Source of the DNA: an uncultured Rhizobiaceae bacterium
GTDB lineage: Bacteria; Pseudomonadota; Alphaproteobacteria; Rickettsiales; UBA1997
Direction of reading: 5' to 3'
DNA length: 64,000 nucleotides
Assembly (NCBI GenBank): GCA_964493475.1
Contig: CAZBNS010000001.1
Location: forward strand, 9,099 to 73,098
Shown here one piece after another: positions 1 to 64,000 of the stretch (the stretch's first letter is position 1; each line of letters opens with the position of its first letter). The notes under the pieces are model-generated. The model was not told the origin of the DNA, made no database searches, and saw only the letters and a program-made list of their open reading frames with translations. The translations under genes and the position numbers were made by a program.

Positions 1-3000
1 AAAGTCAAAAGCATTCTAGTCCAAGCATTTTTATTTTGTTGCGCTGGCGATAACGAAGCATTTAAACCAGATTGCTGAGTTCTTAAAGTATTCTGTTTAA
101 ACTTCTCAATAGCCTGTTGCTCTGACATTCCAGCTTTAATATTAGCTTGTATATTTGCATAACCACCGAATATAACTGAACCAATATCGCCATACCTAAC
201 CATTGATGTAAAAATCTCTGTAAAGTTAATGTTGTCAATTCTTCTTCCCAATCCCCCCAAAGCCTTTTCTAATTTCACAAATTCAAAATCATTTGTCATT
301 GCTCTTTTTAACTCTTGATTATATCCACTATTTAATCTCTCATTGACAAAATCTATTTTTGTCATGTAGTTTATTGTATTTTTTGGATGTATTAATCCGT
401 CTTTAAAGCTACCTAACCAATCAGTAGTCTTAACATCTATTGAGTAATTGCTTATAGCTCCCATCTGTCTAAAAAACACAGGAAAACTAGCGCCTATTTT
501 AGCAACCGTCCAGTTAGATAATAACTTGTTGAATAATTTGTTTGTGGTCGTGTAATACTCTTTTCTACTACTCAACGATTGATTATTTAATTGCTCTCGC
601 ATACTCTTAATAACGCCATCACCAAACTTATTTTTTATAGCAAATTGGATATCTGGACTATAAAATATATCTGCTATCTGTTTATATTTTTCAGACATAT
701 TAATTAGGTATTCCGTCTGTTGAATATTACCTACCGCCTTATTGTAAGCATCACTGACTATAGGAATTACATTTTGCACTACCCTCTCTTTTGTAAATGA
801 TAGACTTTTATTTTTTCCATCAAGATCAAGTGAAGTTCCAAACACACTAAAATTATTTTCATGCTCTGATGTAGCTGGCCAGTAATTACTTTCTTTTTTT
901 AGGTCGGTATTGAACAATCTTATAAACACATCATTCACTTCATCGTAATTATCAACACTATTCATTAAGGAATCTGCAAAGGCTTTTTCATTTTGAGAAA
1001 GATTTGAGATTAAATCATTTATTTGTTGGTCGCCATAATGTTTATAAAAGTCAGCTTTCTTTTTATCATTCTTTATGGAGTTATAAATATCCATTATTTC
1101 CATTTTTGAAATCTTTTCTGGTGCTGCGCTCCTAGGGTCGTAAAGGTCATAATCCTTAACTCTCAAATCTCTATTGCTCGCCAGCAACTCCCAGTCATGC
1201 TTTACATTTAAGGTTTCTTTAAGTTCGGCATTCAATCGGTTTTCTTTGTTGAATACTATTTGATTAAGCCTATTCTCATCAAGCTCTAAATTATACTTTT
1301 CAGCAATATTTTTATTCGTTAGGTAATTCATTATGTCAAATTGATTGCCTACTTGATTTACATACAAGCTAGTTGTGAGTTTTGTTTTTAAAGTCTTCTT
1401 ATCTGCCTTGTTATTGTTGATAGCTTCAAGAACTTCATTTTTATTTACCACTTTTTTGTTTCTTTTCAATTCATCGTGCATTAACTTCTCGTCTGCCGAA
1501 TATTTTTTTATATTCAAGACATCATTATAAATACTCTCAATCAATCCTCTACTGCTATCTTTCAAACCCTGTGACTTATAATTCAAAAACTTTTCTTTTA
1601 ATGAATAGGCAAGCGTATCTTTTAGCTCCGCATATTCTAAGCCTCCTTTGAGATTAGCTAACTCATTTATTGCTTGCTCTTGCGAAATCTTGTTGTAGCT
1701 TCTCAAATCCTCAAAAAACTTGTTGACTTCATATAGGTATTTTCCGACCTTGCGGTTTCCTTGTTTTACATTGTTTGTATGAAATAGTTCTTTATCTATC
1801 TTATCTTTAAGGTGGTTCTTAATTTGCGAATCAATGAGGTTATCAATCTTTTCAATAATGTTCCTCTTGTTTGCTTCAAGTTGTTCTTGTGTTTGAATAT
1901 TCTTTATATCGGTTATGAATTTAGATTTATTCTCTGGTGATAAACTGCTTTTTTGGATAATGTCTGTTAGCTGTGATTGAACTTGCTTTATGTCCTGTTT
2001 TGTTCTAGCTTTCAAATATCTAACATCATCTTTTAGTTTGCTGGTTTCTTTTTTGATTGAATCAAAATCATTTTCTGTCATAACTTTTAGTTTGAAGTCT
2101 TTTGATTTTTCAATAATTTCAATAAACTCTTTGTAATTAAATGGAAGAGATGATAACATTTCTTCGGCTTGATTAGATTGATTTATACGGTTTTCGTAGT
2201 TTGCAACTCTGGAAGAATCAGAACTTTTATAAATGTAATTACCACCTCTGTCTTCTTCAATCGCATTGAATAAGTCGTTTATATCAAGGCTTCTATAATC
2301 TTTATTTCCAAAAAATCCGTCTTCAACTGCTTTTTTCAATATGTAATCTGCTGTGTTTTCAAATTTTGTTGCTCCTTTTTTCTCTGTAGATTGCCTTATT
2401 AAATCATTAAAACCCATTGATTTTAACTCGCCGCCACCATCATAAATTCCGCCCTGTTGTTTAATCCATTGGCTTAATGTGGCTGGTTGTCTAGGTAGTG
2501 GCTGATTAGCTACTTTTTCCATGAATTTGAGTTGTTTATAGGCTACTTCGTAGCCATCAAAATTAAAAGAAGCATTTTTATTTTTTAGCTGCTTTAGTGT
2601 TTGTTGGAGGTTGCCAACATTGTCTTTTATGCTCTCTCTTATTTTATCAAAATTATCTTGAGACACATCCTTGTTTAAACTAATGTTGTTTAGCTCGGTA
2701 TCAACAACTTTTCTCTCATTCTGTAAAATATTGTCAACGATATTTAAGATGTTTTCTTTGCTGTCTTGCTTGCTAATTATTTCCTTAATGTATTTAGCTC
2801 CTTCAACATAGTTATTGCCATTATAGGTTGTATTGTCATTTTCTCTCTTTATGAGATTAATGACTTCTTCCTGTAAGCCTGGGTTTCTCAAAGTGTCCGC
2901 TACCTTATTAATAGTATTATCAGCCTCAATTTCGGTAGCTCCATTATTGATTAACTCTTGTCTTCCGTTGTAAAATATGTGTCCTATTCCGGCACCACCA

Positions 3001-3929
3001 GCACCACCGATAGCTCCAAGTAATCCAGCATAAAGTGTATCTTGGGCTATCTCTTTTATATTTTTTTCTCTAACGCCAGTAAACACCATAGCGGTGTCTT
3101 CAATTATGTTCTGTAAACTTTCTTCAATACCCTCGCTTAATGCACCATAAAATATTGATGTTATTACATTATTGCCTTTTATAGCGCTTAATAGTTTTTC
3201 CGTTCCATAATATTCAACAAATGCGTTAGCTGATGCAACACCAATACTTAGAGTGTTAGCCCAACCTCTTGACATTCCACTCTCAATACTTTCTTCATAT
3301 AATTCTTGTTGTCCGCTTATTCCGTATAAAGCAGATATTAAAGCTGGGGATTTTAAGGCGATTGTTGCCATTATATTTGAAGTGACACCGCCTAAATCAT
3401 AGCTAACTCCGTCTTTTTCTACCTTTGATAATCCTAACTCATCTATAAACTTTTTTTGAGTGTCTCTCATTTCTAAAGCCGCTTCATCTAAATTAGCTAA
3501 AAACTCGTCCAAATCCTTTTCTGTATATTTTGATTTATCACTATAAACTAATCTTCCATATTGTGCTGCTACTTTGTGTCCTATACTTCTTTTCGCCGAT
3601 TGATACATATTAATAGGAAAAGCAGTAAACCCTCTTGAAAAATCCAAAGCTTTACTTACTAGAAAATTGTTTGCAAAATCATTTGAATATTTTTTATTGT
3701 CATCCTGTGATATATCAACCATTCCTACAAAATCTTCTCTTGATTTATTTTTAAACTGAACCAAGTCATTATAATTTATCTTTACTGGATCATTAAAAGT
3801 TGAATTAACAATGTTTTTAGTGTTGTCATTATAAAAGCTGATGTTGTCTTCCGCAACTTCAACCGCACTATTTATATCAAAACCACTATTTTTTACCTCA
3901 ACTGCGGATTCTATATCAAATTCTTCCAT
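1..3929 (-). CDS. Very large virion-associated protein (internal/ejection-protein position); C-terminus beyond window edge
   Basis: Open frame on the minus strand from ATG at 3929 to position 3 (1309 codons, no stop). It is missing from the ORF track only because it is open-ended. Gly-rich hydrophobic stretch LLGAIGGAGGAGIG is encoded around 2990-3040. It is the last and largest gene after tail-tube-sized and internal-protein-sized genes. Function is inferred from size and position only. Confidence 0.45.
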   Translation of the reverse strand, partial: MEEFDIESAVEVKNSGFDINSAVEVAEDNISFYNDNTKNIVNSTFNDPVKINYNDLVQFKNKSREDFVGMVDISQDDNKKYSNDFANNFLVSKALDFSRGFTAFPINMYQSAKRSIGHKVAAQYGRLVYSDKSKYTEKDLDEFLANLDEAALEMRDTQKKFIDELGLSKVEKDGVSYDLGGVTSNIMATIALKSPALISALYGISGQQELYEESIESGMSRGWANTLSIGVASANAFVEYYGTEKLLSAIKGNNVITSIFYGALSEGIEESLQNIIEDTAMVFTGVREKNIKEIAQDTLYAGLLGAIGGAGGAGIGHIFYNGRQELINNGATEIEADNTINKVADTLRNPGLQEEVINLIKRENDNTTYNGNNYVEGAKYIKEIISKQDSKENILNIVDNILQNERKVVDTELNNISLNKDVSQDNFDKIRESIKDNVGNLQQTLKQLKNKNASFNFDGYEVAYKQLKFMEKVANQPLPRQPATLSQWIKQQGGIYDGGGELKSMGFNDLIRQSTEKKGATKFENTADYILKKAVEDGFFGNKDYRSLDINDLFNAIEEDRGGNYIYKSSDSSRVANYENRINQSNQAEEMLSSLPFNYKEFIEIIEKSKDFKLKVMTENDFDSIKKETSKLKDDVRYLKARTKQDIKQVQSQLTDIIQKSSLSPENKSKFITDIKNIQTQEQLEANKRNIIEKIDNLIDSQIKNHLKDKIDKELFHTNNVKQGNRKVGKYLYEVNKFFEDLRSYNKISQEQAINELANLKGGLEYAELKDTLAYSLKEKFLNYKSQGLKDSSRGLIESIYNDVLNIKKYSADEKLMHDELKRNKKVVNKNEVLEAINNNKADKKTLKTKLTTSLYVNQVGNQFDIMNYLTNKNIAEKYNLELDENRLNQIVFNKENRLNAELKETLNVKHDWELLASNRDLRVKDYDLYDPRSAAPEKISKMEIMDIYNSIKNDKKKADFYKHYGDQQINDLISNLSQNEKAFADSLMNSVDNYDEVNDVFIRLFNTDLKKESNYWPATSEHENNFSVFGTSLDLDGKNKSLSFTKERVVQNVIPIVSDAYNKAVGNIQQTEYLINMSEKYKQIADIFYSPDIQFAIKNKFGDGVIKSMREQLNNQSLSSRKEYYTTTNKLFNKLLSNWTVAKIGASFPVFFRQMGAISNYSIDVKTTDWLGSFKDGLIHPKNTINYMTKIDFVNERLNSGYNQELKRAMTNDFEFVKLEKALGGLGRRIDNINFTEIFTSMVRYGDIGSVIFGGYANIQANIKAGMSEQQAIEKFKQNTLRTQQSGLNASLSPAQQNKNAWTRMLLT

Positions 3930-3941
3930 ATCACATACCTA

Positions 3942-5465
3942 CTATATTTTTTTAACATCAATAATCTTTCCTGTACTATCTTTTAAGACCATTGCTTCGT
4001 TGCCGTTTTTATCTTTCATTCTAACATAACCGCCATTGTTCAAATTTTTATTCCCAACTGCTCCGCTTTTTCTATCATAAGAAATTACATTATTACCAAA
4101 GACAACCGCATTTGTTTTTTCTTTTAGAGATACAAACCTGTCCTTCACATATTGTTCTTTTATTGCATCCATAATGTTGTTAACGCTATCTAGCGTCTTT
4201 TGATCGCTTGCATTTAAATTTATCTTGTTTTCTTTTGCGACATTAAAAGCATTTTCATAAAAAAACACTCTATCATCAATGTATGAATCAGAATCGTTTT
4301 TAAAGAAGTCATTTATTCTATTATTTATTTGTTCGCCAGCGGTAGTAATGAACCATCTATCACCATCTTTTAGTCTTTTGTTATTTCCCATAATTTGATT
4401 TAAAGCTAATGTAGTATTAGATAAAAAGTTTTTATATTGAGAGTTTGTAATATTGTTGTTTGCCCTAGCTTCTCTTACAGCGTTTCTAAAATCAATTACA
4501 CTTTCTACATTGTTAAGATCAGAGTTTCTTATTTTAAATTTTCCATCCTTATTTTTTATATTAAAAAATTTATATCTTGAATCTAGTTCTGTTAAAACTA
4601 CAGCATCCATTATTTTTTGTTGCGGTGTTTTTCTTAAGCTATACACACCATCTTTCTCTTCCTCATCAATAGATTTTTTTAGTTTTCCTATATAGGAAGT
4701 TATTTTATTATAATCTTCCTGTGATAAATCATATTGTTCTTGTATTGTTTGTGGTTGTTGTATCCATTTATCATAATTACTTACAAAGGTATCTGTATCA
4801 TTCTCAAACAAGCCATTAAAATGATTAAATGCACTACTTAGTTTTGTTTGATTGAAAGTCTTATTTATTTTTTCAACATCACTTGTTTTAATAAGATTTT
4901 GTCCCTTAGTTCCAGTTTGTAAAAGAGTTTTATCCATAACTTGTTTATTAATCTGATAATCGGCTGTAGTTTCCGGTGTTAATGTTCCATTAAACATATT
5001 ATCATAATAAACTTGAGCAGAACCAAGCTTGCTATCAATAAATGATAAAATTGAATCTCTATTTTGAGAATCCAATTTATTTTTATAATTCTCATTAGCT
5101 TTTATTAAATAAGTATTTTTCAAAGTTAAATATTGTTTTTCAATATCTAATTTCATTTCATCAGGTAAACCAGCAGACAATTTATTTTTAGTTTCCATAA
5201 AATCCTTTCCTAATTTTTCAGGATTAGCCGATAAATTACTATATGAATTATACATTGAATTAGATAAAGAACTTGTGGCATCTAGTAATAAGCTATTATA
5301 TTCTAATTGTGCTTGTTTAAGTCTTTGTTTTTTTATAATATTAGCTCTATCTTCAGCAAATTTTGAAACACCAACTACATTTTGTGAAACTGCTTGTATT
5401 ATTCCACTATTACTAACTGGATTTACAATCGCCGTTTTTATTTGCTTTTTATACATTGTTCCCAT
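3942..5465 (-). CDS. Phage structural protein, internal virion protein candidate
   Basis: 507-aa ORF, tightly packed (12-nt gap to the next gene), between a small internal-protein-sized gene and the giant gene. No recognisable motif. Confidence 0.3.
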   Translation of the reverse strand: MGTMYKKQIKTAIVNPVSNSGIIQAVSQNVVGVSKFAEDRANIIKKQRLKQAQLEYNSLLLDATSSLSNSMYNSYSNLSANPEKLGKDFMETKNKLSAGLPDEMKLDIEKQYLTLKNTYLIKANENYKNKLDSQNRDSILSFIDSKLGSAQVYYDNMFNGTLTPETTADYQINKQVMDKTLLQTGTKGQNLIKTSDVEKINKTFNQTKLSSAFNHFNGLFENDTDTFVSNYDKWIQQPQTIQEQYDLSQEDYNKITSYIGKLKKSIDEEEKDGVYSLRKTPQQKIMDAVVLTELDSRYKFFNIKNKDGKFKIRNSDLNNVESVIDFRNAVREARANNNITNSQYKNFLSNTTLALNQIMGNNKRLKDGDRWFITTAGEQINNRINDFFKNDSDSYIDDRVFFYENAFNVAKENKINLNASDQKTLDSVNNIMDAIKEQYVKDRFVSLKEKTNAVVFGNNVISYDRKSGAVGNKNLNNGGYVRMKDKNGNEAMVLKDSTGKIIDVKKI

Positions 5466-5480
5466 TATAACACCTTTTGA

Positions 5481-5960
5481 TTATTCATCTTCTTTTAAAT
5501 TGTCAGACAAACTAAATAAAGAACTGCTAATACTACCCCACATGCTAGCCCTTGCAATTTTATTATTAACCGCTTGTTGTCCTCTTAAAATAGTAGCTTG
5601 TCTTTCTGCATTCTTTTGAATTGTCTGCACATCTTCGCCAAAGTTTTTAGCGGAATGTTCCAAGTTTTCTTGAACGGAACCGCTTGATGTTTTTATGCCT
5701 CTTTGAATTGCATTATATTGAACTCTACCAATATTTTCATTAAACTGTTCTCTCATTTCGTTTACTTGTTCCAAAGCTGACAATTGAACTTGACTTGCTT
5801 GAATACCTAAAGAGGCATTTTGAGATTTTAATAAATTGTAATTGATAGTAGAACCAACTATATTGGCTAATGCGCTCGCACCATATAGAATATTTTGAGA
5901 ATTTTTTGAATCTTCGTCGTCTAATAAACTATAATTATTTTTATTATTTCTACGAGCCAT
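5481..5960 (-). CDS. Phage structural protein, small internal virion protein candidate
   Basis: 159-aa Q/N/S-rich ORF immediately after the 852-aa tail gene (2-nt gap). Call is by position only. Confidence 0.3.
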   Translation of the reverse strand: MARRNNKNNYSLLDDEDSKNSQNILYGASALANIVGSTINYNLLKSQNASLGIQASQVQLSALEQVNEMREQFNENIGRVQYNAIQRGIKTSSGSVQENLEHSAKNFGEDVQTIQKNAERQATILRGQQAVNNKIARASMWGSISSSLFSLSDNLKEDE

Positions 5961-5962
5961 AT

Positions 5963-8521
5963 TTATCTTCCGTAATTAATATTTAACACAATTGATTTAA
6001 CTTCTAAATAATCAAATCTGCTTTCTATTGTAAATTTATTCTCATTTTTCCAGTCGCTACAAGCATATAAATTAAAAATATTTTTATCAGAACTTACTGT
6101 CTGATCATTAAATGTTAATTTTGTTGTATCATTAGTTGTAATTGTGGCTTTAGAAATACGAGATTTTATAGTTGTAGTTTGTCTGCCAACACTTAAATTA
6201 TTACTAATTAATTTGCACTTTATATCTAAACCAATATAAACAGTATCTGTTATTGTTTCGCTCAAAGTGATTGCTCCATCAATAACGAAATAATTACCAT
6301 AATCTTTCATATCAGAATAAACCCTTACTTCAAGATTATTATATATACCTAAATCACTAATTTCATTACTATTATTAACTGAAACGATACTTGTGAAATC
6401 GGTTTTCAAATTTTCTAATTTTTCTAAAAATAAAACTTCATTTCTTTTTATCAAAAAATAAGTAGAATCACCCAAAATAATCATATCTTTTATTTCACCA
6501 TTAGAACTTTCAAATCTTGTAAAAGCATTTATATTTTGTTCTAACAAAACATTTCCTACAGCAACAGTTCCATCATCATTTACTAAATAAACAAAGTTCC
6601 CATCTTCAAAATTACTGTTAAAATCAATAGCCATTCTTACCGGATCTTTAATCATTTGATTATTTAATAGAGTTAAAGCACTTGCATTAAATGTTGATTG
6701 TTCGTAGTTATAAACAAATGTGTTTACATTTAATCCTTTTCTGTCAATAAATAAAGTTACTCCAGCAATATCTTTAGGTTCCGCCATTCTTTTACTTCCA
6801 ACTGATGATGTTTGTGCGAAGAATATACTGTTCGGTGTTAAATTATTTTCGTTAGCTACAAACTCAGCGCCGCCGCTAAATACTTGTAATCCTCTATTTC
6901 CATAGAGATTAACTATTTCGTTATTTTGTTTGCTTGATAAATCAATATTTATTCCATCGTTATCATAATTTCCTACATTATTAAAATCATGATATTGACT
7001 TAACCTGCTGCTGCATATATTTAATGGTTTTTGTGCTGAGCCGCCAAACCATAATCTTTCTTGATAAAATAAACAAGAGTTAGGCCATCCTCTAGTAATG
7101 CTCCAAATTGGTTCATAACCAGTTATATATTTAAAATTTGTAAATGCATCTGTTGTATAAAAAGGAATTATGGTATAACCAAATACCTTTGTTGTTGAGC
7201 TATATTCTGTAATTCTAAATCGTCCACCACCTCCATCAATAATTTGTCCAACACTAGCGCTTGTAAAAAAGTTTGCACTAGCCGTCAAATAACCAGTTCC
7301 TTCTTCTGTTGATGGTGTTAAAGTTTTTGTTGATTCTGTTGTTGATGTTTCACCATCAAACGCAAAAACTGGAATTTTATTTAAAGTAAATTCGCCAAAA
7401 GACCAGCCGCTTGAAGTTCTTTGCAATAATTGCGGATGTATATTGGGATGAGTAAAAACCATCATATTTTCAGTCTGAGTAACCTTTAGCTTTTCAAATA
7501 AATTTGAAGTGAGTATTGAGGCTTGGAGTGATGCAATAAATACATCATTTTTATAAATAAGAATATAGCCATCTTGAATACAGATTATATATTGGTTGTC
7601 GTTGTCAAAAACAAAATCAAATAATTTGGCATCTGCAGCAGTTGCTCCTAAAATACCGTAAGTCATACTGTCCACTTGTAATTTGCTGACTATATAATCA
7701 TTATCTTTTTTTACTAGTTTGAATTGTGTGTAATTTGTATCACTAGGAATATTTAAATCTATATTTAAAATAGTATCGCTGCTAACTTCAAACTCCACTA
7801 AGTCAATATAATTATTATTACTATCCTTGCCTTGAAGAGTTAATTTAGTTTTGTAAACTGCGTCATTAATTAAAGTCACAGATACACTGCCTGGATTTGT
7901 AGTAAATGCGCCAGTATTTTGATTTAAACCTCCAGCAACAGAACCGTCATAATTCAATGAAGCATTTACAATAGGTTTTTTTGTCCAAGTTCCGCCGAAT
8001 GTAAATGGAAGAGTTTTTTGTGTATCATAACCAAAACCAGCATCTACAACATTTACTTTTGTAAAATGATATTCAAAATAACTGGTATAAGGACCATGTG
8101 GTTGTGTTTTTTGTAAATCACAAGTAAATTTTCCGGTTGTGGTTTTTTTTAAAGTTATTCCATTAAATCTTAAAAAGTTAATAGTTCCAGTACTTGAACT
8201 AAAATCAATATCAAATATTGCACCTGTATTGTCAGCTAGTAAATTTGTAGTTTCAAATGTATTTATATTGTCAAATAAGTAGCTAACTGTTCCACCAAAC
8301 CACGATGTAACAGTTGGTTGAGTGATTCCAGTTGTATCAATAGTTTTTATGCTATCAATCTTTTTAGTTCCCATTCTAGTTTTAAAACCGCCAAAAATCG
8401 TAGGAATATAATTTTTTATATAACTTGCAGAATCATCTAAAATACTTAAATCAGTTCTCTCATTAGACAACTGGTTAATTTCGCCCTTTGTAAATTTAAC
8501 TCTTCTTTGCTGAGTTTTCAT
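5963..8521 (-). CDS. Tail tube/nozzle protein candidate (T7 gp12-sized)
   Basis: 852-aa ORF directly following a 194-aa ORF. The sizes and order mirror T7 gp11 (196 aa) and gp12 (794 aa). No motif-level confirmation is possible by eye. Confidence 0.4.
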   Translation of the reverse strand: MKTQQRRVKFTKGEINQLSNERTDLSILDDSASYIKNYIPTIFGGFKTRMGTKKIDSIKTIDTTGITQPTVTSWFGGTVSYLFDNINTFETTNLLADNTGAIFDIDFSSSTGTINFLRFNGITLKKTTTGKFTCDLQKTQPHGPYTSYFEYHFTKVNVVDAGFGYDTQKTLPFTFGGTWTKKPIVNASLNYDGSVAGGLNQNTGAFTTNPGSVSVTLINDAVYKTKLTLQGKDSNNNYIDLVEFEVSSDTILNIDLNIPSDTNYTQFKLVKKDNDYIVSKLQVDSMTYGILGATAADAKLFDFVFDNDNQYIICIQDGYILIYKNDVFIASLQASILTSNLFEKLKVTQTENMMVFTHPNIHPQLLQRTSSGWSFGEFTLNKIPVFAFDGETSTTESTKTLTPSTEEGTGYLTASANFFTSASVGQIIDGGGGRFRITEYSSTTKVFGYTIIPFYTTDAFTNFKYITGYEPIWSITRGWPNSCLFYQERLWFGGSAQKPLNICSSRLSQYHDFNNVGNYDNDGINIDLSSKQNNEIVNLYGNRGLQVFSGGAEFVANENNLTPNSIFFAQTSSVGSKRMAEPKDIAGVTLFIDRKGLNVNTFVYNYEQSTFNASALTLLNNQMIKDPVRMAIDFNSNFEDGNFVYLVNDDGTVAVGNVLLEQNINAFTRFESSNGEIKDMIILGDSTYFLIKRNEVLFLEKLENLKTDFTSIVSVNNSNEISDLGIYNNLEVRVYSDMKDYGNYFVIDGAITLSETITDTVYIGLDIKCKLISNNLSVGRQTTTIKSRISKATITTNDTTKLTFNDQTVSSDKNIFNLYACSDWKNENKFTIESRFDYLEVKSIVLNINYGR

Positions 8522-8523
8522 GG

Positions 8524-9108
8524 CTAAAACCTCGCACTGTAATATGGATTAGATTTTATTACTTTGTCAGGTTGTTGTTTAGCATCTAATCGTTTTGCTA
8601 TAATATATTGTTCTGTAGTTTTTGCATTTAAATACTGCAATAATTCTGTATCACCAGTCAATAACATACATTTATCAAATGCTATTTTATATTTTAAATA
8701 TTGAATGAAATGATCAGGAAATAAACTTGTTTCAACTCTTTTTATATAGTTAAAATAAACAGTTTCAGAGTTTGTATAAAATTTGTCTTTAATCTCATAA
8801 TCACTTATTAATGAAGTCCTTTCTTTATTAGAAAATGGATTAATTAAAATTAAAAATCCTGTTGGCAAAGTGTAAGCACAAGAGAATTTATAGTCGCTTA
8901 CACTTCCTTTAGTTATTAATTGAACCGTATCTATTGCAAAACTCCACCTATATTCTGATAGAGATTGACAAATAAGGCTTTCATACCCAAAATTAATTTT
9001 CTCAACAGTATCAATAGTTTCATCATCAAAATCGCCAAAATCCTCACTAATACCAAGTGATTGCAAAGCTAATTTTTTTAATTTACTATCTGCCGTTATT
9101 TCTGCCAT
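8524..9108 (-). CDS. Tail adaptor/tail tubular protein A candidate (T7 gp11-sized)
   Basis: 194-aa ORF between the capsid region and the 852-aa tail gene, with a 2-nt gap to the next gene. Call rests on size and order synteny only. Confidence 0.35.
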   Translation of the reverse strand: MAEITADSKLKKLALQSLGISEDFGDFDDETIDTVEKINFGYESLICQSLSEYRWSFAIDTVQLITKGSVSDYKFSCAYTLPTGFLILINPFSNKERTSLISDYEIKDKFYTNSETVYFNYIKRVETSLFPDHFIQYLKYKIAFDKCMLLTGDTELLQYLNAKTTEQYIIAKRLDAKQQPDKVIKSNPYYSARF

Positions 9109-9130
9109 ATATGAAAGCCTTTATTTACTA

Positions 9131-9763
9131 TTAGCTATTAGCTGCCGCTGTAAATTCAGCCTCTTTGCTTCCAGTAAGTGTTGAAGTTGTAGAGGTAAAT
9201 TTATAACTGGAACCTGTAGCTGTTGCTTGATATTTAGTGCAAGCAGAATCTTGATAGACTATTACTCCGCTAGAAACATAGTTAGTAGCTGTTCCAGTTG
9301 TTTTAACATAACCATCAATGCTTGTAGCATTAGTCATTGTTTCGGTATTCCCAGTATAAGTATATTCAGACCCGTCAGAATTTTCAATAAATGTTGATAA
9401 ATCTTTATCAGAATAAACACCAAGTCCAGCCTCAACAGTTGAGCCACTAGATCCAGGAGCAGTAACATAACCAACCGTTGGAGTTTCGCCGCCATTAGAT
9501 ACTTCATAAACAGTCTTATTATAAGAATAACTCACTTTAGTTACTGTTATTGATGTAGCATTTGTTACATTATACCAAGTATTGTTGCCATAATCAGCAT
9601 CAATAACCACTATTTGATCGCCAGTTTTTAATTTATCTGTAGCAAAATAGCCATTAGATGTTATTGTGTCTTCATCCTCATTATAATACTGCCAAATCAA
9701 AGGAGCTATACCCCTTTGAGTAGCATTAGATATTAACGATAAATTTTTTAATTTAAAACTCAT
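9131..9763 (-). CDS. Hypothetical phage structural protein (possible capsid decoration/minor capsid)
   Basis: 210-aa T/S/G-rich ORF immediately downstream of the major capsid gene. Confidence 0.3.
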   Translation of the reverse strand: MSFKLKNLSLISNATQRGIAPLIWQYYNEDEDTITSNGYFATDKLKTGDQIVVIDADYGNNTWYNVTNATSITVTKVSYSYNKTVYEVSNGGETPTVGYVTAPGSSGSTVEAGLGVYSDKDLSTFIENSDGSEYTYTGNTETMTNATSIDGYVKTTGTATNYVSSGVIVYQDSACTKYQATATGSSYKFTSTTSTLTGSKEAEFTAAANS

Positions 9764-9777
9764 TTTTTACCTCGTTA

Positions 9778-10677
9778 TTAATTAGTAATGTCTCTTTTGA
9801 TTAAAGACTTGAATTTGAATACTCCATCACTATCAATGATCTTGCAAGCTGCACCCATTGAACCGCCAATTTTCCAACCTTCTTTTTCCGTTACCCAATC
9901 AGTAGAAGTTGAAAAGTCTTTTTGATTATAAAAACCAATAGCTTCTTTATGATATGCTAAACCGGTTTGAACCATATTTGTAATATCAAGTCCGCCCTCT
10001 CTCATTTTGGGAATAACAATAAAATTAAATCCTAAATACTGTTTAATTTCGCCTCTTACTAATGACCTAACATCAACATATTCAGAACTTGTTACTTTGA
10101 CAGATTTTAATAAATCAGATCTCTGTTGAGAACCCCATAAAATATATCTTTCTTCTTCAGGGACTCCGTTATCATCCATAGTATCTTTAATTTCAAGAAG
10201 TGTATCCAATGATAAGCTTTTTGTAGTATCGCCAATAACATCTTGATCTGTACTCATTCCAGCATTAATAACTATCTGATTTAATCTTCTGCCGATTGCT
10301 TTTGAAGCTATATCAGCACATAAAGAAGCTTCATCAAAATTAACTTTATTGATTTGCAATTTATCAACAAAATCAAAAGCATCATAATCAAGAATATCTG
10401 CACTTACAACACTTTTTGAACTATTCATGTAAGCAACATTAGAACCGGGAACATGCAATGTAGCAATACCATCACCAGCTTTGTAAAATACAACTTTACT
10501 TCCTTTTACAACGCCCTTATCATTAACCGTATTTTTTAAAGAGAATTGTTTTTCATATTTTCTTTTTACCTCACTATCAAAATAAGTAGTGAATGTAGAA
10601 TCCAAATTTATACTCATATTTTTTTCATAAAATTTATTAATTAAAATTAAAATCAGTAAGAATACAAGTAGGCTCAT
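9778..10677 (-). CDS. Major capsid protein
   Basis: ~280-300 aa ORF after the scaffold/lysis genes, with sequence character typical of HK97-fold coat proteins. The first 20 codons (MSLLVFLLILILINKFYEKN) look like a spurious hydrophobic extension, so the real start is probably ATG at 10617 (MSINLDSTF...). Confidence 0.6.
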   Translation of the reverse strand: MSLLVFLLILILINKFYEKNMSINLDSTFTTYFDSEVKRKYEKQFSLKNTVNDKGVVKGSKVVFYKAGDGIATLHVPGSNVAYMNSSKSVVSADILDYDAFDFVDKLQINKVNFDEASLCADIASKAIGRRLNQIVINAGMSTDQDVIGDTTKSLSLDTLLEIKDTMDDNGVPEEERYILWGSQQRSDLLKSVKVTSSEYVDVRSLVRGEIKQYLGFNFIVIPKMREGGLDITNMVQTGLAYHKEAIGFYNQKDFSTSTDWVTEKEGWKIGGSMGAACKIIDSDGVFKFKSLIKRDITN

Positions 10678-10790
10678 ATTTCATAAGAGGGTTGCAAAAA
10701 AATGCAGTGTGCCTCAATATAAGGTTTATATTACTAACCTATAAATAGGATAAATTCTAAAAGCTGTTTATGAAGTATATAATTATTACC

Positions 10791-11171
10791 TTAAACTAAC
10801 TCAAAATGTGGCATATCGCAAATTGTAGTAAAATCTCCGCCCCATCTAATATTTATCTTTAATTCTTTTGCTTTTTGCTTAAATACATTAGCGACCGCAA
10901 TATAATATTTCTTTTCCCAAGTTCCCTTTCCATTTTCATCAAAACACATTATATCAATAGCTTTTCCACTTTGATGCTTTGATTTATTCTTTATTCCATC
11001 GCATTTACTTTTGCCTTCTTTAAAAGCTTTCTGCTGATCTTCTAAACCTCTTAATCCACAAGTAATACTAAAATCATAAGGACTAATCTTTATCACTTCA
11101 TGAGCTAGCCTACACAAATCTTTGTGAACTGTATTTAATAGTTGTTCACTTCTTTCACTAAATTTAAACAT
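10791..11171 (-). CDS. Endolysin, peptidase M15 (VanY / D-Ala-D-Ala carboxypeptidase-like) family
   Basis: 126 aa with HQSGKAIDI and C-terminal WGGDFTTICDMPHFE motifs, typical of zinc M15 phage peptidases. It lies adjacent to small membrane-protein genes. Confidence 0.8.
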   Translation of the reverse strand: MFKFSERSEQLLNTVHKDLCRLAHEVIKISPYDFSITCGLRGLEDQQKAFKEGKSKCDGIKNKSKHQSGKAIDIMCFDENGKGTWEKKYYIAVANVFKQKAKELKINIRWGGDFTTICDMPHFELV

Positions 11172-11178
11172 AAATCCT

Positions 11179-11409
11179 TTATTTATTACAAATTCTTAAA
11201 TTTTCCCTAAGGTTGCCATAATCAATAATAAATCTATTGATTATTGGCCTATTAACTTCTTTTAAAGTCTTTTCTAATTCTTGTTGCTCTGTTGCTGTAT
11301 AATTAACAATAGGTGGACAACTAGAAATCACTTTTTGACAATTTGTTATACAAATCATCATCAGAATTAATACTAGGTTTTTGATTATATTTCTTTTGTT
11401 TATCTGCAT
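11179..11409 (-). CDS. Outer-membrane spanin (Rz1-like lipoprotein) candidate
   Basis: 76 aa with an N-terminal signal-like segment LVLILMMICITNC followed by CPP. It overlaps the upstream 64-aa TM gene by 89 nt in another frame (overlapped Rz/Rz1-type architecture). The lipobox is non-canonical (N at -1). Confidence 0.4.
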   Translation of the reverse strand: MQINKRNIIKNLVLILMMICITNCQKVISSCPPIVNYTATEQQELEKTLKEVNRPIINRFIIDYGNLRENLRICNK

Positions 11410-11515
11410 TGTTTTTTAACACTTCGTTTTCTTTGCTACTCTTTCCAGCTTTAAAGCCAAAAAAAGTGCCTAAGGCAGAGAAGACTAGCAAAATTATATA
11501 AATTATTCTTTCCAT
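11321..11515 (-). CDS. Inner-membrane spanin or second holin-like membrane protein candidate
   Basis: 64 aa with one N-terminal TM helix (IIYIILLVFSALGTFFGF) and a charged tail. Its start overlaps the stop of the upstream holin-like gene (TAATG). Confidence 0.35.
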   Translation of the reverse strand: MERIIYIILLVFSALGTFFGFKAGKSSKENEVLKNNADKQKKYNQKPSINSDDDLYNKLSKSDF

Positions 11516-11727
11516 TATTTTGAGTTATTATTGTCAATAATGTTTTGGTTTGCTTTTGTATTTACCAAACTAAACTTATCTAGGAAGTTGACAATCTTTG
11601 TTAAAACATCATCATCTTTTGTAGTTGGTGTTAATTTCACAATGATTGTTGCTATTGATACAATACCGCCTAATATTGCGAGTAATTCATCGTAATGATT
11701 CTGAAAGAAATTAATTATTTCAGTCAT
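11515..11727 (-). CDS. Holin candidate
   Basis: 70 aa with a hydrophobic helix (LLAILGGIVSIATIIVKL) and a polar tail. It is the first gene of the lysis cluster upstream of the endolysin. Confidence 0.45.
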   Translation of the reverse strand: MTEIINFFQNHYDELLAILGGIVSIATIIVKLTPTTKDDDVLTKIVNFLDKFSLVNTKANQNIIDNNNSK

Positions 11728-11792
11728 GATTAAAATTATTTATTAATAATGATTAAATTATATAAATTTGTTTGTATTGTGTAAGGATAAGA

Positions 11793-12095
11793 TTATTTGA
11801 CATATTTATTTGCAATTATAGTTGCAACAAATGTAATAACGCCACCAGTAAAACAACTCAAAATTCCCATTCCCCAAAAATATTTTGAGTGTTTGTCTAC
11901 TGTTTCCTTGCAATCTTTAAATTCAATAGCTTTTGTTTTTTTATATTCATCAAATTCTTCAAATAATCCTTTTTTTCCATTTCCATATAGATCATGAGAT
12001 ATGCGGTTTAATTCAACTAAAACTTTTGTTTGGTTGTCTGATATTTCTTTTAATGATGTTTTTATTTCATTTAATGTTTGTTGAGTAGTTGCCAT
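11793..12095 (-). CDS. Small phage membrane protein (C-terminal TM anchor)
   Basis: 100 aa with a coiled-coil-like N-terminus and a C-terminal TM segment (GILSCFTGGVITFVATIIA). Confidence 0.3.
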   Translation of the reverse strand: MATTQQTLNEIKTSLKEISDNQTKVLVELNRISHDLYGNGKKGLFEEFDEYKKTKAIEFKDCKETVDKHSKYFWGMGILSCFTGGVITFVATIIANKYVK

Positions 12096-12124
12096 TTTCC
12101 TTTATATTCTTATCCTATGTTAAT

Positions 12125-12688
12125 TTATAAATTTTTTATTCTTTCCATCTCTGTATTTACTATATCAGCAAAATCTATATCAAGATCTTCCAGCTCATCA
12201 TCTCCTAAACTTTCTATTTGAGAATAATATTGATTATATCTAGTTCTCATATTGGCACTAAATGTTCCATTGTAAGTAATAGCACCTAAATTATGAGTTT
12301 TATATTCACAAGCTATAACAAATTCAGCCGCATCACTTTTATTGATTAATTCTTTGATCTTCGCATATTTTTTGCCATATGATAATATTTCAGAATAAAT
12401 GTCATTACTTGATGCTGTTTCGCTTCCTGATGATTCGCTAGTAATTTCGGTTTTTACACCATCATTTAAATGTATTTGATAAACTCGTAGGAAATACATT
12501 TTATAATCATTCAAACTTAAAAATTGAATAATATTATTTATAACAAGCTTATCTTTTACATCATTAAAATAACCAGCTTTTACTACAGTATTAATAGAAT
12601 CATCAGATTTATAACCGCAAATCTGAAATGTCATTTTACTCTTTGAATTCCCGCTAAATATACAAAATTTTTCAATATCAAAACTCAT
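12125..12688 (-). CDS. Hypothetical phage protein
   Basis: 187-aa ORF in the structural operon. No recognisable motif. Confidence 0.3.
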   Translation of the reverse strand: MSFDIEKFCIFSGNSKSKMTFQICGYKSDDSINTVVKAGYFNDVKDKLVINNIIQFLSLNDYKMYFLRVYQIHLNDGVKTEITSESSGSETASSNDIYSEILSYGKKYAKIKELINKSDAAEFVIACEYKTHNLGAITYNGTFSANMRTRYNQYYSQIESLGDDELEDLDIDFADIVNTEMERIKNL

Positions 12689-12697
12689 ATAAAAACC

Positions 12698-13570
12698 CTA
12701 TAATAATGAACCTTTTCTTCCAGCTCTGATTCTCTGTTGAATGATTTCTGCTCTTCTCAAATCTGTTGTGTTGTCGTCTTTGTATTCTCTGGCAAGCGCA
12801 ATATCATCAGCAAGACCGCCAACATTAATATCTGTTGGTATATCTTCATTTCTTCCGCTGCCAAATATTGCATTTCTTATCGTGTTAATAGTAGCTACTC
12901 CAACCGCTCCACTGCCTATAAATTGTTTTAATTCTGCTTTTTGTTCTTCATTAAATCCGCCAAAATTGTCAATAAACTCCATATCACTTTTAATTAATCT
13001 ATCAGCATCTTTACCAAGTTTTGCTTTTTCGTTTTTAATCCAGTCATTTTTTTGAATCTCTATCTCTTCTTTGCTTCTTGTATCAAAAACTCCAGCTTTT
13101 ACAAGTGTATCATTCATAAAATCAACAACTGCTTTGTGTTGTTCTAAATTCAAACCTGTATTTTTCGCTAATTCATTAAAAGATTTAAGAGTTTCTTTTG
13201 CTATCTCATCTTCTTTATAATACTTTTCAAATTTACTATCAGGTTTATAATTCATTTCGTAATCTTTTAAATCATTAGGTGCTTTACCTTTTGAAACTAT
13301 TTTTCTTAAATCTAAATTTTGTTTTTGTAGTCCTTCAACTTCTTTTTTATGATTTTCAAATTTTGCTTTTATCGCATCGTATTTAACAGAACTTGTTGTT
13401 AAATCATAAGTTTCAGCATCAAACCCATCAGGATATTTTGAATTATCAGTCTTTGTAGTATCAACACCATCATTATTTGTTGCTTTTGTTTGAGTATCAT
13501 TATCTCCTAAATTATCATCAAGCATTGTTGGTGTAATATCATCATTATTTAAATCATTCTCTATTGGCAT
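12698..13570 (-). CDS. Scaffolding protein candidate
   Basis: 290 aa, acidic, K/E-rich and predicted helical. It occupies the canonical position downstream of the portal gene. Confidence 0.45.
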   Translation of the reverse strand: MPIENDLNNDDITPTMLDDNLGDNDTQTKATNNDGVDTTKTDNSKYPDGFDAETYDLTTSSVKYDAIKAKFENHKKEVEGLQKQNLDLRKIVSKGKAPNDLKDYEMNYKPDSKFEKYYKEDEIAKETLKSFNELAKNTGLNLEQHKAVVDFMNDTLVKAGVFDTRSKEEIEIQKNDWIKNEKAKLGKDADRLIKSDMEFIDNFGGFNEEQKAELKQFIGSGAVGVATINTIRNAIFGSGRNEDIPTDINVGGLADDIALAREYKDDNTTDLRRAEIIQQRIRAGRKGSLL

Positions 13571-13685
13571 TTCTTACCTTTTTTCACTATTAATAAAATT
13601 GTTTATCATTTCCAATTTTTCTAAAATTAAAACTAATAAATAAAAACTCGCTCCATCTGGGCTAATCCTTTGTTCGTCCAATTCC

Positions 13686-13952
13686 TTAATTATTTGTTCC
13701 TTTGTTTTCGTTTCCATTATTCTCTTTTTTATTATTATGAATATAAACCAAAGTATTTAATTCTTTGATCGTTGATGCTCTGCCTAGTCTATAAAATGTT
13801 TCATTTGTATTAAATGTATCAGCTTGAACATAATCAGCATACATAAAGTTTAAAAACTCTAATATCTTCTGCCCTTCCTCTGTTGAAAATAATTCAGCAG
13901 TCTTTTTTCTCATCAACTCTTTTTGTTCTTTATTGTAAATCTTTTTTTGCAT
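13686..13952 (-). CDS. Small conserved phage protein (possibly Bbp19-like)
   Basis: The ORF track starts at 14018, but ATG at 13952 is preceded by GGAGG (9 nt), which points to an 88-aa product. The FSTEEGQKILEFL...RLGRASTIKEL pattern resembles small proteins found after portal genes. Confidence 0.3.
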   Translation of the reverse strand: MQKKIYNKEQKELMRKKTAELFSTEEGQKILEFLNFMYADYVQADTFNTNETFYRLGRASTIKELNTLVYIHNNKKENNGNENKGTNN

Positions 13953-15555
13953 TAGCTTTTCCCTCCTCAATGACATTTGAAACATTAACATTGTCTTGCA
14001 TATTTTGAATTTCAGCATTTCGTTGATTTTGAATTATTTCTGTTTCCTTTTGTTCCGCCTCTGCTTCTGAATTTATAAACTCACTGGAAACACCAGCTAA
14101 TTTCAACATATAAGGCAAGATTTTATCAAGCTTAATACACTTAGTGATTAATCTTCCAGTTGGATCAAAACTTGCTAAAATCTGCATTGCATTAACCGTT
14201 TTAGATAGCTCTTCTTGATTGCTCTGTAAAGCTAAAGCCGTCTTTATTTTTACCTTGATTATGTAATTGTCTATTTGTGCTAAATCAAAATCTTGCGCTA
14301 TATAACCAAAAGTTTGCAATACTTCAATTATTCTTTTTGTTAATGGTTTTAAAAATTCGGTTAATAATCGTCCAAACATTGAAGTAAGATTTACATTTAA
14401 TTCAGCAACTCTTTGGCTTACTTCTGTTGCGCTTCTAACAGCAGAATCATCAGGTATAGTATTATCAAGCATAATTCTTTTAATTCTCATTTCCATGCTT
14501 GAAATATTGTATTGGGTAATATCAAAATTTAAGTTTGAAGATGTATTAATCGATGTAATATATGGGTTTCTTGTGTCATTATCGGGAACTGGAATCATAG
14601 CACCGGGTTCCAAGACTAATGTATCAGGATCTATCATCCCATCGTCCTTGTACATATAAGTTGGAATTGCGAAAGCTAATGCCCTTAAAGCGTAATCAAT
14701 AATTTTATTTAATGTCTTAACTTCAGGCACTGCAATAGTTCCAACGCCTCTTCCATATACTTCACCACTACTTTTATTCCATCTTAAAATAATAAAAGGA
14801 TTGGTTTTGTATGTTCTTTTTACGATAATGTTTTTATCTTTTGAGGCGTTATTATTTATAATTAAATAATTAAAATTATTTTTATCATAGTTATATTTCA
14901 CTACTTCAAGTAAATTTACACTTTCATCTGCTTTTTTATTTCTAATTTCATATTTAGCATCGTCCCAAACATATTTTATTTCTTTCTCTTTAATACTTAT
15001 TTCTCTATAAACTGCATCAATTTCACCATTAAATCCTTCATGTATAGAATAGTCTTTAAATGGTATTGTTTTAAATACTATTGGATCTCTAAATTTACTT
15101 CCTTGAACTAATAAACAAGATGTTCCAAGTATTAAATCATTATAAAATTCTGGCATTGCAGCATCAAAATTGCTAGCATTTTTAAAAGCGTTTAGAAGTT
15201 TACCTAACTTTTCTAATTCTTTGTCTTTTTCTTCTTTACCATCTATATAATCAGCGTATTCTAACCCTAAAAAATCAGTATTTATTGGCGTTATTATTTG
15301 TTGCATCTTGTTAACAAAATTATTTGCTGAATTTAAACCTATTGAACTGGTTATCTGAGCATTCTTCTCTTGATAATTTTTGTTATTTTTATCATCTTTG
15401 CTTTCAATTTTAGATTTAAACGGCATTATATATTCTGCTACTTCTTCATATTTCGTATTCCAACTTTGTTTTATCTGTTTGCAAGTTTCAAATTCCTTGA
15501 TTATTTTTTGTATATCAATTGTTGAATCTTCTTTTTGCTTTTGTCTTAATTCCAT
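13930..15555 (-). CDS. Portal protein
   Basis: 541 aa, located downstream of the large terminase after two small intervening ORFs (15834..16196 and 15559..15831). Its size equals that of podovirus head-tail connectors (T7 gp8 is 536 aa). Confidence 0.7.
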   Translation of the reverse strand: MELRQKQKEDSTIDIQKIIKEFETCKQIKQSWNTKYEEVAEYIMPFKSKIESKDDKNNKNYQEKNAQITSSIGLNSANNFVNKMQQIITPINTDFLGLEYADYIDGKEEKDKELEKLGKLLNAFKNASNFDAAMPEFYNDLILGTSCLLVQGSKFRDPIVFKTIPFKDYSIHEGFNGEIDAVYREISIKEKEIKYVWDDAKYEIRNKKADESVNLLEVVKYNYDKNNFNYLIINNNASKDKNIIVKRTYKTNPFIILRWNKSSGEVYGRGVGTIAVPEVKTLNKIIDYALRALAFAIPTYMYKDDGMIDPDTLVLEPGAMIPVPDNDTRNPYITSINTSSNLNFDITQYNISSMEMRIKRIMLDNTIPDDSAVRSATEVSQRVAELNVNLTSMFGRLLTEFLKPLTKRIIEVLQTFGYIAQDFDLAQIDNYIIKVKIKTALALQSNQEELSKTVNAMQILASFDPTGRLITKCIKLDKILPYMLKLAGVSSEFINSEAEAEQKETEIIQNQRNAEIQNMQDNVNVSNVIEEGKANAKKDLQ

Positions 15556-15558
15556 AAA

Positions 15559-15831
15559 TTAACCTAATGTTTCATTATCTAAAAGACTATAGCCAGAGCT
15601 ACTTGTCGAACCATTATTTGAATAAGATTCAGAATTATCACTACTGCCTAATAAATTATATCTTTGTTCATCAATCAGTTGTTTTCTCTTTTTTAAAGCT
15701 TCTGCCTTTTCACTTGCTATTTGTTGATTTAATAATGCATTTTGTCTTTTTTGCTCTTTATTGGCTTTTTTAGTCTCGTTGATTCCTAAAATAGTTGTTG
15801 CTACACCAGCTGCAGCTGCGACCGCTCCCAT
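15559..15831 (-). CDS. Hypothetical small phage protein
   Basis: 90 aa with an Ala/Gly hydrophobic N-terminus, then coiled-coil and Ser-rich tail. It lies between the TerL and portal genes. Confidence 0.3.
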   Translation of the reverse strand: MGAVAAAAGVATTILGINETKKANKEQKRQNALLNQQIASEKAEALKKRKQLIDEQRYNLLGSSDNSESYSNNGSTSSSGYSLLDNETLG

Positions 15832-15833
15832 AA

Positions 15834-16196
15834 TTACCTCTCTTGAATTTTATTAAAAAATTGTGAACAAGAAAAATAAATTCCATTCATATTAAGTAAA
15901 ATTTTGCCAATTGAAATACAGTTATAAAAATGCAAATTCATAAATTGATTATATTTTTTTATATTTTGTTTAACTGTTTTTGAAGCAACCATTTTATACC
16001 CCAAAATAGACTTATTTTTTAATCTATCAACAACATTACAATCAAAACCAGTTTGTAAGAGTATATTATTTTTTATTGGATTGATTAATATTTTATCATC
16101 AATAACATACATTAAATGTTGATGCCATAAATCCTTTTTAAGTAAAATTATTGTAATTTTCCTGTTTAAAATGCTTTCTAATATTGGCCGCTCCAT
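15834..16196 (-). CDS. Hypothetical phage protein
   Basis: 120-aa ORF overlapping the TerL stop by 19 nt. Confidence 0.3.
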   Translation of the reverse strand: MERPILESILNRKITIILLKKDLWHQHLMYVIDDKILINPIKNNILLQTGFDCNVVDRLKNKSILGYKMVASKTVKQNIKKYNQFMNLHFYNCISIGKILLNMNGIYFSCSQFFNKIQER

Positions 16197-17515
16197 ATTT
16201 TTACTACTCTTTTTTTATTAACAAAATTACCTTTAAATGTCATTTTATTATAAATCTTTGGTAAGATCCTAAAAGCGTCTGCACCATGAGAAGTCCAATC
16301 ATGCAACGGCTGTTCCTTGTAGCATTGCTTTTTTTCGTCAAACTCTCTTCTGTAATTTTTCAGCGCATCAAGTCCTTGCTTGCAGTTCGTTTTATCAAAT
16401 ATACATTTACTCAATATTCCCCTAACAGCCTGTATATCCGCATATACATCGTTTGTTCTATCCCAAACAACTACATTATTCAATCCTAATTGTATTAATT
16501 GATTTTGAACTGTTGAACTCTTTTCAGTTATTGATAATGTTCTATGTCCGCCATCATGTGGTAAATTATGCTGTGAATAATGATAAGGTTTTGAATTGAT
16601 TATATCAACATAATGAGCTAAACCATAGCCATTTGCCTCATAATAATCAAGAACTTGAACCTCATTCTGTCTAGGAATAACAAACCATATAGCCATACTA
16701 TCACTTATGCCTAAATCCCAGAGTGTTTGAACTAAACCTTGTCCATCATATACGATTTTGTCTTTAAAGTTAGTTTCTGCAATGTTTGAAAGAATATCGT
16801 TATAATACGAGCCAGTCAAGGCACCAGCAAAACTACAATAATATTCCTGTTGTATTAATTCCTCTGGTCTGCCTTGTATTCTTATACTATTTATTTGCTC
16901 TTCTGTAATAATTCCAGTGTCCTTTATTGTTTTTAAGCTAGCATAATGTCGTGGATCTTTGCTGTTTTTTAGATAGTTAAACATGTCAAAACAATGGTTC
17001 TCACCTAACGGTGTTGAGTTAAAAATACACCAGCCATTATTTCGTAATAAAATAGGTTCTATTATAGAATCCCATAAGCTAGGTTTTTGTTGTGCAAATT
17101 CAGATATTACCACGCCATTTGGGTTTGCGCCTCTTAAACTGTCCGGATTATCAGCTCCTAAAATTCTAATAATTGAACCATTAATGAGTTCAATTTTCAT
17201 TTCTGATTCACTTCTTTTTGCAACTATTTCAGCAGGAATAAGTTCTGGATATCTTATTTGCACACCATTAACTTCGATAAAAGCCTCCCAGAAGCTTTTT
17301 CTAGCTTGAACGGTTGATGGAAATATATACCAGTATAAACCGGTCTTTTCAATTGCTTTTTCCGCTATAACATTAAAACAAAAAACATCTTTTCCGGCTC
17401 TTCTATGCCATATTAAAATTGCTCTTTTTATGTCATCATTAATGCATTTATCCCAAGGCTCAACTTGATGAGGTAAAAAATTAATCAAAGGAAAAACTAT
17501 CTCTTTTTCGTTCAT
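16178..17515 (-). CDS. terL: Terminase large subunit
   Basis: 445 aa with a Walker-A-like RRAGKD near the N-terminus. An ATPase-then-nuclease layout is inferred from size (~445 aa), and no nuclease motif was identified. It follows a small basic protein gene with a 4-nt overlap. Confidence 0.85.
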   Translation of the reverse strand: MNEKEIVFPLINFLPHQVEPWDKCINDDIKRAILIWHRRAGKDVFCFNVIAEKAIEKTGLYWYIFPSTVQARKSFWEAFIEVNGVQIRYPELIPAEIVAKRSESEMKIELINGSIIRILGADNPDSLRGANPNGVVISEFAQQKPSLWDSIIEPILLRNNGWCIFNSTPLGENHCFDMFNYLKNSKDPRHYASLKTIKDTGIITEEQINSIRIQGRPEELIQQEYYCSFAGALTGSYYNDILSNIAETNFKDKIVYDGQGLVQTLWDLGISDSMAIWFVIPRQNEVQVLDYYEANGYGLAHYVDIINSKPYHYSQHNLPHDGGHRTLSITEKSSTVQNQLIQLGLNNVVVWDRTNDVYADIQAVRGILSKCIFDKTNCKQGLDALKNYRREFDEKKQCYKEQPLHDWTSHGADAFRILPKIYNKMTFKGNFVNKKRVVKIWSGQY

Positions 17516-17895
17516 TTCTTTTTCAGCCCTTTAATTGTTATTGTTATGTTATCTCTGCTTTTATCTTCAGGTTTTTCACCAACCGTATCTCGCATTGCCA
17601 GAAATGCTTGAACTGAATTTTTGGACCCACTCATTGAGGTTTTAATCAATGATAAAATCATTGAAGTTTGTAAGTCTATTTTTCTGTTTGCTAGCTCAGG
17701 AAAATTTTGCTTTAATTGTTCCCTCATTTTTTCCGGTGTTTCTGTATTTAAGCACTCTAAAATCGTTTCTTTAAATAACTTTCTCTTTTTTTTATTTTCT
17801 ACCGATTTTTTACCGCCTTTGCTTCCTCGCTTCTTTGCTTCCTCTTTGCTTAACTCACCTTTTTTAATTGGTTTTAAATTTTTTTCATTTGCCAT
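17512..17895 (-). CDS. Terminase small subunit candidate
   Basis: 127 aa and very basic (KKRGSKGGKKSVENKKKRK). It is translationally coupled (4-nt overlap) to terL. Confidence 0.4.
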   Translation of the reverse strand: MANEKNLKPIKKGELSKEEAKKRGSKGGKKSVENKKKRKLFKETILECLNTETPEKMREQLKQNFPELANRKIDLQTSMILSLIKTSMSGSKNSVQAFLAMRDTVGEKPEDKSRDNITITIKGLKKK

Positions 17896-18548
17896 TTTTG
17901 CCCTATTAAGTGATTTCTAACATCCTCCGGAATATCAACACTCACAACCCCATTATTTTTTACTTTTTTCAAAAAATCTTTGCTTCTCAAGTAATCCGTA
18001 TAAGTCAAATATTGTTCGGTTTCATGAGTTATTGGTTTTATACGATGAAATTCGCTATCAAGGCCACAGCCAAAATAAGTTCCTTCTATTGATGGATTTA
18101 AGATCATTGCTTGAAGTCTAATAAACCCTTCCATTAGCGTATCAAGCTTGAGAAAATCAACACCCTGCTCTATAAGTTCCTTCCTTTCGTTTGAGCACTT
18201 ATATTTTGCAATGGCTTTTTTTGTCTCTTCGTTGAAATTTTTAAATTTTTCAATTGCTTGTTCATTTCTTTTAATTTCAATTTGTTCTTTTGTTTTTTTC
18301 TCAATATTTTCAACGCCGGTTAATTGAGCTATAACTTGATGTAGATTTGGCCTTATTTTGCTGCTTTTATACTTGTAGTGTTGATTAATTGCAACTTTGA
18401 TATCATACGGGAAGAATGCATCCAATTCTTGCTGAATCAATTCTATTCCATCATACATCTTGGTTTTATTTGTGCTATTGACATTGTATAACTCACAAAT
18501 GTGCTCTATATATGCCGTTGCCTGCTCATTTGACTGTTTATTTTCCAT
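17874..18548 (-). CDS. Hypothetical early/replication-region protein
   Basis: 224-aa ORF between the DnaD-like gene and the terminase genes. No firm motif. Confidence 0.3.
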   Translation of the reverse strand: MENKQSNEQATAYIEHICELYNVNSTNKTKMYDGIELIQQELDAFFPYDIKVAINQHYKYKSSKIRPNLHQVIAQLTGVENIEKKTKEQIEIKRNEQAIEKFKNFNEETKKAIAKYKCSNERKELIEQGVDFLKLDTLMEGFIRLQAMILNPSIEGTYFGCGLDSEFHRIKPITHETEQYLTYTDYLRSKDFLKKVKNNGVVSVDIPEDVRNHLIGQKWQMKKI

Positions 18549-18560
18549 TATAGCTCCTTT

Positions 18561-19208
18561 TTATAAATAAAATTTTTCTTCACTTTCTTCTGTCTCTTCA
18601 TGTCTAAACTTTACTGGTAGATTCTTTATTTTTTCTTTCTTTTCCCATGTTATAACTGCACTTTTCCAGTCTTTCATTGGTTGATTACCAACTTTCCACC
18701 CCTTACTTTCATAAAAAGCAACAAATGATTCTGCATCAAGTTTATTATCTCGTTCTTTACAATATTCTTGAACTTCTTGAATAGTTGGTTTTTGAAATTT
18801 GGTTTTTTCTTTTTTTATATTTTTTTCTTTATATATTTCTTTTTCTATTTCTTTCTCTTTCCCTATTTCTTTTTCTATTTCTTTCTCTTCTTCTTTTTCT
18901 TCTTGTTCGTTTGTTAATTTTTGTTCTTGTTTGTTCTTGTTTGTTAATTTTTGTTGTTCGTTTGTTTCTGTTTGTTTTTTTCCTAATCTATTTATAGCTT
19001 TTTTTCTACCACTTTCTAAATTAGGTTTTACAAGTTCCCAAGCCATCTTTAACATGCCACTAAAATTCGGCTCATTTCCATTTAAAGAATATTCACAAAT
19101 AGCATTATAAAAATCTGCTTGTTGAGATTTATCTTCTAAATTTTTTATTGCTTCAAAAAAACTTAAATAGAATGTAAATTGCGTTCTGTTTTTGTTATTT
19201 TTTATCAT
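18561..19208 (-). CDS. Phage replication-associated protein (DnaD-like accessory type)
   Basis: The C-terminal PTIQEVQEYCKERDNKLDAESFVAFYESKGWKVGNQPMKDWKSAVITWEKK module is a widespread C-terminal domain of phage replication-organiser proteins. The central KEIEKEI/QEQKLTN low-complexity linker is encoded by short repeats at 18800-18990. Confidence 0.45.
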   Translation of the reverse strand: MIKNNKNRTQFTFYLSFFEAIKNLEDKSQQADFYNAICEYSLNGNEPNFSGMLKMAWELVKPNLESGRKKAINRLGKKQTETNEQQKLTNKNKQEQKLTNEQEEKEEEKEIEKEIGKEKEIEKEIYKEKNIKKEKTKFQKPTIQEVQEYCKERDNKLDAESFVAFYESKGWKVGNQPMKDWKSAVITWEKKEKIKNLPVKFRHEETEESEEKFYL

Positions 19209-19226
19209 TTTTTTCGTCCCTTTTTA

Positions 19227-19658
19227 TTATTGATAATGATGTAAGTTGTTTTTAGTTTGTTCTTGTTTGTTATTTTTTGTTTCTGTTTGTTTTTGTTTTT
19301 TAATTTCGTCCATATTAAATAAATCAGGACTAGGGAGGGATGAGCTACCTAATCCTGTTACCTGTTCTAAATCAGCGATTGCTTCGTTAAAATTTAAAAC
19401 AGTATATCTTAAAAACTTGTAGCCAAGTTTTGTCATTAAATTGTATTTTTCGCAGTCTTTACTATACCCTGTAATTGAAGTATGTCTTGCCTTTGCAGAT
19501 ACAACACCCTCATATTCAACCAAAATAGACTTGTTGTTCTTACTTACTTTCCAATCTGCTCTGAATTTTCTTGTAGAACAAAACTTGTATTCAGGCTCAA
19601 CAATATAACCAAGCCCAGTAAATATTTGTTTAAAATTATCTTTTGTAAGATTCGTCAT
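19227..19658 (-). CDS. Restriction-endonuclease-fold nuclease candidate (Vsr/DUF559-like)
   Basis: The pattern EYKF...RKFRADW...ILVEYEG...H...D.EKYN...GYKFLRY fits the D...E.K-type nuclease fold seen in small phage resolvase/nuclease proteins. Confidence 0.35.
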   Translation of the reverse strand: MTNLTKDNFKQIFTGLGYIVEPEYKFCSTRKFRADWKVSKNNKSILVEYEGVVSAKARHTSITGYSKDCEKYNLMTKLGYKFLRYTVLNFNEAIADLEQVTGLGSSSLPSPDLFNMDEIKKQKQTETKNNKQEQTKNNLHHYQ

Positions 19659-20062
19659 GATATTAACATTGGGTTATTACTCATAAAATTAATTGCTTTT
19701 TCTTTAATAGGTTTTATGCGATCAATCACATATTGAGGATCAAATCCAGCCCAATTACAAACTTGCACAAACTCTTCGTTTCTCATATTAAACCACATTA
19801 GCGCTTTAATTCTAAATGTTTGAGCTAAATTCTTTTTTGATTGACTTTTTAAATCTACTGCAGCCTGTAAAACAACAGCCTTCCATAGCGCAATTTCGGA
19901 CTTTACTGAGAGATTTTCATTGTTATAAATAAAATCAAAATCACTACTTTCATTGTGAAGGGTTAAACTTCTGGTTTTTAACTCCTTTAGATATTTTGAT
20001 TGAGAGTTTTGTTTAAATTCTTCAATATGGAGTGGGGAGATTAGGTTTTTATTCTTTTTCAT
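19655..20062 (-). CDS. Hypothetical early protein
   Basis: 135-aa ORF directly after the Cro-like gene, with a 4-nt overlap with the next gene. Confidence 0.3.
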   Translation of the reverse strand: MKKNKNLISPLHIEEFKQNSQSKYLKELKTRSLTLHNESSDFDFIYNNENLSVKSEIALWKAVVLQAAVDLKSQSKKNLAQTFRIKALMWFNMRNEEFVQVCNWAGFDPQYVIDRIKPIKEKAINFMSNNPMLIS

Positions 20063-20067
20063 AAACT

Positions 20068-20262
20068 TTAAATATAAAAACTGTTAGCTACAAGTTTTCC
20101 GCCTGTAGCTTCAGTTATTCTTTTAATAACTTCCCTTTTTGGTATTCTTCTGCCTGATATGTAGTTGTTTATGCTTACATAACTAACTTTTACCTTTTCT
20201 GCAAATTTTCTTTTCTTTTCAGCAGTATTTAGGAATCTCTCTGAGAATTTTTTAATATCCAT
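20068..20262 (-). CDS. Cro/YdaS-like HTH regulator
   Basis: 64 aa with an HTH segment (KFAEKVKVSYVSINNYISGRR). It is divergently transcribed from the cI-like repressor. Confidence 0.65.
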   Translation of the reverse strand: MDIKKFSERFLNTAEKKRKFAEKVKVSYVSINNYISGRRIPKREVIKRITEATGGKLVANSFYI

Positions 20263-20409
20263 TAAAAAACATTATGTAATTAACTCTGTAATATAAAAAT
20301 AATTACATTTTTTATAAAGTCAAGAACATAATGTAATTATAATTTTTTAGTTGCAAACAACAAAATGTTTTTGTATTATATGGTGTAAGTCAATATAAAA
20401 TCTAATTAA
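20263..20409. promoter_or_regulatory. Divergent immunity-region promoters with repeated operator motifs
   Basis: Plus-strand promoter TTGCAA (20351-56), 17 nt, TATTAT (20374-79) lies upstream of cI. Minus-strand TTGACT (20318-23) faces cro. Three copies of ATGTAATTA/TAATTACAT are at 20274-82, 20300-08 and 20331-39. Confidence 0.5.
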
Positions 20410-21084
20410 ATGGATAAAGACAATAAAGAAAATATAATTGGAAATAATATTAGAAAGATAAGAGAAACCAATAAAATAAGCAGAGATGAGCTTGCAAAAA
20501 TTATTGGTGTAGGTTCCCAAATGATGCAATATATTGAAAGAGGTGAACGAAAAGGGGTTGCTGAATGGGTTTACCAATTACCTAAAGCCTTAAATTGCTC
20601 TTATGACGAGTTGTTTGGAGAAAAAGAATATATAAAACAAGACAATTCGTTAGTAAAACTAGGCTATTTTGAAGAAACAAAGGCTAAGTGTGATAATTCA
20701 TGCTGGGAATATAGTGAAGCTACGGAAAAATTGTATTTTGATAAAGACTATTTACAGAAAATTAAAATAGTTCAGGGTTATGATAATATAATTGTTATAA
20801 GATCTGTCGATGATAGTATGTATCCAACAATTCATAATAATGATTATGTTTTTGTAGATACAAATAACAAAGACATCAAAAACGGCATGATATACATAAT
20901 TAATGAGGATGGAATCTTAAAAATAAAAAGAATAAGAAAAATGCCAACATCTTCAAAAATTGAAATAATGTCTGACAATGAAAACAAATATTTATATCCA
21001 AACTATGAAATTGATACCATAGGCGAAAAAATTAAACCAATTGTTTGCGGCAGAGTATTGTCTTTTACTAGAAATTTAATTTAA
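20410..21084 (+). CDS. cI/LexA-type repressor (XRE HTH + S24 peptidase domain)
   Basis: N-terminal HTH (IRKIRETNKISRDELAKIIGVGSQMMQYIERGER). The C-terminal S24 signature VDDSMYPTI...ILKIKRI contains the Ser/Lys dyad. Confidence 0.85.
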   Translation: MDKDNKENIIGNNIRKIRETNKISRDELAKIIGVGSQMMQYIERGERKGVAEWVYQLPKALNCSYDELFGEKEYIKQDNSLVKLGYFEETKAKCDNSCWEYSEATEKLYFDKDYLQKIKIVQGYDNIIVIRSVDDSMYPTIHNNDYVFVDTNNKDIKNGMIYIINEDGILKIKRIRKMPTSSKIEIMSDNENKYLYPNYEIDTIGEKIKPIVCGRVLSFTRNLI

Positions 21085-21106
21085 CCAATAAAAAAACAGA
21101 ATAAAA

Positions 21107-21631
21107 ATGCTATCCTTTTTAAAATATTTCTTAATTGTATTAAATATTTTCTATGCGATTCTATTATTTAATAACGAAGAATATGGTCTCATAATTTTTC
21201 CATTATTTTTTATTTTCCTAATTTTTCTAACTGAAAATATTTTGATTTTTCTACTTAAAAAGGATACTTTAATAACAAGTATCACTGAAGTAAGAAAGCA
21301 TAAATTTGAATTTGGCTTGGCTTTTAAGAGTAATTTCTTAAATGTTTTGGTTGTTGTTATGATTTTAATTTGTTTAAGTCTGATTTTTAGTAATCATGAT
21401 CTACTTATGGAAACTAGAGGTCATCAAATTGAAATATCTAAAAAAGCTAAAGAACTTGAAGTATATACAATTGCCATAAGGCAACACAGAAATGAAATAA
21501 ACGAGCTAGAGCAAAATCAAAAAGATATAACAAAAGAGCTAGAAAGAATAAAAAAAGAAATAGAGGAATTGAAAAAACAACAAAAAACAAATGAGATAAT
21601 AAAACAGAAAGCGATTAGATTAAATTTTTAA
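21107..21631 (+). CDS. Membrane protein with C-terminal coiled coil (lysogeny-expressed passenger gene)
   Basis: 174 aa with 3-4 hydrophobic helices, then a K/E-rich heptad region. It starts 22 nt after the cI stop on the same strand. Confidence 0.5.
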   Translation: MLSFLKYFLIVLNIFYAILLFNNEEYGLIIFPLFFIFLIFLTENILIFLLKKDTLITSITEVRKHKFEFGLAFKSNFLNVLVVVMILICLSLIFSNHDLLMETRGHQIEISKKAKELEVYTIAIRQHRNEINELEQNQKDITKELERIKKEIEELKKQQKTNEIIKQKAIRLNF

Positions 21632-21647
21632 GATAACAAAGGAAAAC

Positions 21648-22664
21648 ATGGAAGAAAATAAAGGAAATATTATAATATACGAGCTAGAAGATGGAACTTC
21701 TAGAATTGATGTTAAAGTTGAAAATGAAACTGTATGGTTGACAAAAAATCAAATAACTCAACTATTTAGCACAAATAGACAAAATATAGAATATCATATT
21801 AAAAATATATATGAATCCAACGAATTGCAAGAAAGTTCAACTTGCAAAAAAATTTTGCAAGTTCAGAGAGAAGGAAGTAGAGATGTTAAAAGGGAAGTGG
21901 ATTTTTATAATCTTGATATGATTATATCTGTAGGTTATCGTGTTAACAATGTTGCAGGCGTTAGATTCAGACAGTGGGCGACAAAGCGTTTAGCTGAATA
22001 TATGGTTAAAGGCTTTACTTTGGATGATGAAAGACTAAAAGGAAAGGGCAACAAGTATCTTGATGAACTTGTTCAAAGAATAAAAGAAATTAGGGCAAGC
22101 GAGCTTAATTTTTACCAAAAAGTAAGAGATGCTTTTAGTTTGAGTAAAGACTATATGGAAAATAAAAAAGAAACAGGTTTATTTTTTGCAAACATACAAA
22201 ACAAATTATTTCATGCAATAGTAGGAAAAACTGCAGCTGAGTTAATTTGCGAAAGAGCAGATCACGAGTTAGCTAATATGGGATTGTCTTGTTTTAACGG
22301 CACAAGAGTTAGAAAAGCTGATGTTATAATAGCTAAAAATTATTTAAAAGAAAACGAATTGAAATCACTTGAAAAATTAGTTGTTATGTTTCTCGATTTT
22401 ATAGAAAATTATATAGAAAGAACCAAAGAACCTATATATACTAATGATTGGAAATATAGGGCTGACGAATTTTTAAATTTCTACAAATATAAATTGCTAG
22501 ATGGATATGGAACAAAAAGTAATAAGGAAGCTGAGGATTTTGCTGAAAGTGAATATACCTTATTTGACAAAGAACGAAAAAGACAAGAAAAAATAGAAGC
22601 TGATCAAAAAGATTTAAAAGAAATAGAAGAGCTAAAAAAAGAACTCAAGAAAATCAAGAAGTAA
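21648..22664 (+). CDS. RhuM-family protein
   Basis: Conserved blocks match RhuM-family proteins along the whole length: WLTKNQITQLFSTNRQNIEYHIKNIY, YNLDMIISVGYRVNNVAGVRFRQWATKRL, IRASELNFYQKVRDAF, AKNYLKENELKSLEKLV. Confidence 0.8.
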   Translation: MEENKGNIIIYELEDGTSRIDVKVENETVWLTKNQITQLFSTNRQNIEYHIKNIYESNELQESSTCKKILQVQREGSRDVKREVDFYNLDMIISVGYRVNNVAGVRFRQWATKRLAEYMVKGFTLDDERLKGKGNKYLDELVQRIKEIRASELNFYQKVRDAFSLSKDYMENKKETGLFFANIQNKLFHAIVGKTAAELICERADHELANMGLSCFNGTRVRKADVIIAKNYLKENELKSLEKLVVMFLDFIENYIERTKEPIYTNDWKYRADEFLNFYKYKLLDGYGTKSNKEAEDFAESEYTLFDKERKRQEKIEADQKDLKEIEELKKELKKIKK

Positions 22665-22670
22665 TTAGGT

Positions 22671-22690
22671 TTTTCCTGATAGCAGGAAAA
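22671..22690 (+). terminator. Hairpin at the end of the cI-membrane-RhuM operon
   Basis: TTTTCCTG-ATAG-CAGGAAAA lies 7 nt after the RhuM stop. There is no clean U-tract, so strength is uncertain. Confidence 0.35.
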
Positions 22691-23075
22691 ATTCCAAAAA
22701 TGAAGCAGGGGAAAATAATTAATTTGGAGATTTTAATCTTTAGTTTTTGTTTGTTTATCACTAAATAAATCTTCCTTATCAATTGTTTATAACTTAAATT
22801 TCTCATTTCACATATCCTAAACCATATCATAATTGACAACTTCTTAATCATCAAGTTGTATAGTTTAATATTTAGCCAAACACGGCACAATCAATGTTCC
22901 AATGATGTTTATTATAAAATGTCCTAAGAGCATTTTTAATCATTCTAAGTCAATTATAATCTTTAAGAGCATTTTGGGGTAAAATTAGTTAAATTGCATT
23001 AAAAATAATTAAAAAAATTTTAAAAGAATAATTACAAAAATTCATCCAATATAAACAAAATGTAGCTTTATTAAT

Positions 23076-23128
23076 AATTACATTTTGTAATTAAATTACT
23101 TGACAATATAAAAACATATTGTTATTAT
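23076..23128 (+). promoter_or_regulatory. Early rightward promoter with palindromic operator
   Basis: The 17-bp palindrome AATTACATTTTGTAATT (23076-92) abuts TTGACA (23100-05), 17 nt, TATTAT (23123-28). Additional TAATTACA/TGTAAT copies lie near 23030 and 23190. The core is the same as in the cI/cro region. Confidence 0.55.
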
Positions 23129-23578
23129 ACTAATAACAAAGTTGTTTTTAGATTGTAAATTTAAAATTTACCCAGTATATGTAAAAAAATGTAATATACT
23201 ATCAAAACTAAAGAGTTTTGAGCGGTATCATAAAACCATAGACCCATTAAGGGCAACTTGTAATAATAGTTGGTATTTATGTCCTGGAGAATTTAAAAGA
23301 ATCTAGGGAAAATAATTTTTTATTTTAACTGCTTTTTTAATTATCATACGGGGAAGTTTTGTTCTTCTAAATTCAACTAAGGTTATTTCAAAACTTCCTC
23401 ACTCAATTATTGTCATTCATAAATTGACTATACTTTTTATTAGTTTTCCATAAAGAATTTTTTTCATAAATAGTCAATTTATAAATGATAGTAATCACAC
23501 TTTATTATCAGACATCGGCAAGTAAATGGAGGCTCCTTTTAATGACTTGCCTTTTATCAATTAAAATAAGAGAAAATT

Positions 23579-23728
23579 ATGTTAAGAATAGTATTATATG
23601 TATTAGCGAAATTTCATTTTATAACTGGTGCAAAATTTAGGTCAATATTAGCTGAAAGATATTTAGTTTTTGAAAATCTTGATTTTGATAATCCTACAAA
23701 TTTTGTAATAAATGATGAGGAGATGTAA
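23579..23728 (+). CDS. Small ORF (49 aa) coupled to the RecT-like gene
   Basis: ATG at 23579. Its stop TAA ends 1 nt before the ATG at 23730. It is below the ORF-track size cut-off, and coding status is uncertain. Confidence 0.3.
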   Translation: MLRIVLYVLAKFHFITGAKFRSILAERYLVFENLDFDNPTNFVINDEEM

Positions 23729-23729
23729 A

Positions 23730-24953
23730 ATGGATTTAAAAACAATAACTAAAGATACTGATACTTTAATCAGTGCTTTAAAACAACATAACATAAAAGA
23801 TTGTCAAAAACCTTTTGCAATCAAGCTTATTAGTGCTCTTGAAGATTTAATGAATAATACAACAGTATATGATTGGAAAACTAATTCAAATACTCCTGTT
23901 AAATTAAGTCAAGAAGAAGAACGACAAGCTTTTTTAACACTTGTTGATGGACTTTCTAGGGTTAACAACAGCGGTTTAAGTGTTAATGATCACGAGCTAA
24001 TTTATTTTATAAAAAGAGGAAAACTATTAACTGTTTCTACTCACTATTCAGCACCTTTCAGAGTTGCTAAAGATATGGGGTATATGATAGTTCCAACATT
24101 CTATGAAATTTATAGTAATGAAGATTTTGAAGTTAGTGAAAGAAGAAATAATGAGGACAAAGTTTTATACGATGTAAAACACAAGCAATTAGAATTTGAT
24201 AGAAGTATTACGGCAGAAAAGCTAACTAATAAAACTTTTAAAGGTTTTGCATTAAGACTTTCTGTTTCAACTATTCAAGTAGATGGAAAAATTAACTTTC
24301 TATTTGAAGCTTTTACAAGTATGACACCTCAGCAAGTTATTGATAGAAGCATGAGGGGTGATAATGGAATCTTTAAATCATTTTGGCAAAAAGCAACTTA
24401 TGATCCTAAAACAAAGAAAAAATTAACAGATAGCAAAAAAGTTATTCTTAATGAATTAAATGAAAAATCAATTTGGCTTTCTGATACTAAAGCTATGGTA
24501 TATAAAACTCTTATTAGAGAAATCACTAGACCGTTGAGAGAAGCTTTGCCTCAGCTTGAAAAGATGTATCAATTTATGGATTACGAAGAACAAGAAGAAT
24601 TGAAATCACACGAGGACAATCCATTAAACAAAACCAGTAAAACAGTTGATACAACTTTTATGGAAATAAAAGATGTAGATCTTAAAAATCCAGATGAAAA
24701 TTTAAAGAAAGATGTTGCTGAATTGCTGCAGATGTATGATGTCAATCCTACATTGGCGGAACAACATTTAAAAGAACTTACTGATTTATTGAATAAAGCT
24801 AATGAAATTATAAATAATCAAGAAAGACAAAATGAAAAACAAAAAATAATAAATCAAAAAGCAAAATACATTCTAGCTGTAAATAGCAAAAATGAAAAAT
24901 ATAAAGAAACACTTGGAAAGCTGTTTAAAAAAAATAATAACACAAAGGTTTAA
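23730..24953 (+). CDS. RecT-like single-strand annealing protein
   Basis: The start was moved from 23712 to ATG 23730 (GAGGAG 7 nt upstream). Central blocks (ELIYFIKRGK...VAKDMGY, FKGFALRL, MTPQQVIDRS, KAMVYKTLIREITRPL) fit the RecT family. It is followed by a YqaJ-type exonuclease. Confidence 0.55.
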   Translation: MDLKTITKDTDTLISALKQHNIKDCQKPFAIKLISALEDLMNNTTVYDWKTNSNTPVKLSQEEERQAFLTLVDGLSRVNNSGLSVNDHELIYFIKRGKLLTVSTHYSAPFRVAKDMGYMIVPTFYEIYSNEDFEVSERRNNEDKVLYDVKHKQLEFDRSITAEKLTNKTFKGFALRLSVSTIQVDGKINFLFEAFTSMTPQQVIDRSMRGDNGIFKSFWQKATYDPKTKKKLTDSKKVILNELNEKSIWLSDTKAMVYKTLIREITRPLREALPQLEKMYQFMDYEEQEELKSHEDNPLNKTSKTVDTTFMEIKDVDLKNPDENLKKDVAELLQMYDVNPTLAEQHLKELTDLLNKANEIINNQERQNEKQKIINQKAKYILAVNSKNEKYKETLGKLFKKNNNTKV

Positions 24954-24957
24954 TTAA

Positions 24958-26106
24958 ATGATAGAAATCAAATTTAAAGAAACTACGGCGATGAAAAGTA
25001 TTAAAAATTCATTGCCACCTTTTGTAAAAGAAAAAATAATCGATGTAAAACAGAAAACTGATAAATGGTATAATTTAAAATCAAATAAAATTGGTTCAAG
25101 CGAAATATTTGCATTGATTCAGTACTATGCAAAAGATAATGAATTATTATCTTGTGGAATACAGCCAGCAGATATAAGAGAAGAAAGCAGTTTTAATACG
25201 GCTTTTGGCCTATATCATAAAATCAAGAAGACTAAAGAATATTTCACAAAACCATTAGGTAGGGTTTATGCAGACTACGGCACAGCAATGGAAACTTATG
25301 CTAAATATTGGCTAAAAAACCAATACAAAGCGAGTATAGAACAAGGTTTAGTATTTATAGATAATGATTGTATAGTCTCAACTGATATAATTGGATCATG
25401 GAAAGACACACCGATTCAAGATATTAATTCAGTATATATTGATATTATAAACAATCCTTGTTTTATAGTTGAAATTAAGACAATTAACAGTTGGAAATAC
25501 CAAGCTAAAACACTAATAACAGGTATTGATTGGAAAACAATTTTGCAACATCAATATCAGTTATTTATAAGTGGTATAGAATGGGGTGGTATTCTACCAA
25601 TTGTCTTAGAAAATGACACAGCTGAAGAAAGATGTTTTATTGCAGGTATGGCTCAAGGAAATAAATCTAAATTTATAAAATATCTTGAGCCAAGATGTAA
25701 AACACAGATTTATTTTATTCAAAAAATACCAGCATTAAGAGGTTTATTTACAGCAGTTTTAGAGAGGTTTTTTGATGATGTAAAAAACAATAATGAGCCT
25801 ACAATGTATCCCGATAAGGAAGAGCCTAAAGCTATTTTCAATATGGTTAGAAATTATCAAGATACATTTAGAATTAATGTTTCTGTTGATGGGAAAATAG
25901 ATAATTTTATTAAATCAAAAGAAAACTTTGAAATGGCAAAGAAAGAATTTGAGAAACAGAAAGATCTGATAATCAATACTCTTTATATGTCTAAGGCATT
26001 AAGAATAACTGATAAAGATAATTCGAAAAGAATTGAAATAGACGGAAGAAATGCGGTAATAATCAAAGATATTAAGGAAAAAGAACAATGCAAGGAATTA
26101 GCTTAA
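24958..26106 (+). CDS. YqaJ-like recombination exonuclease
   Basis: Contains KWYNLKSNKIGSSEIFAL (YqaJ N-terminal motif) and the EIKT catalytic-type motif. It is paired with the RecT-like gene. Confidence 0.6.
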   Translation: MIEIKFKETTAMKSIKNSLPPFVKEKIIDVKQKTDKWYNLKSNKIGSSEIFALIQYYAKDNELLSCGIQPADIREESSFNTAFGLYHKIKKTKEYFTKPLGRVYADYGTAMETYAKYWLKNQYKASIEQGLVFIDNDCIVSTDIIGSWKDTPIQDINSVYIDIINNPCFIVEIKTINSWKYQAKTLITGIDWKTILQHQYQLFISGIEWGGILPIVLENDTAEERCFIAGMAQGNKSKFIKYLEPRCKTQIYFIQKIPALRGLFTAVLERFFDDVKNNNEPTMYPDKEEPKAIFNMVRNYQDTFRINVSVDGKIDNFIKSKENFEMAKKEFEKQKDLIINTLYMSKALRITDKDNSKRIEIDGRNAVIIKDIKEKEQCKELA

Positions 26107-27713
26107 GGCCTTATCAGCGAGAAAAGGTTAATTACTCGATTGATAAAATAAAAGAAAGGGGCAACTCGCTATTGATTGCTCCCACTGGCGCGGGTAAGAC
26201 AATTATGTTGTCGGCAGTATGTGATGAGTGCATAAGATATATAAAGCCTAAAATGCACACGCTAGTTTTAGTTCATAGAAATACAATCAACAATCAAAAT
26301 ATAGATAAGTTCCAAAAAGTCGCAAATAGGCAGGTTAGTTTATTCACTGCCGAATGCAAAGACTTCTCGGGGCAGATTATTTTTGCTATGGTGCAAACGG
26401 CTAAGAATGAATATAAGAAGTTTCCAGCTTTTGACATGATTGTTATTGATGAATGCCATCACGCCATCGCAGACAGCTATATGAAAATCATACTTGATCA
26501 GAAAGCTAAAAATCCAAACCTTTTATTGTTTGGAGTTACAGCAACGCCTAACAGAGGAGATGGCGAAAGTCTCATTTCACTATTTGATAACTACTCACAA
26601 ATAAGTATAAAACAGCTTATAGAGATGGGTTATTTAGTGAGACCAACAATGATTGATTGCAGTCCAATAGTTCAAGCGACAAAAAAAGATAAAACAGGAA
26701 AAAGCGAAATAGTTGAAGAAAGCGGCTTAATATCAAGATTAGATTTTGAAAAACTGTCTGATAAGATATTTAATGATTGGAACAATCTAAGGACAAAGCT
26801 TAATCTCAAAAAAACTGTTATATTTTGTAGTAGCCATGAGGATATAGATACTCTTGCGAAACATTTTAATCTTAATGGGGTAAAAACAGCCGTCATAAAA
26901 GATTTTTCAAGTAGTATAGATAGAGAAAGAGAACTTGGAAGATTTGAAAAAGGCAACTGCGATGTAATCATAAATGTTGATATACTTACTGAGGGTTACG
27001 ATTATCCGCCTATTGATTGCGTTGTATTGGCAAGGAGCATGGGAGTTAAAAGTCTATATATTCAAATGATAGGAAGAGGACTGAGACCGTTGGACAATAC
27101 CAAAACGAAAAATATAAAAAAAGAATGTGTTGTTATTGATTTTGGCGGAAACATAAAAAAACATGGAACTCTTGATGAGGAAGTAAATATGTGCGAATCA
27201 TATCAATGTGAAGATGGAAAACATTTAACCAATGCGGACATATTTAAAGGCAATTTATCTATATTTGGCAATGACGCAAAAGTGGAAAAGCCAAGAGATG
27301 GAGTGATAGTTGGGGAGATCCAACAAATACATGAGTTTTATAAAAATTCATTTGCCGATTGGGAGAGTTTTGAAGATCCGGAACATGGATTGATTTATTG
27401 CACCTGTGGAAAAAAAGCCAATGTGATTATCATAAAAAATAAATCATTCGCTACCACAAATAAAGTAAATTGGGAAAATATAGGTATCGCCCCCGATGGC
27501 AGTGCAAACAACATAAACTTCCTACTGGAAACAGGGGATGAATTTATGAAAGAAAATGATCCTGAGTATCAAAAAGCTAGCAGAGACAAGCCAATTCTTG
27601 ATATGCAAATAGAAATATTAAGAGCTAGATATTCATTGCAGAACTGCAATTTTTACCGAGCTAACACAATGATTTGCTGGGATTTGTTCAGGAAAAATTT
27701 CCTGAACAAATAA
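26088..27713 (+). CDS. SF2 DEAD/DEAH-box helicase
   Basis: Contains LRPYQ, Walker A APTGAGKT, Walker B VIDECHH, TATP and QMIGRGLR motifs. Confidence 0.85.
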   Translation: MQGISLRPYQREKVNYSIDKIKERGNSLLIAPTGAGKTIMLSAVCDECIRYIKPKMHTLVLVHRNTINNQNIDKFQKVANRQVSLFTAECKDFSGQIIFAMVQTAKNEYKKFPAFDMIVIDECHHAIADSYMKIILDQKAKNPNLLLFGVTATPNRGDGESLISLFDNYSQISIKQLIEMGYLVRPTMIDCSPIVQATKKDKTGKSEIVEESGLISRLDFEKLSDKIFNDWNNLRTKLNLKKTVIFCSSHEDIDTLAKHFNLNGVKTAVIKDFSSSIDRERELGRFEKGNCDVIINVDILTEGYDYPPIDCVVLARSMGVKSLYIQMIGRGLRPLDNTKTKNIKKECVVIDFGGNIKKHGTLDEEVNMCESYQCEDGKHLTNADIFKGNLSIFGNDAKVEKPRDGVIVGEIQQIHEFYKNSFADWESFEDPEHGLIYCTCGKKANVIIIKNKSFATTNKVNWENIGIAPDGSANNINFLLETGDEFMKENDPEYQKASRDKPILDMQIEILRARYSLQNCNFYRANTMICWDLFRKNFLNK

Positions 27714-27722
27714 CTCAAAACC

Positions 27723-27744
27723 AAGCCGAGAAATCGGCTTTTTT
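27723..27744 (+). terminator. Rho-independent terminator after the helicase
   Basis: AAGCCGA-GAAA-TCGGCTT is followed by TTTT. Confidence 0.5.
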
Positions 27745-27763
27745 AATAATTAATAAAGAAAAA

Positions 27764-28081
27764 ATGACTGAAAATAAAATAGTTAATGAGTTAGCAGAAA
27801 AAATAGATATCGATAATCCTTTAGGAAAAGAAATTAAAAGATGTGATTCACAAGTTGATTTAAAACTCAAAAGAATAGTTGAAAATATTGAGAAATTAGA
27901 GGAAGAAAAGAAGGAAGTTTCAAGGCAGATTTCTTATATTTATAAAGAAGCAAAAGGTTTTGGCTTTGATACAAAAGCTATAAGAAAAGTTATATCATTA
28001 AGAAAGATGGATAGTGATAAGAGAATTGAATTAGAAGAATTAACCCAGACTTACAAAGAAGCTTTGGGAATGTTGGGTTAA
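27764..28081 (+). CDS. GapR/DUF2312-family DNA-binding protein
   Basis: The start was moved to ATG 27764, downstream of the terminator. LKRIVENIEKLEEEKKEVSRQISYIYKEAKGFGFDTKAIRKVISLRKMD...YKEALGML is the canonical DUF2312 sequence pattern of alphaproteobacteria and their phages. Confidence 0.85.
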   Translation: MTENKIVNELAEKIDIDNPLGKEIKRCDSQVDLKLKRIVENIEKLEEEKKEVSRQISYIYKEAKGFGFDTKAIRKVISLRKMDSDKRIELEELTQTYKEALGMLG

Positions 28082-28134
28082 ATATAAAACAACACCACAT
28101 TCTTCGAACTGACAAGGATAAGCAAGATTTTTGT

Positions 28135-28515
28135 TTGTCCTTTTCCAATTTCAAGCTAAAAGCACCGATTGTTGTCAATATAGATTTATTCTACAAAAAG
28201 AACTCTAGCCAACAACTTCGTGCATATTGGCGATTAATCAAGATTTGTAAAACTTTTATGAATAATCAGGGAAATAATTTTGATGATGAAACCGTTAGTG
28301 ATTACTTTAAACTAAAATCAGGACATTATGCTGAAATTGATGGAATAAAATTACCTAGAAGTATAGCTCTTGATAGTGGAACAACCACACAAGAAATGAG
28401 AACTCTTATTGATATAATACTTGAATTCGGTTTAGACAATGAAATTGAGGATTGTTATATTGAAAATCAAGAGCTAGACGAACTTCTGAAATATTATGAA
28501 AATCAAAAAAGATAA
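28135..28515 (+). CDS. NinB/Orf-like recombination protein candidate
   Basis: TTG start. PIVVNI...SSQQLRAYWRLI and the C-terminal TTQEMRTLIDIILEFG are arranged as in lambda NinB (PIVVTI...QNRKLWA...EFAELLELIQAFG). Confidence 0.35.
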   Translation: MSFSNFKLKAPIVVNIDLFYKKNSSQQLRAYWRLIKICKTFMNNQGNNFDDETVSDYFKLKSGHYAEIDGIKLPRSIALDSGTTTQEMRTLIDIILEFGLDNEIEDCYIENQELDELLKYYENQKR

Positions 28516-29323
28516 AATTATGGAACACTTAATAAATAAAATTCATTTAGGCGACTGTTTGGAGTTTATGAGACAGATTCCAGACAGATCAATTGATTTA
28601 ATTCTTACATCCCCACCTTATGACAATTTAAGGAATTACAAAGGATATACATTTGACTTTGAAAACACTGCAAAAGAGCTATACAGAATCTTAAAAGATG
28701 GCGGTGTTATGGTTTGGGTTGTTGGCGATGCGGTTATAGATAAAAGCGAGACAGGAACATCATTTAAACAGGCATTATATTTTAAGGACCTTGGCCTAAG
28801 ATTACACGACACCATGATATACAAAAAGAATGGATCGCCATTTCCAGAAAAAACAAGATATTCCCAAGTGTTTGAATATATGTTTGTGTTTTGCAAAGGA
28901 AATTTAAAAACATTTAATCCATTAAGAGATAGAAAAAATAGATGGACCGGAACATGGGGAGTAAAACATTATAGGAACAAAGAAGGCAATCTTATAAAGG
29001 GAGAGAAATATGAATGTGCGGAATATAGTTGCAGATTTAATGTTTGGAAATATAATACCGGTGCTGGATTTAGCACAAAGGATGATATAGCTTACAAACA
29101 TCCCGCAATATTTCCAGAGGCACTAGCAGAAGACCATATATTAAGTTGGAGTAATGAAAATGATATAGTTCTGGATCCGTTTATGGGAAGCGGAACAACT
29201 GCAAAAATGGCAGTGAAGCACTATAGAAAATTTATAGGTTGCGATATATCAGCTGAATATGTGGACATAGCAAATAAGAGACTTGATATCTTTACAAGAC
29301 AGATGTGTTTTAAGTTTAACTAA
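28496..29323 (+). CDS. DNA methyltransferase (N6-adenine/N4-cytosine, beta class)
   Basis: Motif IV TSPPY precedes motif I DPFMGSGTT, so this is an orphan phage MTase. The alternative start ATG 28520 would remove the overlap with the previous gene. Confidence 0.85.
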   Translation: MKIKKDKIMEHLINKIHLGDCLEFMRQIPDRSIDLILTSPPYDNLRNYKGYTFDFENTAKELYRILKDGGVMVWVVGDAVIDKSETGTSFKQALYFKDLGLRLHDTMIYKKNGSPFPEKTRYSQVFEYMFVFCKGNLKTFNPLRDRKNRWTGTWGVKHYRNKEGNLIKGEKYECAEYSCRFNVWKYNTGAGFSTKDDIAYKHPAIFPEALAEDHILSWSNENDIVLDPFMGSGTTAKMAVKHYRKFIGCDISAEYVDIANKRLDIFTRQMCFKFN

Positions 29324-29334
29324 AATAAAGCGAT

Positions 29335-29793
29335 ATGAAAACAAAAAGATTTAAACTTGATAAAAATCAATCTAAAGACCTTGAAAAGATATTTTTACAG
29401 GTGGATGAAAAATGCAGATTGTCATATGTTTATGCTTCCTGTATAATTCAAACAATAGGCTACAACTTCTACAATAAAAAGATAATCCCTATTGAGAAAA
29501 TACATAAATGGTTCTTAACTGATTATTTTATCAATCAATATATCAACAATAATCAAGTTGACTTCTTTTATCTCTCTATTGCGAGTGAATTTTTAAAACA
29601 GAAACTCAACTTTGATTTACTAGAAAGGCAAGATGAAGTATTGAGTAAAATAAACCTAAGAGAGATAAGAGTAGACAATAAAGAAGCGCCATTTACTGAT
29701 TTAGAAAAATATTGTGAATATGTTGCTAATAGAGGCATGAAACACGAAAGCGAACAGAATCAGATTTATAATTTTGTAGTTAAAAAGGAGTAA
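29335..29793 (+). CDS. Hypothetical phage protein
   Basis: 152-aa ORF with no motif. Confidence 0.3.
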   Translation: MKTKRFKLDKNQSKDLEKIFLQVDEKCRLSYVYASCIIQTIGYNFYNKKIIPIEKIHKWFLTDYFINQYINNNQVDFFYLSIASEFLKQKLNFDLLERQDEVLSKINLREIRVDNKEAPFTDLEKYCEYVANRGMKHESEQNQIYNFVVKKE

Positions 29794-29796
29794 AAT

Positions 29797-29976
29797 ATGG
29801 AATATAAAATAATAGAATTAATAATAGAAATTACAATCGCAATAATAGTTATGTTATTATTATTCAATTCAAAAAATAATTTATTATATGTTATAATAAT
29901 TCAATTATTTGCATTATTGATAGGTTTTAAGTATTACAAAGTTCATAAATATAAAGAATTTGATAGAATAATATAA
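29797..29976 (+). CDS. Small two-helix membrane protein (59 aa)
   Basis: ATG at 29797 with GGAG 6 nt upstream. The product has two hydrophobic helices. It is below the ORF-track cut-off. Confidence 0.35.
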   Translation: MEYKIIELIIEITIAIIVMLLLFNSKNNLLYVIIIQLFALLIGFKYYKVHKYKEFDRII

Positions 29977-30005
29977 TTTTATTAATAATAAAAAGGTAAA
30001 AGAAA

Positions 30006-30452
30006 ATGATAAATAATGATAGATTTAAGTTTAGATTTTGGGATATAGAAAACAAAAAGTTTTACACACCAAAATCACAAGATGAGTGGATAGGTGTTGA
30101 TGATACCGGGATATATTTATATGAACGAGATTATTCAAATATTAAGGAACAGGTTGAAGTTACCGATGTAACGAAATATTACGAAATTAACCAATCCACT
30201 GGCTTAAAAGACAAAAATGGAAATCTGATTTATGAGGGAGATATAATTAAGATTGATGGATTTAATATTGGCGCGGTTGTCTTTTGGAGGAATCAATTTT
30301 GCTTTGAGAGCGTTAATCCAAATATTACACAAAATGAAAGGGGACACTTCAATTGGGAAGCATTTTGTAAAACAGATCATTCAAATTATATACCTGAAAT
30401 AATAGGCAACATTTACGGAAGCCCTGAATTGCTGGAGGTGGAAAATGACTAA
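30006..30452 (+). CDS. YopX-family phage protein
   Basis: FKFRFWD...QSTGLKDKNGNLIYEGDII...IIGNIYGSPELL is the typical YopX pattern. Confidence 0.7.
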   Translation: MINNDRFKFRFWDIENKKFYTPKSQDEWIGVDDTGIYLYERDYSNIKEQVEVTDVTKYYEINQSTGLKDKNGNLIYEGDIIKIDGFNIGAVVFWRNQFCFESVNPNITQNERGHFNWEAFCKTDHSNYIPEIIGNIYGSPELLEVEND

Positions 30453-30587
30453 TATTATTGATCTAAGAGGTCTTTTTATTAAGCCTATTGAGGATTGTTC
30501 TTGTTCCTTAAGGAAATATGTAAAAACCATGATGAATTTTGTCAAATGGCTTGTTATGGCTATTTTTTTGAATTAAAGGAGTAAATC

Positions 30588-30956
30588 ATGGAACAACTAG
30601 AAAAAGAAATCATAAACTGGCACAAAGCCACTTTTTTAAATGCTACTCTTGAAACTCAAATAATGAAATTCAAAGAGGAATACGAGGAAATGGAACAAGC
30701 TGACAACTATAGAAACTATGTAAATGAGTTATGTGATTGCATCATAGTTGCAACAGCTTTTAAACGATTTGGTGAAGCTGGAAATGTGCTTTATAATATC
30801 TTTAATCAATTTATCAAAATAACATTAGATAATAAAAAAGAAAACTGGGACTTTGATAGTGAGATTATAGAAAGGTTTGTTGAGGCTAAATTGAAGATTA
30901 ATAAACAAAGAAAATGGGAATTTATTAATGGGACTTATAAACATAAAGAGGAGTAG
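30588..30956 (+). CDS. MazG-like nucleotide pyrophosphohydrolase candidate
   Basis: The W..ATF....Q..KF.EEYEE...ELCDCIIV pattern resembles the helical EEXXE/D motifs of small phage MazG-like proteins. Confidence 0.4.
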   Translation: MEQLEKEIINWHKATFLNATLETQIMKFKEEYEEMEQADNYRNYVNELCDCIIVATAFKRFGEAGNVLYNIFNQFIKITLDNKKENWDFDSEIIERFVEAKLKINKQRKWEFINGTYKHKEE

Positions 30957-30959
30957 ATT

Positions 30960-31310
30960 ATGCAAATAGAAAAACCAATACGAATGAAAGAAATGTATGT
31001 GATGCTAAATATTAGTGAAAATACATTCAAGTATACAATGCTAAATCCGTTATTAAAACTACAACAAATAACCGATATAGATATTGGAGTAATTCCAAGA
31101 AAAACGAAAACAAGAATTCAATATATGTTTCAATATCAAAAGTTCGTTGAAGCGTTAAAATTGTTAAACAAACAAGATATAGGAGGTAATAAACAATGTC
31201 AGCCAAGAAAGAATATCCTAGACTTAAAGAAAGAAAAGGCATCTTTTACATCTACGACTATATTGAAGGGGAATTGCGCCGTCAGTCAACTGGAGCAAAT
31301 TCTGAGTTAG
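30960..31310 (+). CDS. Excisionase/HTH-like protein candidate
   Basis: Small ORF immediately upstream of, and overlapping, the integrase gene (IRMKEMYVMLNISENTF resembles an MerR/Xis-type HTH). Call is by position. Confidence 0.3.
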   Translation: MQIEKPIRMKEMYVMLNISENTFKYTMLNPLLKLQQITDIDIGVIPRKTKTRIQYMFQYQKFVEALKLLNKQDIGGNKQCQPRKNILDLKKEKASFTSTTILKGNCAVSQLEQILS

Positions 31311-32293
31311 AAGCCATCAAGCTATTAAATCAATATATAGAAAATAAAGAAAGTAAAACCATCTCAAATCAAAATGAGGTGGTTTTATTTGATGAAGTGG
31401 CTTTGATGTTTATTCAAGATAAAGAAAGACAATGTAAACCAAAGACGCTAAAACAATATAAATTTCTCTTAAAATCATTATTATATTTTTTTAGTTCAAA
31501 AGATATTAATAGCCTAAAGAGAATAGATATAAAGCAATTTGAGGATTTAGAAAGATTGAATAATGTTAGCGACGGACTGTTAAGAAAAAAACTTGTTTTG
31601 CTACAATCTATTTTTAAATATGCTATTGAGCTTGAATTGGCAAATAATAATCCACTTGCAAATTATTCTTTTAGAAAGCAAATAAAAGACTATGAAATCA
31701 GAGAAAGATTTTTTACATCAAATGAATGTCAATTATTACTAAATGCAATCAGGTTGTTAAAAAATGATAATCTTGAAAGAATTGTTATTTTTACTCTTGA
31801 AACTGGATTGAGAGTTGGCGAACTCACAAATATTCTTTTTACTGATGTGGCATTTCAAGATAATATTCCAATGCTACGGATCAGAAAAGATATAGCTAAA
31901 TCAAAACGAGACAGATTCATACCTTTATCCAAACTAGCACAGGAGCAGATATTAAAACAAAAGCAAGATTTTTCAAATTCCGCTTTCATATTTACAACAA
32001 ACAAAGGCGAACCATACAAAACAGCTCCAAAAACCGCACTAAATACAGCATTAAAGAAAGCTGGATTAAAAGAATTATACGTGTCATTTCACACATTGAG
32101 ACATACCGCAGGCTCTTTATGGCTTCAAGGAATTAACATTGATGGAACACAAAGACCACCAGTAAGAATTGAAATAGTTAGTGAGGTATTGGGACATAGA
32201 GATATATCTTTTACAAAAAATGTGTATGCTAAGTTTGATAACAATTCAATAGCAGTAGGATTTGCTCCTAATGAGTTTTTAAAAATTCAATAA
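31196..32293 (+). CDS. int: Tyrosine integrase
   Basis: AGGAGG lies 8 nt upstream. Catalytic-region motifs are GLRVGEL, HTLRHTAGS and LGHRDISFTKNVYA (R...HxxR...Y). Confidence 0.9.
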   Translation: MSAKKEYPRLKERKGIFYIYDYIEGELRRQSTGANSELEAIKLLNQYIENKESKTISNQNEVVLFDEVALMFIQDKERQCKPKTLKQYKFLLKSLLYFFSSKDINSLKRIDIKQFEDLERLNNVSDGLLRKKLVLLQSIFKYAIELELANNNPLANYSFRKQIKDYEIRERFFTSNECQLLLNAIRLLKNDNLERIVIFTLETGLRVGELTNILFTDVAFQDNIPMLRIRKDIAKSKRDRFIPLSKLAQEQILKQKQDFSNSAFIFTTNKGEPYKTAPKTALNTALKKAGLKELYVSFHTLRHTAGSLWLQGINIDGTQRPPVRIEIVSEVLGHRDISFTKNVYAKFDNNSIAVGFAPNEFLKIQ

Positions 32294-32361
32294 AAAGCAT
32301 ATAACTTCTTATACTAAAAAAACTAAAAAATATTTTTGATGTAATTATAGTAATCTGAACG

Positions 32362-32406
32362 CACTCGCACAAACACTCGCACAGTGCGATTGATTTTACT
32401 CGCACA
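32362..32406 (+). promoter_or_regulatory. Three direct repeats (C/T)ACTCGCACA, candidate integrase arm-type sites
   Basis: Copies at 32362-71, 32374-83 and 32397-406 sit between int and the tRNA. They are locally GC-rich in an AT-rich spacer. Confidence 0.35.
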
Positions 32407-32452
32407 CTTGATTTTTAAAATTTTTGATAGCTTGATTTTATTGATTTGATAG

Positions 32453-32528
<76 letters not shown>

Positions 32529-32655
32529 AACAATTAGGTTATAGCTCTTATTTTATTTATTGTCAATGGAGTTAGCAATATTTATATATTATTTAATCGT
32601 TGGAAGAGATTTTATTTTTTTAAAATAAAAAATTTAATTTTAATATAAAGTTGGA

Positions 32656-33141
32656 TTATTCATTGCCCTCTAGAATTACCGTTACTTTCTCATTTTGTTC
32701 TTTGTTTCCGGTGATTTTTGTTTCTCCAGTTGAAACATAATATTCAAATTTTTCGGCTGTCAATGTTAAATTATTTTCGGTAATAATAACGTTGCGCTGT
32801 AGTGTTATTATATTTTGCGCTAAATCATAAAAGCCAATATCTCCTTTTGCTGCTATTTTGTCTGTGATAAATTTAACGTTGTTTTCGGTTTTTATGCTCT
32901 CTATGTTTAATTTTTTGTCTTTATTCTCGTTGTATTTTGCGATCATTTTGTCGGAGTAAAGAGTAAACTTTGTATGTTTGGCTTTTACTTCTTTTAGAAA
33001 ATGAATTTCTTGTTTGTCTCTGTAGATTGTCATGGTTTCTGATGTGATAGATAGTGGTTGCTGCTTATCTAATTCTACTTTTGCATTAAGTAGATTGGGA
33101 ATAAAGCATAAAAAAAGTAATAAAAATATTTTTTTTATCAT
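32656..33141 (-). CDS. lptA: LptA/OstA-like periplasmic LPS transport protein
   Basis: Signal peptide plus a repetitive beta-jellyroll-type pattern (ITSETMTIY...FLKEVKA...LYSDKM...ITLQRNVIITENNLTLTAEKFEY). Confidence 0.55.
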   Translation of the reverse strand: MIKKIFLLLFLCFIPNLLNAKVELDKQQPLSITSETMTIYRDKQEIHFLKEVKAKHTKFTLYSDKMIAKYNENKDKKLNIESIKTENNVKFITDKIAAKGDIGFYDLAQNIITLQRNVIITENNLTLTAEKFEYYVSTGETKITGNKEQNEKVTVILEGNE

Positions 33142-34334
33142 GTGATTAATTCCAATATTTTTTTTGCGCCGTTTGTTGAGGCTTTTTCATTGCCGTTGTA
33201 TCCAAGTTTTTTGATGACCTCTATTGTATCTTGGATTTGTTGTCTGGATATTTGCTTATTGTTTAATATTTTGTTTATTTCGTTGGCAATTAATGATGGT
33301 TCTGCGTTGTCAAGGACAAATTCTGGAATAATCTCTTTGTTGGCTATTATATTTACGATATTTGCGTATTTAACTTTTAATATTCTTTTAACTATTTTGT
33401 TTGTAAGCCAATTGAATGTGTATGTTATAACTAATGGAATATTGAATATGTTAAATTCGAATGTATTGGTTCCGGATTTTGCTAAAGCTATATTGGCTGA
33501 AGATGATATTTTTTGTTTTTCAATTTCGTCAATTATGATTTTGTTTTTAAACTCGTGCTCATGGCTGATGAATTCAACTAGGTCTTTTGTGTTGTTGTTT
33601 GCGAATGTGAAAATCTGGGAGTCTTTATATTTATAATCATAATCTTCTTTAAGGATTTCTATGGATTTTATCATTATTGGAAAAATTCTTTCAACTTCGC
33701 CTTCTCTGCTACCGGGCGTTAATACTATTATTATATCTTCAGGGGAAATATTGTAGTTTTTTATTAAATCGTTTTTATTATATTTGAATTTATATTTTTC
33801 GGTATTATCAAAAATTGGATGTCCGATAAATTCCGTTCTTAAACCATACTTTTCAAAATATGGCGGCTCAAATGGCAAGATACACAGTAATAAATTATAA
33901 AGTTTAGCCATTTTTTTGGCTCTTTTTTCTTTGTAAGCCCAAATACTTGGAGCTATTAAATGAACTTTTTTTACGCTCTCAAAGAATTTTTTGTTTTTTG
34001 ATTTTAATTTTTCCATAATTCTAAATGAAAAGCCTGGAGAGTCAATTGTTAAAATAAGGTCTGGTTTTTGTGTTAGTATTTCGTTGACTGTTTGATTTAT
34101 TCTTTTTGAAAGTTTAAAAATTTTTGGTAAGATTTCAAAGAATCCCATAACTGATAATTCTTTCATTGGGAAAATGGATTGTAGGCCTTCATTTTTCATT
34201 TTTTCGCCGCCAACTCCAATGAATTTAATATTTATATTCTCTGCATTGTTTTTTATGGCATTCATTATTTTTTCTCCTAACAAATCGCCTGAGGCTTCGC
34301 CAGCTGTTATAAATATTTTTTTTGTGTTTTCCAT
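33138..34334 (-). CDS. lpxB: Lipid-A-disaccharide synthase
   Basis: Has the N-terminal KIFITAGEASGDLLG motif and the family length (398 aa). Confidence 0.85.
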   Translation of the reverse strand: MENTKKIFITAGEASGDLLGEKIMNAIKNNAENINIKFIGVGGEKMKNEGLQSIFPMKELSVMGFFEILPKIFKLSKRINQTVNEILTQKPDLILTIDSPGFSFRIMEKLKSKNKKFFESVKKVHLIAPSIWAYKEKRAKKMAKLYNLLLCILPFEPPYFEKYGLRTEFIGHPIFDNTEKYKFKYNKNDLIKNYNISPEDIIIVLTPGSREGEVERIFPIMIKSIEILKEDYDYKYKDSQIFTFANNNTKDLVEFISHEHEFKNKIIIDEIEKQKISSSANIALAKSGTNTFEFNIFNIPLVITYTFNWLTNKIVKRILKVKYANIVNIIANKEIIPEFVLDNAEPSLIANEINKILNNKQISRQQIQDTIEVIKKLGYNGNEKASTNGAKKILELIT

Positions 34335-34495
34335 TAATAACTCCCAACTGCTAATAATAATAGACTGTATAATATAATATTATAAGGCTTTTTTAAATAA
34401 ACAATTATTTTTAATAAAATATATTGACAAAATAAAAGTTGATTTTAAAGTAAAATTACTACTTATAGTAGTTATTATTAATAATTATTTTTCGT

Positions 34496-34702
34496 ATGAG
34501 TACTTCAAAAGCATTTATTTCCTCTTTGATTTTGCTAATTATTGGCGGTCTTAATTGGGGGTTGATTGGGTTTTTTAATTTTGATTTAGTTGCTTCATTG
34601 TTTGGAACAATGACGATTCTATCAAGAATGGTGTATGCTATAGTTGGAATTGCTGCTGTTATTGCTGCTATTACAATACCTATTAAAAAAAGTAATCAAT
34701 AG
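34496..34702 (+). CDS. DUF378-family small membrane protein
   Basis: Contains the GGLNWGLIGFFNFDLV motif and is 68 aa. Confidence 0.75.
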   Translation: MSTSKAFISSLILLIIGGLNWGLIGFFNFDLVASLFGTMTILSRMVYAIVGIAAVIAAITIPIKKSNQ

Positions 34703-34891
34703 TTTTTAATAGACTTTTGCAAATAAGGTTAATTGATTTTGTTTGTGAAATTTATTATTTTTCTTATTTAATTTGATACTCATTTAGCTGTTAGTTGAAT
34801 GAGTATAAATTATGTGATAGGTCTAATATTTAAGATTGCTAAATACAAAATATTTTTTAGATTATAATTAATAGCATTGGATTTATTTATT

Positions 34892-35950
34892 ATGAAAAGC
34901 TTAATTGGACTTACAAAAGAAGAAATTATTATTGAATTAAAAAAGTTTGGCGTAGAGGGATATAGAGCTAAGCAAATATGGACTTGGATTTATGTGCATG
35001 GAAAAAGGGATTTCAACGAAATGAATAATATTTCAAAGGAATTAAGACAAAAATTGGCCGAAAATTATACTATCGCAAGGCCTAAAATCAATACTCTTTT
35101 AATTTCTAAGGACGGAACAAAAAAATGGTTGGTTGAGTTTACTGATGGTGAAAAAGTTGAAATGGTTTACATACCAGAAGAAGACAGAGGAACATTATGC
35201 ATTTCATCTCAAGTTGGCTGCGCAATGAATTGTAAGTTTTGCAATACTGGATTTTATGGATTAAAAAGAAATATGACTGCCGAGGAAATTGTAGGCGAAG
35301 TCCTAATCGCAAGAGATGAATTAAATGAGTGGGAAAATTTAGACAAGGGAATTGGCGAAGGCAGAACCATATCAAATATTGTTGTTATGGGAATGGGAGA
35401 GCCACTGGCAAATTACGATAATGCAGTTAAAGCATTAAAAATTATTAACGATCCAGATGGCATAGCTTTTTCAAACAGGCGAATTACATTATCAACTTGC
35501 GGGCTTGTTCCACAAATAAAAAAACTTGGTGATAACTTAAAAGTAAATTTAGCAATTTCATTGCATGCTTCTACAGACGATATTAGAAAAAAAATAATGC
35601 CGATTGCTGAAAAGTATACTATAAAAGAAATATTTGACGCTTGTTGCGAATACGCAAAAAAGACAAATGGAAGACGAATCACTTTTGAATATATAATGAT
35701 AAAAGATTTAAACGACAGCGACGCAGACGCTTTAAGATTAGTCTCATTAGTTAAAAAACACCATGTTCCAGCGAAATTTAATTTAATTCCATTTAATCCA
35801 TGGAAAGACTGCAATTTTGAACCAAGCTTAATGAATAGAATAAATAAGTTTGCTGAAATTATAACAAATGCCAAACTGCCCTGCCCTATAAGAAAAGCCA
35901 GGGGACAAGATATTATGGCTGCATGTGGACAGTTGAAAAACGAAGAGTAA
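34892..35950 (+). CDS. rlmN: 23S rRNA/tRNA m2A methyltransferase RlmN (radical SAM)
   Basis: Contains YRAKQIW, CISSQVGCAMNCKFCNTG (CxxxCxxC) and GMGEPL. The start was moved to ATG 34892. Confidence 0.9.
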   Translation: MKSLIGLTKEEIIIELKKFGVEGYRAKQIWTWIYVHGKRDFNEMNNISKELRQKLAENYTIARPKINTLLISKDGTKKWLVEFTDGEKVEMVYIPEEDRGTLCISSQVGCAMNCKFCNTGFYGLKRNMTAEEIVGEVLIARDELNEWENLDKGIGEGRTISNIVVMGMGEPLANYDNAVKALKIINDPDGIAFSNRRITLSTCGLVPQIKKLGDNLKVNLAISLHASTDDIRKKIMPIAEKYTIKEIFDACCEYAKKTNGRRITFEYIMIKDLNDSDADALRLVSLVKKHHVPAKFNLIPFNPWKDCNFEPSLMNRINKFAEIITNAKLPCPIRKARGQDIMAACGQLKNEE

Positions 35951-36023
35951 TAAACATTAATAAATTTTTAGATAGTTAAAAATATAGAATGTGTTTTTAA
36001 AAGTTCGTCTTCGTCAGTTGTTC

Positions 36024-36240
36024 TGTAGCTCCCCTTTGTCGCATTGCGACATTTCCCCTCAAGGAGGGGAAAGATTGTCCTTGCTTGTTAAACTATTTTT
36101 TCTTCACCACTATTCATAATCTTTCCCATCCTTGAGGGCGAAGTGCGAAGCCGAGCCAATGACTGCTTGCAGGCAATCGGCAGCCTGTCGTTCGGGAAGC
36201 TCTGATGAAGTCAAATGTCCGAAGGACAAAGGGGAGCTGC
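36024..36240. repeat. Nested palindromic repeat element, long form (copy 1)
   Basis: Termini are TGTAGCTCCCCTTTGTC...GACAAAGGGGAGCTGC. The inner palindrome is ATTTCCCCTCAAGGAGGGGAAAGATT / AATCTTTCCCATCCTTGAGGG. It also carries an extra GC-rich insert of ~75 bp. Confidence 0.75.
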
Positions 36241-36324
36241 TTTATAATAAATATTATTTTCTCAATGATTTGACAAATGTCTTAAAAGCTAATATAATAT
36301 ACTTCATATAAAGAATATAAAGAT

Positions 36325-36996
36325 ATGAATTTTCTATTTGACTTTGATTCTACGTTAGTGAAATGCGAATCCTTAAATGATATTTTAAATTTAGCACTTG
36401 GAGATAATTCTGAGAAAATTGCAGAAGTTGACAGAATAACAAAAATGGCAATGAATGGTCTGATAACACCACAAAATTCAATAATACAAAGGTTAAGACT
36501 AGCCACGATAAACAAAGAATTAGTGAATAAAATAACTCTTAAAACAAAAAGTGAAATAACGGAAGGAATGGTGAAATTAATTGCGGAGTTAAAAAAACAA
36601 AAAGATGCAAATATTTTTGTAATAAGCGGTGGATTTAAAGAAATAATAGTCCCAACGGCTAAAATTCTTGGAATAGACGAGAAAAATGTGTTTGCTAATG
36701 AGTTTGTTTATAATGAAAATGGAGTTGTTGAGTATGTAAAACAAAATATTCTCATGGAAGAGCAAGGAAAAGTTAAATTAATAAATAAACTAAAAGAAGA
36801 TGGAGTTCTGGTCGGCAAAAATATAATGATTGGAGATGGTTTTACGGATTTGGAAACGTTTTTATATAACGCTGTTGACAATTACATATGTTTTTGCGGA
36901 GTTATTGCTAGAGAAAATGTTAAAAAGAAATCACTGCATATTGCGACAGATACTAAAGAATTATTAAATCTTTTACAAACTAATACATTTAGATAA
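36325..36996 (+). CDS. HAD-superfamily phosphatase (phosphoserine phosphatase-like)
   Basis: Contains DFDSTL (motif I), ISGGF and GDGFTD motifs. Confidence 0.6.
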   Translation: MNFLFDFDSTLVKCESLNDILNLALGDNSEKIAEVDRITKMAMNGLITPQNSIIQRLRLATINKELVNKITLKTKSEITEGMVKLIAELKKQKDANIFVISGGFKEIIVPTAKILGIDEKNVFANEFVYNENGVVEYVKQNILMEEQGKVKLINKLKEDGVLVGKNIMIGDGFTDLETFLYNAVDNYICFCGVIARENVKKKSLHIATDTKELLNLLQTNTFR

Positions 36997-37034
36997 TTCT
37001 AAGCATAATATAAGATTGAACCAAAAAATAGAAA

Positions 37035-37062
37035 AACCCTATATTTTATATAGGGTTGTTTT
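37035..37062. terminator. Bidirectional terminator between convergent genes
   Basis: AACCCTATA-TTTTA-TATAGGGTT is flanked by an A-run upstream and a T-run downstream. Confidence 0.55.
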
Positions 37063-37066
37063 AATT

Positions 37067-37669
37067 CTATAAATCAGCTGCATGCTTTGATAAATATTCC
37101 GAAATTCCCTCTACTGTAGGTTTTATTCCTTCCTCGCCTTTTTTCCAGTTTGCTGGACAAACTTCACCATACTCCTGAGTAAATAATAATGCATCAACCA
37201 TTCTTATGATTTCGTCTATATTTCTACCAAGTGGTAAATCATTAACTACTTGGTGAACAACTTTTCCAGTTTGATCCATCAAAAACGTAGCCCTGTATGC
37301 TAATTTGGCGTCAGAAAGAACATCGTATTGTTTTGCAATTTCTCCATTAGTATCCGCAACCATAGGAAATCTAATACTTCCAATGCCGCCTCTATCAACT
37401 GGAGTGCCTTTCCAAGCATAGTGAACAAACTGGCTATCTATGGAACAGCCAACTAAAGCAACTTTTTTACTTTCAAAAACTGACATTTTATTATTAAAAG
37501 CTATAATTTCGGAAGGACATACAAAAGAAAAATCTGCAGGCCAAAAGAATAAAATAGCTATTTTTTTATTAATGTAATTTTTAAGGTTGAATTTATCATC
37601 TATTGAATTATCAGGCATTACTGCTGATGATATAAAATCTGGAGCTTGTTTTCCAACTAAAACTGACAT
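37067..37669 (-). CDS. 2-Cys peroxiredoxin (AhpC/Tsa family)
   Basis: Contains FFWPADFSFVCPSEI (peroxidatic Cys) and a C-terminal EVCPANW (resolving Cys). Confidence 0.9.
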   Translation of the reverse strand: MSVLVGKQAPDFISSAVMPDNSIDDKFNLKNYINKKIAILFFWPADFSFVCPSEIIAFNNKMSVFESKKVALVGCSIDSQFVHYAWKGTPVDRGGIGSIRFPMVADTNGEIAKQYDVLSDAKLAYRATFLMDQTGKVVHQVVNDLPLGRNIDEIIRMVDALLFTQEYGEVCPANWKKGEEGIKPTVEGISEYLSKHAADL

Positions 37670-37764
37670 ATTTAATATATTTTATTAACACAATTTTAAG
37701 TGTATTTCTGATAATTAAATAAGCAAGTTTTTATTAAGAAAATTTATGGAGTTGCAAGGATTAA

Positions 37765-37877
37765 GCAGCTTCCCTTTGTCAACTACGTTGACATTTCCCC
37801 TCAAGGATGGGAAAGATTGTCCTTGGTTGCTGCACTAACTATCTTCACTGCTGCTGAAGGAGAAAGAGGAGCTACAG
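37765..37877. repeat. Palindromic repeat element (copy 2, degenerate right arm)
   Basis: GCAGCTTCCCTTTGTCAACTACGTTGACATTTCCCCTCAAGGATGGGAAAGATTGTCCTTGG...GAGGAGCTAC. Confidence 0.65.
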
Positions 37878-38010
37878 AATAGAACAAAAAGTTGCCTACA
37901 ATATGTTAAACATTTCTGCGAATTTGTAAGTGAGTGTAAAAAACAAGTCAAAACTTGAAATCTTAAAATATGTCTCTAAGATAATAAGTGAAATAATTTT
38001 AATGGCTTTA

Positions 38011-38904
38011 ATGATTTCAAAAAATCTCAATAGTTTTCAAAATCTTTTTATAAAGTTGTGTAGTTTTTGGAATGATTTTGGTTGTGTTTTAATACCGCCT
38101 GCTCAAGTGGAAATATCGTCGCCATTGTTTCATCCAAATACGTTTTTTGGAATGATTAGTGATAGTAGTGTTGATACAATGTATCTTCAACCTCATGTTG
38201 CCTCAAGAGAAGCCGATAATATAAAATTTGGTATTCAGAATTATACTTTTTTAAAGTTTCAAATAGTTATGAAATCAAAAATCTTAGAACCACAAAAGGT
38301 GTTTTTAAATAGTTTGGAACATATTGGATTGGATTTGAAAAGTAATGATATAAAATTTAATAATGAGGATTATGAAAATTTTATTTTTAGAATAAATACT
38401 TTTGGTTATAAAGTTTTATTCAATAGCGTTCCCATTGCAAAATTATACTATGTTCAAAATATAGGTTGTCATGATTTTATTTTACCTCCGTTGGTTATAC
38501 TTTATGATCTAGATAAGATATTGACAATTTTACAAGATAAAAGCGGAGTTTACGATGTGTCTTGGAATGGTGTTGAAGGTAAAGAAGGAGTTTTGTATTC
38601 AGAATTAATGTTGAAATCAGAAAATGAAAATTATGAATTTGTAAAAGATACGGCAACAAATGAAGTAATTTTACGGCAGTTAAATGATTTTAAGACTATG
38701 GTGGATATATTGTTGAAGGAAAAGATTATAGTTCCGGCTTATAACGGCATTTTAAAGGCAAAATACTGTTTGGATGTTTTGTGTTTGAGAAATTATATTA
38801 TGTATAATGATAAGTTGGAACATAGTAGAGATTTGAGAAATTTAGTAGATTTGTGTTGTGAGGAATATTTGCAAAAAATAAAACAGGATAAAGTAAATGA
38901 GTAG
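38011..38904 (+). CDS. glyQ: Glycine--tRNA ligase alpha subunit homolog, highly divergent
   Basis: The FQNLFIKLCSFWNDFGCVLIPP start and scattered anchors (HP.T, Y.QP, FQIV.K, VYD.SW, YEF, PAY..ILK) align with GlyQ, but the conserved catalytic blocks are not recognisable. The probable start is ATG 38011 rather than GTG 37930. Confidence 0.6.
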   Translation: MISKNLNSFQNLFIKLCSFWNDFGCVLIPPAQVEISSPLFHPNTFFGMISDSSVDTMYLQPHVASREADNIKFGIQNYTFLKFQIVMKSKILEPQKVFLNSLEHIGLDLKSNDIKFNNEDYENFIFRINTFGYKVLFNSVPIAKLYYVQNIGCHDFILPPLVILYDLDKILTILQDKSGVYDVSWNGVEGKEGVLYSELMLKSENENYEFVKDTATNEVILRQLNDFKTMVDILLKEKIIVPAYNGILKAKYCLDVLCLRNYIMYNDKLEHSRDLRNLVDLCCEEYLQKIKQDKVNE

Positions 38905-41050
38905 TTTATTAATGGAATTATATTCGGAAGAAATACCGTATTACTTTTTTGATAAAATAAAATCAGAAGTGAAAAAGATTTTTACGGAATGTTTTTTAAA
39001 TCTTGGTCTGATAGAGAGAAATGATATTAGTTCAATAGTAGTGTATACAACGCCTTGTAGGATTATTATTTACTGTGATAAAATTACTGCAAATGTTAAT
39101 ATAAACTATAGGGAAATTTGCGGGCCAAAAGTTGATGCAACTAAAGAAGAAAAAGCAGGTTTTTTATCTGCTTATAATATAAAATCAGCTAGTGAATTGG
39201 TTGAAAAAGATGGAAATTTGGTATTAGTTCAAGAAAATTTAAAAATAAAATCTAAAGATATTCTGGAAGATAATATAGAAAATATATTGCTTTCACTTGT
39301 TAACTCTTTTCCAAAAAATGTTAATTGGACAAATTCGAAAGATATAAAATGGATTAGTCCGTTAAGAAATATTTTATGTTTAGTTGACGACAATATTTTG
39401 CAATTTAATTTTTGTGGTTTGAGCAGTAATAATTTTACTTACGGACATAAAATATTAACTGGATTAGATAAAAAAATTAAGGTAAATAATTTTGATGATT
39501 ATAAATCAAAAATGAAGGAAAATTTTGTAATTTTTGATCAAAATGAAAGAGAGCGTATTATTATAAGTAAAATGCTGGAAATAGAAAACGAGTTGAATTT
39601 ATCAACTTATGGAATTAACAAAGCTGATTTTAAACAAAATTTGATAAAAAAAATAGTAAATACTACTGAGTATCCTGATGTATTCTGCGTGGAATTTAAT
39701 AAAGAGTTTTTAAAATTGCCTACAGTAGTAATTACTACTGTTATTTGCAGTGATTATAATTGTTTGTGTTTAAAGTGCGAATCTCAAAATACTCTTTCTA
39801 ATAAAGTTATATCGTTTACAAATACAAAAGTTAATAACAAGAAAGGTTGCGCCATATTCAATGGTTTAGAAAATGTTATTAATAATAAATTATCATTTGC
39901 AAATTTTAAATTAACGGAGTTTCTATCAGAAAGTCTTGACGTAAAAATAAGAAAACTAAAACAGTTAAAATATCATAAGGGTTTTGGCTCTGTATTTAAC
40001 AAAGTAGAAAGAATAACGGAATTATCAAAGTTTATATGTTTATGGATTCCACATTGTGATTTGTTAGCTACTGAAGCGGCGGCTAAATTATGCAAAATAG
40101 ATTCAACAACCACACTCACAAAAGATAACCCAATATTAAAAGGTTATTTATCAGCATATTATGCAGAAATAAATTCTTATTCAAAAGAAGTTTGCGATGG
40201 TATTAGCGAATATTATGAACCAAGGAATGTAAAGGATCCAATTCCTACTACAAATGTAGGAAGAATAATATCCTTAGCCGGAAGAGTAGAAAATATTACA
40301 ACATTATTTATTATGAATGAGCAATCTAACAGTTCTGAAGATCCATTTGGAATAAGAAAAAATATGACAACTATTATAAAAATACTAGCCGAAGGTGAAA
40401 TATCTATACCGTTTCAAGTTTTAATTCTTAAATCAATAAGCTTATTTAGAACTGGTATTTATAAAAATAATAATGAGATAAAAATAAGTGTAAAACAAAA
40501 GATAAATAAAATCAAAGAAGATATTACCAATCTTTGCAGGGATAAATTCTTTAGTTTTTTAAAGGATTGCGGATATAGGGAAAACATTATTTCTTTAGTA
40601 TTTAGCAAAGAAAACAAACAAAAAAAGCCCGCATTAAATATATATTATTTATACAAGAAAGCGGTTATTGTTAATGAGTATGCGGAAAAAAATGCAGAAA
40701 AGATTTTGACTATAAAAAATACGTATAAAAGAGTTAAAAAAATATTGCTCACTTCAAAAATTGAGAAAAATATACCATTATTCGCTAAATTAATAAGAAA
40801 ATTACACAAAAAAACAAAAAATGAAAATTTATTAGCTACGGCTATAAAAGATCTTAAAATTGATATAAAAAGAGAAAACAAATTGCAAAATTACAATTTA
40901 TGTTTGGATTTGCTGTATGACTTTTCAGTTTTGTTGAATAAATATCTTGAAATGAATGTGATTATAACGAAAAATAAAGGTGAAACAAATACGAAATTAT
41001 ATTTGATGTATAAAATAAAAAATATATTTGATGGTTTTTTATATTTTTAG
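38897..41050 (+). CDS. glyS: Glycine--tRNA ligase beta subunit homolog, divergent
   Basis: It overlaps the glyQ stop by 8 nt. Anchors are EEIP, TPCRI, YPDVFCVEFNKEFLKLP and DPFGIRK, at the positions of the GlyS motifs EELPP, TPRRL, WPVV..F...FL.VP and DPFALRR. Confidence 0.65.
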   Translation: MSSLLMELYSEEIPYYFFDKIKSEVKKIFTECFLNLGLIERNDISSIVVYTTPCRIIIYCDKITANVNINYREICGPKVDATKEEKAGFLSAYNIKSASELVEKDGNLVLVQENLKIKSKDILEDNIENILLSLVNSFPKNVNWTNSKDIKWISPLRNILCLVDDNILQFNFCGLSSNNFTYGHKILTGLDKKIKVNNFDDYKSKMKENFVIFDQNERERIIISKMLEIENELNLSTYGINKADFKQNLIKKIVNTTEYPDVFCVEFNKEFLKLPTVVITTVICSDYNCLCLKCESQNTLSNKVISFTNTKVNNKKGCAIFNGLENVINNKLSFANFKLTEFLSESLDVKIRKLKQLKYHKGFGSVFNKVERITELSKFICLWIPHCDLLATEAAAKLCKIDSTTTLTKDNPILKGYLSAYYAEINSYSKEVCDGISEYYEPRNVKDPIPTTNVGRIISLAGRVENITTLFIMNEQSNSSEDPFGIRKNMTTIIKILAEGEISIPFQVLILKSISLFRTGIYKNNNEIKISVKQKINKIKEDITNLCRDKFFSFLKDCGYRENIISLVFSKENKQKKPALNIYYLYKKAVIVNEYAEKNAEKILTIKNTYKRVKKILLTSKIEKNIPLFAKLIRKLHKKTKNENLLATAIKDLKIDIKRENKLQNYNLCLDLLYDFSVLLNKYLEMNVIITKNKGETNTKLYLMYKIKNIFDGFLYF

Positions 41051-41085
41051 ACTAAATATTCTTAAACTTTTTTGATGTAAGCAAA

Positions 41086-41124
41086 GCAGCTCCCCTTATA
41101 AACGCAGTTGACAAAGGCCTACAG
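41086..41124. repeat. Palindromic repeat element (copy 3, short degenerate)
   Basis: GCAGCTCCCCTTATAAACGCAGTTGACAAAGGCCTACAG. Confidence 0.5.
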
Positions 41125-41226
41125 AACAACTCACAACAAATAAATTACCAATGTGAATTTTAAATAAAACTTGACCTTAAAATTTTATTTATTATTTCAT
41201 TATAAGCGAAAACAAAATATAATATC

Positions 41227-41997
41227 ATGAAAAATACAAACATTATTACGGCCTATATTCATAGACATGGAAGATCTATTTTTAATAATGACTACGATAA
41301 GGATGGCGAAATTGTAATAGGTAATTATGAATCGCCATTAACAGAATATGGGCAAGCACAGGCCAAATTACTTGGTTTGCAATTCAAGGAAAGGGGAATA
41401 GAATTTGATTATTTGGTAAGCAGCAATTTAAGTCGTGCACTTGATACGGCAAAACTTGCTCGAAGTTCCATGAATTCTAACTTGGAAGTTAGTATAAATA
41501 AAGAGTTCCATGAGATTGATATTGGTGATTTTACCTTAAAATCATTAAAACAGGTTAAAAGAGAATTGGGTAATGAAAACTTTTCAAAATTCTTGTTTGA
41601 AGAAAGTGATTATAAATTTAAAGGAGCTATTGAAAGTAATAAGGAAGCGGGGCGGAGATTTCTAAATGCTCTCAAGGGGGAACTTAAAAGCGGTGCAAAA
41701 AATGGTGCAAAAAATGTTTTAATTGCATCTCATAGCGCTGTTATTAAGCTTTTTATGAGAGAAATAGGATATTGCAGTGAAGAATCATTGTCAAATGTTG
41801 AGGGATTTAAGATTGAATATGATTCTGGAGCTGACAAAATAATATCTTATAATAGGATAAAAGTTGATCAATCTGCCATAGCAAATAAAGAAAAAATTAC
41901 ATCTGAGGAAAGACATATTTTATTTCCAAAATTATTAAGAGAAATGAGGCAGCAGCTAACAAAAGAAAGAGGTATAGAATATCGGGACGATGAATAA
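41227..41997 (+). CDS. Histidine phosphatase (phosphoglycerate mutase-like) family protein
   Basis: Contains an RHG motif (YIHRHGRS) and a downstream SHSAVIK. Confidence 0.7.
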   Translation: MKNTNIITAYIHRHGRSIFNNDYDKDGEIVIGNYESPLTEYGQAQAKLLGLQFKERGIEFDYLVSSNLSRALDTAKLARSSMNSNLEVSINKEFHEIDIGDFTLKSLKQVKRELGNENFSKFLFEESDYKFKGAIESNKEAGRRFLNALKGELKSGAKNGAKNVLIASHSAVIKLFMREIGYCSEESLSNVEGFKIEYDSGADKIISYNRIKVDQSAIANKEKITSEERHILFPKLLREMRQQLTKERGIEYRDDE

Positions 41998-42063
41998 ATA
42001 AGCATCCTGCAAATATATACGGACTTCCTGCGCAAATGATTTATAATTTGTCAATAAATAAAT

Positions 42064-43596
42064 TTACAATGGCAAATTATCGTGTTTTTTTCTAGGTTTT
42101 CCAACCTTCTTATTTCTTAAAATCCTCAATACATCACAAATTCTTTTTCTTGTATTTTGTGGTTGAATAATTTCATCAATATAACCTCTTGAAGCCGCAT
42201 AAAATGGAGTAGAAAATTGTTCTTTATATTCCCTTATTTTTTCCTCTCTTTCTTTACCTTCTAAATCTTTATAGATAATATTAATAGCACCTTCAGCGCC
42301 CATAACTGCAACTTCGGCATTGCTCCAAGAATAGTTCACATCACTTCTCAAGTGCTTTGAATTCATAACTATGTAAGCACCTCCATAAGCTTTTCTAGTA
42401 ATAACACTGATTTTTGGAACTGAAGACTCGGCATAAGCATACAGCATTTTTGCTCCATGGTTAATTACCCCGTTGTGTTCTTGAAATCTACCCGGCAAGA
42501 ATCCTGGAACATCAACTAATGTAATTAAAGGAATATTAAAGGCATCACAAAATCTTACAAATCTAGCCCCTTTTCTTGCCGAATTAATATCCAAGCTTCC
42601 AGCTGATTCTAATGGCTGGTTTGCTACTACGCCTACAGTCCTGCCTTCCATTCTAGCAAAACCAACAACTAAATTTTTAGCAAAATCTGGTTTAATTTCA
42701 AAGAAATCACCTTCGTCAACGATTTTATAAATTAATTCTTTAATGTCATAAGCTTGAGACGGGTTTTCCGGAACCAATGTATTTAAAGATACATCAACCC
42801 TTTCAGCATCATCATCTGTTTGCAAATAAGGAACTTGCTCCTCATTATTCAAAGGCAAAAAGTTAAACAACCTTCTAGCCTGCAGCAATGTTTCAATATC
42901 ATTTTGATATGCTCCGTCGGCCACACCACTTATTTCTGTATGAGTGATAGCTCCGCCAAGTTCCTCTTTAGTCAAATCTTCATGCGTTACGGTTTTTACA
43001 ACATCCGGTCCAGTCAAGAACATATACGAAGTATTCTTAACCATAAATGTAAAATCTGTTAAAGCAGGAGCATAAACAGCGCCGCCAGCGCAAGGCCCCA
43101 TAATAACTGATATTTGTGGAATTACACCGCTTGCATCCACTATTCTTTGAAATATTCTGCCAAATCCGCCAAGCGCATCCACACCCTCTTGAATTCTAGC
43201 TCCGCCGCTATCATAAAGTCCAATCACCGGAGCATTCGCTTTCATCGCTGTAGAAATAATTTTTTCAATTTTCCTAGCATGAGCCTCACCAAGCGAACCA
43301 CCGCTAACCGTAAAATCTTGCGCAAATACAAAAACTAATCTGCCATTAATAGTTCCACTTCCTGTAATAACACCATCGCCGGCATATTTTTTATCTTGCA
43401 TGTTAAAATTAATGCACCTATGCTCCATAAAGAGCCCAAATTCCTCAAATGTTCCACTATCCAGTAAAACTTCTATTCTTTCTCTCGCTGTTAATTTTCC
43501 CAATTTATGTTGCTTTGATATTTTCTCAATACCACCACCCAAAAGAGCTTCTTCCCTCTTTTGATTAAATTTTACATATACAGAATTATTTAGCAT
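42064..43596 (-). CDS. pccB: Propionyl-CoA carboxylase beta chain / carboxyltransferase
   Basis: 510 aa with conserved carboxyltransferase blocks ([63 protein letters not shown]). Confidence 0.85.
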
Positions 43597-43682
43597 ATTT
43601 CAATATTGTTATTGCTTTCGATAAAATTACTTATTTTTTTAAATTAATCAAGAAAATAATATAGTGAGCCAAATATCAACAC

Positions 43683-44351
43683 CTACCTTTTCCAATTAAT
43701 ATCTTCTTTTACAATTTTTGCAGGATTGCCAACAATTATGCAATTTGGATTTCCCTTATAATTTTTAGTCAAAACAGAAGAATTTCCAAGAACACAATCA
43801 TCATCAATATAAGAGCCTTTTAAAATATTGCAGCCAGCGCAGACCCATACATGTTTTCCAATATTAACATCTTTTTCCAAATTAATTATATGATTACTTG
43901 AATCGTATATATAATGACGGTCAGTAGTCCAAATTAGAATATTTGAAGCAAACATGCAATCATCGCCGATATTAACAGTTGAACCGTTATAAATAGTAAA
44001 AGTTGTTTCGCCACATGAAAAATTTTCCCCAATATTTAAAGAATTGCCATCGCCTCTTATATTTATATGCAAATCATGAATACTATTATTTGTTTTATCA
44101 ATTTTTATATGGTTGCTGTTTCCCTCTATTGAAATAAAAATATTTTTCATTTTTGAAATATTTCCAAAAAATTCAATAAAATTGTTATCACCCACAATTT
44201 TTGTATGGACAAACTGATATAATTTTAATTTTTTACCAGCAAGAATTACAAGATTATTTTTCCCTTTTACAGACATAATATTCTGCAGCATAGCAATTAA
44301 TTGTTTTATAGGATGTTTAATTTTGCCCTCAATAGATTTTAATATTTTCAC
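43683..44351 (-). CDS. Hexapeptide-repeat (LbH) acyltransferase
   Basis: Has a left-handed beta-helix repeat pattern and the C-terminal IIVGNPAKIV motif. Confidence 0.65.
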   Translation of the reverse strand: MKILKSIEGKIKHPIKQLIAMLQNIMSVKGKNNLVILAGKKLKLYQFVHTKIVGDNNFIEFFGNISKMKNIFISIEGNSNHIKIDKTNNSIHDLHINIRGDGNSLNIGENFSCGETTFTIYNGSTVNIGDDCMFASNILIWTTDRHYIYDSSNHIINLEKDVNIGKHVWVCAGCNILKGSYIDDDCVLGNSSVLTKNYKGNPNCIIVGNPAKIVKEDINWKR

Positions 44352-44439
44352 TTACTAGCTGTTTTTAATTACTCATTTTAATACATTTATTTATTTTTTT
44401 GAATTAATCAAGAAATTTTAACTTTAAGATAATTATATA

Positions 44440-44550
44440 TTTGCGGTCGCTGATGTATTCAAACAAAAAGCAAAAGAATTAAATATTCCTATTAGATGGG
44501 GTGGAGATTTTACTACAATTTGCGATATGCCGCATTTTGAGTTAGTTTAA
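44440..44550 (+). pseudogene. Relic of a phage M15 endolysin gene (last 36 codons only)
   Basis: It translates to FAVADVFKQKAKELNIPIRWGGDFTTICDMPHFELV*, nearly identical to the C-terminus of the prophage endolysin at 10791-11171 (~90% nt identity by eye). No upstream part of the gene remains. Confidence 0.8.
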
Positions 44551-44634
44551 AAATGCTTAATAAATATTATTTAAAATATCAGAATTTATTTCAGTATCTT
44601 CATTGACATTAATTGATTTTAAACGGTTTAAGAC

Positions 44635-44710
44635 TGGTGCACCCAGCAGGACTTGAACCCGCAACCGTCTGATCCGAAGTCAGATGCTCTATCCATTAAG
44701 CTATGGGTGC
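44635..44710 (-). tRNA. tRNA-Arg (anticodon UCG)
   Basis: Hand-folded: acceptor GCACCCA/TGGGTGC, anticodon stem TCTGA/TCAGA, loop CTTCGGA, T loop TTCAAGT, encoded CCA. Confidence 0.9.
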
Positions 44711-44816
44711 GCTGATTTGATGATATTGATATTTTTTTGATAGTCAATAAAATTCAATAGCGCAATTGAAAGTTGGTAATTTTCATTATTAAGCTTCATC
44801 ATTAATCAAATAATTT

Positions 44817-47459
44817 TTATGCTTCTTTGATATTGAATTTATTCTTTATTATTTTTCTAACTATTTTTTCTAATTCCATTATCACGATAATTAATAACGA
44901 AATAGGAACTATTAAAGCTAATTCATTGAAGCTTAATGGATCGATTTTCAAAAATAAATCAAATACAGGAACATAAGATGCAACTATATGGGCTAATGTT
45001 ACGATTGTAATTGATACGAACAAAAATGGGTTTTTGAAAAATCCTTGTTTAAATATGGATTTTGTTTCGGATCTTGAGTTGAAAACCTGCATGTTTTGAA
45101 ATAATATCATTAAAAATATTGTTGCGCTTCTAGCTAAAGTTAAGTCATTGCTTGCATTTAGAACAAAATTATATGTGAAAAAGCAGCCAAGAACCATAAC
45201 TATTGATGTGATTATAATTCTAGTCAACATAATCTCGTTAAATATTGGCTCTGTTGGTTTTCTTGGTGGTCGGGACATTTCATTTCCTTCGGTCTTTTCT
45301 AAGGCTATTGCTATTCCTTGAATACCTTCGGTAATTACATTAATCCATAATAATTGTAAGGCTGTGAAAGGCAACGGCAATTTGAATAATGTGGCTAGAA
45401 CGAATATGCCAATTTCGGCGAAGGCTGTTGATATTAAGAAAAATATTATTTTTCTGATGTTGGAATAAGTCAATCTGCCTTCCTCAACACCTTTAACTAT
45501 TGATGCGAAGTTATCGTCGGTCAATATTATATTTGCGCTTTCTCTAGCTATATCGGTTCCTTTTTTACCCATTGCTATGCCGACGTTTGCGTTTTTGAGG
45601 GCTGGAGCGTCATTGACACCATCTCCTGTTACGGCTACGAAGTTTCCATTTCTTCTAATTGATTCCACAATATCAAGTTTTTGAGTTGGTTCAACTCTTG
45701 CATAAACTTTTGTTGTTTTTGTTATCTCATCTAATACTTCAGTTCCAACATCTAGGGCTTTTTTCAAATCAGCCCCAACAACTACTTCTTTTTGACTTTT
45801 TACAAAACCCAGCTCGCTTGAAATTGCAAAAGCTGTTTTGGGATTATCTCCTGTAATCATAACAACATTTATTCCAGCACCTTGGCATTCTTTAACAGCC
45901 TGTTTAGCTTCTGGTCTTAATGGGTCTATCATTGCTACAAGGGATAAAAATTCAAGTCCGTGTAAGTCTTTTTCTAAAAACTCTTCATTTTTTTCAATCT
46001 TTTCTTGGACTTCACCACAAGCGGTAGCAAGAACTCTCAATCCTTTTTTGGTTAAGCTGTCTAATTTGAATTTTATATCATCTATTATTTTATCGCTTGC
46101 TTTGCACATATTTAAAACAACTTCAGGGGCTCCTTTCACAAAAGCATAGCATTTTCCGTCAACATCATTGAAACTTGCGGAAAATTTTGCTTCAGAAGTA
46201 TAAGGCAGCAATTGGACATTTGGATACTTTTTGTGAATTTGTTTAATTTTATAACCTTTTTGGCAAGCCACTTTTAAAAATGCTACGTCTACTGGATCAC
46301 CATAAAAAACGCCATCTTTTTCGCTTGCTTCATTAGGCAAAACAAAAGACATAAGAATTCGTTTTTCTATATTCATTTTCTTAAAGTTGTCTTCTTTTTC
46401 AATAGGGAGATAATCCCGCACTTTTTCAATCATGGATATAATTCCATCATTAGGAATAATAATTTCCACCACGCTCAACTCATTAATTGTGAGGGTTCCG
46501 GTTTTATCAGAAGCGATGCAGGTACACGATCCCAAAGCCTCAACAGCAACAAGATTTTTAACGATCACATTCTTTTTTGCCATTCTATTCATACCAATAG
46601 CAAGACAAATAGTTACGGCTATTGGCAATCCTTCTGGAATTGCAGCCACACCTAAACTTGCGGCCATCATTAATGTTTCCTTCCATTCTATTCCATTGTG
46701 GAGAGCAAGAGCAGCAATCATTATAATTGCAATACCTATAATTATAGTAAATTTAGTTGTGAATTTTTCCATTCTTTCCATTAATGGCGATTTTGCAGTT
46801 GATTTTTGCGTTATTTTATCAGCGATTTTTCCAATTTCTGTATATAGTCCTGTTGCCTTTACAACACCTTTCGCATGTCCCTTAATTACAATAGTTCCTG
46901 CGAAGCATTCATTTAACTTATCTTGAATACTAGCAGTATTTGTCGGAATGAATTGAAAATCTTTATTCACTGGCAAAGATTCTCCAGTCAACATAGATTC
47001 ATCAACTTTTAAATTTTTGCTTTGTGTTAAAATTATATCAGCAGGAACTTTACTGCCTTCTTTTAAAATAACAACATCACCAACAACAAGTTCTCTAGCA
47101 GGAATTTCAATTTCATTTTTATCCCTACAAACAAAAGTTTTTATTTCTACAATTTTTTTTAATGAAGAGGCTGATTTTTTTGCTGAATACTCTTGAATTG
47201 TTCCAATAATAGCATTGAAAGATACTACAGACATAATAAAATAACTATCAACATGTTCTCCAACTATAAAAGATAAAACAGCAGCGCCTAGCAAAATATA
47301 AATTAATGGATTGGCGAATTGCAATATAAATATTATTGGCAATGGTGTTATTTTTTCCTCAGGCAACTCATTTGCGCCATATTTTATTAACCTATCTTTT
47401 GCTTCTTCTGTTGTTAAACCATAAGCGTCAGATTCATAGACTTTGTAAATGTCTTCCAT
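44817..47459 (-). CDS. Cation-transporting P-type ATPase (type II, Ca2+/Mg2+-like)
   Basis: Contains TGES, DKTGTLT, MITGDN and TGDGVNDAPAL motifs, and 880 aa with about 10 TM segments. Confidence 0.9.
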   Translation of the reverse strand: MEDIYKVYESDAYGLTTEEAKDRLIKYGANELPEEKITPLPIIFILQFANPLIYILLGAAVLSFIVGEHVDSYFIMSVVSFNAIIGTIQEYSAKKSASSLKKIVEIKTFVCRDKNEIEIPARELVVGDVVILKEGSKVPADIILTQSKNLKVDESMLTGESLPVNKDFQFIPTNTASIQDKLNECFAGTIVIKGHAKGVVKATGLYTEIGKIADKITQKSTAKSPLMERMEKFTTKFTIIIGIAIIMIAALALHNGIEWKETLMMAASLGVAAIPEGLPIAVTICLAIGMNRMAKKNVIVKNLVAVEALGSCTCIASDKTGTLTINELSVVEIIIPNDGIISMIEKVRDYLPIEKEDNFKKMNIEKRILMSFVLPNEASEKDGVFYGDPVDVAFLKVACQKGYKIKQIHKKYPNVQLLPYTSEAKFSASFNDVDGKCYAFVKGAPEVVLNMCKASDKIIDDIKFKLDSLTKKGLRVLATACGEVQEKIEKNEEFLEKDLHGLEFLSLVAMIDPLRPEAKQAVKECQGAGINVVMITGDNPKTAFAISSELGFVKSQKEVVVGADLKKALDVGTEVLDEITKTTKVYARVEPTQKLDIVESIRRNGNFVAVTGDGVNDAPALKNANVGIAMGKKGTDIARESANIILTDDNFASIVKGVEEGRLTYSNIRKIIFFLISTAFAEIGIFVLATLFKLPLPFTALQLLWINVITEGIQGIAIALEKTEGNEMSRPPRKPTEPIFNEIMLTRIIITSIVMVLGCFFTYNFVLNASNDLTLARSATIFLMILFQNMQVFNSRSETKSIFKQGFFKNPFLFVSITIVTLAHIVASYVPVFDLFLKIDPLSFNELALIVPISLLIIVIMELEKIVRKIIKNKFNIKEA

Positions 47460-47621
47460 ATAATATTTATATTATTATTAACTTTTTTATTTAAGAATTT
47501 TAATAAAATTGATTAAGATTGCAAGACAAATCGGACATAGTTTAAAAAATTTTCAAACATTATTAGTTTTGATAATAAAAAATAATTCTTTTTTAGCTTT
47601 GGGTTTGTATGATTATTGCAT

Positions 47622-47788
47622 TGTAGCTCCCCTTTGCAAGTTGCTCTGTAGCTCCCCTTTGTCGCATTGCGACATTTCCCCTCAAGGAGGGGAAAGATTA
47701 CGAGCAGTGGTTAGGAAAAATAGTTCAACATCCAAGGATAATCTTTCCCCTCCTTGAGGGGAAATGTCCGAAGGACAAAGGGGAGCTA
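47622..47788. repeat. Palindromic repeat element (copy 4, complete, preceded by a partial left end)
   Basis: A partial TGTAGCTCCCCTTTGCAAGTTGC precedes the full element TGTAGCTCCCCTTTGTCGCATTGCGACATTTCCCCTCAAGGAGGGGAAAGATT...AATCTTTCCCCTCCTTGAGGGGAAATGTCCGAAGGACAAAGGGGAGCTA. Confidence 0.8.
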
Positions 47789-47860
47789 TTAATTAACTAT
47801 AATTGAAAAATAATTTTATAATAGTAAAAATAGTTAAAAATATATTCATTTAAAAATATT

Positions 47861-49198
47861 ATGGCAAAGAGATTATTTTTTTTATTTTTATTATTTTTGT
47901 GTTCCAATTCTTTTGCTGAAGGAATTAATATTACGGACTTCAAACAAGAAATAGAATTTACTGATTTTGGCAGAAAAGTTAGCACGAATGTTAAAGCTAA
48001 GGTTGAATTGAAAAATAGAAATTATTATGCTAATGGATGGAGCTATATTTTTGATAAAAGCCAAAAAATTGAAATTTCGGAAGCTCAAGTTGTAAACAGA
48101 AAATACAAAAGCTCGTTTGGAAATAATGAATTAAAATTTGATTTTGATAAAGCTTTTAATGGAGATGTATTAGAATTTAGTTTTAAATACGTAGAGTTTA
48201 ATGATAATATTCTTGAATACAGCAGAAACGAGCATGTAATGTTGCCAAAGTTTGCAAGCAGTGCCAATGGAGAATTGAATATAGTTATTCCAGATAATTA
48301 TGTGATTTATTCTTTAAATCCAAAATTTAAGCAAAGCTATAATAAATATAGCTGGAGTGGGAAAATTTCAAACGACGGCTTATCTGATTTCTTTTATTTG
48401 ACTTTAGCAAGAGCAAAATGGAAAGTTGAGATTTTAACAGAAATTAAAAGCAATGGTAATTTTTCAAAAATTGACGTTAAGATACCTTTATACTTCAAAA
48501 ATGGAAACAATATAATAAATACTTACGATATAAAAACAAATTATGACAGTTATTTTGCTACCATTAAAGAGGATGAAAACAATATAAAGGTGGATTTTAA
48601 TAATATTAATGGATCCATCGTCCAGATTAAATTGGATGCTATTTTGGAGAATGATTTAAGCAATAGAGTTTGGATACAGTTGGATCCAAGTAAATACTTA
48701 AATATTGATGAAAGATTAGCCAGAGAATTAAACAATATTGTTTTTGAAGTCGGACAAAAACAGAATGAAACCCAAGAACCATTACATATAGCATTAGCAA
48801 AATGGGTAAATTCAAACATTACTTATGATGATTCTTATTACGGTAAAAAATTAACCACGAAAGAGATTTTAAATAGAGGTCGAGGTGTATGCGAACATTA
48901 TACAAAATTATATAATGACCTATTAAGAACAGCTGGAATTCCATCTGTTATGGTGGCAGGAATGAGTTATGACACAAAAGATAAAAAGTTTGAATCTCAT
49001 GCTTGGAATTTAGTTTATACAAATGGCGAATGGGTTTCAATAGACACAACTTGGGGATTATATTCTGGTATTTTGCCTATATCTCATATATTCTTTTATT
49101 TAGAAGATAGGGATGTAATTAATTATACGGTTTATAATGCTAGTATAGCTGATTTTAAGAGTGATATAAAGAAAAATATTGAGTTTTTGAAATATTAA
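47861..49198 (+). CDS. Secreted transglutaminase-like (cysteine protease fold) domain protein
   Basis: Has a signal peptide and a C-terminal GRGVCEHYTKLYNDLLRTAGIPS...SHAWN...IDTTW (Cys-His-Asp core). Confidence 0.7.
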   Translation: MAKRLFFLFLLFLCSNSFAEGINITDFKQEIEFTDFGRKVSTNVKAKVELKNRNYYANGWSYIFDKSQKIEISEAQVVNRKYKSSFGNNELKFDFDKAFNGDVLEFSFKYVEFNDNILEYSRNEHVMLPKFASSANGELNIVIPDNYVIYSLNPKFKQSYNKYSWSGKISNDGLSDFFYLTLARAKWKVEILTEIKSNGNFSKIDVKIPLYFKNGNNIINTYDIKTNYDSYFATIKEDENNIKVDFNNINGSIVQIKLDAILENDLSNRVWIQLDPSKYLNIDERLARELNNIVFEVGQKQNETQEPLHIALAKWVNSNITYDDSYYGKKLTTKEILNRGRGVCEHYTKLYNDLLRTAGIPSVMVAGMSYDTKDKKFESHAWNLVYTNGEWVSIDTTWGLYSGILPISHIFFYLEDRDVINYTVYNASIADFKSDIKKNIEFLKY

Positions 49199-49251
49199 AT
49201 AATAGTTTGGAATTTTTGCTATTTATAGAAAATATTAATAAAAATTTTGAA

Positions 49252-49289
49252 TAGCTCACCTCATCAACTCCGTTGACAAAGGGGAACTA
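49252..49289. repeat. Palindromic repeat element (copy 5, minimal hairpin)
   Basis: TAGCTCACCTCATCAACTCCGTTGACAAAGGGGAACTA. Confidence 0.5.
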
Positions 49290-49403
49290 TAACAAAAGCC
49301 GCACAAAAACCAACAAAACCATTAAAGACAAAAAACTATATAAAACTTCCGAATTTTGTTTTTATTGCTTTTTCCATTACTTCTTTTATAATATAGTCAT
49401 AGT

Positions 49404-49480
49404 GTACCCATAGCTCAACTGGATAGAGTATTCGGTTGCGAACTGAACGGTTAGGAGTTCAAGTCTCCTTGGGTACACCA
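49404..49480 (+). tRNA. tRNA-Arg (anticodon GCG as encoded)
   Basis: Hand-folded: acceptor GTACCCA/TGGGTAC, anticodon stem TTCGG/CTGAA, loop TTGCGAA, T loop TTCAAGT, encoded CCA, followed by a T-run. Confidence 0.85.
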
Positions 49481-49568
49481 TTTTTGTGATACAGTTCTAT
49501 TTTTCAACTTGGAATATTGTTATTGTCTTTTTTAATAAGATATGTTTTAATTAAAATAGCTAAGCCTA

Positions 49569-51119
49569 TTATAGAAAAAATCTTGACTCATAAACATCTG
49601 GCAAATCATTTTCCAGCAGAACAACATCTCCACTTTTTGTATTTTCCTGCATCCATTTCTTAGCCTCTTCAAAGCTTTCTAGCTTTATAAGCAAATTTTT
49701 CTTTTTTGCTGTTTTCTTAAATCCATCTATAAAACTTGGAATTCTATATGGGGCTACAACTATTGTAATATCAACACTTTCTCCAACATATTTTCCAATC
49801 TCAAAATGCTCTTCATCATGTTTTTTGCCTAATTCTACCATTCCCGGCGTTATAAGAATTGTTCTAGTTTTTTTAAGAGTATTTAATAAGTCAATTCCAG
49901 ATTTAAAACCGGTTGGATTTGAATTATAAGCGTCATCTATTATGGTTATGTCGTTTGCTGATTGTTTTACTTCAAGCCTATGTGTAATTTGCGGCAATGT
50001 TTTTAAAGTAATGGCTATTGTTGACATTGACATGCCTAATTCCAATGCCATTGTTATTGCTAATGCAATATTTTGAGCGTGATGTTCTCCAAAAATTTTT
50101 GCAAAAATCTGCGTTTCTTCTCCGTTTTTATGATAGGTAAAAAATAATCCTTCATTGGTTTGTTTGACATCAGAAATATAGATGTTTTGGTTATTTCCAA
50201 CTTGTATTAAACGCATTTTTTCCGGAATATGCTCTTTGTTAACTTGATTTGTATTCACAATAAGAATTCCATTGTTTTTTTCAACGCATTCGGCTAATTC
50301 AAACTTAGTTTCAGCTATTGTTTTTTGTGTTTTAAAATGTTCATAATGAGCTTCGCCGACCGCTGTTATTATACCATGTTTAGGATTTACAAAGTCGCAT
50401 AATTTCTTGATAGAACCCTTAAAGTAAGCCCCCATTTCAACTATAAAATACTTGTGTTGCATTTGTAATTTTTCCCTTACAACCTTGCATATTCCCATTT
50501 CTGTATTTACACTGCCTGGCGTCCATAAAACTGGTAAATTTCCAGATAATATATGAGCTAGAATGTGCTTTGTAGATGTTTTGCCGTAAGAGCCGGTAAT
50601 TCCTATAATTGTTGGCTGAAATTTTGCTAAAATGTCTTTTGCTTCATTTAGGTATTTTTTTTGAATTACATTTTCAATTGGTTTTAGCATGAGATTTGAT
50701 AAAATTAAAATCAAAGGCAACAATTCCAATGTTATCAAACACATTCCCACCCAAGGCCAAAAACTTAACAATGTTGAAACGCAAATCACTAAGAACATCG
50801 CAACTGAAAGAATTCTTTTTGCTCTGCTTGTTAGATTTAATTGTTTTTTTGCTTTTTTTAGAACCTTGTTTTCTAAAATAATAAAAATAATTAATATTGG
50901 AGCTAATAGGTAAATAACTATTGGATTTATAAGGCTAAATGCCCATATTAGTATTATTAAAAAAGCTAATTTTTTATCTACTAATTTAAAATTTTTAAAA
51001 ATTAGAGATAAAAACCATTTTCCTCTGTATTCTTCTTGTTGGAAAAAAAGCATTAGAACCTTAAGTCTAAAAAATGAGAAAATAATAATTGATAGAGCGC
51101 AAAAAATTTGAATAATCAT
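49569..51119 (-). CDS. MurF-like Mur ligase with an N-terminal multi-TM domain
   Basis: Central and C-terminal Mur ligase motifs are present (GITGSYGKTSTK, NTEMG, VEMGA, DDAYNSNP). The first ~150 aa are 4-5 hydrophobic helices in place of the canonical MurF N-domain. Confidence 0.7.
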   Translation of the reverse strand: MIIQIFCALSIIIFSFFRLKVLMLFFQQEEYRGKWFLSLIFKNFKLVDKKLAFLIILIWAFSLINPIVIYLLAPILIIFIILENKVLKKAKKQLNLTSRAKRILSVAMFLVICVSTLLSFWPWVGMCLITLELLPLILILSNLMLKPIENVIQKKYLNEAKDILAKFQPTIIGITGSYGKTSTKHILAHILSGNLPVLWTPGSVNTEMGICKVVREKLQMQHKYFIVEMGAYFKGSIKKLCDFVNPKHGIITAVGEAHYEHFKTQKTIAETKFELAECVEKNNGILIVNTNQVNKEHIPEKMRLIQVGNNQNIYISDVKQTNEGLFFTYHKNGEETQIFAKIFGEHHAQNIALAITMALELGMSMSTIAITLKTLPQITHRLEVKQSANDITIIDDAYNSNPTGFKSGIDLLNTLKKTRTILITPGMVELGKKHDEEHFEIGKYVGESVDITIVVAPYRIPSFIDGFKKTAKKKNLLIKLESFEEAKKWMQENTKSGDVVLLENDLPDVYESRFFL

Positions 51120-51844
51120 TTGAAATTCTCCTGAATAAAGTTTTTAATTAAATATTGAGTTTGTTTATTGTTTTCGATTAGCAAAGAGTAATGATTTGCA
51201 TTTGGCAAAACAAATAGTTTTGAATTTTTTATATTGTGATTATAAATTTCTCCAAAATATGCGGGAGCTGCCGTATCTTTTTCTCCATAAATTAAAATTG
51301 TAGGGCATTGAATATTTTTTGATGTTTCATCCAAGTTTTCCGAAATTGTTTTTTTAAAAATTTCTTTCATTATTCCATTTATATTTTTGTAATCGCTGCT
51401 GCCGAATTTTAATTTTGTTATAAATGGAAAAATTTTTTTTACAAATGGTGAAAAAATTTCAACTAATTTTATATAAGTCTTGAAAATTATTCCTCTTTTA
51501 TAAGGCAAGCCTGCTCCAGCTATTAGAACAAGACCATTTATTTCGTTTGGAAAATTAGCCGCAAGCTGAACCCCAATTCTTCCTCCAAATGAATGTCCTA
51601 TGATTATTGTTTTTTTTGGCGGTAAAGTTTTTATAAATTTTAATACATCTTCCGCATAATCTTTTGTAGTCCAAGCTTTGTCTGGAATGGCTGTTTCGCC
51701 AAAACCAGCCAAGTCTAAAAGATAACTTTCATATTGAGGAAAGAGATTTGCCAATGCCAATAAATTTATATGAGTATTTCCCCATCCATGTAGCCATATT
51801 AATCTTACGTTGCTATTTTCATTTGCCAAATATCTATGGAACAC
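51116..51844 (-). CDS. Alpha/beta hydrolase
   Basis: Has a GHSFGG nucleophile elbow and an HGWG oxyanion-type motif. It overlaps the downstream Mur ligase gene by 4 nt. Confidence 0.75.
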   Translation of the reverse strand: MFHRYLANENSNVRLIWLHGWGNTHINLLALANLFPQYESYLLDLAGFGETAIPDKAWTTKDYAEDVLKFIKTLPPKKTIIIGHSFGGRIGVQLAANFPNEINGLVLIAGAGLPYKRGIIFKTYIKLVEIFSPFVKKIFPFITKLKFGSSDYKNINGIMKEIFKKTISENLDETSKNIQCPTILIYGEKDTAAPAYFGEIYNHNIKNSKLFVLPNANHYSLLIENNKQTQYLIKNFIQENFK

Positions 51845-51852
51845 TGTCTCAC

Positions 51853-53052
51853 CTAAAATATTTTACTCTCTGTTAAGACAACGGACTGTCTTTTCAATTT
51901 AGCTTTAGTTTCTGCTTCCTCAAGAAGTGCATTTAACAATTCCGTATAATTTTTTGAAGGCTCTCCAGCTTCCCATAAATAAAAAGCAAACGATCCCGGT
52001 AGTGGATTTACCTCGCATAGATATATTTCTCTAGTTTTGCTGTTGCATAAAAAGTCTATTCTTGGATCTCCATTTCCGCCAACTGTATCAAATAAATTCT
52101 TAGCCCAAGTTTGAATATTTTTTGCTTCTTCTGCGGTTAATTCTTTCGGGTTATATTCTCTTGTCATAGAAAGCATACCACTTCTGTTTGAAGTCATAGC
52201 AAGTTTTGTTCCGCCAGTTTTTGCTCCACCTTTATTATCACCAGATTTGTATTTTTCATTAAATCCTAAAATAGTATTATTTTTCTTTGACGGCCTTTCA
52301 ATAACTGATACTTTTGTTTCACCAAAAGCTTTTGAAACGGAAATATTATATTCTTCAAGATTTTCAACAAACGGTTCCAATAATGCATCATCACCCAACG
52401 CAAAAACTTGCAATATAGCTGCCGCAAGCTCATCTTTATTTGTAGCTCTTTTAACTCCAACACTGCTGCCCAATGAGTTTGGCTTTACAATTACTGGAAG
52501 AGGTAGTTTTATACTATCAACTATTTTTTCTATATCAAAAAAGTTTTTATTTTCTGGTTTTCTTACTATTTCTTCCGCCAAAACTGGAATGCCCAAAGTT
52601 TTAGCAATTCTTTTTGTCATGCTTTTATCCATAAATATTGCCGAAGCTTCTGGATTAGAGCCTGTATAGGCAATATTAGCTGTTTCGCATAATCCTTGAA
52701 AAAATCCAGTTTCGCCATAATCGCCATGAAACGCCAAAAAAGCTATATCAAAATAGATTTTTTTCCTTCTGCCAAAAAAGCATTTTTTTTCGCTTTTTAA
52801 ATAACTTTTATTATCGCCAATAACAAATTTTGTCTTTCTTAACTCTTGTTTTACATAATCGTTTAATGGATATGAATTTTTATCTAATAATTCTTCGCCA
52901 GTCCACCAATTATTCTCCAAATCAATATAAACTGGAAATACATCGTATTGTGTTGAATCTATTGTAGCACAAACTTCTAAGCCTGTTAAAATACTTACAT
53001 CATGTTCAAATGATCTTCCACCAAAAAAAACCCCAACTTTTTTCTTTTGCAT
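51853..53052 (-). CDS. ddl: D-alanine--D-alanine ligase family ATP-grasp enzyme (long form)
   Basis: Contains GVFFGGRSFEHDVS, VIVKPNSLGSSVGV and EVNPLPG. An unusual ~30-aa Gly/Lys/Thr-rich insertion (KYKSGDNKGGAKTGGTKLAMTSNRSG) sits at the omega-loop position. Confidence 0.8.
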   Translation of the reverse strand: MQKKKVGVFFGGRSFEHDVSILTGLEVCATIDSTQYDVFPVYIDLENNWWTGEELLDKNSYPLNDYVKQELRKTKFVIGDNKSYLKSEKKCFFGRRKKIYFDIAFLAFHGDYGETGFFQGLCETANIAYTGSNPEASAIFMDKSMTKRIAKTLGIPVLAEEIVRKPENKNFFDIEKIVDSIKLPLPVIVKPNSLGSSVGVKRATNKDELAAAILQVFALGDDALLEPFVENLEEYNISVSKAFGETKVSVIERPSKKNNTILGFNEKYKSGDNKGGAKTGGTKLAMTSNRSGMLSMTREYNPKELTAEEAKNIQTWAKNLFDTVGGNGDPRIDFLCNSKTREIYLCEVNPLPGSFAFYLWEAGEPSKNYTELLNALLEEAETKAKLKRQSVVLTESKIF

Positions 53053-53338
53053 TTATTTTCCTTATTATTTAATAAAGTTTCTAAAAACATATCAATTTTA
53101 TTTTATTTTTCAAGGAAAATTGAAAATGATTTTACTGATTATACACTTTCACACTTTTCATTGTAGATTTAGTATTTTCCCAAGGAACAAACGATTGGAA
53201 ATAAAAATTAGAAATATCAATTCCATTTAGCAGCATGTTATTATCGTGCTAATAATTACCATTTAATATAATAAATTAACTTGTATTTTAATCAATAATC
53301 ATGTATACGATAACTAGAAACAAAAATAAATCATTACT

Positions 53339-54127
53339 ATGCGAGTTATAATAAAGGAAAATTATGAAAAATGCGCCTCATGGACTGCAAATCATATAGT
53401 TGAAACAATAAATAATTTTAACCCGACAAACAACAGACAATTTGTTTTAGGGCTGCCGACTGGATCTACACCGTTGGGAATTTATAAAGAATTAATAAAA
53501 ATGTATAGAGATAAACTGGTGTCGTTTGAAAATGTTATAACTTTTAATATGGATGAATATATAGGATTAGAAGAAGATAATATTAACAGTTATCATTATT
53601 TTATGTGGAACAATTTTTTTAAATTTATAAATATTAAAAAAGAAAATGTTAATATTTTAAATGGCATGGCAAAAGATTTGGAGTTGGAATGTCAAAATTA
53701 TGAGAACAAAATTAAAAGTTGCGGCGGCATTAACTTATTTTTAGGTGGTGTTGGTGTTGACGGACATATAGCTTTTAATGAGCCATATTCATCTTTATCA
53801 TCAAGAACCAGAATTAAAACATTAAATAAAATAACTCTGCGAGACAATTCTAGATTTTTTAATAACGATATAAGCCTTACTCCAAAGACAGCTCTAACTG
53901 TTGGCGTAGGAACTATACTGGATTCCAATGAGGTAATTATAGTTGCAACCGGTATGCATAAATCAAAAGCAATTCAAGATGTTGTAGAAGGAGTTATCAC
54001 GCATACCTCAACAATAACAGCATTACAACTGCATAAAAAAGCAATTATTGTATGCGACGAAGATGCAACAAATGAACTAAAAGTTAAAACTGTAAGATAT
54101 TTTAAAGATCTTGAAAAAGATAATTAA
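53339..54127 (+). CDS. nagB: Glucosamine-6-phosphate deaminase
   Basis: Contains LGLPTGSTP, FNMDEY and GVGVDGHIAFNEP motifs. Confidence 0.9.
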   Translation: MRVIIKENYEKCASWTANHIVETINNFNPTNNRQFVLGLPTGSTPLGIYKELIKMYRDKLVSFENVITFNMDEYIGLEEDNINSYHYFMWNNFFKFINIKKENVNILNGMAKDLELECQNYENKIKSCGGINLFLGGVGVDGHIAFNEPYSSLSSRTRIKTLNKITLRDNSRFFNNDISLTPKTALTVGVGTILDSNEVIIVATGMHKSKAIQDVVEGVITHTSTITALQLHKKAIIVCDEDATNELKVKTVRYFKDLEKDN

Positions 54128-54259
54128 TACTCTTAATAAAAGTTTTTTATTTTTATAACCAAGCATAATAAATAACTCAACATGTTGTGGGGGGGCGTGA
54201 TAAAAATAATGAGATTAATTTTTATCATTAACAAATAAGATAATAAAACTAATAATCAA

Positions 54260-54288
54260 ATTGCCTACGGGCAAAGTGATGGTTTCAA
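54260..54288 (+). repeat. Orphan copy of the 5' hairpin segment of the duplicated structured RNA
   Basis: ATTGCCTACGGGCAAAGTGATGGTTTCAA matches ATTGCCTACGGGCAAAGTTGA(G/C)GGCTTCAA at the start of both RNA copies. Confidence 0.45.
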
Positions 54289-54327
54289 TGTATTTGTCAA
54301 CGATAAAGTTATATATAATATTATAAA

Positions 54328-54402
54328 TAGCCCCCCTTTGTCAACTCCGCTGACATTTCCTCTCAAGAGAGGAAATGTCGCAACACGACAAAGGGGAGCT
54401 GC
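54328..54402. repeat. Palindromic repeat element (copy 6, medium form)
   Basis: TAGCCCCCCTTTGTCAACTCCGCTGACATTTCCTCTCAAGAGAGGAAATGTCGCAACACGACAAAGGGGAGCTGC. Confidence 0.7.
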
Positions 54403-54432
54403 TAAAAAGAATGCAAATAAATAAGGTTATAA

Positions 54433-54720
54433 TTATTTTCTACTAATTCTCTCAATCAAACATTCCATTCTCTGCACTTTTCTTTCTTCACTATACTTAA
54501 TTCTTGCGTTTTTCAATATGCAAGTAATCGCATATCTTAACTCAATTATATCAGCCCTACTTTCCAATTTATTATTTACAAAATAAAGAATAATTTCTTT
54601 ATATACATTAAATAACTGCAAATCAATATCATGATTTTCTTTTAACTTATTTTGGAACTTGTCTTCTTTTTCCAAAAGATATATTTTTTTAAGCAAATCA
54701 TTTTTCATCAGTTCGTCCAT
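54433..54720 (-). CDS. Small helical protein, paralog A (95 aa from the second ATG)
   Basis: Paralog of 61149..61430. The second in-frame ATG (54720) has GAGG 6 nt upstream. No recognisable domain. Confidence 0.55.
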   Translation of the reverse strand: MDELMKNDLLKKIYLLEKEDKFQNKLKENHDIDLQLFNVYKEIILYFVNNKLESRADIIELRYAITCILKNARIKYSEERKVQRMECLIERISRK

Positions 54721-54741
54721 TTTAGACCTCATTTTTTAATT

Positions 54742-54940
54742 AATAAAAATCGCACTGTCAAATAATTGAAAAGTGCGGAGGTTCAAAAAACTGATACGAT
54801 CAGCCCTTACAGCCTTTTAGACTATAAATAGCCCATTATAACCGCAAGCCTCCGCTGCATCATTAGATGCAACAAAAGCCTGCAGACTAAATTTAATCGT
54901 ATTTGGGTTTTTGAAGCCCTCAACTTTGCCCGTAGGCAAT
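54742..54940 (-). ncRNA. Candidate structured RNA / cis-regulatory leader, copy A
   Basis: It runs from about 7 nt after the promoter to the intrinsic terminator (CGCACT...AGTGCG + U-run at 54742-54777). It is ~85-90% identical (by eye) to copy B, with structure-preserving differences in three hairpins. Confidence 0.5.
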
Positions 54941-54944
54941 TTAA

Positions 54945-54972
54945 GTATTGCATAAGGTAAATTATTTTGCAA
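54945..54972 (-). promoter_or_regulatory. Promoter of RNA copy A
   Basis: TTGCAA (54967-72), 16 nt, CAATAC(T) (54945-50), the same geometry as copy B. Confidence 0.45.
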
Positions 54973-55068
54973 GAAATTTTGTCATATTAAAATTTAATAT
55001 CATTGCAAAAGCTTTGTTTTTGTGAACCACTAGCATAGCTAGTAGTTATGTAAGGAGGTATCGGATAT

Positions 55069-58000
55069 CTACTCCACCCTCTCCACTCCCATCGTCTCCA
55101 CAATCCTCTTTTTTTCCAGCGGATAAATCTGATATCCCTCGCCTAAATCCATCAAAGTCTCTTTCTCGCTGCCTGTAATATGCAAAATAATTTTCGTCCA
55201 AGTTTTTGCGCCATCTTTTTTGCTGTTATTTATAATTTTAGCCAAGTCCTTTAGCGGAGCTTGATTTTTTATATATATGTCAATCTTTTCAATAATCTTA
55301 ATTGATTCCGCCATTTTTTGTGCTACAATCGGATCATCGGTTATTTTTTTCTCTTCTTTCTTTTTATAAAAATTATTTTCCCCATTCTGTTGCCATGGCT
55401 TTTTTTCACCGTTCCATTCTCGTTTTGGTTGTCTATGAACTATTTTTGGCAATGAGTTAGGTTTTGTGTTCTTTATAAAATCCTGCAGCAACTGAAAATC
55501 ATTGACAATCGCTCTAAATCCGCCGTCATCTTTTTTAACCATGCAATCAAATTCAAGTTGTAAATGCTCTTTATCATCAAGCCAATCTTTGTGGGCTATA
55601 ATTAAATCATTGTTAAAAATAGCAACTTCAATCATGCCTTTGGCGTCAGAAACACTAACGAAGGCATATCTTCCCCTTGCGCTTGATTTTATGCTTGTGG
55701 AAATTACAACGCCAGCTACTCTAATCTTATCGCCGTCAATAATAGCGTCAGTGTCTAATTCGTTTGAATAGGTTATTCCCCTTTCGTCAAGGGCTTTTTT
55801 TAGGGAATCAAGAGGATGTCCTGCTAAATAAAAGCCAAATGCTTCAAACTCTTTTTGGTATCGCTCAACTCCAAACCAGTCGTCAGTTCTTGCTAAAATT
55901 GGCTTTGTGTTGTTTAATACATCTATTCCGCCAAATAATGATAATTGTGTGCTATTCTTTTCTTCGTTAAAACTCACACAATATTTGCTTAAGACTTCGC
56001 AAGAATCATGAATTTGTTTTCTGTTGGAATGAATATTGTCAAATGCTCCAGCTTTTGCTAATGCTTCCATAGTTTTTTTGTTTATAACTTTTCCGCTCAT
56101 TCTTTCAACAAAATCAAATATGTTCTTAAAATCGCCGTTTTTTTCTCTTTCGGCAACGATTTCATCTCCAACATTTTCTCCAACACCTTTTATACCGGAA
56201 AAACCATAGCGGACGGCAAGCTCTTTGTCTTCATGATATTTCTTGGCATTTTTATAAATTATATCTGGATTTTTTGCAGACAAGCTGTCTATTGGACCCA
56301 TCTCAACTTTAAATAAAGTTTCAGATTTATTTATATCTGGTGGCAAAATTTTAATTCCGTGAGCCCTTAAATCTGCCAAATAAAAATTCGTTTTATCGCT
56401 ATCCGCAATATCCATATTTGTTGAAGAAATCAAATATTCAACCGGATAGTAATGTTTTAAATAAGCTGTTTGATAGCTAATAACCGCATAAGCAGCGGCG
56501 TGTGCTTTATTAAATCCGTATTCAGCAAATTTTGCCAATAAGTCAAATATTTTATTGCCTAAATCTGCGTCAATACCGCTAAATTTTTCGGCACCTTCAA
56601 CGAACACATCTCTTTGCTTATCCATTTCTTCTTTGATTTTTTTACCCATGGCTCTTCTAAGCAAATCAGCGCCACCTAAGGTATATCCAGCAAGTGATTT
56701 AGCTATATTCATAACCTGCTCTTGATAGATTATAATTCCATAAGTATCTTTTAGAATTGGCTCCATTTTTGGATGCAAATATTCAATTTTCTCTAAGCCG
56801 TGTTTTCTTTTAATATATGTTGGAATGCTGTCCATAGGCCCCGGTCTATATAAAGACACCAAAGCTATAATATCTTCAATATTATCGGGTTTTATCTGTT
56901 TTAACATTGATTTCATTCCGCTGGATTCCACTTGAAACACGCCAAGCGAATCACCTTCAACGAGCATATTATAAACCCCTTTGTCGTCCAATGGAATATT
57001 GTCAATGTCAATTTTGATACCCCTTTCTTCTATAAAATCCAAGGCGTCTTTAATAATTGTAAGAGTTTTTAGTCCTAAAAAATCAAACTTAACAAGCCCA
57101 ACTTTTTCAGCATATTTCATAGAATATTGAACTACAGGCATTGAGCCTTCAACTCCATCAGAATATAAGGCGCAAATTTTTTGAATTGGCTTGTCTCCAA
57201 TGACAACACCGGCAGCATGCACTGATGAGTGTCTATTTAATCCTTCAAGCTCAAGTGCGATGCTTATCAACTCTCCAATCTGCGGATCTTTTTGTTGTTG
57301 CATTCTTAAGTCCTCGTCTTGTTCTAAGGCTTCCTCAAGAGTAGCATTCATTGGTATCATCTTGCTAATTTTATCAACATCACCATAAGACATTTGAAGC
57401 ACTCTGCCAACATCTTTTATAACCATTTTTGATTGCAGCTTACCAAAAGTTATAATCTGTGCAACCATATCATATCCATATTTTTCTTGCACATACTTAA
57501 TTGAGCGTTCCCTTCCTCTCTGGCAAAAATCAACGTCAAAATCAGGCATTGAAACCCTTTCAGGATTTAAAAATCTTTCAAAAAACAATTTAAACTTTAT
57601 TGGGTCTAAATCGGTAATTTTCATAGACCAAGCAACAACAGAACCAGCTCCAGATCCCCTACCAGGCCCTATCGGAACATCATGAGTTTTACTCCAAACT
57701 ATAAAGTCTGCAACAATCAAAAAATAGCCCGGAAAGTCCATCTTAGTAATAACATCAAGCTCAAATTCCAATTGATTAAAATACTCGTCATAAATCCTCT
57801 TTTTCTCCTCTTCATCAGTAATTTTTTCATTGACATATTTCTGCTTCAACCTTTCTTCAAGCCCTTTAATACTTATTTCCCTCATAGCTTGAGCCTCCGT
57901 CATACCTTCGGGCAATTGAAAATGCGGCAAAGTTGGCTTCCTTGAATAAGCCATTGTAGAAATTCTTTTTGCAATAACAACAGTATTTTCAATAGCTTCA

Positions 58001-64000: not shown

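Follow-up and report, generated by a model that had tools for sequence, protein, structure and literature searches.

Phage WO of Wolbachia (Symbioviridae), the textbook phage of the Rickettsiales, is temperate. Alongside a lambda-like head and P2-like modules for tail and baseplate, it carries a eukaryotic association module and a large serine recombinase. When the element described here was compared with 50,697 deposited phage genomes, the best matches were the 34.8-kb Methylophilales phage MEP301, which is the nearest isolate, and the HTVC010P-type pelagiphages, marine podoviruses of ∼34–36 kb. The comparison set of uncultured podoviruses, from gut and environmental samples, consisted of one NCBI record (L084, GCA_043955735.1), ENA/Logan contigs L083 and L085–L089, and 43 IMG/VR contigs. 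The DNA analyzed (“the window”) was a 64,000-nucleotide stretch of contig C1 from an uncultured bacterium placed by GTDB in the Rickettsiales. Window position 1 corresponds to position 9,099 of C1, and negative positions denote C1 sequence to the left of the window. Very probably, the phage gene block in this window is part of a temperate dsDNA phage with a short tail, whose 33,155-bp genome is integrated in the chromosome of this organism.

The prophage begins 702 bases to the left of the window, ends at window position 32498 and is bounded by an exact 46-bp direct repeat, TGGTGCCGAGAATGTGATTTGAACACACGACCTACTGATTACGAAT, which corresponds to the 3′ part of tRNA-Thr(CGT); the two cores are spaced 33,155 bp apart (Table 1). 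The original prediction, made from the window's sequence, was of an apparently intact, temperate, podovirus-like prophage at tRNA-Thr, and it proposed looking leftward for a second attachment site. An exact copy of the core was found there, the phage left arm and attL lying outside the window, and the element is structurally complete with both att sites present. The further claim that the integrase adjoins an intact, CCA-encoding tRNA also holds, the tRNA being identified by both ARAGORN and Rfam. Approximately 42 ORFs account for ∼95% of the element by summed length. None of the translations of the 42 listed ORFs contains an internal stop and the late genes are full length, in keeping with the statement that no phage gene is frameshifted or truncated. 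Host genes are present on both sides within one 74-kb contig, with a CDF transporter on the left and LptA, LpxB, RlmN, GlyQS and DnaE on the right, and a left-flank host gene has an orthologue that is 78% identical in a sister species. The G+C content is 29.5% for the prophage versus 29.6% for the remainder of the contig. Searches of viral and metagenome contig collections gave no match to the att core. There is no empty-site comparator, as members of the genus do not share synteny on the left side of the tRNA.

Table 1. Coordinates of prophage features, numbered from the first base of the window.
Feature	Position	Strand	Basis or remark
attL core, TGGTGCCGAGAATGTGATTTGAACACACGACCTACTGATTACGAAT copy 1	−702..−657 (contig C1 8396–8441)		46 bp
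Left-arm repeats ACTCGCACA (two)	−538 and −527		
Large internal (ejection) virion protein, 1481 aa	1..3929, on to −516 (contig C1 8582–13027)	−	complete ORF in contig
507-aa protein, internal virion protein B (gp15-like) position	3942..5465	−	synteny only
Internal virion protein A (gp14-like), 159 aa	5481..5960	−	phrog_418, E = 2.9e-4
Tail tubular protein B, 852 aa	5963..8521	−	phrog_376, E = 3.6e-81
Tail tubular protein A, 194 aa	8524..9108	−	phrog_394, E = 1.5e-25
210-aa protein	9131..9763	−	N-terminal ∼70 aa common with ∼80-aa proteins between relatives' capsid and tail genes
Major capsid protein, 299 aa	9778..10677	−	PF19821, E = 1.1e-44; phrog_3437, E = 8.7e-45
Lysis cassette, four genes	10791..11727	−	M15 endolysin and small membrane proteins
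M15 endolysin, 126 aa	10791..11171	−	phrog_465, E = 5e-44; PF13539
Candidate tail fibre/receptor-binding protein, 187 aa	12125..12688	−	N-terminal likeness to L087 proteins
Scaffold (capsid assembly) protein, 290 aa	12698..13570	−	between portal and capsid
Portal protein, T7 type, 541 aa	13930..15555	−	phrog_332, E = 6e-68
Large terminase, 445 aa	16178..17515	−	phrog_2, E = 1.8e-28; phrog_2472
127-aa basic protein, candidate small terminase	17512..17895	−	position upstream of large terminase
Four early/middle genes: 224 aa, DUF6291 (215 aa), 143 aa (phrog_503), 135 aa	17874..20062	−	
Cro-like HTH protein	20068..20262	−	PF01381
CI-like repressor	20410..21084	+	PF01381 and PF00717; phrog_4, E = 2.5e-35
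174-aa protein (3 TM helices, coiled coil) and RhuM-family protein (338 aa)	21107..22664	+	RhuM: PF13310, E = 2e-94
Candidate second operator, palindrome TAATTACATTTTGTAATTA	23076..23128	+	abuts region's best promoter-like site
Leader downstream of second operator	23141..23280		DNA 74% conserved in G002 prophage
Early operon	23712..31310	+	starts with 413-aa protein, RecE-like exonuclease next
RecE-like exonuclease	24958..26106	+	early operon
SF2 helicase	26088..27713	+	early operon
GapR-domain protein	27674..28081	+	PF10073, E = 5e-25; 126-aa protein follows
N6/N4 DNA methyltransferase	28496..29323	+	152-aa and 59-aa proteins follow
YopX	30006..30452	+	early operon
MazG-like	30588..30956	+	early operon
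Excisionase candidate, 116 aa	30960..31310	+	last gene of early operon
Tyrosine integrase, 365 aa	31196..32293	+	PF00589, E = 5.7e-18; phrog_1, E = 3.6e-50
Three arm-type direct repeats ACTCGCACA	32363..32406	+	right arm
tRNA-Thr(CGT)	32453..32528	−	intact, CCA-encoding; 3′ 46 nt (32453–32498), TGGTGCCGAGAATGTGATTTGAACACACGACCTACTGATTACGAAT copy 2, are the attR core; ARAGORN and Rfam

Family searches supported each of the modules that had been proposed (immunity, recombination, packaging, capsid, lysis and integration). Together, the late genes make up a virion set of T7 type, with terminase, portal, scaffold, capsid, both tail tubular proteins (A and B) and three positions for ejection proteins. 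They are full length and under purifying selection: 14 late genes compared with those of L084 have equal lengths and dN/dS values of 0.04 to 0.35 (pooled 0.13, with dN 0.084 and dS 0.646). Values for individual genes were 0.041 for the major capsid protein (96.7% identity), 0.064 for tail tubular A, 0.072 for the large terminase (87% identity) and 0.095 for tail tubular B (88% identity, same length). The scaffold protein (dN/dS 0.148) has homologues in 38 IMG/VR loci, and PF12236 was found in homologues of the portal and in the genome search. From its position, the 127-aa basic protein may be the small terminase subunit. The 210-aa protein had no match in family searches; its N-terminus is matched in 31 IMG/VR loci and its C-terminal extension is rich in Ser, Thr and Gly.

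The ejection proteins are more divergent. The 159-aa gp14-like protein has homologues in 18 IMG/VR loci, and its match to PF24072 (T7_gp14; E = 0.008) was under the cut-off. The 507-aa gp15-like candidate gave no match in family searches and weak matches in five IMG/VR relatives. The gene for the 1481-aa protein comes after those for the gp14-like and gp15-like proteins, where gp16 lies in T7, and its product shows 24–28% similarity to the terminal proteins (1411–1833 aa) of related phages; it had no match in Pfam, PHROG or PDB. In the lysis cassette, a 70-aa protein has one TM helix and is holin-like, and a 64-aa protein with an N-terminal TM helix overlaps a 76-aa protein carrying a signal and a Cys-containing lipobox-like sequence. 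The first of these would be the holin and the other two a spanin-like pair.

The cI and cro genes are divergent, and the 147-bp gap between them contains three ATGTAATTA half-sites. This motif has nine matches in the window versus 2.7 expected, and four of the nine lie in the two control regions. The putative second operator abuts a TTGACA-17-TATTAT promoter-like site with an extended −10 TG; note that shuffled sequence yields promoter-like sites at least as often as this AT-rich DNA. The repressor has the S24 catalytic Ser motif (DDSM) but lacks a canonical Ala-Gly cleavage site. The genes for the 174-aa membrane protein and RhuM, which has paralogues on four further contigs, are co-oriented with the repressor gene and are probably lysogen-expressed accessory or exclusion genes. 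The GapR gene that had been predicted was recovered by domain search (Table 1), and the C-terminal domain of its product is 83% identical to that of a host copy on low-GC contig C68. None of the scanned ORFs of the prophage was recognized as an RNA or DNA polymerase gene.

The integrase has SAM-like N-terminal domains and, by eye, motifs resembling the active-site boxes of tyrosine recombinases (TGLRVGEL, HTLRHT and LGH...Y). The ACTCGCACA 9-mer occurs five times in the 1.69-Mb assembly, in every case within the att arms and in a single orientation. In the related G002 prophage, the matching place instead holds two copies of ACTCTTACA, so that the arm repeats covary between the two prophages.

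These features suggest the following life cycle. On integration, attP and the tRNA gene would undergo site-specific recombination that leaves the tRNA intact, with the 9-mers serving as arm-type sites bound by integrase. In the lysogen, the CI-like HTH/S24 repressor would act on ATGTAATTA operators in the cI–cro gap and at the second promoter 2.7 kb away. It would thereby silence two operons, a leftward one that runs from cro into the packaging, virion and lysis genes and a rightward early one with the genes for recombination, helicase, GapR, methylase, excision and integration, and its own gene would probably be co-expressed with those for the membrane protein and RhuM. Loss of repressor would turn on both operons and lead to excision, packaging and lysis. 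Polymerases would be supplied by the host, because none is phage-encoded. The GapR gene may have been exchanged between the phage and the host lineage.

A structurally whole prophage could still be cryptic, having lost excision or the ability to form infectious particles through loss of a fibre or excisionase or through regulatory decay, and the host may keep such an element for accessory genes (RhuM, the membrane protein, GapR and the methylase). We consider this unlikely here. The original prediction had taken missing left-end or tail-fibre genes as a sign of truncation. The left end proved to be present in the contig, with a complete ORF and attL; for the tail fibre, family searches gave no confident assignment and the 187-aa protein is the sole candidate. 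Likewise no excisionase was confirmed in those searches, the 116-aa candidate having no family match. In MEP301 the fibre genes follow the ejection proteins, where the prophage has its att site, and related elements do decay in this genome, since an endolysin fragment adjoins tRNA-Arg. However, no gene is interrupted, the late genes have kept their lengths and low dN/dS relative to a phage at dS 0.65, and the 46 bp of the two att cores have not diverged. The large fibre-like genes of relatives also lie in the slot of the 187-aa candidate rather than at the genome end. The first 48 residues of this candidate are 36–46% identical to the N-termini of the 765-aa and 883-aa L087 proteins from that slot, which weakly match phrog_910 (“tail collar fiber”). 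It is full length in four homologues of 186–188 aa (dN/dS 0.15), and its predicted structure has a pLDDT of 35. An assembly or binning artefact, in which a free phage contig was misjoined to the host or the contig came from another organism, is highly improbable. The assembly is a MAG of 159 contigs with 5% estimated contamination, and 27 contigs exceed 40% G+C, one of them with an unrelated T7-type portal. Against this, the flanking host genes are in the same contig, both junctions consist of an exact duplication derived from the tRNA, prophage and flanks have equal G+C content, and the close GapR homologue lies on a different low-GC contig. Moreover, the sister-species prophage has its 68% identical integrase beside the same core, and identical segments occur in independently assembled Logan contigs, which point to run SRR8925805 as the source sample.

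The nature of the host affects what an integrated prophage means. The earlier assignment to a Rickettsiales-like host agrees with the taxonomy: Wolbachia dnaE DNA gave matches of 77–85% identity in genomes of the same GTDB order, the closest DnaE relatives are from MAGs titled “Rickettsiales bacterium”, and the host clade adjoins Wolbachia in a DnaE tree, although AT-rich composition could cause this grouping. The host belongs to a separate family of that order, represented here mostly by multi-contig assemblies. It had also been proposed that the host is a reduced intracellular organism, and this did not gain support. No ATP/ADP translocase was found in the host genome or in six genomes of the same family, in a search that gave five matches in each of two Rickettsiaceae-like genomes, and an intracellular host is therefore unproven. 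The bacterium may instead be a fast-evolving alphaproteobacterium from gut or soil habitats, extracellular or free-living, rather than a host-dependent member of the Rickettsiales. Temperate phages are routine in such organisms, and the prophage would then have no special meaning. We give this slightly less than an even chance. LPS and peptidoglycan genes are present, the nearest MAGs are from soil, stool-like and colon samples (judged by titles), the genome has two prophages as well as remnants, and extracellular, gut-associated families of Rickettsiales have been described (10.1101/2023.01.31.526412). On the other side stand the placement in the GTDB order that includes Wolbachia, and the DnaE tree with the reservation above; and because an Anaplasmataceae genome (G262) also lacks the translocase, its absence does not prove extracellular life.

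The view that functional-looking prophages are uncommon in this group outside Wolbachia WO was weakened. T7-type portals were found in 23 of 401 genomes and 13 of 189 genera of the order, and the late modules looked intact in the four portal-bearing genomes inspected, Rickettsiaceae-like genomes among them. The same MAG contains a second, siphovirus-like prophage, in sister species this tRNA-derived site is occupied by a related prophage and by a further integrase island, and several elements use the tRNA-Thr site across the genus. The rarity argument is weak for these reasons: similar elements are not rare in the Rickettsiales, and the prophage is a sound further example of an ordinary element type.

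In size and late gene order (small and large terminase, portal, scaffold, capsid, small protein, tail tubular A, tail tubular B and internal proteins) the prophage equals MEP301 and the pelagiphages. Identity is very low (portal 30% to MEP301 and 23–26% to pelagiphages, tail tubular B 25–31%), and the hosts of those phages are free-living marine bacteria. MEP301 and the prophage share an M15 peptidase endolysin and the lack of an RNA or DNA polymerase of their own, but MEP301 uses YqaJ and ERF recombination genes, and its record has no annotated tyrosine integrase, CI/Cro switch or GapR. The uncultured podovirus contigs have the structural module in the same order, with portal identities of 83% (L084), 58%, 47% and 34–43%; the IMG/VR and Logan contigs match in size (33.7–38 kb). 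Their G+C content is 34–41% versus 29.5%, and, L084 excepted, none has the early or lysogeny genes of the prophage within 10 kb on each side. The sister-species prophage G002:C180 is a mosaic relative. It has the same tRNA-Thr-derived core, a conserved arm and two arm-type repeats, and integrase (68% identity), helicase (73%), exonuclease (72%), 413-aa protein (69%) and 126-aa protein (within 67–73%), with CI at 36%; it differs in its late module, which has no T7-type portal, and its integrase is on the opposite side of the core.

Like T7 and the Autographiviridae, the prophage has a PF12236 portal, both tail tubular proteins (A and B), a gp14-like protein as well as large terminal ejection proteins in T7 order. 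It differs from them in being temperate, in having no phage polymerase among the scanned ORFs, in its divergent operons that meet at attP and in the placement of lysis genes inside the head-gene block. As in lambda, there are divergent cI and cro genes, repeated putative operators, a second promoter putatively under operator control and an HTH/S24 repressor. Unlike in lambda, the strand that carries cro continues with the packaging and virion genes, and the canonical repressor cleavage site is lacking; binding to the operators is predicted from sequence. The integrase adjoining att, the arm-type repeats in both arms and the restored tRNA 3′ end are as in other tRNA-targeting tyrosine integrase systems. 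Like WO, the phage is temperate and has a host in the Rickettsiales, but it has a tyrosine integrase and a T7-type portal and tail, and family searches revealed no WO-type modules. In the prophage, structural genes of T7 type are combined with a lysogeny module resembling that of lambda.

The element is a real, precisely bounded and structurally complete temperate prophage in which a T7-type virion module is joined to a lambda-like lysogeny module. The window (C1:9099-73098) belongs to a MAG of 1.69 Mb in 159 contigs. A whole-contig word search from the integrase-tRNA region located an exact second copy of the att core TGGTGCCGAGAATGTGATTTGAACACACGACCTACTGATTACGAAT, the 3' part of tRNA-Thr(CGT), 702 bases left of the window. 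The direct repeat is exactly 46 bp and its copies lie 33,155 bp apart. The original prediction had named such a duplicate of the tRNA 3' segment as its check of completeness, and this duplicate is present; the extent that it gave, 1-32452, covers a real block of phage genes but is too short, as the element measures 33.2 kb rather than 32.4 kb and runs past the left edge of the window.

Host genes follow on both sides: a CDF transporter gene beyond the left core, and LptA, LpxB, RlmN, GlyQ, GlyS, a carboxyltransferase, a P-type ATPase and DnaE beyond the tRNA. Among eight other genomes of the genus, no empty-site comparator was found; LpxB and LptA are conserved there, the left-flank genes are elsewhere or absent, and a tRNA stands at the corresponding spot in only one genome, where it is a tRNA-Thr(TGT). 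The exact att core had no match in viral or metagenome contig collections. Logan contigs of run SRR8925805, 2.6-9 kb in length, match prophage proteins exactly, and all end short of the att junctions. An Rfam search of the prophage returned nothing beyond the tRNA.

The integrase is a tyrosine recombinase (PF00589, E = 5.7e-18) with TGLRVGEL, HTLRHT and LGH...Y motifs, in which active-site residues were assigned by eye. The assembly as a whole contains ACTCGCACA five times; every copy lies in one of the two att arms and in one orientation, with three between the integrase gene and attR (the right core copy) and two just inside attL (the left copy). In a prophage of the sister species G002 (contig C180), a conserved arm lies beside the same core and carries ACTCTTACA twice at the corresponding place. 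This covariation of ACTCGCACA and ACTCTTACA with an integrase that is 68% identical is consistent with arm-type binding sites. The 116-aa ORF upstream of int is a candidate excisionase whose N-terminus appears HTH-like by eye; it matched no PHROG or Pfam family. Two further sister species, G003 and G005, carry the 46-bp tRNA-Thr 3' fragment followed by a common short sequence (GAGTAAGT...), and in G003 a 418-aa P4-type tyrosine integrase lies beside the fragment. A P4-type integrase adjoining a tRNA-Thr 3' fragment was recorded for two other species of the genus. The tRNA-Thr(CGT) core is thus a hot spot in the genus, used by integrating elements of at least two kinds.

For annotation, 40 ORFs were compared with PHROGs and 38 with Pfam. 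From a switch at ~20.3 kb, one operon runs leftward and the other rightward, and the two meet at the att site; their genes are listed in the table together with all feature coordinates. Family matches were obtained for the large terminase (phrog_2, E = 1.8e-28), the HK97-fold major capsid protein (PF19821, E = 1.1e-44), tail tubular proteins A (phrog_394, E = 1.5e-25) and B (phrog_376, E = 3.6e-81) and the GapR-domain protein (PF10073, E = 5e-25). The overlapping pair in the lysis cassette has an N-terminal TM helix and a lipobox-like signal. Of the 40 ORFs scanned with PHROGs, none matched a tape-measure or sheath family, and PHROGs and Pfam scans found no RNA polymerase or DNA polymerase family in any ORF. 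For the 413-aa, 187-aa and 1481-aa proteins, sequence searches of the PDB brought up nothing useful. Note that the RhuM-family gene has four paralogues in the MAG (on C146, C95, C112 and C13; 39-43% identity), two of them full length.

Genes and features of the prophage, its flanks and related loci (window positions unless a contig is named)
Feature	Position	Strand	Description
Left att core (attL)	C1 8396-8441		exact 46-bp copy
tRNA-Thr(CGT)	32453-32528	minus	ARAGORN, confirmed by Rfam; complete with CCA
Leftward operon, start			Cro-like HTH protein, then four unknowns (one DUF6291)
Leftward operon, packaging			small basic protein (candidate small terminase), large terminase, then two small proteins
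Leftward operon, head			T7-type portal (phrog_332; PF12236 in homologues), then scaffold protein
Leftward operon, after scaffold			187-aa protein and 100-aa membrane protein
Leftward operon, lysis cassette			70-aa protein with one TM helix; overlapping 64-aa/76-aa pair; M15 endolysin
Leftward operon, after lysis			major capsid protein, 210-aa protein, tail tubular proteins A and B
Leftward operon, end			gp14-like protein, 507-aa protein, 1481-aa protein ending 140 bp from attL
Rightward operon, start			CI-like repressor (HTH and Peptidase_S24), protein with three TM helices and coiled coil, RhuM-family protein
RhuM-family gene	21648-22664
Rightward operon, middle			1-kb ORF-poor stretch, 413-aa unknown, RecE-like exonuclease, SF2 helicase, GapR-domain protein
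Palindrome TAATTACATTTTGTAATTA	23076-23094
Conserved part of ORF-poor leader	23141-23280
Phage GapR gene	27674-28081
Rightward operon, later			N6/N4 DNA methyltransferase, YopX, MazG-like, 116-aa excisionase candidate, tyrosine integrase
GlyQ homologue	37930-38904
Endolysin fragment	44434-44547		38 codons
tRNA-Arg(TCG)	44635-44710
Host GapR gene	C68 about 4500-4745		82 aa
Lysis-protein homologues	C9 16983-17916
tRNA-Thr 3' fragment and P4-type integrase, G003	C142 1807-3252
tRNA-Thr 3' fragment, G005	C113 1784-1831
Portal locus, G214	C1 895000-934999
Portal locus, G184	C2 30000-69999
Portal locus, G058	C8
Portal locus, G013	C11

The repressor CI contains PF01381 and PF00717, and the divergent Cro contains PF01381. 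The 147-bp cI-cro gap at 20263-20409 contains ATGTAATTA three times, and a further copy forms part of the palindrome TAATTACATTTTGTAATTA. Directly adjoining this palindrome is the region's best promoter-like site (TTGACA-17-TATTAT, extended by TG). Over the entire window, ATGTAATTA has 9 matches versus 2.7 expected. The S24 serine motif is present in the repressor, but a canonical Ala-Gly cleavage site is not. By binding these putative operators, CI would keep two promoter regions shut, as in lambdoid phages. Within the ORF-poor leader after the candidate early promoter, one segment is 74% conserved at the DNA level in the G002 prophage and its flanks are not conserved, so that a small gene or a non-coding element with a function may lie there.

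The original prediction of an intact prophage was upheld as to structure: 42 of 42 ORFs are open (summed length ~95% of the prophage), both att sites are present, and the late genes are full length and under purifying selection. A portal search of 5.8 billion proteins yielded 41 relatives. The closest, at 83% identity, is encoded on a 16.3-kb NCBI contig from a metagenomic phage (L084) with the same gene order. The 14 late orthologues shared with this contig are of equal length or differ by a few codons, and their dN/dS values of 0.04-0.35 (pooled dN 0.084, dS 0.646) show, from sequence comparison, that the late genes have been under purifying selection for most of the time since the two phages split. 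More distant relatives (Logan contigs, gut-metagenome contigs from ENA and 43 IMG/VR contigs) keep the structural order at portal identities of 34-58%, and many of their contigs, at 33.7-38 kb, fall in the same size class as the prophage; in IMG/VR a scan with the single portal gave no match and an alignment-based scan found the relatives. Early and lysogeny genes were not found within 10 kb on each side in these distant structural-module relatives. They are shared instead with the G002 prophage (integrase 68%, helicase 73%, exonuclease 72%, 413-aa protein 69% and CI 36% identical), the late module of which differs. Because its late genes are akin to those of metagenomic phages and its early genes to those of the G002 prophage, the phage is a typical mosaic.

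No tail fibre was recognized by any family library. The best candidate is the 187-aa protein, which has no PHROG, Pfam or PDB match. At the same slot a relative encodes proteins of 765 and 883 aa, the N-termini of which match the first 48 residues of the candidate; these larger proteins show weak matches to a family of tail collar fibres. The candidate has four homologues, all of 186-188 aa, and an AlphaFold2 model of it from a 4-sequence alignment reached a pLDDT of 35.

Other readings of the element were weighed against a resident temperate phage. A chimeric join of phage and host sequence is very unlikely; the G+C content is 29.5% in the prophage and 29.6% in the remainder of the contig, GapR on the low-GC contig C68 and the C-terminal domain of the phage protein share 83% identity, a sister species has an orthologue of the left-flank transporter at 78% identity, and identical prophage stretches recur in Logan contigs of run SRR8925805. 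A gene transfer agent, a satellite or a tailocin was ruled out, since the element carries an integrase, an immunity switch, genes for recombination and a helicase, a terminase and a full capsid set of its own. As a temperate prophage, the element is new in sequence and host and ordinary in kind. That it is still an inducible phage of a little-studied Rickettsiales family is a reasonable possibility, which we put somewhat short of probable.

The phage GapR has an extra N-terminal ~30-55 aa and may start either at the TTG at 27674 or at an ATG further downstream. At 83% identity, the phage and host copies illustrate cleanly the recent exchange of a nucleoid-protein gene between a phage and an alphaproteobacterial host. 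A second, unrelated PF12236 portal, on contig C30, was not counted to this organism, as C30 has 52.7% G+C. In this 30% G+C bin, 27 contigs (127 kb in total, including C8, C30, C54 and C74) exceed 40% G+C and are probably contaminants.

The host had been predicted to be a reduced intracellular bacterium resembling Rickettsiales. The taxonomic part of this prediction stands. The nearest DnaE sequences (76-92% identity) come from MAGs titled 'Rickettsiales bacterium', of soil, stool-like and colon origin as judged by titles. Wolbachia dnaE DNA finds 77-85% identical matches in same-order genomes (family f33, genus g113), so the GTDB order of the window is the one holding Wolbachia; the family of the window, f1, is distinct from f33 and from the Rickettsiaceae-like family f20. 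A DnaE tree, the less clean test of the two, places the clade beside Wolbachia (SH-aLRT 100), with deviant composition in many rows, so that AT-driven attraction is possible. Several housekeeping proteins fail to reach their curated cut-offs (the GlyQ homologue, for instance, has 158 bits versus 369), and RlmN, LpxB and DnaE, neighbors of GlyQ, pass theirs; the low scores are consistent with a fast-evolving lineage. The intracellular part is not established. The ATP/ADP translocase (PF03219) is present in five copies in each of two complete f20 genomes (G214 and G202) and was not found in the MAG or in six f1 genomes. Its absence leaves room for intracellular life, because the Wolbachia-like G262 also lacks it. 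Extracellular and gut-associated Rickettsiales families have been described in a preprint (10.1101/2023.01.31.526412).

The original prediction also held that functional-looking prophages are uncommon in this group, a premise that proved weak for this lineage. Although no relative of this exact portal was found in 40 close genomes, 23 of the order's 401 genomes encode a PF12236 portal (13 of 189 genera; ~6% of species representatives). Four such loci were read, in G214 (a Rickettsiaceae-like complete genome with three portal copies), in G184 and G058 (other families) and in G013 (the family of the window), and all four have long ORFs arranged as in T7, with terminase, portal, capsid, tail tubular and ejection-sized genes. 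In Rickettsiaceae-like complete genomes that hold five ATP/ADP translocase genes, intact-looking modules are present in multiple copies, with up to three T7-type portals. The MAG itself contains a second, unrelated prophage-like region, on contig C9, with an HK97 capsid-protease fusion, tape measure, tail proteins (one of 1260 aa matches phrog_4271), a large serine recombinase (674 aa) and three methylases, one of them a ParB-methylase. PHASTEST surveys have reported prophage regions in complete Rickettsia genomes (PMC13375240); for podovirus-type prophages in Rickettsia, no description was found in searchable papers. Taken together, the order-wide portals, the further elements in the lineage and these surveys fit the premise of rarity poorly, and with several mobile elements in the host family a prophage there is not surprising in itself.

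Contig C9 also encodes homologues of the 100-aa, 64-aa and 76-aa proteins found in or next to the lysis cassette. In the right flank, at a distance of 88 bp from the tRNA-Arg(TCG) 3' end, lies a fragment that shares 87% identity with the C-terminus of the prophage's endolysin. A related prophage probably once occupied that tRNA and left this fragment behind.

To our knowledge, Rickettsiales phages other than WO of Wolbachia are barely described, and genetic tools for Rickettsiales are scarce. The exact ends, tyrosine integrase, 46-bp tRNA-Thr core and arm sites constitute a concrete, testable integration system. If the phage is still inducible, it would count as a non-WO phage of Rickettsiales that is delimited in full, with integrase, core and arm sites all defined. 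With the T7-type late modules of Rickettsiaceae-like genomes it would indicate an unrecognized group of podoviruses infecting Rickettsiales, and the integrase and att pair might be tried as an integration tool for tRNA-Thr sites in related bacteria. The order-wide survey of T7-type portals weighs more than this single prophage, and the host family without an energy-parasite marker is a counterweight.

Among known phages, the T7-type podovirus morphotype is matched, as judged from genes, by the terminase, portal, capsid and tail tubular proteins A and B. Autographiviridae, the T7 family, encode their own single-subunit RNA polymerase and a family A DNA polymerase, whereas neither was found in this prophage. 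The nearest isolate is the 34.8-kb Methylophilales phage MEP301, with a portal 30% identical, followed by HTVC010P-type pelagiphages (23-26%); tail tubular protein B is 25-31% identical in these phages, and the likeness rests on single proteins and on synteny from the MEP301 record. The switch is lambda-like, with a divergent S24 repressor and Cro-like gene and repeated putative operators between them. Phage WO (Symbioviridae) has a large serine recombinase, a baseplate and contractile-type tail module and a eukaryotic association module, none of which appeared in the ORF scans of this prophage; its integrase is instead a tyrosine recombinase, and its portal is of the T7 type.

Follow-up and report, generated by a model that had tools for sequence, protein, structure and literature searches.

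A RhuM-family gene and a predicted membrane protein gene behind a cI-like repressor in a prophage of an uncultured Rickettsiales bacterium

In phage lambda, the PRM-driven exclusion genes of the immunity operon cI-rexA-rexB, and also sieB, are passengers downstream of a self-cleaving repressor, on the same strand, in a block with an operator-controlled divergent lytic promoter on either side. One of these passengers, RexB, is a small multi-pass membrane protein. Membrane proteins that mediate superinfection exclusion are also found in lysogeny modules, among them the lactococcal Sie2009-type proteins, SieA of P22 and gp15 of HK97.

The RhuM family is among the most widespread uncharacterised conflict-associated proteins. 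Its genes have been found in association with restriction-modification (R-M) genes and with HEPN/DUF3644 (PMC3710099), and the family is represented in PADLOC by the single-gene defence candidate PDC-S05. One PDC-S05 representative protected E. coli from phages T7, T5 and T4; in E. coli B, plating of T7 and T5 was reduced about 1000-fold and that of T4 about 10-fold (bioRxiv 10.1101/2024.09.26.614923). This validated representative is distant from the protein described below, and the protection was observed in a single heterologous test reported in a preprint. No published account of the mechanism of RhuM was found in the literature searched.

Here we analyse a 64,000-nt stretch of DNA (the window) which contains an integrated prophage of an uncultured Rickettsiales bacterium, flanked by Rickettsiales-like host DNA. 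Four sequencing runs (X1-X4) place the prophage in bioreactor or wastewater communities. An earlier note on this DNA had drawn attention to a membrane protein gene and a RhuM gene behind the prophage repressor as a candidate two-gene exclusion or defence module. Our analysis indicates that the locus is ordinary prophage cargo and no new two-gene defence system.

Layout and control regions of the immunity operon

The repressor gene (20410..21084, + strand) encodes a cI-like protein of 224 aa with an N-terminal HTH domain (HTH_3, 4.8e-5) and a C-terminal S24 autopeptidase domain (Peptidase_S24, 2.1e-13), which also matches the transcriptional repressor family phrog_4 (2.5e-35). It is followed by orf174 (21107..21631, +), coding for a protein of 174 aa that is predicted to span the membrane three times, and by the RhuM-family gene (21648..22664, +), coding for 338 aa. 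The open reading frame coordinates bear out the arrangement reported earlier, i.e., a repressor and two same-strand genes separated by gaps of 22 and 16 nt, with a hairpin at the end. This operon-closing hairpin (22668..22692, +) has an 11-bp stem and a 4-nt loop, with a folding energy of -11.3 kcal/mol and z = -3.26 (about -3.3). Lacking a U-tract, it differs from a canonical intrinsic terminator and does not fix the 3' end of the transcript; the terminator scan made no call there. A terminator-like site within the RhuM reading frame (21684-21703, +) was weak and within chance expectation, and was not treated as functional.

Divergent from the repressor, a Cro-like HTH gene of 64 aa (20068..20262, - strand; HTH_3, E 1.7e-6) heads the leftward lytic arm. 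The divergent control region (20263..20409), recognised from its operators, a promoter scan and repeats, contains the operator core ATGTAATTA three times, at 20274-82 (+), 20300-08 (-) and 20331-39 (+). The promoter scan placed a PRM-like promoter, TTGCAA-17-TATTAT, at 20351-20379 (+), and leftward promoter-like sites at 20323-20296 (-), which are overlapped by operators. On the other side of the block, a second operator and a rightward promoter were found at 23075..23128 (+) by operator match, promoter scan and inverted repeat. Here, a match to ATGTAATTA at 23075-23094 and the palindrome TAATTACAtttTGTAATTA (23076-23094) abut the -35 element of the strong promoter TTGACA-17-TATTAT (23100-23128), a near-consensus site with 11/12 matching positions and an extended TG. 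The two control regions are linked by an inverted repeat (repeats I1 and I23). Nine matches to ATGTAATTA occur in the window against 2.7 expected, a number reached in 0/100 shuffles, and four of the nine fall within the two control regions.

The element at 23075-23128 is a PL analogue that bounds the immunity operon. The proposal that the two passengers occupy a position of the lambda rexAB type is thereby upheld, since the block is flanked by two operator-bearing control regions. The close spacing of the genes on one strand is compatible with cotranscription of cI, orf174 and RhuM from the PRM-like promoter, and both passengers are probably expressed in the lysogen.

The RhuM-family protein and its genomic contexts

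The product of the second passenger gene is a full-length RhuM protein, as had been claimed: it matches PF13310 (Virulence_RhuM) with E 2e-94 over profile positions 1-251 of 252, at 316 bits against a gathering cut-off of 33.7 bits, and keeps the family-invariant residues, among them the motifs QNK (residues 184-186) and KNYL (residues 230-233). A comparison with the PADLOC profiles, suggested in the earlier note, gave a match to PDC-S05 (PDLC04853) at 6e-126 over residues 1-335 and profile positions 1-331 of 336. The match extends over the whole protein, and the gene is a candidate defence gene of the single-gene type PDC-S05. With regard to RhuM, the statement that this is not a described defence system is outdated, as RhuM is already covered by PDC-S05 with its one validated representative.

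AF2 models divide the protein into two modules, a Bro-N/KilA-N-like DNA-binding one at the N terminus (residues about 1-130) and an all-alpha one at the C terminus (residues about 134-338). Structural matches of the N-terminal module in BFVD were to Bro-N, KilA-N and Ant proteins. The same genome encodes two RhuM-N::Fic fusions which have residues 10-152 in common with the window RhuM at 41% identity. No PDB match was obtained by profile search, nor for the full RhuM model or the C-terminal domain model (pLDDT 91) with Foldseek against PDB. We also considered the C-terminal module as a divergent Fic/Doc domain; this was rejected on the lack of a PDB sequence or Foldseek match, and the window RhuM has neither a Pfam Fic match nor the HxFx(D/E)GN motif among its invariant residues.

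Genomic contexts of RhuM were surveyed for the nearest homologues, for 52 non-redundant IMG/VR loci and for 80 loci from genomes. The three nearest homologues (71, 59, and 58% identity) each have an HTH-S24 repressor gene immediately before them, at distances of 53, 21, and 15 nt, and these repressors are 35-38% identical to the window repressor. As the nearest relatives of RhuM sit straight behind the repressor, the conserved link is that of repressor to RhuM, and it is conserved in a small prophage clade. The two-gene module is not: orf174 is missing in every relative and every database searched, and the co-occurrence check proposed along with the module found no orf174 homologues next to RhuM genes in other prophages. 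A conserved pairing of orf174 and RhuM was consequently dismissed on the contexts surveyed. Membrane proteins were not enriched among RhuM neighbours (4/39 vs 48/406, p = 1.0) and no other neighbour class was found to be enriched around RhuM, the nearest homologues standing alone or directly behind the repressor.

On a broader scale, the survey agrees with the earlier remark that RhuM is widespread on mobile elements, as it was found in repressor/lysogeny modules, islands and prophages. Among the non-redundant IMG/VR loci, 13/44 downstream neighbours were integrases or recombinases. Streptococcal satellites carry the gene as well, as do Gordonia, WO and gut phages; it often lies in R-M operons or at non-phage sites of the chromosome, and its hosts include free-living Bacteroidales, actinomycetes, xanthomonads and CPR bacteria. 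Across phyla, the family keeps about 45-50% identity.

In three other loci (L027, L076, and L085), RhuM lies in a lysogeny module, directly preceded by a small membrane protein and with an integrase on its downstream side; these membrane proteins are non-homologous to orf174. In L076, the only one in which a repressor directly upstream was confirmed, the order is cI, 2TM-SHOCT, RhuM, integrase. What follows cI differs among related prophages of the same family: the slot is occupied by PDC-M24A/B, by a P63C protein or by unknowns. The P63C protein as an analogue of RhuM was unsupported (hhalign probability 3.5%).

The predicted membrane protein orf174

Codon usage and shuffling both argue that orf174 is clearly a real coding gene. 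Its in-frame codon log-likelihood (-3.61) equals that of cI and RhuM, compared with -4.3 and -4.6 out of frame, and a stop-free frame of 174 codons was obtained in 0/20,000 shuffles (DNA of ~23-26% G+C). Its own G+C content is 23%, i.e., it is very A+T-rich and of low complexity. Hydropathy, charge and heptad pattern agree with the description as a small membrane protein that ends in a coiled coil: three hydrophobic segments (residues about 3-21, 27-50, and 76-96) are followed by a K/E-rich helix with a moderate heptad pattern. The predicted topology is probably N-in, C-out, which would place the coil in the periplasm.

No homologues were found in a set of 5.8 billion clusters by word-indexed search, in 1.84 billion representatives by exhaustive phmmer, in 50,697 phage records by tblastn, or in 100 related genomes by six-frame search; the gene itself and noise were all that these searches returned. 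Across the sets searched, orf174 is thus a true ORFan. Pairwise comparisons with membrane or unknown neighbours of RhuM in three other loci (L006, L112, and L076) were all negative, and likeness to Rz-like spanins, JetC and LmuB was restricted to sub-threshold coiled-coil or TM similarity. Weak matches of residues 80-161 were to phrog_89 (4.6e-5), phrog_13 (2.6e-4) and TIGR03495 LysB (1.4e-3), the spanin score being 18.9 bits against a family cut-off of 92.75 bits, and no embedded or adjacent o-spanin or lipoprotein frame was found. The likeness to spanins is probably compositional. A displaced i-spanin was rejected on these sub-threshold matches, the missing o-spanin frame and the wrong location. 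Very tentatively, the predicted build suggests a superinfection-exclusion-type envelope protein that would act alone and not as a partner of RhuM.

Interpretation and comparison with known systems

The reading that we favour, and hold to be fairly probable, is that of a prophage immunity operon composed of cI and two independent cargo genes, RhuM as the putative defence gene and orf174 as a possible exclusion protein. The PRM-like promoter would read cI and then two independently acquired moron genes up to the hairpin, with the operon bracketed by two operator-controlled lytic promoters as in lambda cI-rexA-rexB. RhuM is the conserved passenger of the repressor lineage. Its Bro-N/KilA-N-like N-terminal module most likely serves for sensing or targeting, and its C-terminal module would most likely be the effector that halts other phages, in an abortive or inhibitory manner, because it fills the slot taken by Fic/DOC toxin domains in the paralogues. 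orf174 would be specific to this lineage, inserted between cI and RhuM and coding for a three-pass inner-membrane protein whose coil probably faces the periplasm. This protein could exclude superinfecting phages at the envelope independently of RhuM, a role put forward with low confidence.

Alternatively, orf174 might be a young gene, possibly de novo or fast-evolving, that sits as a neutral insertion without selected function in the cargo slot. The complete lack of homologues in the databases searched and the low-complexity, A+T-rich sequence are in line with this; furthermore, DNA from four sequencing runs was identical across the pieces compared, with zero differences, hence it offers no variation for an analysis of selection. 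We nevertheless regard this as unlikely given the shuffling result and the codon usage typical of genuine genes, the well-formed build of three TM segments and an amphipathic coil, and the exact placement with short spacers between cI and RhuM. Rather unlikely, too, is that RhuM here serves the phage as a DNA-binding regulator of the Bro-N/KilA-N/Ant type, such as an auxiliary repressor or a manipulator of the transcription of the host or of rival phages, instead of a defence protein. Its N-terminal module structurally resembles Bro-N, KilA-N, antirepressor and 'repressor domain' proteins, homologues are labelled 'DNA-binding protein' in phage annotations, and repressors and integrases are consistent neighbours of the gene. 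However, the family is frequent in R-M operons and in non-phage chromosomal contexts, paralogues fuse the N-terminal module to Fic/DOC toxin domains, one representative, expressed by itself, conferred protection from phages, and the degree of conservation across phyla would be unusual for a phage-specific regulator. That the cargo (RhuM, perhaps also orf174) acts on or toward a eukaryote in which the Rickettsiales-like bacterium lives could be imagined from the Rickettsiales-like flank, the presence of RhuM in the Wolbachia phage WO and the family name, which goes back to a pathogenicity island (Salmonella SPI-3, Pfam name). Such a virulence role appears most improbable to us, as no signal peptide or secretion signal is evident in the RhuM sequence, the family is spread in the free-living and CPR lineages listed above and associates with R-M and HEPN/DUF3644 genes, and one member was validated as anti-phage.

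The idea of a functional pair could take the form of a RexAB-like two-component abortive infection system, with RhuM as the cytoplasmic sensor, orf174 as the membrane effector or anchor, and the other upstream membrane proteins as analogous partners. The position downstream of cI is the same as that of rexA-rexB, the spacing of 16 nt between orf174 and RhuM is tight, and L076, L085 and L027 carry their small TM protein immediately 5' of RhuM; in addition, the K/E-rich C-terminal helices of orf174 and RhuM are 71% alike over 45 nt of DNA (repeat D1). But such likeness is expected at about 26% G+C, the closest RhuM relatives have no intervening or adjacent partner, TM neighbours of RhuM occur at background frequency, orf174 has no homologue, and PDC-S05 was defined and validated as a single gene. 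The predicted topology would also put the coil in the periplasm, apart from RhuM in the cytoplasm. We consider this pair very unlikely, and likewise a device in which RhuM works with interchangeable, non-homologous upstream membrane proteins as a RexAB-like sensor/effector exclusion system driven by the repressor promoter. The partners would then be orf174 here and a 2TM-SHOCT, a 2-TM or a TM-DUF4352 protein elsewhere, and if that were true, the unconserved membrane partner would reflect analogous replacement rather than independence.

Returning to the immunity operon with independent cargo, current concepts are left unchanged by the locus, and its main effect is to correct the idea of a new two-gene system. 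It does add a clean natural example of RhuM wired directly into a phage cI operon. The link from repressor to RhuM is kept by a small prophage clade, an argument for RhuM being of use to lysogens and tolerated when constitutively expressed. The domain dissection offers targets for the study of the PDC-S05 mechanism, with an N-terminal module common to the Fic/DOC fusions and a C-terminal module without solved structural relative, and orf174, as a possible new exclusion protein, would be cheap to follow up.

Two additional predicted TM segments at the N terminus set orf174 apart from Rz-like i-spanins, as does its location in the immunity operon instead of a lysis-gene cluster. orf174 resembles Sie-type proteins in being small, lineage-specific and, by prediction, membrane-anchored, at a distance of 22 nt from cI, and other RhuM loci carry unrelated small TM proteins in this slot; homology to a characterised Sie protein was not found among PHROG profiles, phage records or the 1.84 billion representatives. 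With lambda cI-rexA-rexB and sieB, the locus shares the same-strand passengers downstream of a self-cleaving cI and the two bracketing, operator-controlled divergent lytic promoters, and with RexB the predicted small multi-pass membrane protein. A relationship of orf174 or RhuM to RexA, RexB or SieB was not indicated by any PADLOC, Pfam or PHROG match, and, different from lambda RexAB, orf174 and RhuM are not conserved together downstream of cI and RhuM acts alone in the one published test. The RhuM-N::Fic/DOC fusions (PDC-S23) have the N-terminal module of about 150 aa in common with the window RhuM, whereas the latter continues into the canonical RhuM C-terminal domain with no Fic motif or Fic/Doc structural match. 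With PDC-S05, finally, it agrees in length, in the two-module build and in its mobile, island and prophage contexts, and it differs in forming part of a cI operon, that of an intact prophage in a Rickettsiales-like host.

Organization of the immunity region

The cI-like repressor gene (20410-21084, + strand; HTH_3 and Peptidase_S24 domains, PHROG repressor family, 2.5e-35) is followed on the same strand, after a gap of 22 nt, by a 174-aa ORF (orf174, 21107-21631) and, after a further 16 nt, by the gene for a 338-aa RhuM protein (21648-22664; PF13310, 2e-94, profile positions 1-251 of 252). A Cro-like HTH gene, assigned by domain match (20068-20262), is divergent from the repressor gene. These positions and gaps agree with the earlier note, which had also let the block end at a hairpin. 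The hairpin is present at 22668-22692 (-11.3 kcal/mol, z = -3.3), but it lacks a U-tract and was not picked up by a terminator scan.

Three copies of an operator core, ATGTAATTA, are found in the cI/cro intergenic region, and one further copy lies inside a palindrome (23075-23094) abutting the -35 element of a near-consensus rightward promoter identified by promoter scan (TTGACA-17-TATTAT, 23100-23128). Nine matches to the core were observed in the window versus 2.7 expected, a number that no shuffle reached. An operator-controlled region thus lies on either side of the cI-orf174-RhuM block, the same geometry as in lambda cI-rexA-rexB, and the two genes do occupy the classical position of exclusion genes, as had been proposed. 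The rightward promoter is separated by ~580 nt without a convincing ORF (23128-23712) from the first long early gene, which encodes 413 aa and has no Pfam match; these ~580 nt include an inverted repeat of 26 nt with 88% complementarity (23406-23431 and 23470-23495).

The 32 kb around the block represent a prophage with one end at a tRNA-Thr gene. The flanking host DNA is of Rickettsiales type and encodes a P-type ATPase 82-84% identical to proteins of Rickettsiales MAGs. In a comparison covering 19600-23800 of the window, prophage pieces were recovered with zero differences from four DNA sequencing runs (X1-X4) of two studies, on a bioreactor (2019) and on wastewater (2023), so that the assembly is not an artefact; contigs of two of these runs fall within orf174. 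The identical contigs in independent studies also indicate that the lysogen or phage is present in engineered water systems.

Three genomes from the same bacterial family encode homologs of the repressor (37-38% identity), each followed by a different cargo: a PDC-M24A/PDC-M24B candidate defence pair directly behind cI (locus L109, G006:C77, 4519-5864), a P63C-domain protein encoded in the same orientation as cI and 20 nt behind it (L110, G002:C180, 3379-4257), and two genes of unknown type (L108, G038:C11, 3528-4691). Variation of this kind would be expected at a moron or defence slot rather than in a dedicated module, and the slot behind cI behaves as a defence/moron hotspot.

Products of the two genes behind the repressor

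RhuM matches PADLOC PDC-S05, a single-gene phage-defence candidate, over its full length (6e-126), in line with the role suggested for it in the earlier note. When the gene of one PDC-S05 representative, taken from a cold-seep microbe, was expressed by itself in E. coli B, plating of T7 and T5 fell ~1000-fold and that of T4 ~10-fold (bioRxiv 10.1101/2024.09.26.614923), and comparative genomics has led to the proposal that RhuM is a toxin-like domain of R-M and PrrC loci, often fused to DOC (PMC3710099). No mechanistic paper on RhuM was found in the literature searched. In the AF2 model (pLDDT 80), a beta/HTH module at the N terminus is followed by a C-terminal half that is all-alpha. Viral proteins in BFVD that match the N-terminal module (residues ~1-130; E down to 3e-7) are of the Bro-N, KilA-N, antirepressor and "repressor domain" types. 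The module probably serves in sensing or DNA binding. The C-terminal module (residues 134-338, window 22047-22661), modelled separately, is again all-alpha (pLDDT 91), has neither a significant structural neighbor nor a sequence relative in the PDB, and appears to be a fold without a solved relative. Its invariant positions are E, R, S, E, D, Y, QNK, T and KNYL, and no Fic motif is formed among the conserved residues. The module would act as the effector, since its place is taken by a known toxin domain in paralogs.

The genome of the window (1.69 Mb) encodes five RhuM-family proteins, three full-length and two RhuM-N::Fic/DOC fusions (PDC-S23-like), found at loci L001 (G000:C95), L002 (C146), L004 (C112) and L005 (C13), a large number for a reduced genome, in a MAG with an estimated contamination of 5%. 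One full-length copy adjoins genes for a DUF3644 (HEPN-type) protein and an IS3 transposase; one fusion lies beside an N6/N4 DNA methylase gene and the other is followed by a GNAT gene. Compared directly with RhuM, one of the fusions is 41% identical over residues 10-152 and then diverges.

Orf174 is a real coding frame: its codon log-likelihood is -3.61 in frame, equal to that of cI and RhuM, against -4.3 and -4.6 out of frame, and none of 20,000 composition-preserving shuffles yielded a stop-free frame of this length. The missing Shine-Dalgarno sequence is uninformative because many genes here lack one. The product has hydrophobic segments at 3-21, 27-50 and 76-96. The first and second are joined by an acidic loop, the second and third by a strongly basic one with six K/R, and a K/E-rich C-terminal helix of ~75 residues with a moderate heptad pattern follows. 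From the positive-inside rule we infer an N-in, C-out topology, which would give the coiled coil a periplasmic location. A stretch of 45 nt in the K/E-rich C-terminal coding end of orf174 (21532-21576, KELERIKKEIEELKK) is 71% identical to one in that of RhuM (22616-22660, KEIEELKKELKKIKK). It is the sole sequence similarity that connects the two genes and is probably compositional in this A+T-rich DNA.

Searches of 5.8 billion clusters and, exhaustively with phmmer, of 1.84 billion representatives returned nothing but orf174 itself, and no homolog was detected in 50,697 phage records or in 100 related genomes searched in six frames. Within these databases and genomes, orf174 is a complete ORFan. 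Family scans gave only sub-threshold matches (Rz-like spanin PHROGs, 4.6e-5; LysB, JetC, LmuB), which are coiled-coil or TM noise, and no embedded o-spanin frame is present within orf174.

Neighborhoods of RhuM and the question of a pair

The three closest RhuM homologs (71, 59 and 58% identical) start 53, 21 and 15 nt after an HTH-S24 repressor gene, with no gene in between in any of the three loci. The repressors of the first two are 35-38% identical to that of the window, and the locus of the closest homolog also carries a divergent Cro-like gene. It is therefore the juxtaposition of the repressor and RhuM genes that is conserved, orf174 being inserted between the two in a lineage-specific manner. 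A SocA_Panacea (antitoxin-type) protein, of which the window has no equivalent, is encoded ~1-1.6 kb downstream of RhuM in two of the closest relatives with cI and RhuM (L008, 2526-3002; L112, 3449-3913).

The next homologs (54-55% identity) are stand-alone chromosomal genes, and relatives at 41-52% identity are widespread in genomes across phyla; a repressor profile found no full-length HTH-S24 repressor near RhuM in 80 such genome loci, only one short HTH-only ORF. RhuM occurs in at least 482 loci of viral contigs, and in lysogeny modules of deposited phages (streptococcal satellites, Gordonia phages, a gut siphovirus, Wolbachia WO). Among 52 non-redundant viral loci, downstream neighbors include integrases or serine recombinases (13/44) and five ResIII helicases, and upstream neighbors include six N6-methyltransferases and six Cro/cI-type HTH proteins.

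With regard to a RexAB-like cooperation of orf174 and RhuM, a parallel is seen in L076 (IMGVR_UViG_3300045594_000642, 2854-6248), an unrelated prophage of higher GC in which cI (HTH+S24), a 111-aa 2-TM SHOCT-domain protein, RhuM and a tyrosine integrase follow each other with gaps of 41, 32 and 109 nt, the gene order paralleling that of the window. In two further loci, L085 and L027, 2-TM and TM-DUF4352 proteins take the place of the SHOCT protein directly upstream of RhuM. These three membrane proteins are unrelated to each other and to orf174, and membrane proteins are not enriched next to RhuM (4/39 versus a background of 48/406 in the same loci, p = 1.0). Cooperation is unlikely, and the undescribed two-gene pair of the earlier note does not hold, since orf174 has no homologs, beside RhuM or elsewhere in the searches, and the three closest RhuM relatives lie directly behind the repressor. 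We favor, with moderate confidence, the reading that orf174 and RhuM are cargo genes independent of each other, with probable expression in the lysogen. As judged from sequence, RhuM is most likely a PDC-S05 defence gene carried for some time by this repressor lineage, and orf174 an orphan gene for a membrane protein with three predicted passes and a coiled coil, with a possible function in superinfection exclusion. The locus adds a member to an already known kind of prophage cargo and does not constitute a new two-gene system.
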